Shown: one piece after another, positions 1-64,000 of the stretch
Layout of the letters: every line of letters starts with the position of its first letter
Numbering within the stretch: the first letter of the stretch is position 1
Source: Marsupella aquatica
Lineage: Eukaryota; Plantae; Marchantiophyta
DNA length: 64,000 bases
NCBI GenBank assembly: GCA_973895155.1
Contig: OZ316899.1
Location: forward strand, 12,465,934-12,529,933
Direction: 5' to 3'
The notes under the pieces: generated by a model
What the model saw: the letters and a program-made list of their open reading frames with translations, nothing else
Database searches by the model: none
What the model was told of the DNA's origin: nothing
Made by a program: the position numbers and the translations under genes

Positions 1-465
1 CTGTGGTTGATGTAATACCGGTTATATGTTTTGACCCATTTTGGAAGTAAAGCTTGCAGTTTTGGATCGGCTCTCTTGTTCTTTTGTGGTCATTCGTTGA
101 TTCCAAGATTTGAGCTAGCGTCAAGCGTTGCTTATGTTCATTGTGTTCCGTGTTTAGGCGTAGACATTGAATTGTATGTTCCAACTATTGATTTCTAGGA
201 GTCCGACATTTAAGGTAGTGCACATCGCTGAAAATATTCAACATCTGCCGTGGCCTCTCTTGGTTTGAAATGCTTGAAATTGAGTTTCCTGTTCACTTCC
301 TGATTGATGTCACGTACAATCTCTATCTTTTGCCTTGGAATTCCCCCTTCCCTTCCAGCATACTAGCGCTGGGCGATGCTAATCTTTGCAAATTTTGGCA
401 ATGCCTTTGTTCTAATGGCCGTTGAGTTTCCTATTCTCTTCTCGATTGGCGGTACGTAGAATCTC

Positions 466-2787
466 TATCACGCCGTTGGCCTAGTCCTTAGGCCTATTTA
501 CGTCTAAGACAAACACTTCCCCTGTTAGTATTCGGGTCCGAGCAAGGAGGGACGTGCGGACTGTGTATAATTCTTCCAAACTAGCGCTAAGAGCGCGTAT
601 ATTTACTTACTAGCATGCTTAGGTATACTTTGTGTTCCGCCGCCGGAACGTACCTCAGTCGACACGGGTTTGACCCCGGCTTACGGACTTCTAAGCCTTT
701 GTATTAGCGCCTTTGATCCGGATCCATTAGTACAAGGGCTCAACCCGGGCTCGCAACCCCGAACCTGTAACCTGCACCCCGTGCACGGTTGGCATAACCT
801 GTTTGGCCTGACATTGATACTTGCACACGAGACTCATACATGCATTCATACATAACAGAAATCTTGATTTACATGAAGGAATTAAGGGGAAAGGATTTCA
901 TTCATATAGGATCATACACTTACGATTGGTTGACCTGACACCTCGTGAATGAACGGGTCCAAGGCTGAGGTGTATTACACTACAACGGAGCCCGGCTCCG
1001 CACTCGCCCAACGAGCTTAGTTGTATACCCTCTCCTTGGCACTTCGACACTTCACCGAGTTCAGGACTCTAGGCGCGTACCGCGAATGGCCCACTTCTAA
1101 GTCTAAAATCCCCCCTTGCCTCTACCGGGGGGCTGCTAAATACTAAGGGCTGAGGACCAACCTGGCCTTGTGCCCGAATCTACACTAACTTATATCCTCA
1201 CTAAGCTGGTTACGACTTGTCCTATTAGTCTAACCTATTCTACACAGGCTGGCTAATATGTTAGCGCCACTATCTTCTGGTCGACGCTTACAGTCCTAAC
1301 AGCCTGTTTTAGCTACTCCTAGTTCTATTCTAAGCCTAACCCTCCGCTAATACCTGGTGCGCTTGCCAGAGCCGTCCGAGTGGGAGCGGCCATCCGCTAC
1401 CTACGGAGTCTGTCATTGTCCGTCTTGAGGAGCTGGACTTGGTCTAGCAGAGATTTGTTCTCTCGCTTCGCCGTGTCCGTCTCCTCAACTGCCTCCTGGC
1501 ATGCCTCTTCCAGTTGCTGGGCGTTGCTTGTCAGCTTGTCCACCATCTGCTCTACTTCTCGGCTTTGGTTTGAAGCCACACTACTTCAGCCTGTAGGGCG
1601 GCTATCTCCGCAGCGTCATGCTGGGCCCGCTCTTTGGCCTCCTCCAGGTCTTTCTGCCAGATGATAGTTTGGTTCTTCAAACTGTCAACCTGGGTCCGGA
1701 GCCATGCAATCTCGGCCTCCTTCCCAGCTTTGGCCTATTTGGCTAGGGCGGTGCGCATTTGCTAACAACTCATCGGCGGCTGCAACCTTGGGTCATAGTT
1801 CCAGAAGCTCAGCCTCTTCCTGGGAAAATATTTTTTATAATAAAAAGGTGAGACCGCGAAAACCCCACGGCCGGGGGGAAGCAAACAGCCCCATAGATAA
1901 ATCAGAACAACTCCCTAAGGGAGGCCAGCGGCAAAAGCAAAGGCCAGAATCACAATAAAAAAAAGGGGGGACTAAACCTAGTGGCCCAAAATGTGAGTGA
2001 CCCATACATCATGTCAACTTCTAGAGCCCTAGAGCCGGTAAAGCGAGGTATCCCATTCGACCTCTTCCAATAGCTATCACTCCTAGACCAGCAACGCAGC
2101 CACAGAGGTGACTCTGCCAGTACTCCTAGCAAACCACTGTCGTCGTTCTAAAGCTATGAGATCCCTAGCCTTAGCCAGTCTGATGCGCCGCCCACCAATG
2201 GGGAGGCACCAGCCCGCAGCCCGCAAGTGAGTCTCGGTTTCCGATAGGACCAGCCAAAAATCAAATACTCGGATCACCTTTTTCTCAAAAATCTGCTCAT
2301 TTCGTCCCATCCATAGAGCCCACAACATTTGATAATGCAGGAAAAGGCAGGCAGACTGGGTGTGTGTTCTGGAATCAGTAGCAACAAGGAGTTCCAGGCT
2401 ACCCCAACCCTTGCCAAACAGTTGTCTCAAGGAGCAGAACTTCTTTCTTTAGGTACACGGACTCAACCCGGTACCGCTCTATCCTCTGAAAGGCCTCCAA
2501 CTCCTGATTGAAGTCCTGGACCACCTCCTCATGAAGATGGCAAAGACGGCGCCGGCTTGGACGACTTCTACATGTACAGGGACGGCACCCATTTTTCGCA
2601 AGGACGGCCAACTCCTTCCGCGCCGGCCCACGTGAAAAACTCATGGACGTCTTGGATGGCCTCCACGTAGGGACGTCCACCCCGTCACAACCTAACTTGA
2701 CGTCCGCGCCGGCCTGATCACACTTTTCTACTTTTCTTCGAGGGACGTCCATGGCGGCCGGCAGTAGGGTGCGAGCTTCAACCCTCT
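466..2787 (-). mobile_element. Diverged family-A-like LTR (A'), 3' part only; cut at 2787 by element A
   Basis: Reverse complement of 466-1815 aligns with LTR A at about 5380-6747 and ends CGGCGTGATA versus CGACGTGACA. Peptides QQLEEACQEAVEE..KRENKSLLDQVQLLK (1397-1579) and QRIERYRVESVYLK (2399-2752) match the LTR-A ORF. Confidence 0.85.
1819..2424 (-). mobile_element. 5'-truncated L1-like LINE 3' fragment inserted in the A' ORF (boundaries approximate)
   Basis: The A' peptide is split between ...KKEVLLLE and AELLEL... The insert encodes LWALWMGRNEQIF, the W.LW..RN..IF motif typical of plant L1 ORF2 C-termini, and ends in a short A-rich tail near 1830-1840. Confidence 0.55.
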
Positions 2788-3155
2788 TGTGATGCCGCCG
2801 GTACGGCGGGTAATGAGTAATTCAGTCTAATTGCGCTTAGCATGTGCGTTAGGGGTATCTTAGGCCGTTATTATTAGCATAACGACAATATTTAGGTAGC
2901 CATTCTAAGTAGGAAATCATTAGTCAATAAGGGGAATTCATGTTCAGGCTGGTGGCAGGTCGCCATTCGCACGCCCGGGTTGCGAGCATGTAATGGGCCC
3001 TTTTTCCCCCTCCCTTGGGTCCGTATAACAAACTCCGGGAGGCGGCCACTGACACGAGCTGACCTGGACTGGCGAAGGGGCTGGTACACTGCGAGCGTGA
3101 AAGGCTCGACCTATAAGCGACGAGGAGGCGTCGGGTGATCGACGACCTCTCAGGG

Positions 3156-3162
3156 TATAAAA
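3156..3162 (+). promoter_or_regulatory. TATA-like box upstream of the LTR-A ORF
   Basis: TATAAAA followed by a pyrimidine-rich leader and an ATG about 100 bp downstream; conserved in the 3' LTR near 21227. Confidence 0.55.
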
Positions 3163-3261
3163 GGGGGGCCGATCCTTTGTAGTGCACCAGCTCTCCAGTC
3201 CACGCGCCAGCTTCGATCCCAACTCTCTCGCTTTTCCTTAGTCACCTGCTATCTCCTCTGA

Positions 3262-5855
3262 ATGTCGCACACAATCCTTTCCAGTTCGGCCATACAATTC
3301 TGGACTCAGTTCCTGTCTATCGGAGGGCACTTGGCCGACTCATTGAAACATGCCAACCCGCGCCGATATGAGATCGAACGCGAATACGAGAGAGCCATCC
3401 GCCTAGCAGGCTGCCACCACTATCTCCTTAACTTTGAGTACCCATCCCATAGCGAGCTTTACCGACCTAAAGAGGTATCAGGGTACTTCTTCGACGGAGG
3501 CAAATACATCGGCTTCTGGGAGGCATTGCTTCGGCTTCCGGACGAGGTCTTCAATATTCCGGGCACGATCGACTTGCAATGGCACCACTTCGACCACATC
3601 CCCGCTCGGGTTTGGGCTATCATCAACGGCGAGTTCAACACTACCCGGTCGACAGGACCATCTTCACTTGCATCGGAAAACCTCCACCGACACCTGCAGA
3701 ACTTCATGGCAACTCTACCATCAACGACTAGTGCCGGCCAACCCGTGCTCGTACCCGCACCTACACCTCCTCGGCCTCAGCCAAGCTGGTCCCCGCCACC
3801 GGTTCCACCACCTCTCCGAGTACCATCCGTGGTGAATGCGGTAAATATCAGCTTCGAAGACGAGGAGGCTCACCCTCCTCTGAATCAACGGCCGCAGGGT
3901 ACGAACAACCCAACACCACTCCAGCAAGCCCAAGGGGATAACACGGTAACGCTAGCGGCCCCGACACCAATACTCACGGCAGTGGCGCTACCACCACCTG
4001 ACCGAGAGGAAGGAGAGATGTCCCCTTCTTCTAGTCACCCCGGTAATCAGTCTCGGGGTAGGAAGAGGAAGAAGCCTACAGCCGTATCCGGGTTGCCTTT
4101 GGCCACAGTTGCGGTAGCCAAGCTGACCATGCATCGCATGGGGGACAATGTTCACAAGAACATCCTCCACCCCAAGCATGCATGCTATCTAAAGACCCAG
4201 GGGTTTGAGCACCTCGCCTCTCTCCCTTGGAACGAAAGTAGGTATTACGGGCAGGATATGACGGAGTTCATTCAGAACTTCAATGAGGCCCGCCAAAAAA
4301 CTCGAGCGCATGGGAGAGTGATGTGTCTCAATGAGGCACGTCTGAAGATGATTTTTGGCTTACCCAAGGGGATAAACCGGGTAGAGCCGCGGGCTCCAAG
4401 GGGCAAGGGAGCTAAATACCAGTCATCTAGCTTTCCGGCCGAGGGAGTAGTGGACAATGGGTTCTTAATGAGGACGTGCCTCATCCCAGAGGTAGCAGAA
4501 CGCCTAGAGTTCCAGCGGTATGCCCTCCACATGATGGAACCCAGAGGAGAAATATTGGCCGCTCAGGTCATCCAGGTGGAGAACTATCGGCCCAGGAAGT
4601 GGGCGTCCTGCTTCATCAAGAAGTTCCACGAGGAGATGGAGCGGAGAAGGAAGACTTTGTACCTTGGTGGGAGGGCGTACTTCGCTAGCCACATCAAAAT
4701 CATCCTCGAGTGGTACGCTCATTTTGACCGTCAGAGCCTCCCGCGTCTCAACGAGCCCGAGCTGGCCCCGCCAAAATGGGTGTTCCCAGCCCAGGTAAGG
4801 CGACCGTAGCCCGAGGCTCAAAGTCTAGCAGCTGCAAGTCCTGCTACCATGGCCCCGCAACCCGCCGCTACCGCCCCGCCAGGCATACCCATTGACGTTA
4901 TCGCGACCTTAGACATGATCAATTGGGACAATGCCATCAAAGTCGGGCCGGATGAAGCCGTACCCGAAGCAGATGCCATGGTAGCCGGGGAGATTCCTCC
5001 ACCCCTCGCGGTTGTGCAGGAGAACCACCCACCTCCAGTGGGACCAGCTCCTTTGACCGACTTACCTCAAGGGCTGGATGTGTCCACTCCTACTCTCGCA
5101 CGGGTTGGAGTCTGCCCGTGCCCGAATCCAGAAGGACACAGTCTAGACCATCCGGAACTCTTTGCGTCGGGCACATCTCTGAACGGGTTGTTGGAAGATT
5201 TCTCGCAACAGATCTCTCGTGACACCGGGGAATACATGGCCCGGAGGGTGGCCTACTTCTTCAACCAGGAGTTGGTTGCGGCAGTAAGGGCAGGACATGC
5301 GCAGGCAGAGACCGCACAGAGAATAGAGCGATATCGGGTTGAGTCTGCCTACCTGAAGGACAAAGTGGCAACCCTAGAGGCTGAACTCCAGCAACTACGG
5401 CCTCAGATAACGGCCACGGAGGACCAGGTTGCGGAGGCTAGAGCCCAAGCAGCGTAGGAGTACAAGCCGGGCTCGGAAAGGACGTCGAGATCGCACGGCT
5501 CCGGACCAAGATTGACGGTTTGCAGGGGCAAGCCATCAGTTGGCAAAAGGATCTGGAGGAAGCTGACTCCAAGTCTCAGCGAGACACAGCCGAGATTGAC
5601 ACCCTGAAGGCAGAGGTGGCGCGGCTTCAAGGAGAAGCCACAAAACAGGCCCAGTTGGTGGACAAGCTGATGAGTGACACCCAGCAACTAGAGGAGGCAT
5701 GCCAGGAGGCCGTGGAAGAGGCAGACGTGGCAAAGCGAGAAAACAAATCTCTGCTGGACCAGGTCCAGCTACTCAAGCAGGACACCGACAGGCACAGAAG
5801 GCAACGGGATAGCCGCTCCCACTCAGGTGGCTCTGGCAAGCGTGCCAGGCATTAG
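3262..5855 (+). pseudogene. LTR-A-encoded accessory protein (PMD/plant-transposon-protein-like domain plus coiled coil), about 860 codons, disrupted
   Basis: ORFs 3262-4809 and 4849-5457 share a frame; the TAG at 4807 is CAG in the 3' LTR. A frameshift near 5460-5475 leads into 5520-5855. Motif GFEHLASLPW..MTEFIQNF..IFGLP..DNGFLMRTC. Confidence 0.85.
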
Positions 5856-6760
5856 CGGCGGAGTAGGATTAGAGTAGAGTTAGGAATAGCTAAATTAGGC
5901 TATAGGGACAAGCACCTGCCCTAGTTAAAGCAGCACTGCCATGCTGTACAACCTGCGTAGATTAGGATCTTCTAATAAGATAAGCCGTTTTCCGGCCTGA
6001 CAGCCAGCTTAGTTAGGACCTTAGTTAGCGAATCTTTGGGCGCGAGGGCACTCCGTTCCTCAGCCCTTAGTATTTAGTGCACCCCTCGGTAGAGGCAGGG
6101 GGGTTTTTAGTCTCAGTGTTGGACATCCACGATATGTGCGGGGAGTCCCGACCTCTGGGAGTGAAAGTGTACCAAGGGGAGGGTGTAGGACTAAGCTTGC
6201 TGGGCGAGTGCGGAGCTAGGCTCCGTTGTAGTGTACACCATCAGCCTTGGACCTGTTCATTCCAGAGATTTTGGGTCAACTAAGTGTACGCATATGTCTC
6301 CTATGTAGTAAAATCCTTTCCCATTATTTCCTTCGTGTAAATCGAGATTGTATGCTTGTGCGTCTGTATATGTGTGAATCTCGTGTATAGGTGCCAACAT
6401 TTGGCCGAACGCACTACCCGAGTCGTGCACGGGGTGCAGCTTGCGGGTAAGTGGTTGCGAGCCCGGGTTGAGTACCCATACCATCGAATCCGGATCAAAG
6501 GCAGACAACATGAAGGCTTAGAAGCCCATAAGCCGGGGTCGGTCCTGCTATCGACTGAGATACGTTCCGGCGACGGAACACAAACCATACCTAAGAAGTG
6601 TCCGTATATGACAATAGGCGCACTTAGCGCTAGTTTATGTGATTTAGGTGCATTCCGTGCCTCCCTCCTTGCCCGAACCCTCATATTGACAAAAGATGTG
6701 CCTGTCTGAGCCAAAGCCCGGTTAAAGCCTAGGCTGACGACGTGACATAGCCTTTGTTTT

Positions 6761-6778
6761 TGGTGCTAGATGGAGGGG
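6761..6778 (+). promoter_or_regulatory. Primer-binding site, tRNA-Asn type
   Basis: TGGTGCTAGATGGAGGGG versus the recalled complement of the plant tRNA-Asn 3' end, TGGCGCTAGAAGGAGGGG (2 mismatches); lies 13 nt after the LTR. Confidence 0.75.
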
Positions 6779-7245
6779 GCACTCTACGTGTAGTAGAGGG
6801 GAGACATGTGCGGGTGCACTTAGGCAGAATACACCAGGCCCTTGTGAGTTACTAACCATTGCATTTATATGAGTAAATGCCCGTCACTCGTTCTCAAGCA
6901 GCTTACTTGAGGAGATTGACCATCGAACGAGAGAGTGCAACCCCCACAAGCTCTGACTCTTCAGGTTTGGAGGATTCGCAATCGCCTCGACAAATGAACA
7001 TACCACCGGGACCTTTGGGGTCCGGTCCAGCCGGTCCTGCTCTGGTCCCTGCTGCACCACCACCGCCACCAGTACCTATGGCGGCCACCCCACCGATGGC
7101 CCGCGCTGCCCAAGCTCCCCCACAAATATCACAACGGTCGCGGTTCAATTATCGACCTTTCAAAGGGCGTCATGAGGATGATCCAGATGAATGGTTGGAT
7201 GAGTTTGAAGCCACTGCTAAGGCCAACGGGGAAGACGCCATTAAG

Positions 7246-10200
7246 TGTGATGCCTAGCCAGGAATCACTAGGACGGTTTACATGGTAAAAGTAGGAGTGT
7301 ACCCTAAAAATACCTTAGTATAGTTACAAGAATGAGGAAAATATAAACAATTAAGGGTGACTATGGAACCCGGGCCGAGGCCGGAAGTAAGGATGCCGGG
7401 GGAGAGAACACGATTAGGGTTAGGGCGCGATAAGCGTCGGCGGCTAGGGGTGACCAACGGGAGGGAAGACCAGAGGCGGAGTGGGGTAAGGACCGCTCGC
7501 AAGGAATAGTGGCTCATTTGCAAGCACGAACTGGGCAGACGACTATGGGAGGCCAAATACTGTCAGCTGCTTAGGCAAGCACTCTGGGTGGGAACAGATA
7601 CCAATGATCGAGTCAAGGAGGGTATTAGCAACGTCAATCAAGCGACATATTTTTGGGGATGCCTATTCAAACGGGCAACTGAGTACATTGGGACTTACAA
7701 GGACGAAGAATTGGAGAGAGCAGCTCGAGAATGGCAGGAGCTCGCTCGACTGTGGGAGCTGCAGAAGTTTGCCTTCTTAGGAGGAGAACTCATCAAGGCC
7801 GAGTTCTTGTGGACTCCTACTGCCAATCAGCTTGATGACCTTCTATTTTGCGAAGACAAAATCGTCGGCATTCGGGAAGCCATCAACCGCTGCAACAACG
7901 CGCACTGGGAGTTGAAGGGTAGCACGGAAGGGTGGACCAAGGCAACTATGCTAGGAGAAACATCCACGGCAGCCGAGATGAAGAGGAAAGGAAACAACAA
8001 CGAAGAGGCCACCCCGGCAAAAAGAACGAGGTCGGCGACACCAAGGAAACCAGCAGAGCAGCAAAACCGGAGACAGGGAGAAGCCGAAGAGGAGGAGGTC
8101 GATCCCATCAATGCCATTCCAACAAATGATGACACCTGGAAAGGCTGGGCGGCGACCCTACCAGAGGAAGTGCAATTACATTTTGCACGGGAGGAGGATG
8201 CATGCTTTATGGCCATGCAGACCAAGAAGTACTAGGGCTTCATGGTCGGATCCGGCTTGGAAGCCTTCGTAAGATTACCATGGCTGAAGCCGGAGGTGCC
8301 AGACTCAGACTTATTAGAATTCATGGGATCATGGGAACCCGAGACCAATTCCACGAGGGTGTATTGGAAGGATTTCTATCTCACTCCCCGGGTGATTGAC
8401 TAGGCGTTTGGCTTGCCAATGGGCAATAAGACCAAAGTAGATACCGGGAAGACCTTGCCAGACAAGGAGTTTTGGTCGTTTCCAGGGCCATCAACAAAGA
8501 ATGGCTTCTTCCAAAACAGCTGCACCAACCCGCATATCGGAGAATGATTGATTTCTTGCGGGTAACCATGCACTGCAACTTGCCAAGGGCAGAGATTGGC
8601 AAGGCACACGTCTACCTGGCGGAGAGGCCAGACCCAAGCCGGGACTATAACGGGTACCTCCTCACCCAAATGAAGAAGTTCTTGAAGGAGGAACAGCAGG
8701 TGATCGGCGTGGGAAGCATGTCCCAGCTTGGCTATCACATGCCGTTGTTGTGCCGGTATGCCCGAAGTCAGATCTTTGCCCCGGTACTTCCCCTGTAGGC
8801 AAGGGCACTAGAGGAGGTTCCAGAACAGAGGCCGGCAGCAGAGAAGCAGACTTGCCGATATAGCAATCAGACATGCAGAATCTGCTGAAAATGCTGGAGA
8901 AGGAGAGAACGGCACCAGCAATGGCAACGGCACCGGTACAGGACACTGCCCTAGAGGCCAGCCTAAGCCGACTCAGGAGGGAAAACCCCTTTACTAGAGC
9001 CAAGGAGAGAAGGAGGCCGGAACACAAGCCGGGAGTGCGAATGTATGTGGGAGCCTCAAGCCCCCAATCGGAGACAGCAGCCTAAGGCTCCTTCCCGCGG
9101 AGAACAGAGGGAGAGGACAGCATGGAACCCAGAGGAGGAACAAGGGCCCGTGATCTGTGGGGCCGTTTTCACGGCAGGACCAGGGGAACAGAGGGGGAAG
9201 CAGGGAGTCCAAGCAGTGGAGGAGGCGGTGAAGGACTACAGCAATGATAACTCCGGCTATGGGTCGGATCATCATGTTCCAGGAGTAAGGACCTGTGGCC
9301 GATTTATCCCCACGCTTCCAAGAGTAGTTCGAGGGGACCCCACCCAGCAGAGTAGCCCCAAGTCTCCCCCACCAGAGGTTGCTCCCCCGAGCTTTGACGG
9401 CATAAAGCAGACGGCACAAGAGTTTCAGGAGCGACTTAGGGAGGAAGAGAAAGCAGCCCTGGCTAGGGAGAAAGATTTACCAGGAGGAGATTGGCCGGAG
9501 GACATCAGGCGGCTTGCCGAAAAAAGAAGCAACCCTCTTGCCACCGTAGAAGAAATCCGCAAGGCAGCGTGGGAACAGGGGCCAAGGTGGTTGATGCCGA
9601 TGACTTCTACTTACTCCACCTATGCCAAAGATAGAGCCATGGAGTATGGGGAGATGTGTGGGGACCTAGCGGTCAGCATCTTTGGGGAGGAGTTGGAGCA
9701 GGGACCTTTCTTCCAGAGGGAGAGGTTGGAGAAGCACAGATTAGAAGAAGCGGTGGCTTTGGAGAGAACCAAGAAGGACGAGGTCATCCGGCGGCTTAGG
9801 GAGAAGAAAGCCGAGGTGGAAGTCCTGCAGGCGGCCAAGAAAGCCCAAGATGAGCTGCGGATTAAGCGGCATGAGCTAAACATCATGCAGGGCCAGTTGG
9901 ATATCGCTCAGTCTGACAATCAGATTATCAAAGATAAACTGACTTGGACCCAAGGAGAGTTGGCCGGCGCAGTCAAAGAAAGAGAGAAATGGAAGCGGGA
10001 GCTAAGGGACGCAGAGGAGGCCCACTTAACCGCCAACAACCAGGCCATGGCGGAGACTCAGAGAAGGGAGAGGGTATTGAAAGGAGAGCTCAAAGATATC
10101 CGCGGAGCCCTTGAGCAGAAGGAAGCAGAGTTAGGGAAATCCTATCAAGGGATTATTGCGCTGCAATAGGAGCTTGCGTCCCTGACGGCCAGCTTCAAGG

Positions 10201-11827
10201 CCGACCTGCGTGAAGGACGACCAGCTCGATCAGACTTATGCCAAGATGAATAAGATGGAGTCTGAGGTCGTAGCAAAGCTCGACAAGGAGCTAAGAGCAA
10301 CCCAGGAGGAGACGGCTACCTTAAAAATGGAATTGGAAGAAGCCAGAAAGGAACTGGAGGAGGCGTGCAAAGACCTGGACGAGACCTAGGAGGAGTTGGA
10401 GGAAATCACGAGGAAGATGGAGAACCTACAGCGGAGGGCCGACAACCAAACGGAGCGGCTGAAGAAACAAGCCGCAGTATTTAAATGCTTGGCTTCATCA
10501 GGTCCAACTCCAATTGGGGCAACCTAGCTACCAGGGGTAGTATTGGCCGAAGGACAAGCCGAGACACTCACCCCGGTGTCGGAGGTAAGTGGCAAGGGGA
10601 AGGAACCGGTTGTCGAAATAGGGAAGAAGAAGAAGCGGAAACCTTCTAGGTTGGGAGTTATACGGCTTCTCAAGCCGTTGTGACCGAGAAGATAAACCCG
10701 GCACCAACCTCCGGCATCGGCACGGCGGTGGATCCACCAGTCCTAGGAAGTGGGGATGGCAAGGCCGAGGCCGGGACAACAATAATGAAGCCGAGGTACC
10801 AGATCCTCCACTAGAACATGCCGGGGAGGCCGTGGCCGATGCTGAGGCCGAAGCCGAGGGTGGACCCAGTCAGGCCGATGAAGAGTTGACTCGGTCCGGG
10901 GCAGGTAATATGTCAGAGGACGTACCGACGGCAGTGGCTGCGGGGGAAGCGTTGGGGGCGTCCATTGAGGATCCGCCACCGGTTTCATGACGGTGCAAAG
11001 GCGCTGTTCCTTTTAGGAAGGACGGACGTGGAGGTAGGAGGCGTGAGTGGGCAGGGCAGGCGCTAATCTCCAAGTTTAGACTAAGGATCAGGACCAGGCG
11101 ACGGCCCTGACACTTAGATTAGTGGGATTGCAGATCCACGAGTGAGGGCAACACTTGTGCTCCTGCCTCGCTGTACATAGGTAGATTACAGTTAGGTAGA
11201 TTACAGTAAGTAGATTAGGCTTACGCTGCAAGGAATCAGGCGGATCCGCAACCAGGATAAGTACCTGGGCTGCGGGGAGTTCAGGGCCTCTTCTTTAGCA
11301 AGTTTTTAGTTGCACCAGTAGGGCTGGGATCAAGTAGTAAGAGAACCTCTCGGTTAGTTATACAGAAAGGTATGAGATGTACTGTTTGTATGGCAAGTGC
11401 ATGGTATAACTCAGTCAGAAGGAGTCATTTTGCTATTTGTGTGTCGCATTAACTTGTGTGAAGAGTGCCCACATCAATGAAGGGAAGTAGCAAGGGAGTG
11501 AGAGATGGATGTGTCGAGCTGAGAGAGGTCTTAGCGGCTTAACCAAGCCAATTGGGGATCATTCCGGCGGCGGAATCCAAACATACCTAATGGAAGACCA
11601 GGAGAGGAATACAAGGGAGGGCCTAGAATAGGCCGGCTAAGTATCTCATGACCCGATGAAGGATCTGTCTAGTATATGTGTGTAAAATGTTAATCGTAGT
11701 AGTAGAGGAGATTAGCAGCGTCCCATGCTGCTAAGCCGCGGAAATGGCCTCATCGAGGACGAAACCTGCGGGAATCAGCTTGTGCGGGGGGGTTTCTTGG
11801 GTTTTGGGCCCCATGGGACGCACCGCA
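7246..11827 (+). mobile_element. Family-C solo LTR (4582 bp) inside gag of A
   Basis: Termini TGTGATGC...GCACCGCA (GCACCACA in the 63073 copy). The same 5' end occurs at 49355 and the same 3' end at 63073 with different flanks. No gag/pol inside. No C copy with a PBS or PPT is visible, so LTR status rests on termini and shared LTR motifs. Confidence 0.8.
7363..10990 (+). pseudogene. LTR-C-encoded accessory protein, disrupted (end approximate)
   Basis: ATG at 7363 (MEPGPRPEV, as in the 49240 copy) follows TATAAA at about 7342. GLEAFVRLPW..LLEFMGSWEPET..AFGLP..KNGFFQNSCTNP, then a long coiled coil (9045-10500). Stops at about 7508 and 8233 are sense codons in the other copy. Confidence 0.8.
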
Positions 11828-14800
11828 AGGAGCCCCTGCGGAAGTTCATTCAGAAGTTTCAGAAAATTGCTGCCAAGATCCGACCTAGGCTGGGTGACGC
11901 GCTCCAACTTACGTGGTTCCTCCATGGTTTGCCCACGAATATGCAATTCTGGGTGCGCCAGAATAACCCAATTTCAATGCAAGCAGCCATAGCGTGCGCC
12001 GAAACCTACCGGGAGTCCACCTATAACTCCCGGTGAAGCCAGCGGGCACGCCGCAGGAAGGGGCAAGTACGAGACCTTCAGTGACAGTAACTCCGAATCG
12101 GACGACGAGAAGAAGAAGAAACGCAAGAAGAAGAAGAAACATCATTCAACCTCGTCAAGTTCGAAGACAGAATCTAGTTCGGATTCGACTTCGACCAACG
12201 GATCCTCCACTTCTAGCTCATCAAGAAGCGATTCGGAGAGCAAGAGCCGGAAAAAAAGAAGAAGAGGCGGGTTAAGAAGGAGGGAAAAATCAAGCCCCAT
12301 GTTTGAAGAATGATACCCAATCCAAAGGCCGCCGAAGCAGACAAGATTAAAAAAATCACGGATCGTCTCAAAGCACTGTCGGTACATCTTGCGGAAAAGC
12401 CTATGGAGAAGAAGAAGCCACCCGAGACCCGAGCACATGCGTGGTGTTCAAAGTGTTTCCAATCCGGGCATGTAGTGCAAGAATGCCCAAGATGGAAGAA
12501 CCGAGTCCACTAGGTGGAATTAGATGATGTTGACAACACGGGACCTGAATCGGAGTCCACTGAGTATTTCTTTGAAGATCCCCCGGATTCGGTGTATCAG
12601 ATTTCAACGGTGGGTCCGCATAACTTAGCAGGTAGAACTGCATACCCCTACCCAAACAATGGCAAAAGTTTCCAAGTTATCAATAACCCGAGCATTCCTC
12701 CTAAGCCAGGGATTTGGCGATCCCCAGTTTGTTACAACTGTGAGAAGCCAGGCCACTTTGCGAGGGAATGCACCGAACCAAGACGCCAGGGGGATGGCCG
12801 AGGCACACCACTATGTCAAGTCTGCAAAACGGAAGCTCACTCCATGGCCAACTGTCCATTGGTAATAGCCACTCGAACAAGCGCAACAAGACCGGCCCAG
12901 GGCGGACCGGCCACGAGCGATGCAGTCATCCAAATGATTGTTGTGGAATGGCAAGATGACAACACCAAGTGGGTAAATCTGGTGGACGTGGCGGAGCACC
13001 CTAATCCATTGAACGAGGCTGAGTGCTACCGAGTGTCAACAAGAGCCGAGCGGAAGGAAGAAAAACAGGAAGAAAAACGCAGGAAAAAGCAAGATACTAC
13101 TCCAGTGCAGCCAGCGATAGATATACCCCCGGAGAAGGACGATGACTACCATCGGGATGACCCAAAGCTATTTTATCCCCACATCAAAGAATTGGTAAAG
13201 AAACAGTTGGAGGCCTACGAAGCTCAGGAATACCAGAAAGCAATCGATAAGGACATCAAAGCTGCCGAGGTCGCCCGACGACAGGAGCAAGAAAAGCAGG
13301 AGGAAACCAAGCAGCAGCCGAAGGAAGAAAAGAAGGAGGACTATGATATTAATGAAGACGTGAAGAGTTGCCCGGTTACGACAACGGTAGGGCAACTGCT
13401 GTAAAACAATCCAGAGTACGAACGGCAACTGAGGGAGTTGCTTACGGGTTGGCGACGGAGGCGACTACCCCGAGTTGGGATCGCGGACTGCAACATGATA
13501 TGCAAAGACCTAGGAGAGCCGGACATCTCGATTGAGATCAATAATTGTACCATCAAGATGGTTCTTGTAGACGGAGGAGCGGGAGTCAACATCATGACTG
13601 AGGAAACATCAGTCAAGTTAGGATACCTCACGTATCAACCCACAGCCCGAGCTATCAAATTAGCAAACGGGGCAAGGGTCCTTCCATTGGGCACGCTCAC
13701 TCGGGTGCTCACTCTTGTTGGAGGGGTGGAGTTCTATCTCAACTTCCTAGTCATGAGGCTGGTTCGGCCCTCCTCTTATCCGGTCCTTTGGGGCAGACTG
13801 TGGTTGTATGGTGGCCGAGTAATCACGGATTGGGGAAAAAAGGAGCTACGGTTTGGGACACCCACAGTACAAGTATCTTGGGCACTGGATGATTATCGGG
13901 GTGAAACCCCACAGGGACCCGAGGAATATGATTCAGAGACCTCGGAGGAAGAGGAGCTCAATATGATTGAACTCATTTTGTCCCTATCCGAGGAAGATGT
14001 CTTCGGAGTAGAGGCAACCCGGGAAACACATCTCCTGAATTACCAGAAGGTTGCTATTGAGTCCACCCCGAGCACCTCTACCGCCCAGACCGATGAAACA
14101 CAAAAATGGCCCATCAATACGGAGGACACGACTCCAGCTAAGCAGGGAGCCGATGCTGCTTCTACCAGTGCAGAGCCTAGTGACCACGAACCGGCCAAAC
14201 AACTGCCCGAGGCCAAAAACCCGAGACCGAGACATAAGAAACGAGTCTCCTGGGACCCATCCATCCCAAAATTGGAGGAATTAACCCCAAATTTGAAACC
14301 GATCCTAGTTCCACCCATGTACGAAGGAGTTTGGTTAGCTGAGCTGGATGCGAGCCTGGACCCAAAATTGCGGAACCAGGTGGAAGTCATAAGAAAGGAG
14401 CACTACTGGAAGTACACCATTGGTATGGATAAGTCTTTTAACCTGGGCCATGCTTTGACGGGGGAGGCGGAAAAATCTATCCAAGCACTGCTCAAGGAAT
14501 ATGAAGATGTGTTTGCATGGAGCCATCACGATTTGACGGGAGTCTCCCTCGAGTTGGGAGAACACACGATCAATTTGAACTTGGGGCCCATGCAGTATGG
14601 CAGTGGCAACGTTGCATGAACCCGAGGTACTCCATCTTAGTGAAGGAGGAAATTGATCGTCTCCTCGCCGCAGATATCATCTACCCAGTAATGGGCAGCG
14701 ACTGGGTTTCTCCCATTGTCATTGTACCAAAGAAGGGAGGTACGGACGGAAAACCTAAGATTCGGATCTGTCAGGACTATCGTAAGTTGAACGACACAAC

Positions 14801-17800
14801 CCGGAAAGACCATTACCCGTTACCATTCACGGATATGGTTCTCGATATGGTAGCCCGAAACAAAATTTATACATTCCTTGACGGGTATTCGGGTTATAAT
14901 CAAATTTGGATCCGCCTCTCAGATCAGCTCAAAACAATGTTCACTACGGAATGGGGGACGTTCGCATTTCGGAGAATGCCGTTTGGGCTATGTAACGCCC
15001 GGCCATGTTTCAGCGACTCATGATGAATATCTTCCACGATTTCCTCAGGAATTTCTGGAAATATTTATCGACAACTTTGCCATCTTTGGAACCGTCGCCA
15101 TGCACCCCGAACATCTACGACGTACACTACAACGATGCCGAGAGGTTAACCTCAAGCTACATCCCGCCAAATGTTTTTTTGGGGTAGAGGAGGGAGTGTT
15201 ACTCGGACATCGTGTGTCCAAACGGGGTATGGAGGTGGACCAAGAGAAGGTCGCGGCTTGGATGGCGGTGGTGTTTCCCATAGATAAAAAAGCGGTACGA
15301 TCCTTCTTGCGCTGTGTAGGGTACTATCGTTGGTTCATTAAAGATTTTGCTAAAATTGCGTTGCCCTTAACCGAGATGATGAAGAAGGACGCGGTGATCA
15401 AGGAGACACCCAAGAGACGGATTGCTTTCGAAGAACTCCGTAAACAACTCACCACCGCACCTATCATGGTCACCCCGGACTGGAATAAGGAGTTCCATGT
15501 GTATGTCGATGTGTCAGGATTCTGTATCGGATCCGTGCTCAGTCAGCTTGATGAGGACGGACGTGACCACCCCATCTACTTCGCTAGCCGTCAACTATTC
15601 ACAGCCGAACAAAATTATTCTCCCACTGATCGAGAAGCTCTGGGAATAATCTACTCATGTAAGAAGTTCTGGCACTATCTACCTGGCTACAAGGTCATAT
15701 TCCACACGGATCATGATAGCCTGAAGTACATGGTCAACAAAGCGGATGTGACACGACGGATAGCCCGGTGGGTGCTACTTCTCCAGGAATTTAACTATGA
15801 AGTTTGGGTTTGGCCAGGAAAGGCACATCTCAATGCCAACTTCTTTTCAAGGCTGGACGGCGTACCAGTCGATCAGCCAATTAATGATACTTTTCCGGAC
15901 GAGGAGTTATTCCACGTAGGGGTGGGAACGACGACATGGTACGGCTCAATAATCACCTTCCTCTTAACAGGCCGCATCCCCGACGGCATCAATCAGGAGG
16001 TTGCTGCTGTGTTTTTACGAAAGGCCGGGCCATACGTCATGATACAGGGCCACCTACACAAGCAAGGAGTTAATGGGAAGCTATGATGTTGCTTAGAGTA
16101 CAAGGAGACGCTTATCGTTATGCGGGCCTTGCATGAAGAAGAAGCTGGAGGCCATTTCGTGGCTATCATGACAACCCGAAAGATTCTGGATTCAGGGTAT
16201 TGGTGGCCTACGTTGCATCAGGATATACAGCGTTTCATCAAGGGCTATGACCTGTGTCAGCGGGCTGGGGCCCCAAGACGATCTCATCATCACCCTCTCA
16301 CGTCCGTGCTTCCCTTGGCACCTTTCAAAAAGTGGGGTATTGATTATATCAGACCGTTCACTCCCGTTACCCGACAACGAAGATGCAGGTACATCCTGCT
16401 AGCTATAGATTACTCCACCAAATGGGTCAAAGCACGGGCTACGGTAAAGGACGATGCTGCAACCACCGCCAGGTTCTTATACGAGCAAATCTTCACCCGG
16501 TTTGGGCCGCCCTTGGAGTTAGTAAGCGACCGTGGAACACACTTCCTCAATGACACCGTAGCCCAGCTTACGGAGCGTTACCTAGTCAAGCACCGCAAGA
16601 CTACCCCGTATCATCCTAAAGCCAACGGGCTGACAGAGAGAGCCAATGGTATCATCGGGAAGATCCTCAACAAGACAGTAGCCACGAACAAAATGGATTG
16701 GGATGACAAGTTGTACGCAGCGATGTATTCGTATAATCTGGCTTACAAGACTACTACGAGTCACAGCCCGTACTTTCTCGTGTTCGGCCAACATTCTTTG
16801 GTACCAATTGAGTTTGAAGTCCACACTCCCCGGGTAAGCATTCGGGATCGCTTACCCGAAGCTGAAAGTTTGTCAGACAGAGCTTATCAAATTGAAGCAT
16901 TAGAAGAAGCACGGCTATTGGCAGCTCGACAGTCGTCAAACAGCAGGTAGCTTCCAAGAAGCAGCACGACAAAGGACTACGGAAGGTCGACGTCATGACA
17001 GGCAATCTAGTCCTGTTGTACGATAGTAGGTACATGCAGTTTCCGGGGAAGCTTCATACCCGTTGGCTAGGGCCTTTCCAAGTCAATCAGATCTACCCTA
17101 ACAGATCTTTGGAACTTGCAACGTACGCCGGCGATTTACTACCCACGCGAGTCAGTTACGATCATGTGAAGAAGTATGTGAGATAAGGATGTTTATGAAA
17201 GAAGGGTTAACTAACCATAAATTTTAGAATTTTTACATTTAAGATCTTAAATAAGGCTGAAGAGGGACTTGAAGACTACTTTGAAGTGTTATGAGACTTT
17301 CAAGCTGATCTGAGGTCAACCCGGATTGATATTAGAGAAGGAGGATCGACCCGGAACTTTTTACTATAAGCCTGGAATGAGATATAAAACTTATACCGAG
17401 ACTCTACTCAACAACAGCTGTCCATTGCCAAAGTTTTTAAAACCATAAGTCAAACATAGGCACGACCACAGTAGAATCCGGATATAAGGAAGGAGAGTCG
17501 ATCCGGCCTCTCACACCTCTCAAAGCCAAACTTAGTAGGTTTTGAGCTCCCGAGCGCATTAGACTGTTTAAGCAGTAGAGTGAGGAGGCTCTACCTTTTT
17601 GGTAGAGGATCTTGGGTCCTGATTATAGGACCAATCTTGCATTGCATGATGAGAGCCTGGATATGAGGGAACTGACTGATTCGTTGTGAGGGGAATGCCT
17701 ACTCCACCGGTGGAAGTGAAGGCAGGAAGTTTGAGATCCTGATAGTGGATACATCGGTTGTGAGAAGGGAGGCCAGGTCGACCCGGACATCACTATTTCA

Positions 17801-18045
17801 GGCCCGATTGAGTCTAGATTTTCCCCACGTTAAATGACCTTGCATTGTGGTTGACGAAATCTTGATGCAATTCTTCCGAAACGATTTTCAGTTGATCAGA
17901 AACGCTACGGCCAGGTCGACCCAGACATTTCTACCAGTGGTCAAAATCGAAGAGATTGAACATTCTGAAGTCGCATCATTGTAGAGCTTGCCGTAGAGGA
18001 GGCAGAACATTTACCAAAAATCAATTTTCTGCTTCCAGAAATCCT

Positions 18046-19787
18046 ATGGAGCAAGGGGCGGATCCAGCCGGAATGTCCACTTCTCGCGTCTCTAAGGGGC
18101 ATTCAACCTCAACATCACCTGCATCTACTCCGGTTAAAGCCCCTGTGAGACGATCGAAGAGAAAGGAGGTCCCTATTGCCATGAAAATTCTGAGGCCAAC
18201 TATTCCGGACAGTGAAGCTGAGAAGGTCAAACTGAGGGAGTCTTTGCTCAGGATGGGCTGTGAGTCTCTGATGGAGCTACCCTGGAGTTATCAGAGCGAA
18301 GATATGATCAGAGAGATCCGATCCAAGGAGTATCCGGGTGAGTTTAAGGATACCTTCAGAGGCCGACCTGAGCGATGGACTCAGATGATGATTGCAGGAG
18401 CTTTTGTATTGGAAGATGAAGGAGAAGGTCCAGTGGGGAGAGCTGTCAATCTAATCCTCCCTTACTTCAAAGGAGCCATCAACAGTAAGGACGGGTTCAA
18501 TGTTTCTAAGTGTTTGGATCCTGATCTGAGACAAGTCTTCAGCTTTTTGCTACCCCTGCCGTACCCTGAGAAGCCAAGAAGAGTTACTGTTGGAGTTGGC
18601 TCTACCATTGTTGCTGCTTACAAGGGAGAAAGAAAAGTCAACTGGGCTAAGCTTATCTTTGATTTGATAAGGAAGTTGGTACAGAACCTATCCAACAAGA
18701 GTCCTACTCCCCTCTCCTGCTACCTGGTACCTGGTACATCTATATAGCTTTGAAGGAGTTTTGTTCAGAGAGGAGAAGAAATTACTATTGGCCAAGTTCA
18801 ACTTCATAAAGTATGGAGAGACAGATCCAGATATCACCCAGGCCACCTCTGATGACAGTGAGGATGAGGAGCCAGCAGAGACAAATCCTCGAAAGACCCG
18901 GTCTGCTGCCCGGAACCTCGACCCAGACTTTTCCGACCCGGCCTTCTTCGACCCGGCTGAATTTCCGGATGCACCCGGCCATGCCTCCCTAGACACCCTA
19001 GCTGATTTCCAGATCATCTCAGACACATTCCAGAAGGTGAAGAGGAAGACCACTGTGATGGAGAAGGCCATCATTCACTGACATTTCTCAGAAGTTAGGA
19101 GTGAAACCAGGGCAGATTCTTGAGAAGATCTCCACCATGAGTGATACCACAGATAAGAGGAAGTTAGAGAAGGAGAATGAGTTCCTCAAGAAGAAGGTAT
19201 CTGAACTCAAACAGCAGTTGGAAAGGAGTAAGAAGAAGAATGAGCTTGAGCATACTCTCCAACTCAGTATCACTCAATCTTTGGATCTGATTGAGCCTTT
19301 GACCAAGATAGCTTCTCTGGATCTTCTTAAGGCCCAAATTTATGATGAGTATTTGGCCAAGAACACCACACCCATCCTTTTCTCCAAGATTAACCATTTA
19401 GTGGTAGATGTGAGTACCAAGGTGGATGATGCACTTACAGGCCTCTCAAAGACCTGTGAAGCCTTAAGGGAGATGAGTGACTTGACTACTGAGGAGCTAT
19501 TAGCTGATACTGAGATTCCTCCCTTTACTACCAGATCTTTCTCTCCTAGTCCTCATGAAGGAGTCTATTCCACTGACCCCTCATCACCCCTCAACCCTCC
19601 TGGTTTCCCCACTCCCAGTACACACTTCCACTCCCATTCTTACACTTATTCTCATGACCCGAGTGCCATCAGGAGAACATGGATATTGACCCGTCCATCC
19701 CTTTTACCACTGGTCAGCAGGGAGTTTTCCTTCGACCAGAACCCCTTGCCATGGCTAACCCTGAGGAGGTTCCTTCTCAAAAGCTAG
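18046..19787 (+). pseudogene. 3' internal extra ORF of element A, fragmented
   Basis: Three consecutive ORF pieces (17956-18747, 18761-19081, 19101-19787) are collinear with the intact 52615-54201 protein (TPVKAPVRRSKRKE versus TPVKPEVRRSKRKE; YPEKPRRV shared). Confidence 0.85.
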
Positions 19788-20845
19788 GACCAGAATAGAG
19801 TTATATTTAGAGAGTTAGAGCCACATTAGTTTAGACTTAGAAATAACTATATAGATTAGTATATGAGTAAGTAGACTCCAGTATTTTGTTGATGTATCCA
19901 TTGGAGACTCTACTCCATTTTTGACTAGGATAGTTCACTTTTATTTACATATTTCTTTAGACTTGGGTTTTGAATAGGCATGTCTTTTCATAATCTCCAC
20001 TTTTAGTACAAAAGGAGGAGGACCCAAAGTCAACCGGGAGGAGAGAGATACATTTGATTTCCCCATTTTGATTTTGGAGAAATCTATGCCTTTTCTTCCC
20101 TTCTTTTTACCATGGTTAAGTAAAAGGAAGAAGTTTAGCAACCCTTGAGTTGTTGTGAAATGTTCAATGAATACTAGAGTGTGCCTATAATGATATTGGA
20201 AGATCAATGAGATTTGTGATCAATACATTTGGAAGATTCACCAAAGAGGAAATTGACATTTGCACAAAACTCAAACAAGCAATCTTAAGGATTGTAGGAG
20301 AAGTAAACCAATTCGAGTATCCGAGTACCGTCTTAAGCAAGACCAGAAAAGTGTCCCGGTTTGATTTACATTGTTGTCTTCTAAATTCAATAGATGGAGA
20401 AGAGTTGCTACGAGAAATCAAAAAGCATAGAAAATGTTGATTTCTGAATCTTAAATTAGGCCATAATCCTTATTGAAGGAGTGGTGATGGTCAGAAATTC
20501 AATTCCCTTGCACTTTGAAAACTCCTATCTACTCTCTCTCTAGTTTCAATCTTTGTTAATTCTAGTCTTTATTATTGCACTGTGAATCCTAAGGATTACC
20601 CACTTGAGTTTGTGGTTAAACACTTATGTTAAGGAGATCATTAGAAATCTCTCCAACCTAAGAATGTTGGTGTAAACTTCTCAAATTGTGTTAATTCAGT
20701 CTTTTCGATCTTATCCACTCCTAACGGGAATGAAATCGAGTTGTTAAGGAGTAAATAGTCATTTATCTCTTTATCACCTTGCTACAAAGTACCACCATCA
20801 AGATGACAACGCCGAGAGTAATGTTTTCGAGGACGCTTCACAATT

Positions 20846-20858
20846 AAGCAGGGAGCTA
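20846..20858 (+). promoter_or_regulatory. Polypurine tract region of A
   Basis: AAGCAGGGAGCTA immediately before the 3' LTR; element B has nearly the same context (CGCTTC.CAATTAAG...GGAGCTA). Confidence 0.75.
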
Positions 20859-23134
20859 TGTGACGCCGCCGGTACAGCAGGTAATGAGTAATTCGGTCTA
20901 ACCGCGCTTAGCACGCGCATTAGGGGTATCTTAGGCCATTATTATTAGCATAACGATAGTATTTAGGTAGCCATTATGAGTAGGAAATCATTAGTCAATA
21001 AGGGGAATTCATGTTCGGGCTGGCGGCAGGTCGCCATTCGCACGCCCGGGTTGCGAGCATGTAATGGGCCCTTTTTCCCCCTCCCTCGGGTCCGTATAAC
21101 AAACTTTGGGAGGCGGCCACTGACACGAGCTGACCTGGACTGGCGAAGGGGCCAGTACACTACGAGCGTGAAAGGCTCGGCCTATAAGCGACGAGGAGGC
21201 ATCGGGCGATCGATGAGCTCTCAGGGTATAAAAGGGGGGCCGATCCTTTGCAGTGCACCAGCTCTCCAGTCCACGCGCCAGCTTTGATCCCAGCTCTCTC
21301 GCTTTTTCTTAGTCACCTGCTATCTCCTCTGAATGTCGCACACAATCCTTTCCAGTTCGGCCATACAATTCTGGACTCAATTCTTGTCTATCGGAGGGCA
21401 CTTGGCCGACTCATTGAAACATGCCAACCTGCGCTGATATGAGATCGAACGCGAATACGAGAGTCATCCGCCTAGCAGGACGCCACCACTATCTCCTTAA
21501 CTTTGAGTACGCGTCCCACAGCGAGCTTTACCGACCTGAAGAGGTATCAGGGTACTTCTTTGACAGAGGCAAATACAACGGCTTCTGGGAGGCATTGCTT
21601 CGGCTTCCGGATGAGGTCTTCAATATTCCGGGCACGATCAACTTGCAACGGCACCACTTTGACCACATCCCCGCTTGGGTCTGGGCTATCATCAATGGCG
21701 AGTTCAACACTACCCGGTCGACAGGACCATCTTCACTTGTGTCGGAAAACCTCCACCGGCACTTGCAAAACTTCATGGCAACTCTACCATCAACGACCAG
21801 TGCCGACCAACCCGTGCCCGTACCCGCACCTACACCTCCTCGGCCTCAGCCAAGCCGGTCCCCGCCACCGGTTCCACCACCTCTCCGAGTATGATCCATG
21901 GTGAATGCGGTAAATATCAGCTTCAAAGATGAGGAGGCTCACCCTCCTCTGAATTGACGGCCGCGGGGTACGAACAACCCAGCACCACTCCAGCAAGCCC
22001 AAGGGGATAACACGGTAACGCTAGCGGCCCCGGCACCAATACTCACGGCAGTTGCGCTACCACCACCTGACCGAGAGGAAGGAGAGATGTCCCCTTCTTC
22101 TAGTCACCCCGGTAATCAGTCTCGGGGTAGGAAGAGGAAGGAGCCTGCAGCCATATCCGGGTTGCCTTTGGCCACAGTTGCGGTAGCCAAGCTGACCATG
22201 CATCACATGGGGGACAATGTTCACAAGAACATCCTCCACCCCAAGCATGCATGCTATCTAAAGACCCAGGGGTTTGAGCACCTCGCCTCTCTCCCTTGGA
22301 ACGGAAGCAGGTATTACGGGCAGGATATGACGGAGTTCATTCAGAACTTTGACGAGGCCTGCCAACAAACTCGAGCGCACGGGAGAGTGATGTGCCTCGA
22401 TGAGGCACGTCTGAAGATGATTTTTGGCTTACCCGAGGGGATAAATCAGGTAGAGTCGCGGGCTCCAGGGGGCAAGGGAACTAAATACCAGTCATCTAGC
22501 TTCCCGGCCGAGGGGGTAGTGGACAATGGGTTCTTAATGAGGACGTGCCTCATCCTAGAGGTAGCAAAACGCCTAGAGTTCTAGCGGTATGCCCTCCACA
22601 TGATGGAACCCAGAGGAGAAATATCGGCCGCCCAGGTCATCCAGGTGGAGAACTATCGGCCCAGGAAGTGGGCGTCCTGCTTCGTCAAGAAGTTCCACGA
22701 GGAGATGGAGCGGAGAAGGAAGACTTTGTACCTTGGTGGGAGGACGTACTTCGCTAGCCACATTGAAATCATCCTCGAGTGGTACGCTTGTTTTGACCGC
22801 CGGAGCCTCCCGCGTCTCAACGAGCCCGAGCTGACCCCACCAAAATGGGTGTTCCCAATCCAGGTAAGGCGACCGCAGCCCAAGGCCCAAAGTCTGGCAA
22901 CTGCAAGTCGTGCACAACCCACCGCTGCCGCCCCGCCAGGCATACCCATTGACGTTATTGCAACCTTAGATGCGATCAATCGGGACAATGCCATCGAAGC
23001 CGGGCCGGATGAATCCATACCCAAAGCAGATGCCACGGTAGCCGGGAAGATTCCTCCACCCCCTGCGGCTGTGCAGGAGAACCACCCACCTCCAGTGGGA
23101 CCAGCTCCTTCAACCGACTTACCTCAAGGGCTGG
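20859..23134 (+). repeat. 3' LTR of A, truncated by LTR D; holds a decayed second copy of the LTR-A ORF from 21333
   Basis: Aligns to 2788 to about 5077 with many transitions and small deletions. Confidence 0.93.
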
Positions 23135-24990
23135 TGTGACACGGGTAACGTGTCACTTGACCGAACCCAGGTCGTAGATTAGGACTTATACGGTCATTAG
23201 GACCGTAGCCATAGCGTAGAATAGCATGTATAGCCGTCAAGTTGCTATTATGATTAGATTAGGAGTAGGTTAAGATAACCGAATAATTACAAGTTCAGGA
23301 AAGGGATTATTACGCACGACCGAGGTACGGTGGCGGCAGCGGAGTAAAAATCAGTTAGAAGAATCACGCTTGGACCGAGACGCCGACTTCAGCTCGTTAT
23401 CAATGACCAAACAGCCTGAACTTCTCACGCTCGGGCTCGTCCGGGCACCCCCATAAGAGAGGAGCCGATGGCACTGCGGGCCATTCGCTCACGTTCACCT
23501 TTTTTTGGAATTCACGGACGCTGCCATCCGCTCGCCTTTTTGATTGAATCCAGTCGACCTTTACGAGGAAATTATCGAGGGAGAAGAGCGGAATGTGGCG
23601 AGATTTAGTCAGGACGAGCGAGGCCTCCGCAAAAAAGGACCAGCCAGGTGGGAACGTGGACGCAACGAACCGGACTACGAGGTTAGTATGACCCTCACAG
23701 CCTTGGGATTTTGGACCTTGTTTGGCGAGGTAGGTGCTAAGTTCTCCGAGACTTACTGGTACTCTTGCCCCGAGAAAGCCGCTTACGAACGAAGGTACGC
23801 GAAGCTGGTAACCAAGGTAGCACTGGTTAATTGCGAAAGGACAGCCATCACCAGGGATTCTAGCTATAACGAGCTGCGAGACTACATCACCGAACTATAT
23901 CTCAGCGAGGAAGGGCTTAGATCGGTAGTAGAGGCGATTCTTGAGGTTCCAGCTAAGTTCTTTAAGCTGAAGGGCAACCAGCGGCTTACTCAAGCGGAGT
24001 TCGACAAGATCCCGGGGTACCTAGACCAGCAGATCGCAGCCGAAAAGCGCCAAGAAGACATCAGCAGACAATGGGAAGCGGCGCGTAATCTCACGTTCCT
24101 CGGGGAAAGCTCCAATGCCTTCAACTGGGATATGGCTACCCCAGCGCCTCAACCGATGACCACCGGAGTACCGCCAAACCAGTCCCAAGTCCGTCCAGTA
24201 ATCAACGCGGAGTGTTCTTCGGGTTTCGAGCGAGCTAGTCCGCAACTCGAACAACATCCTCGTAGCGGTCAAGGACTACGACGGCCCCCGAATCAACACG
24301 GACCGACGCCGCGCGTGCACCTGCCCCGGCAAACCCCCCGACCAACCAGACCCGATGGCCCGCGGATAACCCGAAGTCCAACTTATTACAGGTAATCCGC
24401 GTCCCCGAGGTAGTCTGGATCGCGATCAAGAAACTCAAACATGCGGACTATCTCAAGGAGCATCAGTTGGAGCGGTTCGCCCACCTACTATGGAGGCCGT
24501 GCGCCGCCGGGCCGAAGGAGATTTGTGAGTTCATCTCCAATTTTGACACTGATGCGTCAACCACCAAGGTTTCGGGGCAGACCTTATCACTCACGGAGCA
24601 TCGGTTAACGCAAATTTTTGGCCTACCAACCGGGCCGGTGCCGGTGGAAATCCGAATTCGGGATAAGGAGTATACGCCGCTGCACTTCAAACCCGAGGGT
24701 AAGACGGACAACGGATACAAGCAGGGGGCGTGCACCAACTTAACCTGTATGGAGCGGCTTAACTTCATACGGACTACCCTACACATGATTGAGCCACGAT
24801 CCGAGATTTCCCTCTGCACGATAGTGCAGGTGGAACAGTACAAACGACGAAACTGGGCCCAATTCTTCTACCGAAGATTCTCGGGGGAGCTGAAGCGGGC
24901 TCAGGGTGGTATGGCTATTGGAGGGAAGACTTACTTGGGGAGTCATATCGCCATTATCCTCGCCTGGTACAAGGCACGGCGGGAGGCCAG
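23135..24990 (+). mobile_element. Family-D LTR, 5' part (end approximate)
   Basis: Abrupt start TGTGACACGGGTAACGTGTCAC inside LTR A; carries an ORF homologous to the LTR-A ORF; switches to AT-rich unrelated sequence near 24990. Confidence 0.75.
23544..24990 (+). pseudogene. LTR-D-encoded accessory protein, frameshifted and truncated
   Basis: KHADYLKEHQLERFAHLLW..ICEFISNF..IFGLP..DNGYKQGAC..LHMIEPRSEI..YLGSHIAIILAWY aligns with LTR-A KHACYLKTQGFEHLASLPW..LHMMEPRGEI..YFASHIKIILEWY. Confidence 0.8.
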
Positions 24991-25019
24991 AGGAAAGAAT
25001 ATATCAGCCTATTCATTAA

Positions 25020-25365
25020 AAGTGTATTATTATTTGATTTATGTACATTTGGGCAATGAAAAGTGTACTTTTGGGCTTGGAAAAGTGTACATTTGACCAA
25101 TGAAAAGTGTACATTTGGGGATAAAAAAGTGTACAATTGGTCTAAAGAGTGTATATTTGGGCAATGAAAAGTGTACATTTGAGCATCCAAATATGTACAT
25201 TTGGCTTAAAAAGTGTACATTTTAGTACATTTGGCCTAGAAAGTGTACATTTGAGTGAAAAAAAGATACATTTGGCTTAAAAAGTGTACATTTCAGTGCA
25301 TTTAGTCTAGAAAGTGTAGCTTTGAGTGCAATAAAGAGTACATTTGGCCTAAAAAGTGTACATTT
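25020..25365. repeat. Array of quasi-palindromic AAAAGTGTACATTT motifs
   Basis: More than a dozen degenerate copies at roughly 21-23 bp spacing, downstream of the transposase. Confidence 0.9.
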
Positions 25366-25586
25366 TCCTGAAAACTTTTATTGTAATCATTTAAAATAAA
25401 GAAATTAATAAAAAATATTTTTAATTATGCAGAAAAAATAAACATTCATATTCATAATAATCAAAAGTTTAGAAAATGAGTAGATAGTCTACTAAGTAAC
25501 TAAACACTCAATGGCATGGTCTCACAATATATATAACTCTTACATAAAAACTAATAACTATCTAATTATATCTTAGCTAGTGACAA

Positions 25587-28500
25587 CTAAGTGTACTTGT
25601 CCATCCTTTGGAGATAACTTTGGACAGTTTGTAGAACATTTCGAGGAATCTTCAAACCTCTGCCAACCATGTTTTCTTCCTTCATTCCAGATTTAAAACC
25701 ATACATTGCAGAATTTGCATACTGCCAATGTTGAGTGTTCTCACCAAATCCTGGATCTCGTTCCCATGTCTTGGTGGACATGAAACAATTGAGATACCTA
25801 GCACTCTCACTCACATCAAGTTTAGAGTGTTTAGGCCTCCACCATTCCACGGGGAACATTGGAGCATATTGTTGAGTCAAAGGAGGGTCTCTTGAAGATG
25901 CAATTGGGACTTCATGCTTAGGGTCCACCTGACCCAAAGCTCTCACCAACCAGAAATGACCTCCACCATTTTTCTTCTCCCAATCATCCTCGGGTCGAAG
26001 AAACACAAAGTTTCCTTCACAAATATCCTGGAGGGGAATCCACTGTCCTTGTTCTCTCTCAGCTCGAGATCCAACAAATGGTGCTGCTTGATCTTCCATC
26101 TCTTCCAAGACTTCATTTTGAAGAGCTGTCATCTCTGCATTCTCCTCATCTTCACTTAGAGGACCACTCTGTTCGCATGCCGATTGGTTGACCTTGTAAC
26201 CAGTGCTGTGGTTAGTCTTAGGCCAAAATCCATTTTTCAATGGAAATTGATTATTTCCCTCCCCTTCCATTGCAAGCCCATTTGACAACAGCTCCACAAT
26301 TCTTTCCCAATATTTAACAAGAGGAAATCTTTCCTTGTATGCTATTGACGTCTCATCAATGCAACTCCTTCTCAAAAAATCAAGGTACTTGTTAAGGAAT
26401 GGGATTATCTCTTCTGATTTTTTGTGTATCTCTCCTATGGATTTAGCTAAGGGTTGTCCACTGGGTAAAAGAAGAGAATTTGTTATTGGATCAGTTGCCC
26501 AAATGCACCTTCCGCCAACGGGAGCCCAAGCTTGCTTAACATGGGACTTATACTGAAATATTGGTACATTATCTCTCATAGAGAAAAGAAATGATACCGG
26601 TTTTGAGTGACCTTGAATATCTTTGACCTTAAAACTTTGAAGATATTCTTTGTAAGATGCAACTTCTTGTATCAATCTTGGAACTGGATGAATGCTCTCA
26701 CATTCCCAAACCTCTGCCATTAGTGCAAGAAGGGTTGCAACTTCCTTGTGCTGAACTTGATATGATACCTTGGAAAATAGTGCATCAACATCTTCGTGCG
26801 TATGACCAACCATTAGAAAGGACATTTGAACAGTTTCAAATATTCCTCTACTCACAAGCTCTGAGCAAAATGCCATGACCGTTTGGTTTTTGTTGTCCTT
26901 TGCTGAATTATCCATTTGCAATGTTAGGTGCCTTGGCAAGGGCATGAACAACGGACTGCCCTTCTCACCACCCACGTCCCCTCCATCATCCTCATCCTGT
27001 CGGGTTGGGATGGTCTCAGTCTGACTGTCGGCAGCTCCATCTTCAGAACCAATATACCTATTTACTTGAATATTCTTTGGTTCCAAATATCCTGACAAAA
27101 ATGCATCAAAGTCAAGTAGGGCTTGAAAGAAAGGTCTGTGAGGTTCCCAATGCAAGCCATCAAGCATGTCACCTGTCTTGTCTCCATTGTACTCTTCAAG
27201 ATCTCGAAGACACTTAGCCAAGGATGTCACTGTGAAATCTGCATCTCCTGGCCAAAGGCCAGTGACACTAAAGTGTGCATATACTCCTGGATCTCTCCCG
27301 TGGGTCAACATCCCCGTGAGAGCGATAGGTAGCGGCATTCCATGACCCGAAAGTGATTTAGGAGTACTAACCATTTTTGGAATCCATGTCTTTGCTTGAT
27401 CCATCTTGTCATGAATAAAGCAAAGATATTCTCCTGGATGTTGCTTGGCCATCACTCGATGAGCGTAGTAAACATATCTACGTGACATTTGCTCACGAAG
27501 ATGTTGAGCTCTTTTTTCTTCAATTTCAGCACGTTCTTTTTTCCTTCTCTCTCGCATCAAACTGTCTTTGTATTCACAACAAAGCGTACACTTGGCAAAT
27601 GCGCCATCCTTGTGAAAACTGAAGTTTGCAAATGATGTGCTCCATATCTTGTAGAGAGTGTTATCCGTAACAGGAGGAAGCCCTTCTTCCTTCATCTTTG
27701 TTCTCACATCTTCCAAAATCTCTAACTTTTTGTAACACGCTGGAAGTCGATACTCAATGCTGTCTGTCCCATGAGCCCCTCCATAAGGCATATGAGGCAT
27801 TGGCTCTGCATTTTGAGTCAGAAATGCCTCTAGAAGAGCTCGCGCATGCAAGGTATTTGACCTTGTTTTCTTCAAGCCTGTGTTCCCATGGAACCCAATT
27901 TTGCAACCCTCCATGTATCTTCTCTTGTAATCATAATACTTGGTGTGACTAAAACCATGGATGGTTGCAAATGCATCTTTACAGATGACCATACCTTTGA
28001 GAACATGGTGTCCCTTATCACGAACATCATCCTCTCTGTAGTGGAAGAGGTTGAAAATGTGTGATGTTTTGGACTCGCCAGACATCCCGTGAAATTCCAT
28101 CCTTACATCTTCTATATCTTCCCTTGGCATAATGAGACAACATTTATGCTTGCAGCAATTTACTCTTTTGATCTCATCAATTGCGGCTTCTGTTGTTTTT
28201 GAAACTGCCTTGGTTTGCAAGAGCCTCCTTTTCTTCTCAACAGGATCAACTTGATTCCTCTTGTTGAAGTTATATGGCCTTTGACGACATCCGGATGCGG
28301 ATCCAACCACATGATCCGGATTCAGATCATCCCTATCCATTGACTCCATATTCTCTGTACCTTCTACCAGAATGTCTGACAAAAATTTTCCAGTTGTTAC
28401 TAGTTTTGTGTGATCAATTCGCCATCGAACCAAACTAATTACTCCCTTGTGAATGCTTGGAAAGTATTGCGATTCCATGACATCTTTCACAGCAACCCCT

Positions 28501-29402
28501 ACATAGTCTTCTCCCAGGATTTCATCATCAACAGCCGCCGTTGCTTGAGGCACAGTGATAGTCCCAGTGGCAACCTTACTCGATCGTCCTGAACCAATGT
28601 ATAATTCGACCAACTCTGACATCCAATTGGACCGTTGGTAATAATCAGAATGAGTTTTGGTCGATTTTGTTGATGGAGAATGTGAGACAAAACTCTCCTC
28701 AATTAAAACGTCGCCATCACCTTGCTTCTTAGAGGAAGACTTTCTACCTTCATCAACATTCCAACCTTTTTTATGAACATCGGCCAAGTCCCAGAGAACC
28801 CATGAGTCTTTTGCCTCTTCAATTGTTTCAGCCCCATTGTGTATGTAAGGTAAAGCCTTACTACCATGAATAACATCAGTGATTTTCACACTGATCCGAG
28901 ACTCACCAAGTAATATGTTGTGACATCGGTCCTTTGGATTTACCTTGAAAATAACTCCAAGGGCTACACAACACCCATCAATGAGCATTTCAACCTCGTC
29001 CCCTTGCCTTAGAGTGTTTGATGCATCCTCCATAACAATTGTAGGAGATTTATCCAAGTTATTATCTGGTCGAGTTGAACAACTACCAGTACTGATGCGT
29101 TTTTGGGAATCTAGAGTTATAGAGAGATACGCGCACGAGATCTCCCAAATAACACATGAGTCAATGGCATCAAAAAGATTTTCTACCCTTGGTAGTGGAA
29201 ATGGTAGTTTTCGAGTTGGCTCGAAAACCTTCTCCACGAGCACACCAATTCGATTATCCCCCAACAATATGTTGTGCACCCTATCCTGGGGGTTAATTTT
29301 CTGAACTGTCCCACAACCGACATCATATCCATCAATTGTCAAGGTCACATCATCACCTCTTGAAAACCTTCCAGTCATTCTCGGATTTAGTAACCTGCAC
29401 AA
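25587..29402 (-). CDS. Sola-like / DUF7869-type DDE transposase with three N-terminal Tnp1/En/Spm-like repeats; first ATG at 29378
   Basis: Intact 1271-codon ORF with ICKDAFATIHG, KCTLC..H, HDKMDQ, LQMDNSAKDNKN and FLMVGHTHEDVDALFS. Three N-terminal repeats of V..G.V....P....H...LG...I.V.V.......W. Family names are from memory. Confidence 0.78.
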   Translation of the reverse strand: MCRLLNPRMTGRFSRGDDVTLTIDGYDVGCGTVQKINPQDRVHNILLGDNRIGVLVEKVFEPTRKLPFPLPRVENLFDAIDSCVIWEISCAYLSITLDSQKRISTGSCSTRPDNNLDKSPTIVMEDASNTLRQGDEVEMLIDGCCVALGVIFKVNPKDRCHNILLGESRISVKITDVIHGSKALPYIHNGAETIEEAKDSWVLWDLADVHKKGWNVDEGRKSSSKKQGDGDVLIEESFVSHSPSTKSTKTHSDYYQRSNWMSELVELYIGSGRSSKVATGTITVPQATAAVDDEILGEDYVGVAVKDVMESQYFPSIHKGVISLVRWRIDHTKLVTTGKFLSDILVEGTENMESMDRDDLNPDHVVGSASGCRQRPYNFNKRNQVDPVEKKRRLLQTKAVSKTTEAAIDEIKRVNCCKHKCCLIMPREDIEDVRMEFHGMSGESKTSHIFNLFHYREDDVRDKGHHVLKGMVICKDAFATIHGFSHTKYYDYKRRYMEGCKIGFHGNTGLKKTRSNTLHARALLEAFLTQNAEPMPHMPYGGAHGTDSIEYRLPACYKKLEILEDVRTKMKEEGLPPVTDNTLYKIWSTSFANFSFHKDGAFAKCTLCCEYKDSLMRERRKKERAEIEEKRAQHLREQMSRRYVYYAHRVMAKQHPGEYLCFIHDKMDQAKTWIPKMVSTPKSLSGHGMPLPIALTGMLTHGRDPGVYAHFSVTGLWPGDADFTVTSLAKCLRDLEEYNGDKTGDMLDGLHWEPHRPFFQALLDFDAFLSGYLEPKNIQVNRYIGSEDGAADSQTETIPTRQDEDDGGDVGGEKGSPLFMPLPRHLTLQMDNSAKDNKNQTVMAFCSELVSRGIFETVQMSFLMVGHTHEDVDALFSKVSYQVQHKEVATLLALMAEVWECESIHPVPRLIQEVASYKEYLQSFKVKDIQGHSKPVSFLFSMRDNVPIFQYKSHVKQAWAPVGGRCIWATDPITNSLLLPSGQPLAKSIGEIHKKSEEIIPFLNKYLDFLRRSCIDETSIAYKERFPLVKYWERIVELLSNGLAMEGEGNNQFPLKNGFWPKTNHSTGYKVNQSACEQSGPLSEDEENAEMTALQNEVLEEMEDQAAPFVGSRAEREQGQWIPLQDICEGNFVFLRPEDDWEKKNGGGHFWLVRALGQVDPKHEVPIASSRDPPLTQQYAPMFPVEWWRPKHSKLDVSESARYLNCFMSTKTWERDPGFGENTQHWQYANSAMYGFKSGMKEENMVGRGLKIPRNVLQTVQSYLQRMDKYT

Positions 29403-29589
29403 TTTTCAGAAAAACCATCACAAATCCGAATGACAAGAATTTGAAGAGACTCACAATTATCCATACGGTCATTTGATTGCCATTCCGAGAATCCAAACAT
29501 TGGCTCAACTATCACGCTTGGATTGGGGCCGGTGGTCCAAATCAAAACCATGAAGATTTTATTCCGAAGGTCAAATTTAAGCATCTCGC

Positions 29590-30690
29590 TTGAATTGGGA
29601 TCGTCCGAATCCAAACCAACCTCTATCCAACACACCCTCTTGGATTTGGATGGTCCGAATCCAAACCCAGATGGGATCCCAAAGGTCCCAATTCAACAAA
29701 CGCGCTTGGATTGGGATGGTCCGAATCCAAACCCATATTTTATTTCAAAGGTCCCAATTTGAGCACCGGGCTTGGATTCGGATGGTCCGAATCCAAAACC
29801 AGATTGTATTTCAAAGGTCCGAATCCAACCCACCATCTTGGATTCGGATGGTCCGAATCCAAACACAGATTCTATCCCGAAGGTCCCAATTCAACAAACC
29901 GGCTTGGATTGGGATGGTCCGAATCCAAAACCAGACTGTATTTCAAACGCCCAAATTCAACCATCTCGCTTGGATTGGGATGGTCCGAATCCAAACTGAG
30001 ATTGGATCCCAAAGGTCACAATTTAAGCATTGCACGCTTGGATTCGGATGGTCCGAATCCAACACACCCTCTTGGATTCGGACCATCCGAATCCAAAACC
30101 AGACTGTATTTAAAACGCCCAAATTCAACCATCTCGCTTGGATTGGGATGGTCCGAATCCAAACTGAGATTGGATCCCAAAGGTCACAATTTAAGCATTG
30201 CACGCTTGGATTCGGATGGTCCGAATCCAACACACCCTCTTGGATTAGGACCATCCGAATCCAAAACCAGACTGTATTTAAAACGCCCAAATTCAACCAT
30301 CTCGCTTGGATTGGGATGGTCCAAATCCAAACCGAGATTGGATCCCAAAGGCCACAATTTAAGCATTGCACGCTTGGATTCGGATGGTCCGAATCCAACA
30401 CACCCTCTTGGATTCGGACCATCCGAATCCAACACACCCTCTTGGATTCGGACCATCCAAATCAAAAACCAGACTGTATTTACCATCTCGCTTGGATTGG
30501 GATGGTCCGAATCCAAACCGAGATTGGATCCCAAAGGTCACAATTTAAGCATTGCACGGTTGGATTCGGATGGTCCGAATCCAACACACCCTCTTGGATT
30601 CGGACCATCCGAATCCAAACCAAGATTGGAATCTGATCAGATGGTCCCAATCCTAGAAATGGATTGGATTTGGATCATCCGAATCCAAAC
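29590..30690. repeat. Palindrome array 1: TTGGATTCGGA-(CCA/TGG)-TCCGAATCCAA, about 20 copies, 168-bp higher-order unit
   Basis: 11-bp arms around a 3-nt core; spacers mostly 9 or about 41-43 nt and themselves repeated; 56-aa periodicity in the shadow ORFs. Confidence 0.95.
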
Positions 30691-31686
30691 AACAATCTAG
30701 GATTAGGACCATTATAATCCACACATCAAGTCTGGATTCAAATGTTCTAACTCCACAATGAAGATTATGTTGAGATGGATATATTGAGATTGAGATCTCT
30801 TCCTAATCAAATTTAGACATTCCGGGTTTTTCGGAACATTGGGTAATTCGTGAAATAATAATTGGGAAGTCACTAGAATGCAGAACAAAGTGAAAGGGTT
30901 CGTCTCTCTTCCCTAAGAACTCAAAATAAGCAAAGCGACTAAGACCATAACTCACCTCAGCAGTCTTGTTTTTCCAGTATGTCTCCAAGGTTGGCTCTGC
31001 TACCTCTAAATTGATGAATAAGTTCATATCAATCTGACTAAGAAAGCTATCAAAGCCACTTCAAGTCTAAACTCCATCAGAGAGAAGAGCTGAGGAGGAG
31101 TTGCGCAGACCTGGATGCCCAAGTGAAGATATGAAACTAAAACAACAATGATGTCCGTAGAGTACCTCTTATACTCGTGGGTTGGTATGTTCTGCCCTGA
31201 ATGTGCGATCCGATAAGGTTGAGACAACACCGAGTATCGCGGTTAGAACAATCATCCAATCCTTTTTCAATCCATTGTGTCAGACAATACAGCTAGCGTC
31301 CCACCCAAACTGATAGGACCAGATCCCTTCTTGGTCTCTATCCGTATAGAGATGATCCGTACAGAGATGATCCGTACAGAGATGATCCGTGCAGCGATCA
31401 TCCGTACGCAAACAAGCCTTTCAGGAGGGGGTAAAGGGAGGATGAGGTCTTCCACAGACCTCATTGTTGTTTTCTCTCTGTCGCTCCTCACTCTCGCTCC
31501 TCCCTCTCGCTCCTCGCTCTCGCTCTAGCTCCTCATTCTCGCTCCTCGCTCTCGCTCTTGGCTGGCTGCCGCTGATATCCCTTGCCCTTGCCCTAATTGC
31601 CTTCTTGCCCTAATCTGCTGCAACGCCCTAGATCTTGCCCATCTTGACGTGTCCTCAGTATATCCTGCCACGTGTCACTCCTAAAA

Positions 31687-33340
31687 ATGGAAGTTTCCAA
31701 GAAAACCGTCATCGTCCTACTCGCCGAAGAATCTGATGACTTGGATCTCTCCTCTGTCGGTGATCTTGTGGCCCTAGCGCTTAGGGATTCCCAAGAATTT
31801 CAATCTCAAGTCCAAAGTAAGTTCCCGGAGGTTTATTCATGCATCTTAAGTTGTTGGATTCGGATGGTCCGAATCCAAGAGCGTTGTTTGGATTCGGACC
31901 ATCCGAATCCAAGTGGGTTGTTTGGATTCAGATGGTCTGAATCTAAGAGGGTTGTTTAAATTCGGACCATCCAAATCCAAGAGGGTTGTTTGGATTCGGA
32001 CCATCCGAATCCAAGTGGGTTGTTTGGATTTGGATGGTCCGAATCCAAGAGCATTGTTTGGATTCGGACCATCCGAATCCAAGTGGGTTGTTTGGATTCG
32101 GATGGTCTGAATCTAAGAGGGTTGTTTAAATTCGGACCATCCAAATCCAAGAGGGTTGTTTGGATTCGGACCATCCGAATCCAAGTGGGTTGTTTGGATT
32201 TGGATGGTCCGAATCCAAGAGCGTTGTTTGGATTCGGACCATCCGAATCCAAGTCGGTTGTTTGGATTCGGATGGTCTGAATCTAAGAGGGTTGTTTAAA
32301 TTCGGACCATCCAAATCCAAGAGGGTTGTTTGGATTCGGACCATCCGAATCCAAGTGGGTTGTTTGGATTTGGATGGTCCGAATCCAAGTGGCTTGATTG
32401 GATTCGGATGGTCTGAATCCAAGAGGGTTGTTTGGATTCGGACCATCCGAATCCAAGTGGGTTGTTTGGATTCGGATGGTCCAAATCCAAGTGGCTTGAT
32501 TGGATTCAGATGGTCCGAATCTAAGAGGGTTGTTTGGATTCGGACCATCTGAATCCAAGTGGGCTTCTTGTATTGGATTCGGATGGTCTGAATCCAAGAG
32601 CCTTCAATCTCACTTTGACAGTGATTTCTTAAAACAAATTTCATGGATTTGAAGTCTAATATGAATTTTCACTCTCCAATGCAGAGAGTGATCTGGTGAA
32701 TACAACTCTCGCCATTTCAGAGGCAGACTGCGACGATGGGCTCATTTTGGAGGACCGCGATCCAGGATTTTGGTGGGGACTTGAGTTCTCGCGAGTTAAC
32801 TTCCGCCTGAATTCATTTAACATTCAGGATCCAGTGTTATGTGTCAAGATCAGGACAGGCAACAACCAAACATTGGTCATCGGACCCGTGGTCTCTGTGG
32901 GAATGATAGGAAGAGGAATGAATTCTATCATTGTAGAGGTGTCGGACACGATGAGGTGGGCAAAGTTGTAGCTCCCCACAAAGGCTTTCTCGGCCGAGTT
33001 CAATGTGGAATGGTATGCAAGTGGGGAATTAAGTGTGTTGTCGATGGGATTCTTTCCAAAATCCTACACAAAGGAGAAGATTATTGGAGGACTGAAGGGA
33101 ATGCTTCCTTTGGACATTTTTTATGGGTTTCTTTATTTGAAACTCAACATTGTAAACAACCCATCAAAGTTCTCTCTTCCATCCACATGGACTCTTAACA
33201 ATTTGCTTGAGAAAGCAGGTCTGGTGTCACCAGACTCAAATGTTTGGATCGCCAAGGCACTAGCCTTTGCACACACGCTTGACCTGGAAAAAGCAAATCT
33301 ATGGGTAGAGTCTTTGGTGAAGTTGAGGAAAAGTACACAA
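31687..33340 (+). pseudogene. Unknown spliced gene: exon 31687-31816, intron 31817-32684, exon 32685 to beyond 33340; one in-frame TAG; cut by LTR B
   Basis: Donor AA|GTAAGT and acceptor TGCAG| join in frame (A+AG = Lys). ORFs 32696-32971 and 33005 onward share that frame. Confidence 0.65.
31853..32597. repeat. Palindrome array 2: the same 25-mer, about 22 copies at 34-bp period, 170-bp higher-order unit
   Basis: 9-nt spacers such as GAGGGTTGT and GTGGGTTGT; inverted relative to array 1 (spacer CACACCCTC). Confidence 0.95.
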
Positions 33341-34451
33341 TGTCACTTGCCTCTCCAACGGTTAATACGTGCAAACCGCACTTTTCTTCGCTTAAACCGT
33401 TGGTATCGTATTACGGGGTCGTGGAGGGACGCTATTTGGATTCTTTTCACACCAGGATGAGTATTTTGGTTTCCGCTCCCGGAAATGTAGGTTTTGATCA
33501 AGTCTACCGACTACCCTCACCCCACAGCTTTTGATCAAGTCCTGCCGACTACCCCACTACACCTTCACTCGGAGTCACCCAAAGAGTGCTGTCACCACCC
33601 CTACTCACAAGGCCGACTCAAACCAAGCAAGTTTCTTCAAATCATAGAACGGGAGAACACAATTCGGAAAGCGAAAAAGGGAGAAGGAACACACAACAAA
33701 AGCCCATCAAGTCAAATGTACAGATCCATATCTCTTGGGAAAAACGATACACATTGCATGAGTAACCCGGCCTCCTGCCGTCTACTCAACTCCTGCCTCT
33801 CCGGACAATGAGTATGGCTCCCCCTCACTACTCTGAACACGCTTTCAAACTCCTCAGGCTCCACTCTATCCCTCCTTGCTAACTTCACACTGAGTCCCCC
33901 TAACTACTTCGGGGCTATCCCCCTAAATACTGAAAAATCACACCAAAGCACCCCTCACAGGGTCACAACGGTGGCGGCTACCCTAGCGGCGCCGCTAAAA
34001 CCTTGCACTAAGAGAAATCCTTAAACTGAAGAGGAGCATGCGGCACACACATGCTGCTAAAACCCTAAACCCAAAACAAGGGGGCCGACGGTGCCTTCGA
34101 CGGCGCCCCAACAGTACACGTGAACCCTGAAAGTGAGAGGCACCCCAAAATGGCCGAAACTAGGTGCCCTTCCAAGTGCACACCTGAGCTCACCCCTGGA
34201 TAGCTCTTCTTTTCCTGCTTCCGAATCACTAAGTCGCTCCCTCAACGGACTTCAGACGCCTGAGTTATGGCCGTTTCCGTACCGCAAAAACATAAGTTCT
34301 CCAGGCCATAACTTGCTCATCCTGGCTCCGTTTGAGGAGCGCCGCCTCTTGTTGGAATCAGCTCCGCGAGCTCATCCCAACAAGCCCATGAGTGACCCCC
34401 CACTAAAATGTTGGAAATCTGGAGGCCGTACACCCACGTCCGTACGCCTAT

Positions 34452-36308
34452 CTAATCCTCCTCTTCTTCTTCGCTCTCGGTGCCCGGACTTGTGCCCCGT
34501 GAGTGGTCCTCCTCCTCATCACTCACGGGAGTGAGTGCCACCGTACTTTTCTTCTTCTTCGACGGAGTACTCTTAGTGCTGCTGCTCCCGCGCTTCCTCA
34601 AAGCAGCCAAGGCCTGCCACGCCTTGATGTACCCCTCACCAATTGTGTCCTTCCAGAGGGTAGCCTCTTCTCCGGACCGCAACTCCAACGGTAGAACTTG
34701 CCCCGTGGCCATGGGAGTCCCGGGGGTGACAGACCTGGGTGGCATCCCCGTACTGACCTGAGCCTCCCGTAACGATTTCCGTACCTCCCGGAGCTTCTTC
34801 TCCAAGCTCTTACTCTTCTCCTGACTCTTCTTGGCTCCATCCAACAAGGGTCCATACTTCCCACTAACCTCCTTCACCACCATCTCGATAGCTTGGGAGA
34901 TCACATCCGGGGAAAGTGTGGAGCCAGGTGTGCCGGGACTCTTCCGTTTCCCTAGACTCAGGGCCTCACTTCTCTTCGCTCGTGTCTCAAAGGCTGCCAC
35001 CTGACTCCGTAGTGCTCCCACCTGGTTCCTCCACTCCATCACTTCTCCAGAATTTTGCTTCTCTTTGGCCAATGCTTGCCTCAACGCTCCTACTTCTTCT
35101 GCTTCCTTGGCCTTGGTGGACAAAGCTCCCTTCAAGTTGGTGATCTCTACGTGAGCTGCATTGATGTGCCTGACCTTCTCATGAATGGTCTGCTCCTTGG
35201 TCTTGATCACCTCCTTCAGTGACAGGATGCTCTGCTCTAACGTCTCTACTTTGACTGTGGCGTGCTTGAGAGACTCCCTCAATGCGTGGACTAGCTTGAG
35301 TCCCTCGTGGACTCCCTCTCTGAAATCCCGTAGCTCTGCCAAGTAAACATCCGGAATGTTGTATTCCAGAGGCTGTTTCGGATCTCCCACGAGTGATTCA
35401 AGCCACTCCAATGTGCAATCATCCTCCTGGTTCTCTTCTTCTCTATTATCCTCCCCACCAGCAGACAATGATTCCTCCGTGAGCTTCCCTAAAACGGTAG
35501 TGGCAATACTCCGGATCTCCGTGGTGAGAGATGATCCCGTGTCTTCATGCCCCGGAGAACCAATCAACCCTTCTGCCCTGGCCAATACAAATGACCCCAT
35601 CAAATGTACAGCCCCACCTGGTTTCACACTCCCGGGCTCAGCGGCCAATAGCTTCTTCAATCCGTAGCACCACCATCCGTACACATGGGCTGGGTAGTTC
35701 TTGATGTCCATAGCTACCACGAAATGCTCCTCATTCAGCACTCCGGATTGCACGTTGCCAAGAACCCGTTGATGCACCTTGGCCAGGAAGCCCTTATACT
35801 CAACATCCTTGACAGCAGAAAGAGGGATGGCGGTGGTGGAGGTAGGATTGGTCACCCAAGTGGCCACCATTTTCAACGTGAGTTCTCCCCTGATATTCGG
35901 AGGTGTGAATGAGAATTTCTGATTCTCAAGAAACAATAGCTTAGCCAACTCCACATGGGGCACTACACGTTTGAGACATTCAAAGTAGATTCCCTCCGTT
36001 CGGAACTCCATCCCGGCCTCAATGTCCCAGCTCTTCCCTGAAGGGATGGTAATCTCCACCTTCATGAATTCTGTAAGCCCGGTGGCTTGGAAAATGTTCC
36101 GACAATCCTCCATCACCTTGGTGGAGGTCTTGGGATAAATTCGACGAAAAATCTTCCTACCCACCGGTGAGGAACCCGCTGCCAATCCCGTGCTCATCAT
36201 AACTTCTCTCTCTTCCCTTTCCCGTGTAATCCGAGTCTCCACGTAGTCACGGTAAGCAGCCTTGTATCTCCGAATGCGTGACGCACTAAACTCTGGTTGA
36301 TCTAGCAT
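34452..36308 (-). CDS. LTR-B-encoded 618-aa accessory protein (3' LTR copy)
   Basis: Intact ORF wholly inside the LTR: globular N-terminal half, coiled coil, KKKK basic patch and acidic tail. Confidence 0.9.
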   Translation of the reverse strand: MLDQPEFSASRIRRYKAAYRDYVETRITREREEREVMMSTGLAAGSSPVGRKIFRRIYPKTSTKVMEDCRNIFQATGLTEFMKVEITIPSGKSWDIEAGMEFRTEGIYFECLKRVVPHVELAKLLFLENQKFSFTPPNIRGELTLKMVATWVTNPTSTTAIPLSAVKDVEYKGFLAKVHQRVLGNVQSGVLNEEHFVVAMDIKNYPAHVYGWWCYGLKKLLAAEPGSVKPGGAVHLMGSFVLARAEGLIGSPGHEDTGSSLTTEIRSIATTVLGKLTEESLSAGGEDNREEENQEDDCTLEWLESLVGDPKQPLEYNIPDVYLAELRDFREGVHEGLKLVHALRESLKHATVKVETLEQSILSLKEVIKTKEQTIHEKVRHINAAHVEITNLKGALSTKAKEAEEVGALRQALAKEKQNSGEVMEWRNQVGALRSQVAAFETRAKRSEALSLGKRKSPGTPGSTLSPDVISQAIEMVVKEVSGKYGPLLDGAKKSQEKSKSLEKKLREVRKSLREAQVSTGMPPRSVTPGTPMATGQVLPLELRSGEEATLWKDTIGEGYIKAWQALAALRKRGSSSTKSTPSKKKKSTVALTPVSDEEEDHSRGTSPGTESEEEEED

Positions 36309-36736
36309 CCATGCATCCCGAAATCAATTTCTCAATCACCAATCCCGTCACCCGTGGCAATGTCAATTCCCTGGCCCGAAACAGCCCCCGTAGCCCGATC
36401 ACTTAAATTCTCTCAATTTCCCGTCACTACTCCGTGCGGCCGCCACTAATGCCTGGAAGAATGACGCCAGCAAGCCCCACTAATCCACCATGAAAGAGAG
36501 AGCTTCAAAAATAATTAGAATCTGGAGAGAGCTTCCGGCAAGAGAGAGAAGAACCCCGTTTTTGCTTTCGGCAATGAGAGGGTCGTGCAAAAGGAAGAGG
36601 GAAAGAAAAAGGAAGGAAAAAAAAAAAAAAATAGAACCGAAAAAACTCCTGGCGCCTTCGCCATGCGCCCCGGCCCATTTCTCGGGCCTTACCCTTGCGT
36701 CCTCCTGCGCGCGGCCCTATGCAGGGCGCGCGGCCA

Positions 36737-37108
36737 TTCCTCCCGGCTCGCGGGAGGCCCTTCAACTCCCCCCCGCTCGCGTGATCCTCCCAGCTCGCGG
36801 GAGGCCCTTTAACTCCCCCCCGCTCGCGTGATCCTCCCAGCTCGCGGGAGGCCCTTTAACTCCCCCCCGCTCGCGTGATCCTCCCAGCTCGCGGGAGGCC
36901 CTTTAACTCCCCCCCGCTCGCGTGATCCTCCCAGCTCGCGGGAGGCCCTTTAACTCCCCCCCCCCGCTCGCTTGCGCTCCTTCAGCTCGCGGAGCCTCAT
37001 TAATTGCCCGGGCACGCAGCCCTATGGGCTCGCGAGGCAGCCCCTTCAGCTCGCGGAGCCCCATTAATCGCCCGGGCACGCAGCCCTATGGGCTCGCGAG
37101 GCAGCCCC
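36737..37108. repeat. LTR-B minisatellite: about 5 x 47 bp plus 2 x 64 bp (also at about 47486-47858)
   Basis: GGGAGGCCCTTTAACTCCCCCCCGCTCGCGTGATCCTCCCAGCTCGC starts at 36752, 36799, 36846, 36893 and 36940. Confidence 0.95.
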
Positions 37109-37435
37109 TCTTTCTCTCGGACGGCCACTAATGGGACTCGCCCTCCTGAGGAGGGATTTATTTAAAAAAAAACCCCCCCCTCTCCTGACTTTGCAATGGG
37201 GGTCTCAACAATAGCTCTTGAAGCAAAACGGTAAGTCCTATGGGGCTGGTCCTGGCTAGTTTCAAGGTCCCAAAATATTTGCCCACTTAGGTCGCCGCAA
37301 ATCTTAGAACTATTATGAGAGAAAGAATATAAAGTCACCTGGGGCATCATCAACCTATAATGACGGAATTAACTAAAAATTAAAAAATGGCTTATTTACA
37401 TTGACTATTAACAAGGTATCGGCCTTTGCAACCAG

Positions 37436-40400
37436 TTATGTGTGACTTCCCGTGACGGGGTACCCGTCACATAGCTCCTCTCTTAATTGCGAAGCGCCCC
37501 CGCGAGCACCATACTCTTCCTCCGTGTAGTACTTCTTTAGGCGCTCTTGATTGATCCGTGTGTTGAGTAGTTGCCCCTCCAATGTCTTGAGTTGAACCGA
37601 GCCGTTGGAGTAGACGGCATCCACTACGTAGGGTCCCATCCACCGTGTATGCAACTTCCCGGGGAAATGCATGAAGCGGCTATCGTAGAGGAGCACCAAA
37701 TCTCCCTCCTCAATGGACACACGACGGAGACGGGAATCGTAATGTGACTTGCGTTTGCCTTGCTCCTGCTCCGTATGTGTCAAAGCCTCTTCTCGTGTCT
37801 CCGTGAGTTGCTCCAACTGTTGGATCCGTGAAGCGACACTTTCTTCTGCCCCTTCCCTTTCCCGTGTTAGGATTCGAATGGTTGGAACCTCAAATTCCAC
37901 CGGCACAAGAGAGTGTTGTCCAAACACAAGGAAATAGGGGCTGTGGCCCGTGGTAGTCTTGTGAGCCAGGTTGTAAGCGTAAGTGGCAGCCAACAACTTC
38001 AAATCCCAATCGGTCTTGTGAGCGGATACCGTTTTGTTGAGGATCTTGCCCATGATCCCGTTGGCTCTCTCAGTGAGCCCGTTGGCTCGAGGGTGGTACG
38101 GAGTGGTCTTCCTATGTGAGATCAAGTAGTTCTCCGTCAAACGTTCAATCGTATGATTGAGGAAGTGAGTACCCCTGTCACTTACCAACTCCAATGGTGG
38201 ACCAAATCGTGTAAAAATCTGCTCATACAAAAAACGTGCCGTGGTGTTGGCATCATCCTTGGCAGTAGCTCGGGCCTCCACCCACTTGGTGGCATAGTCC
38301 GTTGCAAGAATGATGTAGCGCTTCCTCCCTCTTCGTGTGATGGGAGTGAAAGGGCCAATGAAGTCCACCCCCCACTTCTCAAAGGGTGCAAGAGGAAGTA
38401 TGGGCACCAATGGGTGTCGTGAGGAGGGCCCTGGTTTGCCTTGACGCTGGCACGGATCACATCGCTGGATGTACCGGTGTACATCCCGAAAGAGAGTTGG
38501 CCACCAATATCCAGCATCTAGTATTTTCCTTGCGGTGGTCTCCCGTGCAAAGTGGCCACCAGCTTCCTCCTCATGTAATGCTGCCATGACTGTACGTATC
38601 TCCGCTTCCTCCAAACAACGACGAAGTCGGCCATCCATGCCGTACTTGTGAAGTACTCCCTTCACAAGCAAGTAGGGACCTGTCTTACGCAAAAACACTG
38701 CTGCTCTCTCCGGGCCCAAACGTGAGGGAACTCTAGCCGTGCGGAGAAATTCCAAAATTTCTCCATACCAAGTAGTGGCCTCTGTATTCACGCTGAACAC
38801 TTCCTCATCCGGGAACCGATCATCAATCTCCTGGGAGTCAGATGCTCCCTCAATACGGGAGAAGAAGTCTGCATTGCTATGACTCTTCCCCGATCTTACT
38901 CTCACCTCATAGTTGAACTCTTGTAGCAACAAAACCCAACGTGCAATTCTCCCGGACAGATCTGGCTTGTTGACCATGTATTTCAAGCTGTTGTGATCCG
39001 TGTGGAACACAACCTTGTACCCCAACAAATAATGACGATACTTCTTACAAGCGTAGATGATACCAAGTGCCTCCCTATCGGTGGGTGAGTAGTTTTTCTC
39101 TGCCGGGGCCAACTGCCTACTGGCAAAGTAGATGGGATGGTCTCTTCCATCATCATCTAACTGACTCAAAACGGCACCGATGCAAAATCCTGATACGTCT
39201 ACGTAAACATGGAATTCCTTATTCCAATTGGGCGTAATGAGCACGGGGGCCTCTAGCAATCGTTTCTTCAATTCATCAAAAGCAGCCTGACGGGAAGGAG
39301 TAGGTTCAAACTCACTTCCTTTTTTCAACATGGAAGTGAGTGGCATGGCTACCTTGGCAAAGTCTTTGATGAAGCGTCGGTAGTAGCCAACACACCCCAA
39401 GAACCCTCTCACTTCCTTCACATTCTTGGGAAATGAGACTGCTACCCACACGGCGACCTTCTCACGATCAACTTCAATCCCTCGTGCAGACACTTTGTGG
39501 CCCAATAGGATTCCCTCCTCAATTCCAAAGAAACATTTCTCCGGATGCAGCTTCAGGCAAGTCTCCCGGCACCGCTGAAAAGTCAACCGTAAGTGTTCCG
39601 GATGCTTGACTCGTTTGCCGTAGACAGCAAAGTCATCAATAAAGATCTCCAAGAACCTGCGTAAAAAGTCATGAAATATATTCATCATGAGCCGTTGGAA
39701 CATGCCAGGGGCATTGCACAACCCAAAAGGCATTCTCCGGAATGCAAAAATCCCCCACTCTGTTGTGAAAGCCGTCTTGAGTTGGTCCTCCTCCCGTATC
39801 CAGATTTGGTTGTACCCAGAGTAGCCATCCAAGAAGCTGTATATCTCCCAACCTGCTACCATGTCCAACACGATATCCGTGAACGGTAGCGGGTAGTGAT
39901 CCTTCTTGGTCGCATCATTCAACTTTCGAAAATCTTGGCACACCCGTATTTTCACCTTCCCGTCTGGCCCCTTTTTCTTGGGCACGATTACGATGGGTGA
40001 CACCCACTCACTATGCATGACCGGATAAATGAATCCTGCATCCAACAAACGGTCAATCTCCTCCTTCACCATGAGTGAGTATTTGGGGTTGAGGCGGTAT
40101 TGGCGTTGCCTCACAGGTCGTGCTCCTGACATCAGGTCAATGCTGTGCTCACCAAACTCAGGTGGCACTCCTTTCAAATCTTGGTGGCTCCACGCAAATA
40201 CGTCTTGGTACTCTTTCAACAATTCCTGAATCGTGCGTTGCTCCGTAGCATCCAACTTACTACCAATGTTGAGTGTCTTGCCCTCACCCACTTCCACCTT
40301 TGTGTACTGCTCCGGCCTGATCACGTCCAACTTGTTGCGTGTCTCCTCATCAAAGGTTTCTTCCAACCGTGCGAGCCTCATCCCTCCATACACCGGTGCA

Positions 40401-43400
40401 TCACTCTCCTCCTGGTCTGGTCGGGATGGAGGTGGATCCTTTGTCACATGGGCCATTATTTCTTCAACGTCAGATTCTTTGTAATGTGACAATAGCTCCT
40501 CTCTAAAGTCATCATCCAGGATGTCATTCAAAAACTGCTCTCTTTGCTCATCATCAAACATGATCGTGTGGGCTTGCATTTCCACCTCCTCGGGGTGATC
40601 CTCTGCCTCCCTATCATGAATCTCTAGAGGTTCAGCCTCCACAATTTTGCTTCGCTCGTCTTCCATCTCTTCTAGAACAGCGTGCACTTGGCTAACTGAT
40701 TCCTCTACTGCATGCTCTTGAGTAGCAACTCCGGGGCCAAAAACATCTTCCTCCGTGAGGTGAGAAATCAGTTTCACCATGTATACTTCATCCTCGTCTT
40801 CATCTGAGGTGACCTCTGAATCATATTCCTCCTCCATAGTCGTAGTCTCCCCGTGAGGTGACTCCGCTGACCATGGAATAGTGATAGTGGGGATACCAAA
40901 CCGAAACTGCCGTTTGCCCCAATCACTTGTGACCTTGGCCACATACAACCATGGCCTGCCAATTAAAATGGGAAAACCGTACGGCCGAACGGGTCGCATC
41001 ACCAAATAGTTGAGGGGGAAAGATTTTCCCCCAATCATTGTTGGAATCTTGGTGAGACACCCCAACGGCACCACCCGTGCACCATCAGCCAACCTCATGG
41101 CACGTGCCGGTGGTTCTAACTCTGTATACCCCAACCGGTTTGCCGTCTCCTCAGTCATGATGTTGACTCCCGAGCCCCCGTCCACCGGTACAAACCGTAT
41201 TGCACATCCATTGATGTCCACCGTGAGTTCTGGGGCACCCAAATCCTCCGTGACCCAGTTGACTTGTATGGGGTCAGCCCCAACTTTGGGTAACCTTCTT
41301 CTACGTCTCCTCCTCATGAGAATCTCCTTGACTTGGCGACGGTATAGGGAGCTATCCCGTAATAGTTGACCAATTGTGGCACTGACTGGGCAATCCAGAA
41401 TGTCTTGAGCAATGTTGTACGCGGTTGCAGGAGGTATGGGTGGGATGACCTCTTCTCCCGGTTTCCAACGAACAACCCTCTCCTCCGCTTTCTTTCTGGC
41501 CTTTGCCTCCTCCATGTCTTTGTCAATGGCCGCTTGCATGGCTTGTGCTTCTAGCTCCTCCAACTGCTTACGTACCTCTTCTCCCACCTTCGGATAGAAC
41601 AACTTGGGGTTGTCCCGATCAAAGTCACTATCCTCCATGGGTGGCACCTCCGGTTCGTGTGAGGTACCCGATGTGGAAGCTTGATGCACCTCCTTGTACT
41701 TCTGCTTGAGCTCGGACTTGCCCTTCTTTTTGCCGGATCGAGTGGAGACTCGGTAACAAGAGTAATGCCTTCTCTCCTCGTCGCTGTCTTCCTCCGGTAG
41801 ATTCTCAGCATGAGTCCACTCATGACTTGGGGGTGAGGGGTTAGCAACTTCAACTTCCGTAGATGTTGCAACAACAACCACCGGTATCTCAACAACTGGA
41901 GATACTACAACGACTAGCGGTACCACCTCCTCCGTTATGGTGGTCATCCTTTGCTTGGGAATGTTCACTACGGTTTCTTCTCTTCTAGTGATTAGAGGGG
42001 TGTCGACTGCTTCCGTGGTGAGAAAGTTGACGCTAGCTTCTTTCAGAGGAGGTGGCGGCCCCTTCTTCTCTTGTGCCCCAATCGGTTGAGCCTTGAACGC
42101 CTCCAAGGTTGGGCAGTGTGGTGCAAGATGACCCTCCCCCTTGCATAGTTGACACAGCCGGGCAAAATCTCCATTGCCTTGACGGGTGGGCTCTGGGCAC
42201 ACATTAGCGTAGTGGCCCGCCACTCTACAATTGTAACAAATAGGGATCTTCCTCACTCCAGGGTACGGTGGTCGATTCCCTGGGTTAGCGTTGGGATAGT
42301 TGGAGTATGCGGGTGCTCCGGCGTTTGTTGAAACTCCATGAATGCTCCGTGGTCCCGGGTTGAGAGGTTGTACACTATACACGTTGGCCTCTGGTGGCTC
42401 CTCCATGAAGTACTCTATTGGCCCTTCCGCTGCATATGAAGGATTTGAGTAGCTTGCCCCCTCAACATCCTCCTCCCGTACTTGGAAAACCTTGGCTGGT
42501 TCTCCCGCTGGGCACTCCTTCGGGGCATGACCAAACTTCATGCACTTGGTGCACCACACATTGGCTCTCTCCACCGGAACTTTTCTCCTCTCAGGTTTGA
42601 GTCCGGCAAAATGTACTTTCAACGCTTTCATTTGCTCCGTCAGCTCATCATATCTGGCCTCTTGCTCCTTCAGGCGTCTTGCCGTAGACAATGGTGTAAC
42701 GGCCACCGTGGGTAGTATCACTTCACGGTGAGAGGACTTCTTGACTTTCTTTGACAACTTCTTCTTCTTCCTCCTTCGTCTTTCAGCTTCTGACTCCGTA
42801 GTGTCTGACTCTGTAGTACTCTCAGAATCCTCAGATTCATCACTACTATCTGAATCAGATCCACTCGACTCCTCACTGGAGGAACTGTCAACCGGCTTCA
42901 GCTTCTTTCTTTGGCAACGCTTGCTTGTGGCATCAGCTGCGGTGTATGACTCCGCTGCTGCAATAGCTTCAGCCAATGTGGTTGGCTTGGCTTGACGTAC
43001 AAAGAACCCCATCTTGCTTGGTAGGGCAGCCACAAACCAGGCTTGACGCATAGCATCATCGGTACGGGCTTGGATCCGACGTACCAGCTTTTGGAACCTT
43101 TGCAAAAACCTCCGTAATGACTCCTTCTTCTTCATCCTGAGTTGGCCCACCTTTAATAGTGAGGTGGCCTCCACTCCTATGGATCTGAACTCCTTCAAGA
43201 AGGCTTGCTTGAACAGAGCCCAATCAGCTTTCACGTTGGCCAACAACGAAATGAACCATGGACCTGCCTCCCCTCTCATCATTCCAGGAATGATAGTGAG
43301 CTTATGTGCAGACTCCCCATTAGCTTCGGCAATCCCTTCAAACTCCTCAATCCATTCGTCTGGATCATCCTTTGGTCTCCCCTTGAAGGGTACGTACTGA

Positions 43401-43834
43401 ACACGGGTACGTTGTGCAGCTGCCATCGGTGCAGCCGGTGCCTGTATCAACACAGGTGGTAATGGCGCTTGTTGGGCCACCGGTAACAGCACCGATGATA
43501 GGTGTGAGATGATTTGTGGCAATGCAGTGAGCTCTGGGATCAGATTTTGTAACTCAGACTGCACCAACACAAAGGGCTCTCCTTCTTCTCGCTCGTGATC
43601 TATGTCTGGCTCTTCGTCTGGGCATATGGCCTCATTACGTTGAGCCTCTTCCTGTTGCACACCAACTTGTTCTTCCAGCACCAGTGGCAACCTCCTCTCT
43701 TCTGCAAGCCGTAAGCGTTCTTCGGCAGCAACTCGTCGTCTGGTCCCAATCCAAGAGGGCCCCCCTTCTAGCTCTGATCTTGGGGTACGTGTGTGTTGGG
43801 GACTTCCTCTACCTCCCCTTCTCCCTCTCGGCAT
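37436..43834 (-). CDS. Gag-Pol polyprotein, 2132 aa, single frame
   Basis: Gag, 3 CCHC knuckles, PVDGGSG protease, RT FIDDF, RNase H YVDVS..DREAL..HTDH, integrase zinc-binding and DDE motifs, WMGPY. The stop lies 36 nt inside the 3' LTR. Confidence 0.98.
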   Translation of the reverse strand: MPRGRRGGRGSPQHTRTPRSELEGGPSWIGTRRRVAAEERLRLAEERRLPLVLEEQVGVQQEEAQRNEAICPDEEPDIDHEREEGEPFVLVQSELQNLIPELTALPQIISHLSSVLLPVAQQAPLPPVLIQAPAAPMAAAQRTRVQYVPFKGRPKDDPDEWIEEFEGIAEANGESAHKLTIIPGMMRGEAGPWFISLLANVKADWALFKQAFLKEFRSIGVEATSLLKVGQLRMKKKESLRRFLQRFQKLVRRIQARTDDAMRQAWFVAALPSKMGFFVRQAKPTTLAEAIAAAESYTAADATSKRCQRKKLKPVDSSSSEESSGSDSDSSDESEDSESTTESDTTESEAERRRRKKKKLSKKVKKSSHREVILPTVAVTPLSTARRLKEQEARYDELTEQMKALKVHFAGLKPERRKVPVERANVWCTKCMKFGHAPKECPAGEPAKVFQVREEDVEGASYSNPSYAAEGPIEYFMEEPPEANVYSVQPLNPGPRSIHGVSTNAGAPAYSNYPNANPGNRPPYPGVRKIPICYNCRVAGHYANVCPEPTRQGNGDFARLCQLCKGEGHLAPHCPTLEAFKAQPIGAQEKKGPPPPLKEASVNFLTTEAVDTPLITRREETVVNIPKQRMTTITEEVVPLVVVVSPVVEIPVVVVATSTEVEVANPSPPSHEWTHAENLPEEDSDEERRHYSCYRVSTRSGKKKGKSELKQKYKEVHQASTSGTSHEPEVPPMEDSDFDRDNPKLFYPKVGEEVRKQLEELEAQAMQAAIDKDMEEAKARKKAEERVVRWKPGEEVIPPIPPATAYNIAQDILDCPVSATIGQLLRDSSLYRRQVKEILMRRRRRRRLPKVGADPIQVNWVTEDLGAPELTVDINGCAIRFVPVDGGSGVNIMTEETANRLGYTELEPPARAMRLADGARVVPLGCLTKIPTMIGGKSFPLNYLVMRPVRPYGFPILIGRPWLYVAKVTSDWGKRQFRFGIPTITIPWSAESPHGETTTMEEEYDSEVTSDEDEDEVYMVKLISHLTEEDVFGPGVATQEHAVEESVSQVHAVLEEMEDERSKIVEAEPLEIHDREAEDHPEEVEMQAHTIMFDDEQREQFLNDILDDDFREELLSHYKESDVEEIMAHVTKDPPPSRPDQEESDAPVYGGMRLARLEETFDEETRNKLDVIRPEQYTKVEVGEGKTLNIGSKLDATEQRTIQELLKEYQDVFAWSHQDLKGVPPEFGEHSIDLMSGARPVRQRQYRLNPKYSLMVKEEIDRLLDAGFIYPVMHSEWVSPIVIVPKKKGPDGKVKIRVCQDFRKLNDATKKDHYPLPFTDIVLDMVAGWEIYSFLDGYSGYNQIWIREEDQLKTAFTTEWGIFAFRRMPFGLCNAPGMFQRLMMNIFHDFLRRFLEIFIDDFAVYGKRVKHPEHLRLTFQRCRETCLKLHPEKCFFGIEEGILLGHKVSARGIEVDREKVAVWVAVSFPKNVKEVRGFLGCVGYYRRFIKDFAKVAMPLTSMLKKGSEFEPTPSRQAAFDELKKRLLEAPVLITPNWNKEFHVYVDVSGFCIGAVLSQLDDDGRDHPIYFASRQLAPAEKNYSPTDREALGIIYACKKYRHYLLGYKVVFHTDHNSLKYMVNKPDLSGRIARWVLLLQEFNYEVRVRSGKSHSNADFFSRIEGASDSQEIDDRFPDEEVFSVNTEATTWYGEILEFLRTARVPSRLGPERAAVFLRKTGPYLLVKGVLHKYGMDGRLRRCLEEAEIRTVMAALHEEEAGGHFARETTARKILDAGYWWPTLFRDVHRYIQRCDPCQRQGKPGPSSRHPLVPILPLAPFEKWGVDFIGPFTPITRRGRKRYIILATDYATKWVEARATAKDDANTTARFLYEQIFTRFGPPLELVSDRGTHFLNHTIERLTENYLISHRKTTPYHPRANGLTERANGIMGKILNKTVSAHKTDWDLKLLAATYAYNLAHKTTTGHSPYFLVFGQHSLVPVEFEVPTIRILTREREGAEESVASRIQQLEQLTETREEALTHTEQEQGKRKSHYDSRLRRVSIEEGDLVLLYDSRFMHFPGKLHTRWMGPYVVDAVYSNGSVQLKTLEGQLLNTRINQERLKKYYTEEEYGARGGASQLREELCDGYPVTGSHT
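37472..37484 (-). promoter_or_regulatory. Polypurine tract region of B
   Basis: AAGAGAGGAGCTA immediately before TGTGAC on the minus strand. Confidence 0.8.
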
Positions 43835-44051
43835 CCCATTGAGACCTGCATTCCAAACTTACACCAATGTCTCAGAAAGCAATATTTGTAAACATCAACC
43901 GTCGCACGATGCGTTGTGGTTGACGTACAATAACAAAGTAACCAACAAACTTCTCACGTATCAACCGTCGCAAGTTGCGTTGTGGTTGATAGGTTTGAAC
44001 TCCCAATAGACGTAGCTCCCCTCCTTCGTGTCGTCAAACAAGAAGAAGGAT

Positions 44052-44069
44052 TCCCCGGCAGCGGCGCCA
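44052..44069 (-). promoter_or_regulatory. Primer-binding site, tRNA-Asp type
   Basis: TGGCGCCGCTGCCGGGGA versus the Athila-type Asp PBS TGGCGCCGTTGCCGGGGA; lies 20 nt after the LTR. Confidence 0.88.
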
Positions 44070-44089
44070 AAAACAAAAGACCACACTTA

Positions 44090-47000
44090 TGTCACTTGCC
44101 TCTCCAACGGTTAATACGTGCAAACCGCACTTTTCTTCGCTTAAACCGTTGGTATCGTATTACGGGGTCGTGGAGGGACGCTATTTGGATTCTTTTCACA
44201 CCAGGATGAGTATTTTGGTTTCCGCTCCCGGAAATGTAGGTTTTGATCAAGTCTACCGACTACCCTCACCCCACAGCTTTTGATCAAGTCCTGCCGACTA
44301 CCCCACTACACCTTCACTCGGAGTCACCCAAAGAGTGCTGTCACCACCCCTACTCACAAGGCCGACTCAAACCAAGCAAGTTTCTTCAAATCATAGAACG
44401 GGAGAACACAATTCGGAAAGCGAAAAAGGGAGAAGGAACACACAACAAAAGCCCATCAAGTCAAATGTACAGATCCATATCTCTTGGGAAAAACGATACA
44501 CATTGCATGAGTAACCCGGCCTCCTGCCGTCTACTCAACTCCTGCCTCTCCGGACAATGAGTATGGCTCCCCCTCACTACTCTGAACACGCTTTCAAACT
44601 CCTCAGGCTCCACTCTATCCCTCCTTGCTAACTTCACACTGAGTCCCCCTAACTACTTCGGGGCTATCCCCCTAAATACTGAAAAATCACACCAAAGCAC
44701 CCCTCACAGGGTCACAACGGTGGCGGCTACCCTAGCGGCGCCGCTAAAACCTTGCACTAAGAGAAATCCTTAAACTGAAGAGGAGCATGCGGCACACACA
44801 TGCTGCTAAAACCCTAAACCCAAAACAAGGGGGCCGACGGTGCCTTCGACGGCGCCCCAACAGTACACGTGAACCCTGAAAGTGAGAGGCACCCCAAAAT
44901 GGCCGAAACTAGGTGCCCTTCCAAGTGCACACCTGAGCTCACCCCTGGATAGCTCTTCTTTTCCTGCTTCCGAATCACTAAGTCGCTCCCTCAACGGACT
45001 TCAGACGCCTGAGTTATGGCCGTTTCCGTACCGCAAAAACATAAGTTCTCCAGGCCATAACTTGCTCATCCTGGCTCCGTTTGAGGAGCGCCGCCTCTTG
45101 TTGGAATCAGCTCCGCGAGCTCATCCCAACAAGCCCATGAGTGACCCCCCACTAAAATGTTGGAAATCTGGAGGCCGTACACCCACGTCCGTACGCCTAT
45201 CTAATCCTCCTCTTCTTCTTCGCTCTCGGTGCCCGGACTTGTGCCCCGTGAGTGGTCCTCCTCCTCATCACTCACGGGAGTGAGTGCCACCGTACTTTTC
45301 TTCTTCTTCGACGGAGTACTCTTAGTGCTGCTGCTCCCGCGCTTCCTCAAAGCAGCCAAGGCCTGCCACGCCTTGATGTACCCCTCACCAATTGTGTCCT
45401 TCCAGAGGGTAGCCTCTTCTCCGGACCGCAACTCCAACGGTAGAACTTGCCCCGTGGCCATGGGAGTCCCGGGGGTGACAGACCTGGGTGGCATCCCCGT
45501 ACTGACCTGAGCCTCCCGTAACGATTTCCGTACCTCCCGGAGCTTCTTCTCCAAGCTCTTACTCTTCTCCTGACTCTTCTTGGCTCCATCCAACAAGGGT
45601 CCATACTTCCCACTAACCTCCTTCACCACCATCTCGATAGCTTGGGAGATCACATCCGGGGAAAGTGTGGAGCCAGGTGTGCCGGGACTCTTCCGTTTCC
45701 CTAGACTCAGGGCCTCACTTCTCTTCGCTCGTGTCTCAAAGGCTGCCACCTGACTCCGTAGTGCTCCCACCTGGTTCCTCCACTCCATCACTTCTCCAGA
45801 ATTTTGCTTCTCTTTGGCCAATGCTTGCCTCAACGCTCCTACTTCTTCTGCTTCCTTGGCCTTGGTGGACAAAGCTCCCTTCAAGTTGGTGATCTCTACG
45901 TGAGCTGCATTGATGTGCCTGACCTTCTCATGAATGGTCTGCTCCTTGGTCTTGATCACCTCCTTCAGTGACAGGATGCTCTGCTCTAACGTCTCTACTT
46001 TGACTGTGGCGTGCTTGAGAGACTCCCTCAATGCGTGGACTAGCTTGAGTCCCTCGTGGACTCCCTCTCTGAAATCCCGTAGCTCTGCCAAGTAAACATC
46101 CGGAATGTTGTATTCCAGAGGCTGTTTCGGATCTCCCACGAGTGATTCAAGCCACTCCAATGTGCAATCATCCTCCTGGTTCTCTTCTTCTCTATTATCC
46201 TCCCCACCAGCAGACAATGATTCCTCCGTGAGCTTCCCTAAAACAGTAGTGGCAATACTCCGGATCTCCGTGGTGAGAGATGATCCCGTGTCTTCATGCC
46301 CCGGAGAACCAATCAACCCTTCTGCCCTGGCCAATACAAATGACCCCATCAAATGTACAGCCCCACCTGGTTTCACACTCCCGGGCTCAGCGGCCAATAG
46401 CTTCTTCAATCCGTAGCACCACCATCCGTACACATGGGCTGGGTAGTTCTTGATGTCCATAGCTACCACGAAATGCTCCTCATTCAGCACTCCGGATTGC
46501 ACGTTGCCAAGAACCCGTTGATGCACCTTGGCCAGGAAGCCCTTATACTCAACATCCTTGACAGCAGAAAGAGGGATGGCGGTGGTGGAGGTAGGATTGG
46601 TCACCCAAGTGGCCACCATTTTCAACGTGAGTTCTCCCCTGATATTCCGAGGTGTGAATGAGAATTTCTGATTCTCAAGAAACAATAGCTTAGCCAACTC
46701 CACATGGGGCACTACACGTTTGAGACATTCAAAGTAGATTCCCTCCGTTCGGAACTCCATCCCGGCCTCAATGTCCCAGCTCTTCCCTGAAGGGATGGTA
46801 ATCTCCACCTTCATGAATTCTGTAAGCCCGGTGGCTTGGAAAATGTTCCGACAATCCTCCATCACCTTGGTGGAGGTCTTGGGATAAATTCGACGAAAAA
46901 TCTTCCTACCCACCGGTGAGGAACCCGCTGCCAATCCCGTGCTCATCATAACTTCTCTCTCTTCCCTTTCCCGTGTAATCCGAGTCTCCACGTAGTCACG

Positions 47001-48221
47001 GTAAGCAGCCTTGTATCTCCGAATGCGTGACGCACTAAACTCTGGTTGATCTAGCATCCATGCATCCCGAAATCAATTTCTCAATCACCAATCCCGTCAC
47101 CCGTGGCAATGTCAATTCCCTGGCCCGAAACAGCCCCCGTAGCCCGATCACTTAAATTCTCTCAATTTCCCGTCACTACTCCGTGCGGCCGCCACTAATG
47201 CCTGGAAGAATGACGCCAGCAAGCCCCACTAATCCACCATGAAAGAGAGAGCTTCAAAAATAATTAGAATCTGGAGAGAGCTTCCGGCAAGAGAGAGAAG
47301 AACCCCGTTTTTGCTTTCGGCAATGAGAGGGTCGTGCAAAAGGAAGAGGGAAAGAAAAAGGAAGGAAAAAAAAAAAAAAATAGAACCGAAAAAACTCCTG
47401 GCGCCTTCGCCATGCGCCCCGGCCCATTTCTCGGGCCTTACCCTTGCGTCCTCCTGCGCGCGGCCCTATGCAGGGCGCGCGGCCATTCCTCCCGGCTCGC
47501 GGGAGGCCCTTCAACTCCCCCCCGCTCGCGTGATCCTCCCAGCTCGCGGGAGGCCCTTTAACTCCCCCCCGCTCGCGTGATCCTCCCAGCTCGCGGGAGG
47601 CCCTTTAACTCCCCCCCGCTCGCGTGATCCTCCCAGCTCGCGGGAGGCCCTTTAACTCCCCCCCGCTCGCGTGATCCTCCCAGCTCGCGGGAGGCCCTTT
47701 AACTCCCCCCCCCCCGCTCGCTTGCGCTCCTTCAGCTCGCGGAGCCTCATTAATTGCCCGGGCACGCAGCCCTATGGGCTCGCGAGGCAGCCCCTTCAGC
47801 TCGCGGAGCCCCATTAATCGCCCGGGCACGCAGCCCTATGGGCTCGCGAGGCAGCCCCTCTTTCTCTCGGACGGCCACTAATGGGACTCGCCCTCCTGAG
47901 GAGGGATTTATTTAAAAAAAAACCCCCCCCTCTCCTGACTTTGCAATGGGGGTCTCAACAATAGCTCTTGAAGCAAAACGGTAAGTCCTATGGGGCTGGT
48001 CCTGGCTAGTTTCAAGGTCCCAAAATATTTGCCCACTTAGGTCGCCGCAAATCTTAGAACTATTATGAGAGAAAGAATATAAAGTCACCTGGGGCATCAT
48101 CAACCTATAATGACGGAATTAACTAAAAATTAAAAAATGGCTTATTTACATTGACTATTAACAAGGTATCGGCCTTTGCAACCAGTTATGTGTGACTTCC
48201 CGTGACGGGGTACCCGTCACA
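44090..48221 (-). repeat. 5' LTR of B (4132 bp)
   Basis: Only three differences from the 3' LTR were seen by eye (35899/46648, 35496/46245, one extra C in a poly-C run). Confidence 0.97.
45201..47057 (-). CDS. LTR-B-encoded 618-aa accessory protein (5' LTR copy)
   Basis: Same protein as 34452-36308 except one P/R change. Confidence 0.9.
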   Translation of the reverse strand: MLDQPEFSASRIRRYKAAYRDYVETRITREREEREVMMSTGLAAGSSPVGRKIFRRIYPKTSTKVMEDCRNIFQATGLTEFMKVEITIPSGKSWDIEAGMEFRTEGIYFECLKRVVPHVELAKLLFLENQKFSFTPRNIRGELTLKMVATWVTNPTSTTAIPLSAVKDVEYKGFLAKVHQRVLGNVQSGVLNEEHFVVAMDIKNYPAHVYGWWCYGLKKLLAAEPGSVKPGGAVHLMGSFVLARAEGLIGSPGHEDTGSSLTTEIRSIATTVLGKLTEESLSAGGEDNREEENQEDDCTLEWLESLVGDPKQPLEYNIPDVYLAELRDFREGVHEGLKLVHALRESLKHATVKVETLEQSILSLKEVIKTKEQTIHEKVRHINAAHVEITNLKGALSTKAKEAEEVGALRQALAKEKQNSGEVMEWRNQVGALRSQVAAFETRAKRSEALSLGKRKSPGTPGSTLSPDVISQAIEMVVKEVSGKYGPLLDGAKKSQEKSKSLEKKLREVRKSLREAQVSTGMPPRSVTPGTPMATGQVLPLELRSGEEATLWKDTIGEGYIKAWQALAALRKRGSSSTKSTPSKKKKSTVALTPVSDEEEDHSRGTSPGTESEEEEED

Positions 48222-49355
48222 GTAAGATAGAAATCCTTCCCATATATCCTCGTGCAATTGGTCTCGGGTTCCCATGACCCCACGAATTCTAATAGGTCTG
48301 ACTCCGGTACCTCCGGCTTCAGCCATGGTAATCTTACAAAGGCCTCTAAGCCGGATCCGGCCATGAAGCCTTGGTACTTCTTGGTCTGCATGGCCGTAAA
48401 GCATGCATCCTCCTCCCGTGCAAAATGTAGTTGCACCTCCACCGGTAGGGTTGCCGCCCAGCCCTTCCAGGTGTCATCCCTGGTTGGAATGGCCTTGATG
48501 GGATCGACCTCCTCCTCTTCGGCTTCTCCCTGCCTCCTGCTCTGCTGCTCGGCTGGCTTCTTTGGTGCCGCCGACCTCGTTCTTTTTGCCGGGGTGGCTT
48601 CATCGTTGACGGCTCCCTTCCTCTTCATCTCTGCTGCCGTGGAGGTTTCTCCTAGCACCGTTGCCTGGGTCCACCTTTCCGTGCTTCCCTTTAATTCCCA
48701 GTGTATGTCGTTGCAGTTCTTGATGGCCTCTCGGATGCCAACGACGCTGTCTTTGCAAAACAGAAGATCGTCGAGTTGATTGGAAGTAGGCGTCCACAGG
48801 AACTCGTCCTTGATGAGTTCGCCTCCTAAGAAAGCCGTCTTCTGCAGCTCCCACAATCGAGCGAGCTCCTGCCGTTCTCGAGCTGCCCTTTCTGATTCCT
48901 CGTCCTCGTAAGTCTTGATGTACTCAGTTGCCCGTTCGAACAGGCATCCCCAGAAATGTGCCGCTTGATTGACGTTGCTCATACCCTCCTTAGGTCGATC
49001 GTCGGTATCTACTCTCTCCCCGAGTGCTTGCCTAAGCAGCTGACAGTAGTTGGCCTCCCGTAGTCGTCTGCCTAGTTCGTGCTCGCAAATGAGCCACCAT
49101 CTCCTGCAAGCGCTCCTTACCCCTCTCCTCTGCCGGTCCTTCTTCCCGTTGATCCTTCCTAGCCGCCGACGCTTAACGCGCCCTAACCCTAATCGGGTTT
49201 TCACCCTTAGCCTTACCTCCGGCCTCGGCCCGGGTTCCATGGTTGCCCCTAATTGTTTATATTTTCCTTGTTTTGTCCCTATACTAAGGTGTTCCTAGGG
49301 TGCCTTCCTGCTTTACCCACTTAACCGGCCGAGTGATTCCTGTCTAGGCATCACA
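48222..49355 (-). mobile_element. Family-C LTR, 5' 1.13 kb, with ORF open from 49240 up to the element-B junction
   Basis: Starts TGTGATGCCTAGACAGGAATCAC on the minus strand and is collinear with 7246 to about 8385. Confidence 0.9.
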
Positions 49356-50886
49356 AAGAGTCAGGAGAAGAGCAAGGGCTTGGAGAAGAAGCTCTGGGAG
49401 GTACAAAAATCGTTACGGGAGGCTCAGGTCAGTACGGGGATGCCACCCAGGTCTGTCACCCCCGGGACTCCCATGGCCACAGGGCAAGTTCTACCGTTGG
49501 AGTTGCGGTCCGGAGAAGAGGCTACCCTATGGAAGGACACCATTGGTGAGGGGTACGTCAAGGCGTGGCAGGCCTTGGCCACTTTGAGGAAGCAAGGGAG
49601 CGGCAGCACGAAGAGTACCCCGGTAAAGAAGAAGAAAAGTGAGGTGGCACTCACTCCCGTGAGTGATGAAGAGGAGGCCCACTCACGGGGCACAAGCCGG
49701 GGCACCGAGAGTAAAGAAGAGGAGGAGTAGATAGTCGTACGGATGTGGTTGTACGGCCTCTGGATTTCCAGTTTTTTTGTGAGGGGTCACTCACGGGCTT
49801 GTTGGAAAGAGCTCGCGGAGCTGATTCCAACAAGAGGCAACGCTCCTCAAACGGAGCCAGGATGAGCAAGTTATGGCCCAGCGAAATTGTGTTTTCGCGA
49901 TACGGAAACGACCATAACTCAGGCGTCCGATGTCCGTTGCCAGTGCGGCTGAGTGATTCGGGATCAGGAGGAGAAGGGCTATCCAAGGGTGAGCTCAAAA
50001 GTACAATTGATAGGGCACCTAGTTTCGGCCATTGTGGGGTGCCTTGCAATTTCAGGGTTCACGGAGTACAGTTGGGGCGCCGTCGAAGGCACCGTCGGCC
50101 CCTTGTTTAGGGTTTAGGGTTTTAGCAGCATGTGTGTGCCGCATGCCTTTTTAGTTTAGGGATTTCTTAGTGCAGGGTTTTAGCGGCGCCGCTAGGGTAG
50201 CCGCCATCGTTGTGACCCCATGAGGGGTGCTTTGGTGTGGTTTTTTGGTATTTAGGGGGAGAGCCCCGAAGTAGTTAGGGGGGAAACTTAGCGTAGTGCT
50301 TTGATGCTTTTGAGTAGATTTTGTGAGTAGCGCACCGATTAGGAGAAGTTCAAGTCAGAGTAGTGAGGTGGAGAACGTAGCACTTGTCCCCGGGAGGCAG
50401 GAGTTGGGTAGACGGCAGGAGGCCGGGTTGTCCTTGCATGTGTTACGGGAAACACCAAGAGATATGGATTTGGCTTGAGGTTCCAATATTTTGTGTGTCA
50501 CTTGTTGTTGCTTGTGTTGTTTGTTTTCCTCCCCTAGTGCATGTGGTCGGTTTCGTTGTGGAAACATTTTCCCTTGTCACTAGTGTTCAAACCTTATTGT
50601 AAACGTTTGTATGCTTGCCCATTGAGGGGGGGTGGTGACAACACTCACCCGGTGGGTATGAGTTGTAGATGGTAGGACCAGTCCCTTGGACTTGATCAAA
50701 AACGGAGAGACCAATCGGTAGACTTGATCAAAAAGTACACTTCCGGGAGCGGAATCAAACATACTCATCCTTAGGTGTGGAAATACTCCAAATAGCGTCC
50801 CTCCACGACCCCGTAATACGATACCAACGGTTTAAGTGAAGAAACGTACGGTTTGCACGTATTAATCGTTGGATAGGCAAGTGACA
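49356..50886 (+). mobile_element. Diverged family-B LTR (B'), 3' 1.5 kb
   Basis: Encodes the C-terminus of the 618-aa protein (49380-49730) and ends GGCAAGTGACA like LTR B. Confidence 0.92.
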
Positions 50887-51610
50887 CTTGGCCACTTGCA
50901 GGTCTTCCACCTCGGCTTCCTTCTCTTTAAGTCGTCGGATGACCTCGTCCTTCTTGCTTCTCTCCAAAGCCACCGCTTCTTCTAATCGGTGCTTTTCCAA
51001 CATCTCCCTCTGGAAAAAGGGTCCCTGCTCCAACTCCTCCCCAAAGATGCTAAGCGCCAGGTCCCCACACATCTCCCCGTACTCCATGGCTCTATCCTTA
51101 GCATAGGTGGAGTAACTAGAAGTCATCGGCATCAACCACTGCGGCCTCTGCTCCCAAGCCGTCTTGCGGATTTCTTCTACGGTGGCAAGAGGGTTGCTTC
51201 TTTTTTCGGCAAGCCGCCTGATGTCCTCCGGCCAATCTCCTCCTGGTAAATCCTTCTCCCTAGCCAGGGCTGCTCTCTCTTCCTCCCTAAGTTGCTCCTG
51301 AAATTCTTGTGCCGTTTGCTTTATGCTGTCAAAGCTCGGGGGAGCAACCTCTGGTGGGGGAGACTCGGGGTTACTCTGCTGGGTGGGGTCCCCTCAAACT
51401 ACTCTTGGAAGCATGGGGATAAATCGGCCACAGGTCCTTACTCCTGGAACATGATGATCCGACCCATAGCCGGAGTTATCATTGCTGTAGTCCTCCACCG
51501 CCTCCTCCACTACTTGGACTCCCGGCTCCTCTGCCTCTGATTTGGGGCTTGAGGCTCCCACGTACATTCGCACTCCCGGCTTGTGTTCTGGCCTCAATCT
51601 CTCCTTGGTT
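50887..51610 (-). mobile_element. Internal fragment of a family-C LTR with a small deletion
   Basis: YSTYAKDRAMEYGEMCGDLA and PEHKPGVRMYVGASSP match about 9000-9840. Confidence 0.9.
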
Positions 51611-52614
51611 GTAGAGTAGGGTTTAAGGAAATATGAATTACTTTCCTCTTAAACAACTAGAATTCGTTCCCGTTAAGAGCTTGTGAGACCTAAAAGATTG
51701 TATTAATATACTTTGAGATAGTTAAGCTAACTTATCTCAGATTTTAAGCCTTTACCAACATGCTTAGGTCAGATGGAAGGAGTTTTTAATACATCCTCAG
51801 GTATTGTGATGTTTGTATCATCAACAGTGCAATAATCAATTCTAAAACTATAATAAAACAACCAAAAGCCGGAGGCGTAAAGAGAGGATTAGGCGAGCCT
51901 TAAATGTCTCATCTCCTCTTGCCACTTAGCAATCTGTGACTAAGTTAGGCATGATTAAGAGTCAACAGAGAGTCTGACAAAATTAGGCTGATGCCTAAAG
52001 CTCATCTTTAAAGCCAACCATCTAAGAATTTGTAAAAGATGCATATAAGATAGCCCGTATTAACTTTCTGACCTATGTCAAGACAAAGGTGGTACTGATT
52101 ACTCCGAACTAACTTATTCTTCTATTCAATCCTTCAGATTGCTCTTTTAGGACTACGCAATTTGTGAGTTCTCGTATGGTGTTTCTTCCACTAATACTTA
52201 ATAAGCCATAAGTATTCCATAGTCAACATGAATCTTTAGACCTTTGCATGGACTCAGGCATGCATTTCCAGTCAGCCTAAAGGTTAACTATGACATTGCT
52301 AGTCACTTTCCATAGATTTTCTAGCAAGAATGGTCACACACTAATGTCCAAACACAAAGCATAGATCACCAAAATTATGAATCTATTACTTCTCTTCAAA
52401 GAAGGAGACTTTCAAAAGTGAAATGCAAGTCTGAGTAAAATGGTGGAAACTTTCCCTCTTATACTTAGGGACAAGTCTCCTCTAAACAAAAGTTGAAGAG
52501 GTATGCCCCTTCAATTCCTAACCTAAGTGTAAAAGTAAAAAGTAATGCTAAAGTCTGAAACTAGACTATGAGATAAAGTGCTCAGCAAAAATTCAAAGTC
52601 TAATTCTTCCTATA

Positions 52615-54201
52615 CTAAGTTTTATAGGGCTTCAAACACGAAACCGGATCAAAAACCGAGTGGGAAACCGGATGGAAAGCCGGTTCAACTTCCGGATGGA
52701 ATAACTTTTTACTCTTCAGGAGTTGAACATCAATGAAGTACTGCCTGAATAGTTGGGTCTGTACCAGGTCCTCTCCCTTGGTTTCTACTAAGGGTTCCAG
52801 GTGATCCATAGCTCTGGAAATGTTATCGAAGAGTAGTTGCTCCACTGTGGTCTTCTCCTTTGCCTTGTGCAGCAACTGTTCAAGATGATACTTCTTCTTC
52901 TCTTTCTCTAATGATTTCTCTAGCTGCTCAATCTTGACCTTGTTCTCATCTCCTTTCATCAGGTCCTCCACTTTCTTCACAAGGTCAGCAGGAGCCACAC
53001 CAGTCACATGGGAGAGCCTTGAGAGCACTGGTTCCATGATTCCCATCTTGGTCTTGATGGCCGAAAGATCCTTGAATAAACAAGAAAAATGGTGTAGGGT
53101 AGAGTGTGAAAGACCGGCTGAAGAGGTAGTAGCGCCACTCATCGGGTAGGAAACCGGGTCAGAAACCGGTTCAGAAGCCGGTTCAGTTTTGTCGAGTTTC
53201 CTCTTCTTGGTTGGCCCTACAAAGTCGATCTCTTCCGGCTCTGGGTCATCTTCAGACTCTGGTAAGCTCTGAATTTCTGGATCCAAGACTCCATATTTCA
53301 CATAGCTGCTCTTGGTGCCAAATGCACTCTTCTCATGTTTGAATAAGGTTTGGTCATGAGAGTATAGATGTACCAAGTAACAGGAGAGAGCAGTGGGGGC
53401 TCTGTTGGACAGGGCGGAGACCTGCTTCTCTAGAACACTTGAGAAGATAGTAGCCCATGATACCTCTATGGTTTTGAAGAAGGAAGCAATGATAGTACTT
53501 CCTACTTTAAGAATCACCCTCCTTGGTTTCTCTGGATAGATGAGGGGGACTAGGAATGCCATCACGTTCCTGAGGTCCTTGTGAGTACACTGGTTGATGG
53601 TCCATCCTTCTTTGGCATCCATCTTGCCACCAAAGTATTCCACTGTGAGATTCTCTCCTCTGGGGCAGAAGCCACTCCCTTTCACTGGTAGCTGAAAAGC
53701 TTCTCCAACGAATGCCTTGGTCCAAGCTTCTGGTCGAGCTCGTGCAGTCTTCTGAAATTCTGTGGGAGGAACTCCTGCCAGCACTTCCCTTACCATGTCT
53801 TCACTCAGAAATCCCCAAGTAAGATCCATCAAGGAGGCACAGCCCATTAGTGTAAGATCTTTTCGGAGCTGTTCCTTCTCAGCTGCATCAGTAGGAATGA
53901 GGGGTCTCAAGGGCTTCATGGTGATCTGAGCCTCCTTCCTCTTTGAACGTCGTACTTCAGGCTTTACTGGAGTCCCACTCTGAGTCTTGGAAGAAGGACT
54001 GCTCTTGGCACTCTTCATACTGCCTGGTAGTTGGAGTAGCAAACAGATTTGAACCGGTGAAGGCAGAAGGTATGAGCTAGAAGTGAATATAGCCTCTATA
54101 ATTACTCCGTCGCGTATATCAGCCAACCTTCTCCATCTCAGCACACTTTCAGCGAAAACAAACGTCCAGCAAGCGAGATATAGCAGAAACCGGTTCGCCA
54201 C
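52615..54201 (-). CDS. 3' internal extra ORF of E (probable start ATG 54018)
   Basis: Open frame; MGCASLMDLTW..MVREV..FQLP..KEGWTINQC..FLVPLIYPEKPRRV, then a coiled coil; homologous to 18046-19787. Confidence 0.85.
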   Translation of the reverse strand: MANRFLLYLACWTFVFAESVLRWRRLADIRDGVIIEAIFTSSSYLLPSPVQICLLLQLPGSMKSAKSSPSSKTQSGTPVKPEVRRSKRKEAQITMKPLRPLIPTDAAEKEQLRKDLTLMGCASLMDLTWGFLSEDMVREVLAGVPPTEFQKTARARPEAWTKAFVGEAFQLPVKGSGFCPRGENLTVEYFGGKMDAKEGWTINQCTHKDLRNVMAFLVPLIYPEKPRRVILKVGSTIIASFFKTIEVSWATIFSSVLEKQVSALSNRAPTALSCYLVHLYSHDQTLFKHEKSAFGTKSSYVKYGVLDPEIQSLPESEDDPEPEEIDFVGPTKKRKLDKTEPASEPVSDPVSYPMSGATTSSAGLSHSTLHHFSCLFKDLSAIKTKMGIMEPVLSRLSHVTGVAPADLVKKVEDLMKGDENKVKIEQLEKSLEKEKKKYHLEQLLHKAKEKTTVEQLLFDNISRAMDHLEPLVETKGEDLVQTQLFRQYFIDVQLLKSKKLFHPEVEPAFHPVSHSVFDPVSCLKPYKT

Positions 54202-54872
54202 CGGTTCAGTTCCGGTTCAGAAACCGGCTCAAGCCCCGGAAGTAGACAACTATCAAAACAGGGGGCCTTAGCGCCAATCTCCACATCCCCAGCCTTCCCT
54301 CCAAGCGTAGGAGTAGGCTGCCACCTCACACGAGTCTGTCAAGGATCTCTTATACCTTTCTCTCACAGAAACTAGAATGGTCCTATAATCCGGACCCAAG
54401 ATCCTCAACCGGAAGGGAAGAGCCTCCTTTCTCTACTGCTTCAACAAGCCTATTCACTCGGGAGCTCAAAACTTACTCTGTTCAGCTTTGAGAGGTGTGA
54501 GAAGAGCAAAACCGGTTCGTCCTTAAGAGGGATTCCGGCTCACTGTCAGGAGTCCAATGCTTATGGGTTTTCCCCAGGACGAAGAGCGTAGCCTTGGCTT
54601 CAAGAACCTGGTGTTAGATTTTCTTGATAGCGTCCGGAGACAATTTTACGGCTTCCGGTTCGTGGTCCGGTTTCCTTCTCTTTACCAAGAAATACTTTCT
54701 TCCGATTGAGCCTCTTTTCCTTCTCTTAATCTCTTGAATGGTTGTTAGACTTTCAATAATGGTTTGCTTAGCATTTAAGGTTCTTCTTTCCCGCTTCAAA
54801 GGCAAAAAAAATTTAATTTTTCCACTTTCTTTATTCCTTTCTTCTTAACCATGTTATCACATAACCCCCTCC

Positions 54873-57800
54873 TCAAACGGTGTCGCGCCCTCGCAAACCG
54901 GCTGAATAAGGAAGATGATATTTCTTGACTCGAGACCCATTGACTCGGGTAGGTAATTCCTCACCTTGTAAATCTTCCAAGATTAAGGATCCATTAGGGA
55001 AAATTTGCCGCACCTTATAAGGTCCAAGCCACCTTGTGTGTAATGTCCCAGGAAATATCATGTACCGGTTATCATATAATAACACATAATCATTTGCCTG
55101 TATTTCCACCTTCTTCAATTTTTTATCAAATCTTTGGCTCCTGATTCTCTGTTGCTTCTCTGTTTCAACCAAGGAGAAGTGTCGATCTTCCTTGAGCTTG
55201 TCCAAACTTTCCAATCTTAATATTTGACTTTGTTCAACATCGAGTCGTTGAGGATTGGCCACTCGGTCAGTGGGTACCTCGAATTCAATGGGTACTATAC
55301 TGTCCAAGCCATAGACTAAATAAAATGGAGTTCGACGCGTTGTAATCTTTTCTGCGGTGCGGTAGGCCCATAGAGCAGAGTGTAATTTCTGATCCCAATC
55401 TGACTTATGTGCAGAAACTACCTTAATTAAAATTCTCTCCATTAATCCATTAGCCTTCTCAGTTAAGCCATTTGCTTTGGGGTTATAGGGGGTAGTCTTT
55501 CTATGCTTAATGAGATACTTGTCAGTGATATGTGCGATCGTATTATTTAGAAAATGTAAGCCTCTGTCACTGACTAGTTCTAATGGGCACCCAAACCGTG
55601 TAATGATGTCTTCAAATAAGAATTTAGCAGCAGTGGCAGCATCATTTCGCTTGGTGGCTCGTGCTTCTACCCATTTAGTAGTGTAATCCGTAGCTAGGAT
55701 GATGTATCGATTACGAGTGTGAGCAGCTGCAGGTTGAATAGGCCCTATAAAATCAATTCCCCATTTTTCAAAAGGAGCTAAAGGTAAGATGGGAGTTAAA
55801 GGCCAATGAGAAGTAGAGGTGGGTTTACCCATGCGTTGGCACGGATCACATGACTTGATAAATTGATGTGTATCTTGATGCATGGTGGGCCACCAATATC
55901 CGGCATCCCGTATTTTCTTTACTGTAACATTGACTGCATAATGGCCTCCAACTTCTTCCATGTGCATGGCAGCAATAACCTTCCTAACTTCTCGTTCTTC
56001 CAAGCAACGCTTAAGTTTCTGATCCGGGGAAAGTTTATAGAGGATTCCTTGCTTCAAGGTATAAGGTCCAACCTTATGCAAGAAAACAGCACGTTGCTCG
56101 GGGTTGAGGTTAGGGGGAAACATTCCTTGAGTTAGCATTTGAACAATGTCTACATACCATGATTCTTCACCCTCGATGTGCCATAATGTCTCATCTGGAA
56201 AATCATCATTCAATGGCTCTCTAGATTCATCGCCTTCCAATCGTGAGAGGAAATCAGCGTTGTCATGATGCTTCCCAGGTCTTACCCGGACTTCAAAATC
56301 ATATTCTTGTAGAAGCAAAACCCAACGTGCAATCCTTCCTGAAAGATCTGCTTGGTTAACAAGGTACTTAAGTGAAGAGTGGTCAGTGTGGAAAATGGTT
56401 TTGTACCCCAACAAGTAGTGGCAAAATTTCTTGCATGAGAAGATTACTGACAAAGCTTCTTTCTCTGTCACCGTATAATTCTTCTCTGCTGCATTCATTT
56501 GTCGACTTGCAAAATAAATGGGGTGATCCTTCTGATCATCATCTTGCTGGCTTAGGACAGCTCCAATACAGAAAGCTGAAGCATCAATGTAAACGTGAAA
56601 TTCCTTTTCCCAATTTGGTGGAACTAAAACAGGAGCTCGGGTTAATCTGCCTTTGAGTTCTTCAAAGGCCTTCTGTCTCAAGGCTGTCCACTCATAATCA
56701 ACATCCTTTTTCAACAGTTGAGTAAGTGGCATGGCAAGGTTAGCGTAATGGCGAATAAATCGACGGTAGTATACTACGTAACCTAGAAATCCCCTCAACT
56801 CTCTTAGATTAGAAGGAGGTTGTAGTTTTAGGATAACTCTGACCTTCTCAGCATCAATCTCAATTCCCCGGCTAGATATGACATGCCCTAGCAAGATACC
56901 CTCTCGCATGCCAAAAAAGCATTTCTCGGGGTGTAGAGAGAGCTGTGATTCCCTACACTTTTGGAAAGTCAATCCGAGCTTTTCTAAATGGATTTCGTCT
57001 GAACTATAAACACAGAAATCATCAATAAAAATTTCTATAAATCTGTGGAGGTACTCTTGAAATATGATCATCATTATTCGTTGAAATGTTCCAGGGGCGT
57101 TGCATAACCCAAAAGGCATCACATTAAATGCATAAGTTCCCCAATCCGTCGTGAACGTTGTTTTATCCCGATCCTCCTCTCGTACTGAAACTTGGTTATA
57201 CCCTGAGTATCCATCAAGGAAACTATAAAGAGAATGAGCAGCTACTGCATCAAGCACAGTGTCAATGAATGGTAAGGGATAATGATCTTTCCTTGTTGCA
57301 GAATTCAATTTCCGATAATCTTGACACACACGAATCTTCACTTTGCCATCTGGTCCAGACTTCTTAGGCACAATAACAATGGGTGATACCCATTCGCTGC
57401 TAAGGACTGGAAAAATGAATCCAGCCTCCGTTAACTTGTCAATTTCCTCTTTTACCATCATGGAATACTTAGGGTTGAGCCGATATTGTCTTTGCCGGAT
57501 CGGAATTGATCCTTCAATGAGGTCAATTCAATGTTGCACAAGGTAAGGGGGAATTCCTTTGATGTCCTTGTGACTCCATGTGAATATATCTCGGTATTGC
57601 TTCAGCAAATCTATATATTTTTCCCTCAATTCTCCTTGAATATGTTTACTGATATTGAGGAATTTCCCTGGCTCAATCTCAATCTTCTGGCAGGATTTGG
57701 GATCAACTATCCTTTCAGTCATTCCCAAAGACTCCTTTTCCCAAGTGTTTAGGTTTGATGGGTCTTTTATACTTCCAATTTTACTACTAGGATCTCCCCT

Positions 57801-60800
57801 AGAATCCTCACTTTCTGGAAAAGTTTTGGTCAATTTTGAAGTCGGGAAGGTAGTTTTCCGGATAGGTTTTGGTAAAGATGGATGGGGAACTGGGAGTCAT
57901 GCCGGCTCAGGACCCGGCTCAAAAACAGGTTCAGTAACCGGTTGAGGAACCGGTTCAAGGGCTGGTTCGGGAACCGGATCCCCCGTGTTTTTCGGATGGT
58001 ACTTATTAACTGGCTGATTTAAATCTGGTGATTGTATAGAAGGGTTAGGAGTAGCGTACCTCTCTAAATCTAAACTACAAGCTTCACTTGGTTCGTCAAA
58101 TTCAAAGATATCAAGAAATCTGATATGTGCATCAGTATCTCTTGACAGTTTTGAGGATTGGGATTGGTTGACTTCTTCATCATCTGATGATGAACTTGAA
58201 GAATTAGAGGTGTAACCATCATCTTCTTCTGTTTCACCAAAGTGTCGCTCATCTTCCCAACTCAAAGTTACTTTTGGAGACCCAAAACTGAATTGCTTTG
58301 CATGCCAATTAACTCTGACGCGTGCTAAGTACAGCCAAGGTCGTCCCAACAAAACAGGAAATGTGGATGGTGTTGATGGTCAAATTATGATGTAATCTAA
58401 TGAAAATATTCTTCCTCCAATTAGGGTATCAATTTTCAGTAACGAACCTACAGGAATCACCCTGGATTGGTCTGCCATTCGTAGGATCCGAGATGTGGGC
58501 TGAAATTTGAAAAATCCCAGATCAGCAGCGGTCTGTTCTGTCATAATATTGACACTTGATCCTCCATCCACAGGGACCTTAGGGATCACACATCCTGAAA
58601 TTTGTATCTCTATTTCAGGTGGACCATGGTCAGTAGATTCCACCTTCCAACATCCATTAACTTCCACTTCTGGTAACTTAAATGGACGCCTCCGCGAAGT
58701 GACCAATGTCTTCATTTGTTTTCTAAAATGGGCATTGGACTTGAGCAATTCTCCAAATGTAATGTTGGCTTTCAAATTACTCACATCTGCAACTATATTA
58801 TAAGTATCCATCCGTCCATCAATATGCACATGGTGAGGATCAACTTTGAAACTTACCTTTTTCCCTGGTTCCAAGGGAGTATCAGTTTTTCCCTTACCCA
58901 TTTCCTTCGCGAGGATTTCCTTAACTTCGTCAGAGATGTCGGGGAGAAAATACTTAGGATCGTGTCGATCATATACATTTTCCTCTTCAATCAATTCCTT
59001 CCCTCATTTTGGATTTGACTTTTCCGCTGATTTGGATGTTGATTTTGGTTTGACGATTGAATCTGCCTCTTTTGCCTTCTGCTTGGAACAAGTCGTAGCA
59101 AAGACATTTAGTATCTGATCACTCTCTCTGATCTCCAAGTTAGGTTGGCCTAGTTCTCCTTCTTTTAATAAGTGTCGATGATCCTTATCATATGTAATCC
59201 CAGCAGGTCCTCCTCTCGACAATACTGGGTTATGGATGTCACTTACACACCCTACAATATTTTCTTCATAGCTGTCCACTAGGCCGCAAGGTGAATCATC
59301 CTCTTCTTCATAATAGACCAGACGAACTGATGGTTCAGGCAGTGCTGCTTCCTTGACTGGGTCCTTGACATAACGAACCATCATCTTTGGTTTCTTTGGT
59401 TGGGGACATTCAATTGGAAGATGACCACTTCCTCCACAATTTCCACAAATTGGTTCGTATCCTACATCTCTTTTTGGCCAGGGGCACGAAGGTGAGAAAT
59501 GATCCTTTGCCCCACAATTCCAACATACTCCTCTGACCAATTGGGACCTGGGTGGGTAACCACCAGGTGGTGCCATTGGCGGTTTATACACTGGCTTATT
59601 AAAATTAGAAACTGGTCTTGGAGGAGGGTTAGGAAAGTACTGTACAGGGGCTGGCCCTGCAATTGTTGGAGGTCCCATTTGGACTTGGTAGCTAGCCTCA
59701 AGGTAATATGGGTGCAATAATGGGTCTTCTCCTTCTTCATAATTAGGGTACTCCCCATTGGTCAAATAATTTACTGATTTGAGTAAGGGACACTCTTGTG
59801 GGCAGTGTCCTGGTTTCCGGCATACTGTACACCATACATTTGCCCTCTGAGGTGTCAATTGTTTCCTTGGGGGTCGTGTTGCAGCTGCATTAACATTCAG
59901 GTACTTCATTTCTTCAAGGAGACTAGCCATTTGTCCCGACATTTTATTCAATTCTGCACTTTTAGGTTGCGAAACCTTTTTCCCCTTTCTTGTAATTTTT
60001 GGGGAAGATTCCTCATCTGATGAGCTGTTGGTCTCGCTACTGGATTGAGATGTGGAACTGTCTTGTTCTGAACTGGAAGTGTCACTTGTTGAGGTAGAGG
60101 ATTCAGCCTTTTTCTTCTTAGATTTCTTCTTGCTCCTTTTCTTTTTCGACTTACTGTCCTTCCGTAACTCTCTCAACAAGTGTTTCCTTTGTGACATCTC
60201 AGAGTCAATATAAGACTGAGCTAAGTCGTATGCTCTCTCTAGGGTTGCGGGAGCCCCTTGTCTTACAAAAGTGTTTAATTTTGTATACAAACCTTGCATG
60301 AACCACTCCTTAATTAAGTTTGCAGGCGGAGGTGGTGTCACTTTATTTGCCAGCTTGGTGACTTTTTGTAAGTAGGTTCTTAAGGAATCGCCTTTCTTCA
60401 TATTTACAAAACTTAATCTTGTAAAAGCTCTAGAAGTAGCTCCCTCTTCCCTGAAAGTTTTGAGGAACTCTGCTCGAACAATTGGCCAATTTGTCTTATC
60501 GGGCAAACTTGAATACCAAGTTCGGGCTTCTCCCTTCATTAAACCTCCAAATACTTTTGCCTTTAGATCAGGGGTATCATCCCCATTGGATGTCGCCACG
60601 GCTTCAAAATCATCCATCCATGCTTCAGCATCTGCTTTCTTGCCACGAAAGTTTTCATAACGGACTCGTGAACGACTCGCCATGATTGTTGTTGTTGTGA
60701 CTTTTCTTGAAGCAAATGGAAGAAGTGGCGGGATAGATATTATGATAGGTGATACAGATGTGCCAGTTGAGAGGTTAGGGGACACTTGCATGTTTTGGTT

Positions 60801-61466
60801 TGGGGAGTTATCCAATCCTGAGGTGCTTGGGCTACTTCTGTATCCTCCTGAATCAGAAGTGGGATTTGTGAATTCCTCTTCTGATCGCTCAAAACCTTCG
60901 CCCACCAATTGCTCAGGTGAGTCAAAGAATTCCTCAGGTGTGATCTGTGCAAGAGAGCCGACTAAAGAGGGTTCCCGTTGGCTCGTATTAGAGAGACGAG
61001 GTGATACTGTTTGGTCTTCTCTTAATATTTCAGACTTATGGCCTTTAGCTTGGTCATGATCCGCAGGTTCCGAACCCCCTGAGTCAGCACTGGTCAAAGT
61101 TGTGTTGTGTCCCACGTCCTTCTTCACATTAGAGATGCCGTAAGCCGTAAATCCTGGTGACCCTAGGGATATATCTCCGTCTAGGCTGGTGGATCTCCTT
61201 AGTGCTTTACCTTGCGGCTTCCTTGGTTTCCTGGGGACTATCTCTTTAGGTCCCGAGCGCAAGTTAACAAACAATGGTCTACTAGCAGATGGCTTCTCTA
61301 GTGTGCCACTTCCTTTTTGTTGTTGTAAGAGTGACACCCGACTTGTGACATTCCCCGGTGCTGGAAATTCTGGTGAGCGGAATTTGTTAAGCAATTCTGG
61401 AGAGTCTGATGGTTTGTCCGGTAACCCTTCCCTCTTCTTCCAAATGTGTTTATTCCTATCAGTCAT
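54873..61466 (-). pseudogene. gag-pol of E: one frame, four TGA stops
   Basis: ORF pieces starting 61466, 58994, 58352, 57833 and 57461 are all in frame, with TGA at 59004, 58380, 57897 and 57528. All gag/PR/RT/RH/INT motifs are present. Confidence 0.95.
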
Positions 61467-61713
61467 TCCTCATGGTGTTAGATACTTACTCCCTTTGGTG
61501 TTTTGCTTTCCAATGTAACCCCTAGTATGCGGCTTTGGTCAGCCCCCTCTTCCTAGGTGAACAGTCATGACCCATCCTGTCTATGGTCACGTTGGTTGAC
61601 TCAAGAGTCATGTGGATGAAGAGTCATAACGGTCAGTGGGGTTGTCCAAAAACCTCACAGCCTCCGGTTTCTGAGCCGATGGCTGATCCGGTTCCTGAGC
61701 CGGATTTCTTCCG

Positions 61714-61956
61714 TCACCTTCTCCCTTGCCTGGCTATCACCCTAGCTAATTCAGGGATGGAAATAATCGCATAATGTTCCCCTGTAATCTGTCCATTTAT
61801 TGTTAAAATTACTAAATGTAAATCTGCTGCTTCCCACCAGGTAATGGATAGCGTGTGTACTCCCCGTCTACCTCGTTGGATTAGTGTCCTAATGCGATTT
61901 GAAGCATTCCTTAAGTTTTGCGCTCTAAAGGAACCCAAACTCCTTCGTGGTGGCAT
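61714..61956 (-). CDS. Small basic ORF (80 aa) upstream of gag E
   Basis: ATG-initiated, same strand, and packed between the 299-aa ORF and gag. Confidence 0.35.
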   Translation of the reverse strand: MPPRRSLGSFRAQNLRNASNRIRTLIQRGRRGVHTLSITWWEAADLHLVILTINGQITGEHYAIISIPELARVIARQGRR

Positions 61957-62030
61957 GTTTTAATAAGCTTCTGCAGAGCTCGGACAGGATTGAGTTGCTT
62001 GGTGAGTTTTGATCAGATTCCCTTTTTATT

Positions 62031-62930
62031 TTAATCATCCCAGGCTTCCTCGTCATCCTCATTATAAGGGAGTCTTAACTGAACCAGGTCTTGGTAGCTA
62101 TTCAACAAATTTTCCAAACAATCAACTGAATCTGTCCATGGTGTTTCTACCAAATGTAATTTGTTCAGAACCTCCTCATACTTCTGTTCTTCCTCGGGTG
62201 TAACACGTGCAATTGGAATCTTGTGTTTCTTTAAGAAGAAGTCTAAATCATATTCCTCTTCCATCGGCTGCAACCTTACTCCTTCCATCCACTTCCTTTT
62301 TAGCACTAGGACATTAACCAACCTTGCTATCGGAGGTAGATCTGTCGTCCATTTGAATGAAGTTTGGCCATTGATAGGAAGCTCCCTTCTTATCACCTCC
62401 CAACTCTCATTGTAAGGATCTCTTAATTGATCTATTAAACGACATCGAGCCAAGGTCATCACCGACTTCTCCTTCCCTAGCAAATGATTTGAATTCTCAT
62501 AATAATACTTCAATACATGTTCAAGTTCAATCCCCCAATTTGGATTTTCACTTAAATGTCCCAATGCTGATATCAATTCTCCTTGTGCATCTGCCTCTAA
62601 AGTTTCTTCCTCCAATTGGTTAGCAATTATGAATTCCGGAATGATAATTTGGTCAAATTCGTGGTCTGCTGTGGCCGTTACCAATTCTAGGAGCCCATCA
62701 ACAGCTCGCTTGAAGACAAAGATCTTATCAAATAGAACATTAGTGGTCCAGGATTTGAGAGGGACTAAATCTTTACCCCAATAATAGCTTTCTCCCAAAT
62801 CATCCTCTTGTCTTCTCTTCAGTATTGTGGAGCGACCTTGTGCACAATTACACTTAATAGTGTAGATCTGATTTTCCCTAGACCTGATTTGGGCTCGTTC
62901 TCTCTTTCCTGGTCTGTGCCGCCTTACCAT
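62031..62930 (-). CDS. Unknown 299-aa 5' extra ORF
   Basis: Intact ATG-initiated ORF with protein-like composition on the gag strand; no motif recognised. Confidence 0.7.
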   Translation of the reverse strand: MVRRHRPGKRERAQIRSRENQIYTIKCNCAQGRSTILKRRQEDDLGESYYWGKDLVPLKSWTTNVLFDKIFVFKRAVDGLLELVTATADHEFDQIIIPEFIIANQLEEETLEADAQGELISALGHLSENPNWGIELEHVLKYYYENSNHLLGKEKSVMTLARCRLIDQLRDPYNESWEVIRRELPINGQTSFKWTTDLPPIARLVNVLVLKRKWMEGVRLQPMEEEYDLDFFLKKHKIPIARVTPEEEQKYEEVLNKLHLVETPWTDSVDCLENLLNSYQDLVQLRLPYNEDDEEAWDD

Positions 62931-63072
62931 TGGTGAAACACCAATCCTTTAGACTCAATTGTCTCTTATTTCATGCTCCATTCTTCCTAGATTCCTTCTG
63001 GAGTCTATAATCCCTCATTCTCATTATTCTTCTAAGTCTGCCTCTTGGCAATGTTTCACCAATGACCGTCCC

Positions 63073-64000
63073 TGTGGTGCGTCCCATGGCTCCCTAAACC
63101 CAAGAAACCCCCCAGCTCAAGCCGATTCCCGCAGGTTTCGCGCTTGGCGAGGCCGTTTCCGCGGCTTAGCGGCATGGGACGCTGCTAACCTTCTACTACT
63201 ACTATTAACATTTTACACACATATACTGGACAGATCCTTCATCGGGTCATGAGATACGTAGCCGGCCTAATCTAGGCCTTCCCTTGTCTTCCCCTCCGTC
63301 TTGTTAGGTATGTTTGGATTCCGCCGCCGGAATGATCCCCAATAGGCTTGGTTAAGCCGCTAAGACCTCTCTCAGCTCGACACATCCAACTCTCACTCCC
63401 CTGCTTACTTTCCTTCCTTCTGTTAGTTGATGTGGGCACTCTTCACACAAGTTAATGTGACACACAAATAGCAAAATGACTCATTCTGACTGAGTCATAC
63501 CATGCACTTGCCATACAAACAGTACATCTCATACACAAGCTCTGCAAACTAAGCCGTGAGGCCAACTCTATTCAGCTCTTAGGCATGAGGAAACATGAAT
63601 ATACACAAGGGTCACTGTATGACTAACCGAGAGCTTCCCTTACTACTTGATCCCAGCCCGGCTGGTGCAAACTAAAAACTTGCTAAAGAAGAGGCCCTGA
63701 GCTCCCCGTTGCCCAGGTACTTATCCTGGTAGTGGATCCGCCTAATTCTTTGCAGCATAAGCCTAATCTACCTAACAGTAATCTACTTGCCCGGATCTAC
63801 CTATGTACAGCAAGGCAGGAGCACAAGTGTTGCTCCTACCAGTGGAACCGCAATCCCACTAAGCTAACTGTGAGGGCCGCTCCTGGTCCTGATCCTAATC
63901 CTAAACTTGGAGATCAGCGCCCGCCCTGCCCACTCACGCCTCCTACCTCCACGTCCGCCCTTCCTAAAAGGAACGGTGCCCTTGCACCGTCACGACACCG
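63073..64000 (-). mobile_element. Family-C LTR 3' end, running off the window
   Basis: Reverse complement aligns to about 10980-11827 and ends GGGACGCACCACA. Confidence 0.9.

What the first reader, a model, noticed from the sequence alone, without database searches (positions are those of the whole stretch)
2788..64000. Four families of giant LTRs that each carry a long protein-coding ORF
Seen: LTRs A (3960 bp), B (4131 bp), C (4582 bp) and D (truncated) each hold a long sense ORF, about 0.6-1.2 thousand codons where complete; in A and C a TATA-like box lies just upstream. For A and B the PBS and PPT fix the LTR limits, so the ORF really is inside the LTR and is duplicated at each transposition. 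Known: plant Ty3/gypsy extra ORFs (Athila, Ogre, Retand) normally lie between the LTRs; LTR-borne ORFs are known from retroviruses (MMTV sag). Inference: each solo LTR would be a self-contained gene, so LTR-LTR recombination, which normally disarms an element, would leave this accessory gene behind. I do not recall this being described in plants.
Basis: partly seen in the sequence, partly recalled or inferred. Interest (0 to 1): 0.88.

Follow-up and report, generated by a model that had tools for sequence, protein, structure and literature searches.

The report
Anti-silencing-like gene inside giant plant LTRs
Several jumping-gene families in what is likely a liverwort genome carry a long protein gene, conserved by selection, inside the terminal repeats at their ends, and in three of four families the protein is predicted to fold like a known plant transposon factor that switches off host silencing, which would give these puzzling extra genes a testable job.

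Summary
Four LTR families of about 4.0–4.6 kb (one truncated) carry a long sense ORF. Element B is the clean case: two 4.13-kb LTRs with 3 differences flank an intact gag-pol, each with an intact 618-aa ORF. In other public contigs LTR C is followed by a primer-binding site. The ORFs show a synonymous excess in 5 of 5 between-copy comparisons; the neutral LTR-pair control shows none.

Three of the four ORFs share a ~200-aa domain. It is homologous to the ordinary 3'-internal extra ORF of two elements in the window and remotely to Athila's PF20167. Its confident AlphaFold model matches only VANC21, an Arabidopsis transposon anti-silencing DNA-binding protein (Z 7.6–7.9, next 2.6; a middling score). 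B's ORF has no detected homologue.

Best reading: an Athila-related, likely liverwort lineage moved its accessory gene into the LTR, probably an anti-silencing or chromatin factor. Solo LTRs as lasting genes are unsupported: only B's ORFs are intact, and no RNA data were available. Ten literature searches found no plant precedent; this scan noted LTR-internal ORFs earlier in fungal genomes. New variant of a known kind; interest 0.74.

The parts
2788..6747 (+). Element A 5' LTR (3960 bp, TG...CA)
   Evidence: 93% identical to 20859-23134; 3' end supported by the PBS, by a diverged relative at 463-1725 and by a contig joint 6747->10582 in run X5
3156..3163 (+). TATA box of LTR A, 106 nt before the ORF start
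   Evidence: motif scan, same position in both A LTRs; function not tested
3262..5855 (+). LTR-A ORF, about 865 codons: N-terminal domain, Pro-rich linker with basic patch, conserved domain, coiled-coil tail; two stops and one frame change
   Evidence: an uninterrupted 906-aa homologue P0204 is colinear at 32% over aa 13-494
4132..4740 (+). Conserved ~200-aa domain with predicted VANC21-like fold
   Evidence: 80 homologues; AlphaFold pLDDT 94.9; VIA Z 7.6-7.9 to VANC21
6761..6778 (+). PBS of A, 13 nt after the LTR (tRNA-Asn-like; tRNA identity recalled, not from a call)
   Evidence: sequence
7246..11827 (+). Solo-like LTR C1 (4582 bp) inside A's gag, no target-site duplication; broken ORF 7363-~10990 with the same domain at about 8185-8777
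   Evidence: end joined to the A-type PBS in contigs of X2 and X3
6877..17186 (+). Degenerate gag-pol of A, interrupted by C1
18046..19790 (+). Internal 3' extra ORF of A (two frame changes), homologous to the LTR-ORF domain and 48% identical to D's
20845..20858 (+). PPT of A
20859..23134 (+). Element A 3' LTR, cut by the insertion of E; carries the first ~600 codons of the ORF (broken)
   Evidence: contigs of X5 join 23134->5100 across the insertion
23135..25014 (+).
33341..37471 (-). Element B 3' LTR (4131 bp) with intact 618-aa ORF at 36308-34452; the pol stop codon lies inside this LTR
37436..43834 (-). Intact 2132-aa gag-pol of B (gag, zinc knuckle, protease, RT, RNase H, integrase; no archaeal RNase H or chromodomain hit)
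   Evidence: Pfam
44052..44069 (-). PBS of B, 20 nt after the 5' LTR (tRNA-Asp-like; identity recalled)
44090..48221 (-). Element B 5' LTR (4132 bp) with intact 618-aa ORF at 47057-45201 and GC-rich tandem arrays (47 bp x4.8, 64 bp x2) upstream of it
48222..49355 (-). C2: 5' part of a second C LTR, frame open over its whole length
   Evidence: 85.5% to C1
49356..50886 (+). B': 3' fragment of a diverged B-family LTR; ORF part 92% identical without gaps, non-coding part 83% with 28 gaps
50887..51624 (-). C3: middle fragment of a C LTR ORF
   Evidence: 93% to C1
52615..54018 (-). Intact internal 3' extra ORF (467 aa) of a more distant element (D-int), same domain family
   Evidence: E 1.7e-11 with a profile of 43 database hits; hhalign probability 96.8
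54873..62930 (-). gag-pol of D-int and a 299-aa ORF upstream of it; its own LTRs not defined
63073..64000 (-). C4: 3' end of another C LTR; no recognisable PBS follows it
   Evidence: 88-90% to C1
463..2790 (-). Diverged A-family LTR fragment with the coiled-coil end of the ORF
   Evidence: 72% nt to 5475-6745

Best explanation
These are Ty3/gypsy retrotransposons, likely Athila-related and from a liverwort, whose LTRs contain a protein gene under purifying selection that likely descends from the elements' ordinary extra gene and is predicted to encode a VANC-like DNA-binding protein that would counter host silencing of its own family. Shown: LTR position (B fully, A partly, C by an adjacent PBS in other contigs), selection, and homology of the A/C/E domain to the internal extra ORFs. 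Inferred: the gene entered the LTR when plus-strand priming moved to a purine tract directly behind pol, so that the old pol-to-LTR region became U3. It is transcribed from a TATA promoter near LTR position 300-370. The protein enters the nucleus, oligomerises through its coiled coil, binds family-specific motifs in the LTR and lowers DNA methylation or otherwise opens chromatin. Selection acts through the element's own copying; once inserted, copies decay neutrally. B's ORF has the same overall layout but its homology is not shown.
For: LTR position; C end joined to the PBS in X2 and X3.
Selection: dN/dS 0.27-0.34 (kappa 1) or 0.40-0.50 (kappa 4) in 5 between-copy pairs, against 0.55/0.70 for A's own two LTRs. 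Against a context-matched neutral null, 42, 0, 7, 1 and 0 of 2000 simulations reached the observed synonymous share; the control gave 547 of 2000.
One family: 80 homologues at E<=0.001. A profile of 43 of them, with no window sequence in it but chosen with a window-built profile, finds A, E, C and both internal extra ORFs (E 1.7e-11 and 2.5e-10); hhalign probability 96.8 over 175 columns.
Athila link: PF20167 hits 5 of 57 members, best E 4.6e-7, and is the domain of a sunflower Athila 3' extra ORF (PMC11728184).
Fold: pLDDT 94.9, pTM 0.90; VANC21-DNA is the only one of 48,161 chains at Z>=5 (7.6, rmsd 4.3, 191 aligned, next 2.6; Z 7.9). VANC resembles MAIN/PMD and has a coiled-coil dimer helix (PMC13547354). 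No hydrophobic 19-mer above 1.19 in the LTR ORFs; basic patches in A, B, C; coiled-coil-like tails (crude score).
Origin: B's pol ends inside its 3' LTR; contigs of X1 and X2 join 17170->20786, skipping A's internal extra ORF; A and B group with Calypogeia (100/100) while A's 3' region resembles D-int's.
Against: The VANC21 match is middling: Z under 8, rmsd 4.2-4.3, 9-11% identity, Foldseek E 2.0 with TM 0.44; the tool notes that best Z of 7-8 is common, and a shared fold shows no function. The related MAIN protein promotes silencing (PMC5418596). No sequence match to VANC21 at E<=10. B, the only intact ORF, shows no homology to the family. Repeated motifs of the VANC-target type stand above shuffles only in B's LTR, not in A, C or E. 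A carries both an LTR ORF and an internal paralogue, so it is not a simple move. A's only clear TATA lies upstream of the ORF, which could place the ORF in R/U5 instead of U3. E was never seen flanking a gag-pol.
Confidence: 0.5

Rival explanations
1. Same LTR-borne PMD/Athila-type gene, but it acts as an integration-targeting, particle or RNA-packaging cofactor, or as a self-limiting repressor like MAIN, and not as an anti-silencing factor.
For: The fold is shared with MAIN, which silences transposons (PMC13547354; PMC5418596). Athila-domain proteins are predicted to form coiled-coil pentamers and many host contacts. No target-like motif arrays in A, C or E.
Against: The aligned part of VANC21 (residues 300-533) comes from a DNA-bound structure. 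Several basic positions are conserved in the family. An element gains nothing obvious from two copies of a repressor.
Confidence: 0.27
2. The ORF lies in R/U5 behind the element's main start site. It is a 5' extra ORF like Ogre ORF1 or rice ORF0, absorbed when the primer-binding site moved downstream, and gag-pol is made by splicing or a second start.
For: TATA-like boxes at LTR positions 306-369 in A, B and E and none clear in A's last 900 bp. The PBS sits unusually far (13-20 nt) from the LTR end. D-int has a 299-aa ORF upstream of gag.
Against: The domain is homologous to the 3' extra ORFs, not to D-int's 5' ORF. It would need a ~3.5-kb minus-strand strong-stop DNA. B's pol runs into the LTR with no 3' region left.
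Confidence: 0.15
3. One reading: solo LTRs persist as self-contained genes, kept by the host or by the family.
For: C LTR sequence is far deeper than any internal region laid (depth is not copy number), which could mean many solo C LTRs. Ten of 30 homologues looked up are annotated proteins of Calypogeia fissa.
Against: C1's ORF is heavily broken; A's two LTR copies diverged neutrally with 5 stop codons; B depth fits about two LTRs per element.
Confidence: 0.1
4. The ORFs are remains of other transposons or host genes that jumped into the LTRs and are carried passively.
For: The window is heavily nested; most ORF copies are broken; two Riccia homologues are annotated with a DDE transposase piece.
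Against: Purifying selection in 5 of 5 pairs; the same domain at a similar place in three diverged LTR families; B' keeps frame without gaps while its non-coding part has 28 gaps.
Confidence: 0.04

Closest known systems
Athila clade (REXdb; PMC6317226) and its 3' extra ORF (PF20167 / PF03078; PMC11728184)
   Same: Non-chromovirus Ty3 order without archaeal RNase H; PBS of Asp/Asn type; a sense extra ORF with a PF20167-related domain, nuclear-type basic patch and coiled coil.
   Different: In A, B, C and E the extra ORF is inside the LTR, so two copies per element. RT is 76% identical to Calypogeia and about 49% to seed-plant hits. PF20167 scores are below the curated cut-off. PBS offset 13-20 nt.
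VANC21 of Arabidopsis VANDAL21 (PDB 9lnj/9lnk; PMC5735166) and MAIN/PMD proteins
   Same: Predicted fold over the whole ~200-aa domain; transposon-encoded; coiled-coil partner region; tandem arrays in non-coding element DNA (B only).
   Different: VANC is encoded by a Mutator-like DNA transposon of eudicots; about 10% identity; DNA binding and demethylation are shown for VANC and untested here.
Ogre/Retand extra ORFs (PMD, Transposase_28), Grande gene23, rice Retrosat2/RIRE3 ORF0
   Same: Conserved accessory ORFs of plant Ty3 elements, some nuclear, some in elements with LTRs of 3-5 kb.
   Different: Described in the internal region (PMC7264820, PMC11963269, PMC3485330); Tat-group elements have archaeal RNase H, which these lack.
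LTR-encoded ORFs of retroviruses (MMTV sag; recalled, and one search listing, PMC9412291)
   Same: A protein gene inside the LTR, duplicated at each replication.
   Different: Unrelated protein; no env; about 1.3-kb LTR (recalled) against 4-4.6 kb here.

Membership tests
Ty3/gypsy LTR retrotransposon | gag-PR-RT-RH-INT order | tested here: met
   Pfam on B's 2132-aa ORF
Ty3/gypsy LTR retrotransposon | Two direct LTRs with TG...CA ends, PBS after the 5' copy, PPT before the 3' copy | tested here: met
   B complete; A with a truncated 3' copy; C end joined to a PBS in X2 and X3 contigs; not shown for E
Ty3/gypsy LTR retrotransposon | Target-site duplication | tested here: inconclusive
   Absent at B and C1, whose flanks look rearranged; A's right end is not in the window
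Athila (REXdb) | No chromodomain and no archaeal RNase H | tested here: met
   No such Pfam hit at E<=1 in B or D-int pol
Athila (REXdb) | PBS for tRNA-Asp or tRNA-Asn | tested here: inconclusive
   REXdb: Asp 72%, Asn 12%. The PBS of B and A look like these, but the tRNA identities are recalled; no tRNA set was compared
Athila (REXdb) | RT groups with REXdb Athila references | not testable with these tools
   The REXdb sequence file was too large to read. The tree puts A, B and D-int in a clade with Calypogeia and Riccia proteins, apart from unlabelled seed-plant hits
Athila (REXdb) | Extra ORF in the internal region between pol and 3' LTR | tested here: not met
   Absent in B, where pol ends inside the LTR; present in A and D-int
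Tat/Ogre/Retand | Archaeal RNase H domain | tested here: not met
Phygy/Selgy | Short elements (4.4-10 kb) without extra ORFs | tested here: not met
   B spans 14.9 kb and carries extra ORFs; REXdb ranges
PF20167 (Transposase_32) | Score above Pfam's gathering cut-off (45 bits) | tested here: not met
   No hit on window proteins; 2 of 32 homologues at about 17 bits; 5 of 57 alignment members at E<=0.5, best 4.6e-7: remote relative only
VANC anti-silencing proteins | VANC21 globular fold | tested here: inconclusive
   Z 7.6-7.9, rmsd 4.2-4.3, 191 of 203 aligned, next hit 2.6; Foldseek E 2.0
VANC anti-silencing proteins | Encoded by a VANDAL (Mutator-like) DNA transposon | tested here: not met
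   Encoded in retrotransposon LTRs
VANC anti-silencing proteins | Short target motifs in tandem arrays in the element's non-coding DNA | tested here: inconclusive
   B: a 9-mer 7 times against a shuffle 95% limit of 3; none in A, C, E
VANC anti-silencing proteins | Sequence-specific DNA binding and loss of methylation in trans | not testable with these tools
   Needs experiments

The most novel reading that the evidence does not exclude
A liverwort retrotransposon lineage carries a VANC-type anti-silencing gene inside its LTR, so that every LTR is a self-contained module of promoter, gene and target motifs. Each new or solo LTR could keep its whole family unsilenced in trans, and Athila-type extra ORFs, long called env-like, would be the retrotransposon counterparts of VANC.
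Probability: 0.3. Interest if true: 0.92.

Novelty: new variant of a known kind. Interest (0 to 1): 0.74.

Why it matters
Plant LTRs are treated as non-coding, and the reviews read here place all extra ORFs between the LTRs. These families show selected genes of 600-1200 codons inside the LTR. That would explain some giant LTRs and means solo LTRs can be annotated as orphan host genes: 10 of 30 homologues looked up are unnamed Calypogeia fissa proteins, though their position in LTRs was not checked. The predicted VANC21-like fold gives the long-open question of what Athila-type extra ORFs do a direct test: DNA binding to the LTR and methylation loss in trans. Element B is young and intact, so it is a usable starting point, although its ORF's family is unresolved.

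Tried and rejected
No genome is held for the window, so copies, solo-LTR numbers and full-length C and E elements could not be collected. No RNA holder listed. Runs X7 and X8 (other organism labels) covered mainly the conserved pol; low depth elsewhere is not interpretable.

Word-seeded protein searches found nothing for B's ORF (0 of 7994 candidates) or A's domain (0 of 764). Pfam gave only coiled-coil noise on the LTR ORFs. Homology of B's ORF to the family looked plausible by eye but failed: hhalign probability 0.1-1.4, HMMER E 1.1, and 68 of 150 shuffles scored as well. B's single-sequence model was unusable (pLDDT 34). The viral fold library gave no match at E<=0.001; the PDB sequence search gave only coiled coils. 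The ESM Atlas did not answer.

An env-like role was considered and set aside: no transmembrane-strength segment. That C is the LTR of D-int is possible, since C pieces flank it on both sides in the same orientation, but no PBS or PPT links them. The ends of the DNA transposon were not resolved. The VANC21 structure paper and Sasaki 2022 are not held.


Full report
Setting. The window is a nest of Ty3/gypsy retrotransposons and one DNA transposon. No genome is held for it. B's RT-RNase H is 76% identical to Calypogeia fissa proteins, 65% to one of Riccia sorocarpa and about 49% to seed-plant hits. A tree of 25 rows (3 window pieces and 22 of the 120 listed hits, picked to span the named hosts and the identity range) puts A and B with Calypogeia at 100/100, and D-int just outside. 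The host is therefore likely a liverwort (inference).

Observation. B is decisive: LTRs 48221-44090 and 37471-33341 differ at 3 of 4132 positions, flank an intact 2132-aa gag-pol, follow a purine tract and precede a PBS, and each holds an intact 618-aa ORF. Chance is excluded: 623 stop-free codons against a maximum of 402 in 500 simulations. A's ORF (3262-5855) has two stops and a frame change; A's 3' LTR is cut at 23134 by LTR E, and contigs of run X5 bridge 23134->5100. C1 sits in A's gag without a target-site duplication and with a heavily broken ORF. Contigs of X2 and X3 join C's end directly to the A-type PBS (11824->6757), so C is a true LTR, though its gag-pol was not identified. E is an LTR by its start and its homology only. 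Only the best-supported joints are listed by the tool (12 of 71 rows in table 5c).

Selection. Five between-copy comparisons (B/B', C2/C1, C3/C1, A/relative, A/E) gave dN/dS 0.27-0.34 without and 0.40-0.50 with transition weighting; shifted frames gave 0.7-2.4 (two further rows there, a sub-range of C3/C1 and a 19-codon piece, agree). A's own two LTRs, which diverge only after insertion, gave 0.55 and 0.70, so mutation bias alone lowers the ratio. I therefore simulated substitutions with the observed CG/CHG/CHH-type spectrum: 42, 0, 7, 1 and 0 of 2000 runs reached the observed synonymous share, against 547 of 2000 for the control (C3/C1 there is the sub-range). In B', the ORF part is 92% identical without gaps and the non-coding part 83% with 28 gaps. 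The ORFs are thus conserved while elements replicate and decay after insertion.

The protein. A, C and E share a ~200-aa domain. A profile of it found 80 proteins among 1.84 billion representatives. One 906-aa cluster member is colinear with A's ORF at 32%. A profile from the 43 hits covering most of the domain also finds the internal 3' extra ORFs of A and D-int, confirmed by hhalign at probability 96.8. PF20167 matches 5 of 57 alignment members weakly; it is the domain of a sunflower Athila 3' extra ORF, related to Athila ORF1 (PMC11728184, passages). So the LTR gene belongs to the known extra-ORF kind. B's ORF could not be tied to the family, although it also has basic patches and a coiled-coil-like region.

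Fold. AlphaFold with 57 sequences gave pLDDT 94.9 and pTM 0.90. Against 48,161 solved chains the only match at Z>=5 was VANC21 bound to DNA (Z 7.6, rmsd 4.3, 191 residues, next 2.6; Z 7.9). Foldseek listed it at E 2.0 with the highest TM score of the rows shown, 0.44. This is a middling score that stands clear of the background and covers the whole domain. VANC21 binds short motifs, often in tandem repeats, and demethylates its own transposon family (PMC5735166, passages). VANC is structurally similar to MAIN, and VANC and Athila-domain proteins are predicted to oligomerise through coiled coils (PMC13547354, passages). PMD domains are widespread in Gypsy elements, and MAIN itself promotes silencing (PMC5418596, passages). 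A shared fold therefore points to a chromatin or DNA-binding role, not to its sign. A repeated 9-mer in tandem arrays exists in B's LTR only.

How it likely arose and works. Shown: B has no region between pol and the 3' LTR; A-like copies lacking the internal extra ORF exist in contigs of X1 and X2 (joint 17170->20786, letters between not known); A's pol is closer to B's (67% against 54% over the main block) while its 3' region resembles D-int's. Inferred: an ancestor of A, B, C and E began priming at a purine tract behind pol, turning the extra-ORF region into LTR, and A later regained a D-type internal region. The TATA at LTR position 369 of A would drive the ORF. Whether the ORF is in U3 or in R/U5 is open. 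The protein likely acts in the nucleus on its own family's LTRs; anti-silencing is my best guess (overall 0.5).

Solo LTRs. Not supported. The intact ORFs are in a full-length element. Exactly matching contigs over B's LTR are about twice as deep as internal ones (1572 against 687-719 in X1; 270 against 131-160 in X4), a weak hint of few solos, since the tool warns that depth is not copy number. One X4 contig of 2444 bp spans the whole B ORF with 1 substitution and 6 gap letters. C is much deeper than any internal region laid, which may mean many solos or an internal region that is not in the window. No RNA run was available.

Comparison and novelty. REXdb lists Athila with Asp/Asn primers and no archaeal RNase H (PMC6317226, passages and supplementary file 5). 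This fits, but membership could not be tested against references; its files 1 and 3 were too large to read and might list elements whose extra ORF overlaps an LTR. The extra-ORF review (PMC7264820, main text read in full), the Retand survey (PMC11963269, passages) and the Retrosat2 paper (PMC3485330, passages) place extra ORFs in the internal region. A liverwort genome paper names Athila among its lineages and showed no LTR ORFs in the passages seen (PMC12885004). Ten full-text searches found no plant LTR-internal gene. The library lacks most subscription journals; Steinbauerova 2011 was not read, and Sasaki 2022 and Tanaka 2026 were not held. Earlier notes of this scan report LTR-internal ORFs in three fungal genomes (unchecked); none matched A's protein or this genome.

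Verdict. Real, selected, and apparently undescribed in plants: a known kind of accessory gene in a new place, with a structural lead to anti-silencing. New variant of a known kind, interest 0.74.

Noticed in passing
window 6748-6760 and 44070-44089: The PBS lies 13 nt (A) and 20 nt (B) beyond the LTR's terminal CA, against about 4-5 nt for C in other contigs and 0-5 nt in the REXdb survey; this implies unusually long end trimming or a different priming geometry.
   Followed up: partly
window ~25015-32600: DNA transposon-like insert with an intact 1263-aa DUF7869 protein (29378-25590, minus strand), a 22-bp array at 25042-25366 and two inverted arrays of a palindromic unit (29505-30739, 31850-32604).
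   Followed up: partly
window 33341-48221: Element B has LTRs 99.9% identical but no target-site duplication and unrelated flanks, suggesting recent recombination between two B copies.
   Followed up: no
window 17170-20786: A's pol-to-PPT region resembles that of the more distant element D-int and is skipped in some contigs: a possible module swap between lineages.
   Followed up: partly
window 62930-62031 (minus): Intact 299-aa ORF upstream of D-int's gag, no Pfam match and no match to the LTR-ORF family; may be an Ogre-like 5' ORF or part of an undefined LTR.
   Followed up: no
window 7246, 23135, 48221, 49355: Most insertions here landed inside LTR ORFs or gag of related elements; contigs show further A-into-C and C-into-C insertions.
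   Followed up: no
window 48201-48221 and 23135-23156: LTRs B and E begin with a short palindrome directly at the 5' end.
   Followed up: no
proteins P0189 and P0200: Two Riccia sorocarpa homologues of the domain are annotated together with a DDE_Tnp_4 piece, so the domain may also ride on DNA transposons, as PMD does.
   Followed up: no
window 32600-33340: Unassigned 740 bp between the DNA transposon and B, with a 162-codon open frame running into B's LTR end.
   Followed up: no

What the first reader, a model, noticed from the sequence alone, without database searches (positions are those of the whole stretch)
29395..32684. Mirror-image module: head-to-head genes whose first introns are each filled by an array of one 25-bp palindrome
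Seen: array 2 lies inside an in-frame GT-AG intron (31817-32684, +). Array 1 lies between a strong minus-strand donor GAG|GTGAGT (30955) and an acceptor TGCAG|G (29395), 16 nt before the transposase ATG. The arrays are mutually inverted around a 1.1-kb core with CT-rich and ATCCGTACAGAGATG repeats. The 3-nt core of the palindrome flips between CCA and TGG, and the higher-order units are 168 and 170 bp, close to nucleosome repeat length. Inference: about 40 dyad binding sites around a bidirectional promoter, acting as an autoregulatory or anti-silencing platform (compare VANDAL/VANC motif arrays) or as a hairpin-RNA source, and removed by splicing.
Basis: partly seen in the sequence, partly recalled or inferred. 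Interest (0 to 1): 0.78.

Follow-up and report, generated by a model that had tools for sequence, protein, structure and literature searches.

The report
Plant transposon with ParB-like palindrome arrays
A DNA transposon, likely from a liverwort, holds 42 copies of one 25-letter palindrome in two predicted introns on either side of the likely promoter of its two back-to-back genes, and relatives of its second gene are predicted to fold like the bacterial DNA clamp ParB, so the arrays likely serve as loading sites for the element's own protein.

Summary
There are 42 copies of a 25-bp palindrome (20 + 22, none expected by chance), all between canonical splice sites of two divergent genes. Gene 1 is an intact 1263-aa DUF7869, Sola-like transposase. 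Gene 2 is a real gene. Its first exon and intron position match an annotated liverwort gene. In this copy it carries a stop and is cut by an LTR retrotransposon; contigs of other runs show neither lesion. Longer relatives continue into a domain predicted to have the ParB/sulfiredoxin fold (Z 9.1 to bacterial ParB), and distant ones into a weak N6/N4-methyltransferase match. Related transposons carry their own, different palindrome arrays. Best reading: a two-gene Sola-like transposon whose intron arrays are binding sites for an element-encoded protein, likely the ParB-fold one (0.4). Rivals: transposase sites (0.25), neutral repeat growth (0.2). Against the best reading: no RNA was available, the ParB part is missing from this window, its arginine motif is altered, no helix-turn-helix was shown, and 80 related transposase loci lack the gene. 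The CCA/TGG flip is only site orientation, and the nucleosome-length idea is unsupported.

The parts
25005..25366 (+). Probable left end of the element, with subterminal repeats (AAAGTGTACATTTG-type, about 22-bp period) unrelated to the array palindrome; ATAT at 25001-25004 is a candidate target site
   Evidence: GC falls from 0.55 to 0.30 at 25000; 13 of 14 motif copies lie in 25060-25366; TRF; no inverted partner of the end in the window. The exact boundary is inferred.
25587..29378 (-). Gene 1: intact 1263-aa DUF7869 (Sola-like) transposase with a repeated N-terminal domain and invariant acidic motifs HDKMD (656), QMDN (821), HEDVD (861)
   Evidence: Pfam E 2.8e-43; 41 homologues; alignment; positions
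29395..30955 (-). Predicted 5'-UTR intron of gene 1 (1561 nt)
   Evidence: Donor and acceptor in the sequence; acceptor-like sites 2-19 nt before the ATG in 5 of 5 related loci examined; no RNA evidence
29590..30688 (.). Array 1: 20 palindromes, spacing mostly 34, 66 or 68 bp
30723..31853 (.). Core, the likely two-way promoter: 30-bp inverted pair at 31139-31168 and 31444-31473 (83%), 15-bp repeat at 31340-31407, CT-rich repeats at 31473-31558
   Evidence: promoter function is inferred
31687..31816 (+). Gene 2, first coding exon (43 codons plus 1 nt)
   Evidence: Matches the first exon of annotated Calypogeia protein P0119 in junction register
31817..32684 (+). Predicted phase-1 intron of gene 2 (868 nt)
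   Evidence: GTAAGT ... TGCAG, in frame; same position in P0119 versus read-through ORF P0087
31854..32597 (.). Array 2: 22 palindromes, 34-bp period, inverted relative to array 1
32685..33340 (+). Gene 2, second exon as far as it survives: N-terminal domain with a weak PH-like fold; in-frame TAG at 32969-32971
   Evidence: 24 homologues, best E 2.5e-29; fold of homologue P0110, Z up to 5.0; all contigs laid at 32969 read C in 4 of 4 runs
33341..48221 (-). Ty3-type LTR retrotransposon that cuts gene 2 in this copy; not part of the element. LTRs at 33341-37471 and 44090-48221 are 99.8% identical; the outer flanks do not match
   Evidence: contigs of X1, X2 and X4 continue past 33340 into other sequence

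Best explanation
This is the left part of a Sola-like DNA transposon with two back-to-back genes, and its two palindrome arrays, which lie in predicted introns, are likely binding sites for the product of gene 2, whose longer relatives are predicted to carry a ParB-type domain. Shown: the arrays, the splice-site consensus, an intact transposase, the homology of gene 2, and other copies without the stop and the LTR. Predicted: the ParB/sulfiredoxin fold in a homologue, and both introns. Inferred: intact copies of this element carry that domain; a dimer loads at the symmetric sites on both sides of the shared promoter and keeps it usable against host methylation, in the way VANC does for VANDAL; splicing removes the sites from both mRNAs, so the arrays can grow and change at little cost. 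The transposase would use the different repeat at the element end.
For: All 42 sites lie within the two predicted introns. Of 27 homologues with the window's N-terminal domain, all 10 of 300 aa or more run into the same C-terminal domain (7 reach the SGQHS motif, 3 end in its first part; two of the 10 are adjacent accessions from one contig); the other 17 are fragments of 90-270 aa that end earlier. In the model of P0110 (pLDDT 74.5) that domain matches Myxococcus ParB at Z 9.1, rmsd 2.6 over 96 residues, and the top 14 rows are ParB, Noc, KorB or PadC. The best rows agree. ParB is a dimer that nucleates on specific sites through a helix-turn-helix and slides as a CTP clamp (PMC7333895, passages). 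The element end has its own unrelated repeat, so there are two motif systems for two proteins. VANC targets are tandem motifs in introns and other non-coding parts (PMC5735166, passages). 19 of 39 mismatches in the units are CpG transitions, as expected of methylated DNA. Diverged contigs in X1 and X2 also run from the core into the palindrome.
Against: The ParB part is not in the window; it is inferred from homologues only 25-40% identical. The motif reads SGQHSxxA where ParB has GERRxRA, so the key arginine is missing. No helix-turn-helix was shown. None of 80 related transposase loci holds a gene-2 homologue, although several have their own palindrome arrays, one with 9.6 kb of upstream DNA (L006). 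No record shows a gene-2 homologue beside a DUF7869 gene in another organism; the Riccia locus tags listed are not adjacent. Two contigs each in X3 and X4 leave the core at 31837 into unrelated sequence. Binding, splicing and demethylation were not observed.
Confidence: 0.4

Rival explanations
1. The palindromes are transposase binding sites, ancestral to the clade. An inverted duplication of a promoter-plus-intron module moved them inside the element, where they regulate the promoter or help pair the ends, and gene 2 is cargo with another job such as a nucleotide or DNA-modifying enzyme.
For: Relatives without a detected gene 2 have lineage-specific palindromes upstream of the transposase: L001 (9 copies), L012 (10), L006 (4 copies of a 30-mer in tandem repeats). 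GTGGCCAC occurs 102 times in 610 kb of 64 distinct loci, against 0-4 for ten control 8-mers; 20 of the 22 loci with two or more copies have at least two within 3.5 kb downstream of the transposase. The core holds a 30-bp inverted pair. Two Riccia relatives of gene 2 have a weak N6_N4_Mtase match (E 0.0034 and 0.00058, both below the cut-off).
Against: The end of this element has a different repeat. Most related loci are short or degraded, and the profiles come from liverwort-like sequences, so a distant gene 2 could be missed. The resampling control reached 5 copies, and AT-rich palindromes reached 9 in other loci.
Confidence: 0.25
2. The arrays have no binding role. A hairpin-prone unit expanded by slippage and unequal exchange in two introns, where it is tolerated, and its loop flipped by template switching.
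For: The arrays are only 70% alike and are homogenised separately into different higher-order units. Cores flip while spacers keep their orientation. CpG decay is tolerated. One unit folds at -10.7 kcal/mol as DNA.
Against: The 22 arm bases stay close to one consensus in both arrays (39 mismatches over 42 units) while spacers differ. Unrelated palindromes recur at similar places in other lineages.
Confidence: 0.2
3. The excised introns fold into hairpins that yield small RNAs or act as silencing decoys.
For: Any two units can pair; one unit folds at -14.9 kcal/mol as RNA; 33 weak Rfam hits, nearly all to miRNA hairpin models, fall in the arrays. RdDM targets the VANC-bound regions of VANDAL (PMC10398659, abstract only).
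Against: None of the 33 hits reaches its family's gathering score. Pairing follows from any palindrome. Such RNA would tend to silence the element that makes it.
Confidence: 0.08
4. The arrays are an independent satellite or MITE that inserted twice.
For: Two contigs each in X3 and X4 leave the core at 31837 into unrelated sequence. No whole genome was available to count arrays elsewhere.
Against: 0 of 42 units lie outside the two introns in 64 kb. Both arrays sit close inside splice sites. Diverged contigs keep the core-to-array junction.
Confidence: 0.05

Closest known systems
Sola superfamily DNA transposons (Sola1-like)
   Same: Single large transposase with invariant acidic motifs; candidate AWWT target site (ATAT) at the left end; a relative in Physcomitrium, where Sola is reported (PMC10741241 and PMC3845634, passages). 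The match of the LQMDN..NKN and GHTHED motifs to Sola is recalled, not from a call.
   Different: Second, divergently read gene with a predicted ParB fold; palindrome arrays in introns; TIR and TSD cannot be checked because the right end is missing; Sola2 motifs absent.
VANDAL / VANC anti-silencing system (Arabidopsis MULEs)
   Same: Element-borne accessory gene; short motifs amplified as tandem repeats in introns; motifs differ between families (PMC5735166, passages).
   Different: Not a MULE transposase; gene 2 shows no VANC-type Pfam family; VANC21 motifs are asymmetric 9-mers in one orientation, whereas these are 25-bp palindromes; no demethylation shown.
Bacterial ParB/parS, Noc/NBS and KorB clamps
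   Same: Predicted ParB N-terminal fold in a homologue of gene 2 (Z 9.1); many symmetric sites clustered near the gene.
   Different: GERRxRA replaced by GQHSxxA; extra N-terminal PH-like domain; no helix-turn-helix shown; no ParA seen; eukaryotic, intron-containing gene on a transposon.
DUF3723 cargo of fungal Starship elements
   Same: Atlas feature search with P0111 gives DUF3723 clusters at 0.91 (151-152 of 256 features shared, below the 170 typical of one family); DUF3723 is conserved cargo of a eukaryotic mobile element (10.1101/2021.12.13.472469, passages).
   Different: No Pfam DUF3723 match; different mobiliser (DDD transposase, not tyrosine recombinase); the passages read mention no palindrome arrays.
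Phage ParB-methylase loci and eukaryotic N6A/N4C methyltransferases
   Same: Riccia relatives P0118 and P0120 join the ParB-type domain to a weak N6_N4_Mtase match; phage ParB-linked methylases entered eukaryotes several times (PMC4738411, passages).
   Different: Matches are below the curated cut-off; those proteins lack the window's N-terminal domain; no methylase is shown for this element; no link to Marchantia DN4MT1 was tested.

Membership tests
Sola | DDD catalytic triad | tested here: inconclusive
   Three invariant acidic motifs (HDKMD, LQxDN, GHTHEDxD) in 16 aligned proteins; no solved relative and the transposase was not folded
Sola | 4-bp TSD, AWWT for Sola1 | tested here: inconclusive
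   ATAT precedes the inferred left end at 25005; right end absent
Sola | Terminal inverted repeats | not testable with these tools
   Right end not in the window; no genome
Sola | Similarity to a named Sola1 transposase | not testable with these tools
   The defining paper is not held and Repbase is not available; named homologues are labelled DUF7869 or hypothetical
Sola2 | DFSENY, SDGA.QYKN and FFATSHGKG motifs | tested here: not met
   Supplement S10 of PMC3627910, part 1 of 2, compared by eye
ParB/parS | ParB/sulfiredoxin N-terminal fold | tested here: met
   On a predicted model of homologue P0110, not on the window's truncated product: Z 9.1, rmsd 2.6, 96 residues
ParB/parS | Arginine-rich GERRxRA motif | tested here: not met
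   SGQHS invariant in 14 of 14 aligned proteins; motif definition from PMC7333895
ParB/parS | Helix-turn-helix DNA-binding domain after the N-terminal domain | tested here: inconclusive
   Most homologues end at the next predicted donor; the model of P0120 failed (pLDDT 34)
ParB/parS | Repeated symmetric DNA sites near the gene | tested here: met
   42 palindromes; binding not tested
ParB/parS | CTP binding, clamp closure and sliding | not testable with these tools
   Needs biochemistry
ParB/parS | ParA partner | tested here: inconclusive
   None among 21 long ORFs scanned, but the element is truncated
VANDAL/VANC | MULE transposase | tested here: not met
   Only DUF7869 in Pfam
VANDAL/VANC | VANC-type accessory protein | tested here: not met
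   No Pfam family above cut-off in 18 and 10 homologues; fold is PH-like plus ParB-like
VANDAL/VANC | Family-specific motifs in tandem repeats in introns | tested here: met
   the introns are predicted
VANDAL/VANC | [quoted passage not shown] | not testable with these tools
   No methylome available
miRNA precursor | Match to an Rfam family at its gathering score | tested here: not met
   0 of 33 hits

The most novel reading that the evidence does not exclude
A eukaryotic ParB/parS-like system: a liverwort transposon family has taken up a ParB-type clamp, perhaps fused to an N6/N4 DNA methyltransferase, that loads at its own intronic palindrome arrays and spreads over the element to mark it or shield it from silencing.
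Probability: 0.2. Interest if true: 0.92.

Novelty: new variant of a known kind. Interest (0 to 1): 0.7.

Why it matters
Sequence-specific anti-silencing is described for Arabidopsis VANDAL elements, and how VANC acts over kilobases from short motifs is still open in the passages I read. A second, unrelated plant transposon that pairs intronic motif arrays with a ParB-fold protein would offer a concrete mechanism, loading followed by sliding, and a simple binding test with a 25-bp probe. It would also give a testable lead for DUF3723-like cargo of fungal Starships. Even if gene 2 does not bind the arrays, a ParB-fold cargo gene on a plant DNA transposon did not appear in my searches of the paper library; most subscription papers and Repbase Reports were not searchable.

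Tried and rejected
No whole genome is held, so copy number, right end, TIR and TSD are open. No RNA holder was listed, which says nothing about expression. Contigs of X1-X4 (kind not on record) were laid on the core and on exon 2 only, so joints across the introns could not appear. No loose end at 30955 or 31816 was among the rows shown (47 not shown), and three listed contigs bridge the 30955 donor unspliced, as DNA would. Homodimer prediction for the ParB-type domain of P0113 gave no answer (score 0.00) and is not used. The model of P0120 failed (pLDDT 34) and was not searched. No gene-2 homologue of 997-2845 aa was found. No relatives in viral or prokaryotic genome contigs for the transposase, the ParB-type domain or the palindrome. 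No significant PDB sequence match for either protein; P0120 to M.RsrI has E 0.18. The Atlas hit for the methylase part is a lead only (0.82). Collinearity of Calypogeia and Riccia proteins behind the ParB domain passed the shuffle test clearly in 1 of 4 pairs (0, 9, 28 and 45 of 300 shuffles). BLASTP did not align exon 1 to P0119; the junction-anchored test did. A resemblance of L009's upstream gene to exon 1 was rejected; it is a NIF-domain gene. Earlier findings: three look-ups returned nothing. Nucleosome-length reading set aside: several periods fit. Papers not held: Bao 2009, Yuan and Wessler 2011, Maindola 2014; their alignments bear on the Sola and ParB assignments. Supplements of the bioRxiv papers were not seen.
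Full report
Observation. The 25-bp palindrome occurs 42 times in the window with up to 3 mismatches, 20 times at 29590-30688 and 22 times at 31854-32597, and in 0 of 100 shuffles. Array 2 has a 34-bp period; array 1 mixes 34, 66 and 68 bp. TRF reports 168 and 170 but also 34, 66, 68, 102 and 198, so the nucleosome-length remark has no special standing. CCA is the reverse complement of TGG, so the core flip only marks the orientation of a symmetric site. The arrays align better inverted (303 bits, 70% over 713 nt) than direct (138 bits). The core holds a 30-bp inverted pair at 31139-31168 and 31444-31473. The splice sites are as described.

Gene 1. The minus-strand ORF from 29378 is intact, 1263 aa, and matches DUF7869 at E 2.8e-43. 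Its 41 homologues include Riccia sorocarpa and Physcomitrium proteins. In a quick tree of 23 proteins it falls in a clade of 16 with the five Riccia rows (SH-aLRT 99), so the host is likely a liverwort; this is inference. Invariant motifs HDKMD, LQxDN and GHTHEDxD fit a DDD/E transposase. The Sola2 motifs in supplement S10 of PMC3627910 (part 1 of 2 read) are absent. A Sola1-like assignment rests on recall, on the reported presence of Sola in moss (PMC10741241, passages) and on ATAT before the inferred left end, which fits AWWT (PMC3845634, passages). The left end has its own repeat, 13 copies in 25060-25366. The right end is not in the window.

Gene 2. Exon 2, read with X at its stop, finds 24 homologues among 1.84 billion representatives, best E 2.5e-29; named ones are from Calypogeia fissa. 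The annotated Calypogeia protein P0119 has a 48-residue first part that ends where the read-through ORF P0087 diverges from it. There ALCDGQMF stands in the same register to the junction as ALRDSQEF in the window. This offset scores 22 against 10 for the next best offset, with shuffle p from 3e-4 to below 1e-5 over five window lengths. The array-2 intron therefore has a conserved position. For intron 1, five related loci that I chose for an intact start (three lineages; 13 of 64 distinct loci reach the N-terminal part) all have a CAG 2-19 nt before the ATG; this has no chance control.

This copy is broken, others are not. Gene 2 has TAG at 32969 and meets a Ty3-type LTR at 33341. At 32969 all laid depth reads C in 4 of 4 runs. 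At 33337-33340, contigs of X1 (3), X2 (1) and X4 (1) go on into non-LTR sequence; 24 loose-end rows were not shown. That continuation is not in the window. In X2, near-identical pieces over the core and exon 2 have depth 118-175 and diverged pieces 10-22. This suggests a multi-copy family, though the tool warns that depth is not copy number. Diverged contigs of X1 and X2 run from the core into the palindrome at 31844; two contigs each of X3 and X4 leave at 31837 into unrelated sequence.

What gene 2 encodes. Of 27 homologues with the window's domain, all 10 of 300 aa or more continue through a lysine-rich linker into one conserved domain; the other 17 are shorter fragments. AlphaFold2 of P0110 gives two confident domains. 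The C-terminal one matches ParB at Z 9.1, rmsd 2.6 over 96 residues, with 14 ParB, Noc, KorB or PadC rows on top. The Foldseek-independent search gives PadC Z 8.1 and KorB 7.5; the best viral match is a chromosome-partitioning protein at E 4e-4; Foldseek on the PDB had no row under E 0.001. The N-terminal domain, the part in the window, is PH-like at Z 5.0 or less, which may be only a common arrangement. The nucleotide motif is SGQHS in 14 of 14 aligned proteins, without the arginine of GERRxRA (PMC7333895, passages). The Atlas points to fungal DUF3723 at 0.91, a Starship cargo (10.1101/2021.12.13.472469, passages). Two Riccia relatives lack the N-terminal domain and add a sub-threshold N6_N4_Mtase match, one also a NIF domain. 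Whether this element had a methylase is unknown.

Relatives of the element. A metagenome scan kept 80 of 491 loci, 64 of them distinct. Repeated palindromes of other sequence lie upstream of the transposase in L001 (9), L012 (10, some behind a donor-like site at the 3' side), L006 (4) and L009-L011 (31, one locus). The resampling control reached 5 and AT-rich palindromes reached 9 in other loci. GTGGCCAC occurs 102 times against 0-4 for controls, on both sides of the transposase. In L009 a NIF-domain gene lies on the opposite strand beyond two opposed arrays, a second head-to-head case, though degraded. None of the 80 loci has a gene-2 homologue. This is the main result against gene 2 as the binder.

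Mechanism. I commit to an element-encoded protein binding the arrays, most likely the ParB-fold product (0.4). The reasons are that the sites are symmetric, they flank the likely promoter on both sides, they differ from the terminal repeat, and the fold family is known for loading at such sites. The logic parallels VANC, whose motifs form tandem repeats in introns (PMC5735166, passages). CpG transitions make up 19 of 39 mismatches, though amplified units are not independent events. Transposase binding (0.25) and neutral growth (0.2) remain close rivals; hairpin RNA (0.08) and an independent satellite (0.05) are weak.

Comparison and novelty. It works like VANDAL/VANC by inference but is not a member, since the transposase and accessory protein are different. 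It has the ParB fold and repeated sites but fails the arginine-motif test, so it is not filed as ParB/parS. Searches for DUF3723 with ParB and for ParB, sulfiredoxin, transposable element, eukaryote and land plants together returned no paper. Searches listed none on this element, judged from titles and abstract starts. I also read passages of PMC4738411, 10.1101/2021.02.12.428880, PMC10853773, PMC5751038, PMC4455052 and PMC3627910, and the abstract of PMC10398659. Verdict: a new variant of a known kind, interest 0.70; a eukaryotic ParB/parS-like clamp has probability 0.2 and interest 0.92 if true.

Noticed in passing
window 33341-48221: Ty3-type retrotransposon with 4.1-kb LTRs, 99.8% identical, each holding a 623-codon open frame and a 47-bp tandem repeat; the outer flanks (CACAA, GTAAG) do not match, so a deletion or recombination likely removed the rest of the DNA transposon.
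   Followed up: partly
window 31027-29340 (-): An upstream ATG at 31027 opens a 37-codon frame across the predicted junction that overlaps the transposase ATG out of frame, a possible translational brake.
   Followed up: no
window 29590-32597: Each palindrome arm holds a GANTC site; that this is the target of some beta-class adenine methylases is recalled. Noticed after the fact and not tested.
   Followed up: no
window 28300-29378 (-): The transposase N-terminus has three copies of a small domain (PF26133 precomputed in homologues; weak Transposase_23, E 0.015); relatives have two or three copies.
   Followed up: no
L009 4000-7100: Degraded NIF-phosphatase gene on the minus strand next to two opposed GTGGCCAC arrays, upstream of a truncated transposase; Riccia P0120 also joins NIF to the ParB-type protein.
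   Followed up: partly
L012 50-700 and 2767-2977: The same 22-bp palindrome lies upstream of the transposase and again behind a donor-like site inside its 3' part, which suggests arrays in more than one intron.
   Followed up: partly
window 32846-33263, run X4: A subfamily about 13% diverged has depth 1494-1726 against 276-361 for the near-identical one, so organism B likely holds a more abundant sister family.
   Followed up: no
L004 5238-5656: A second, partial copy of the transposase C-terminus follows the full gene.
   Followed up: no
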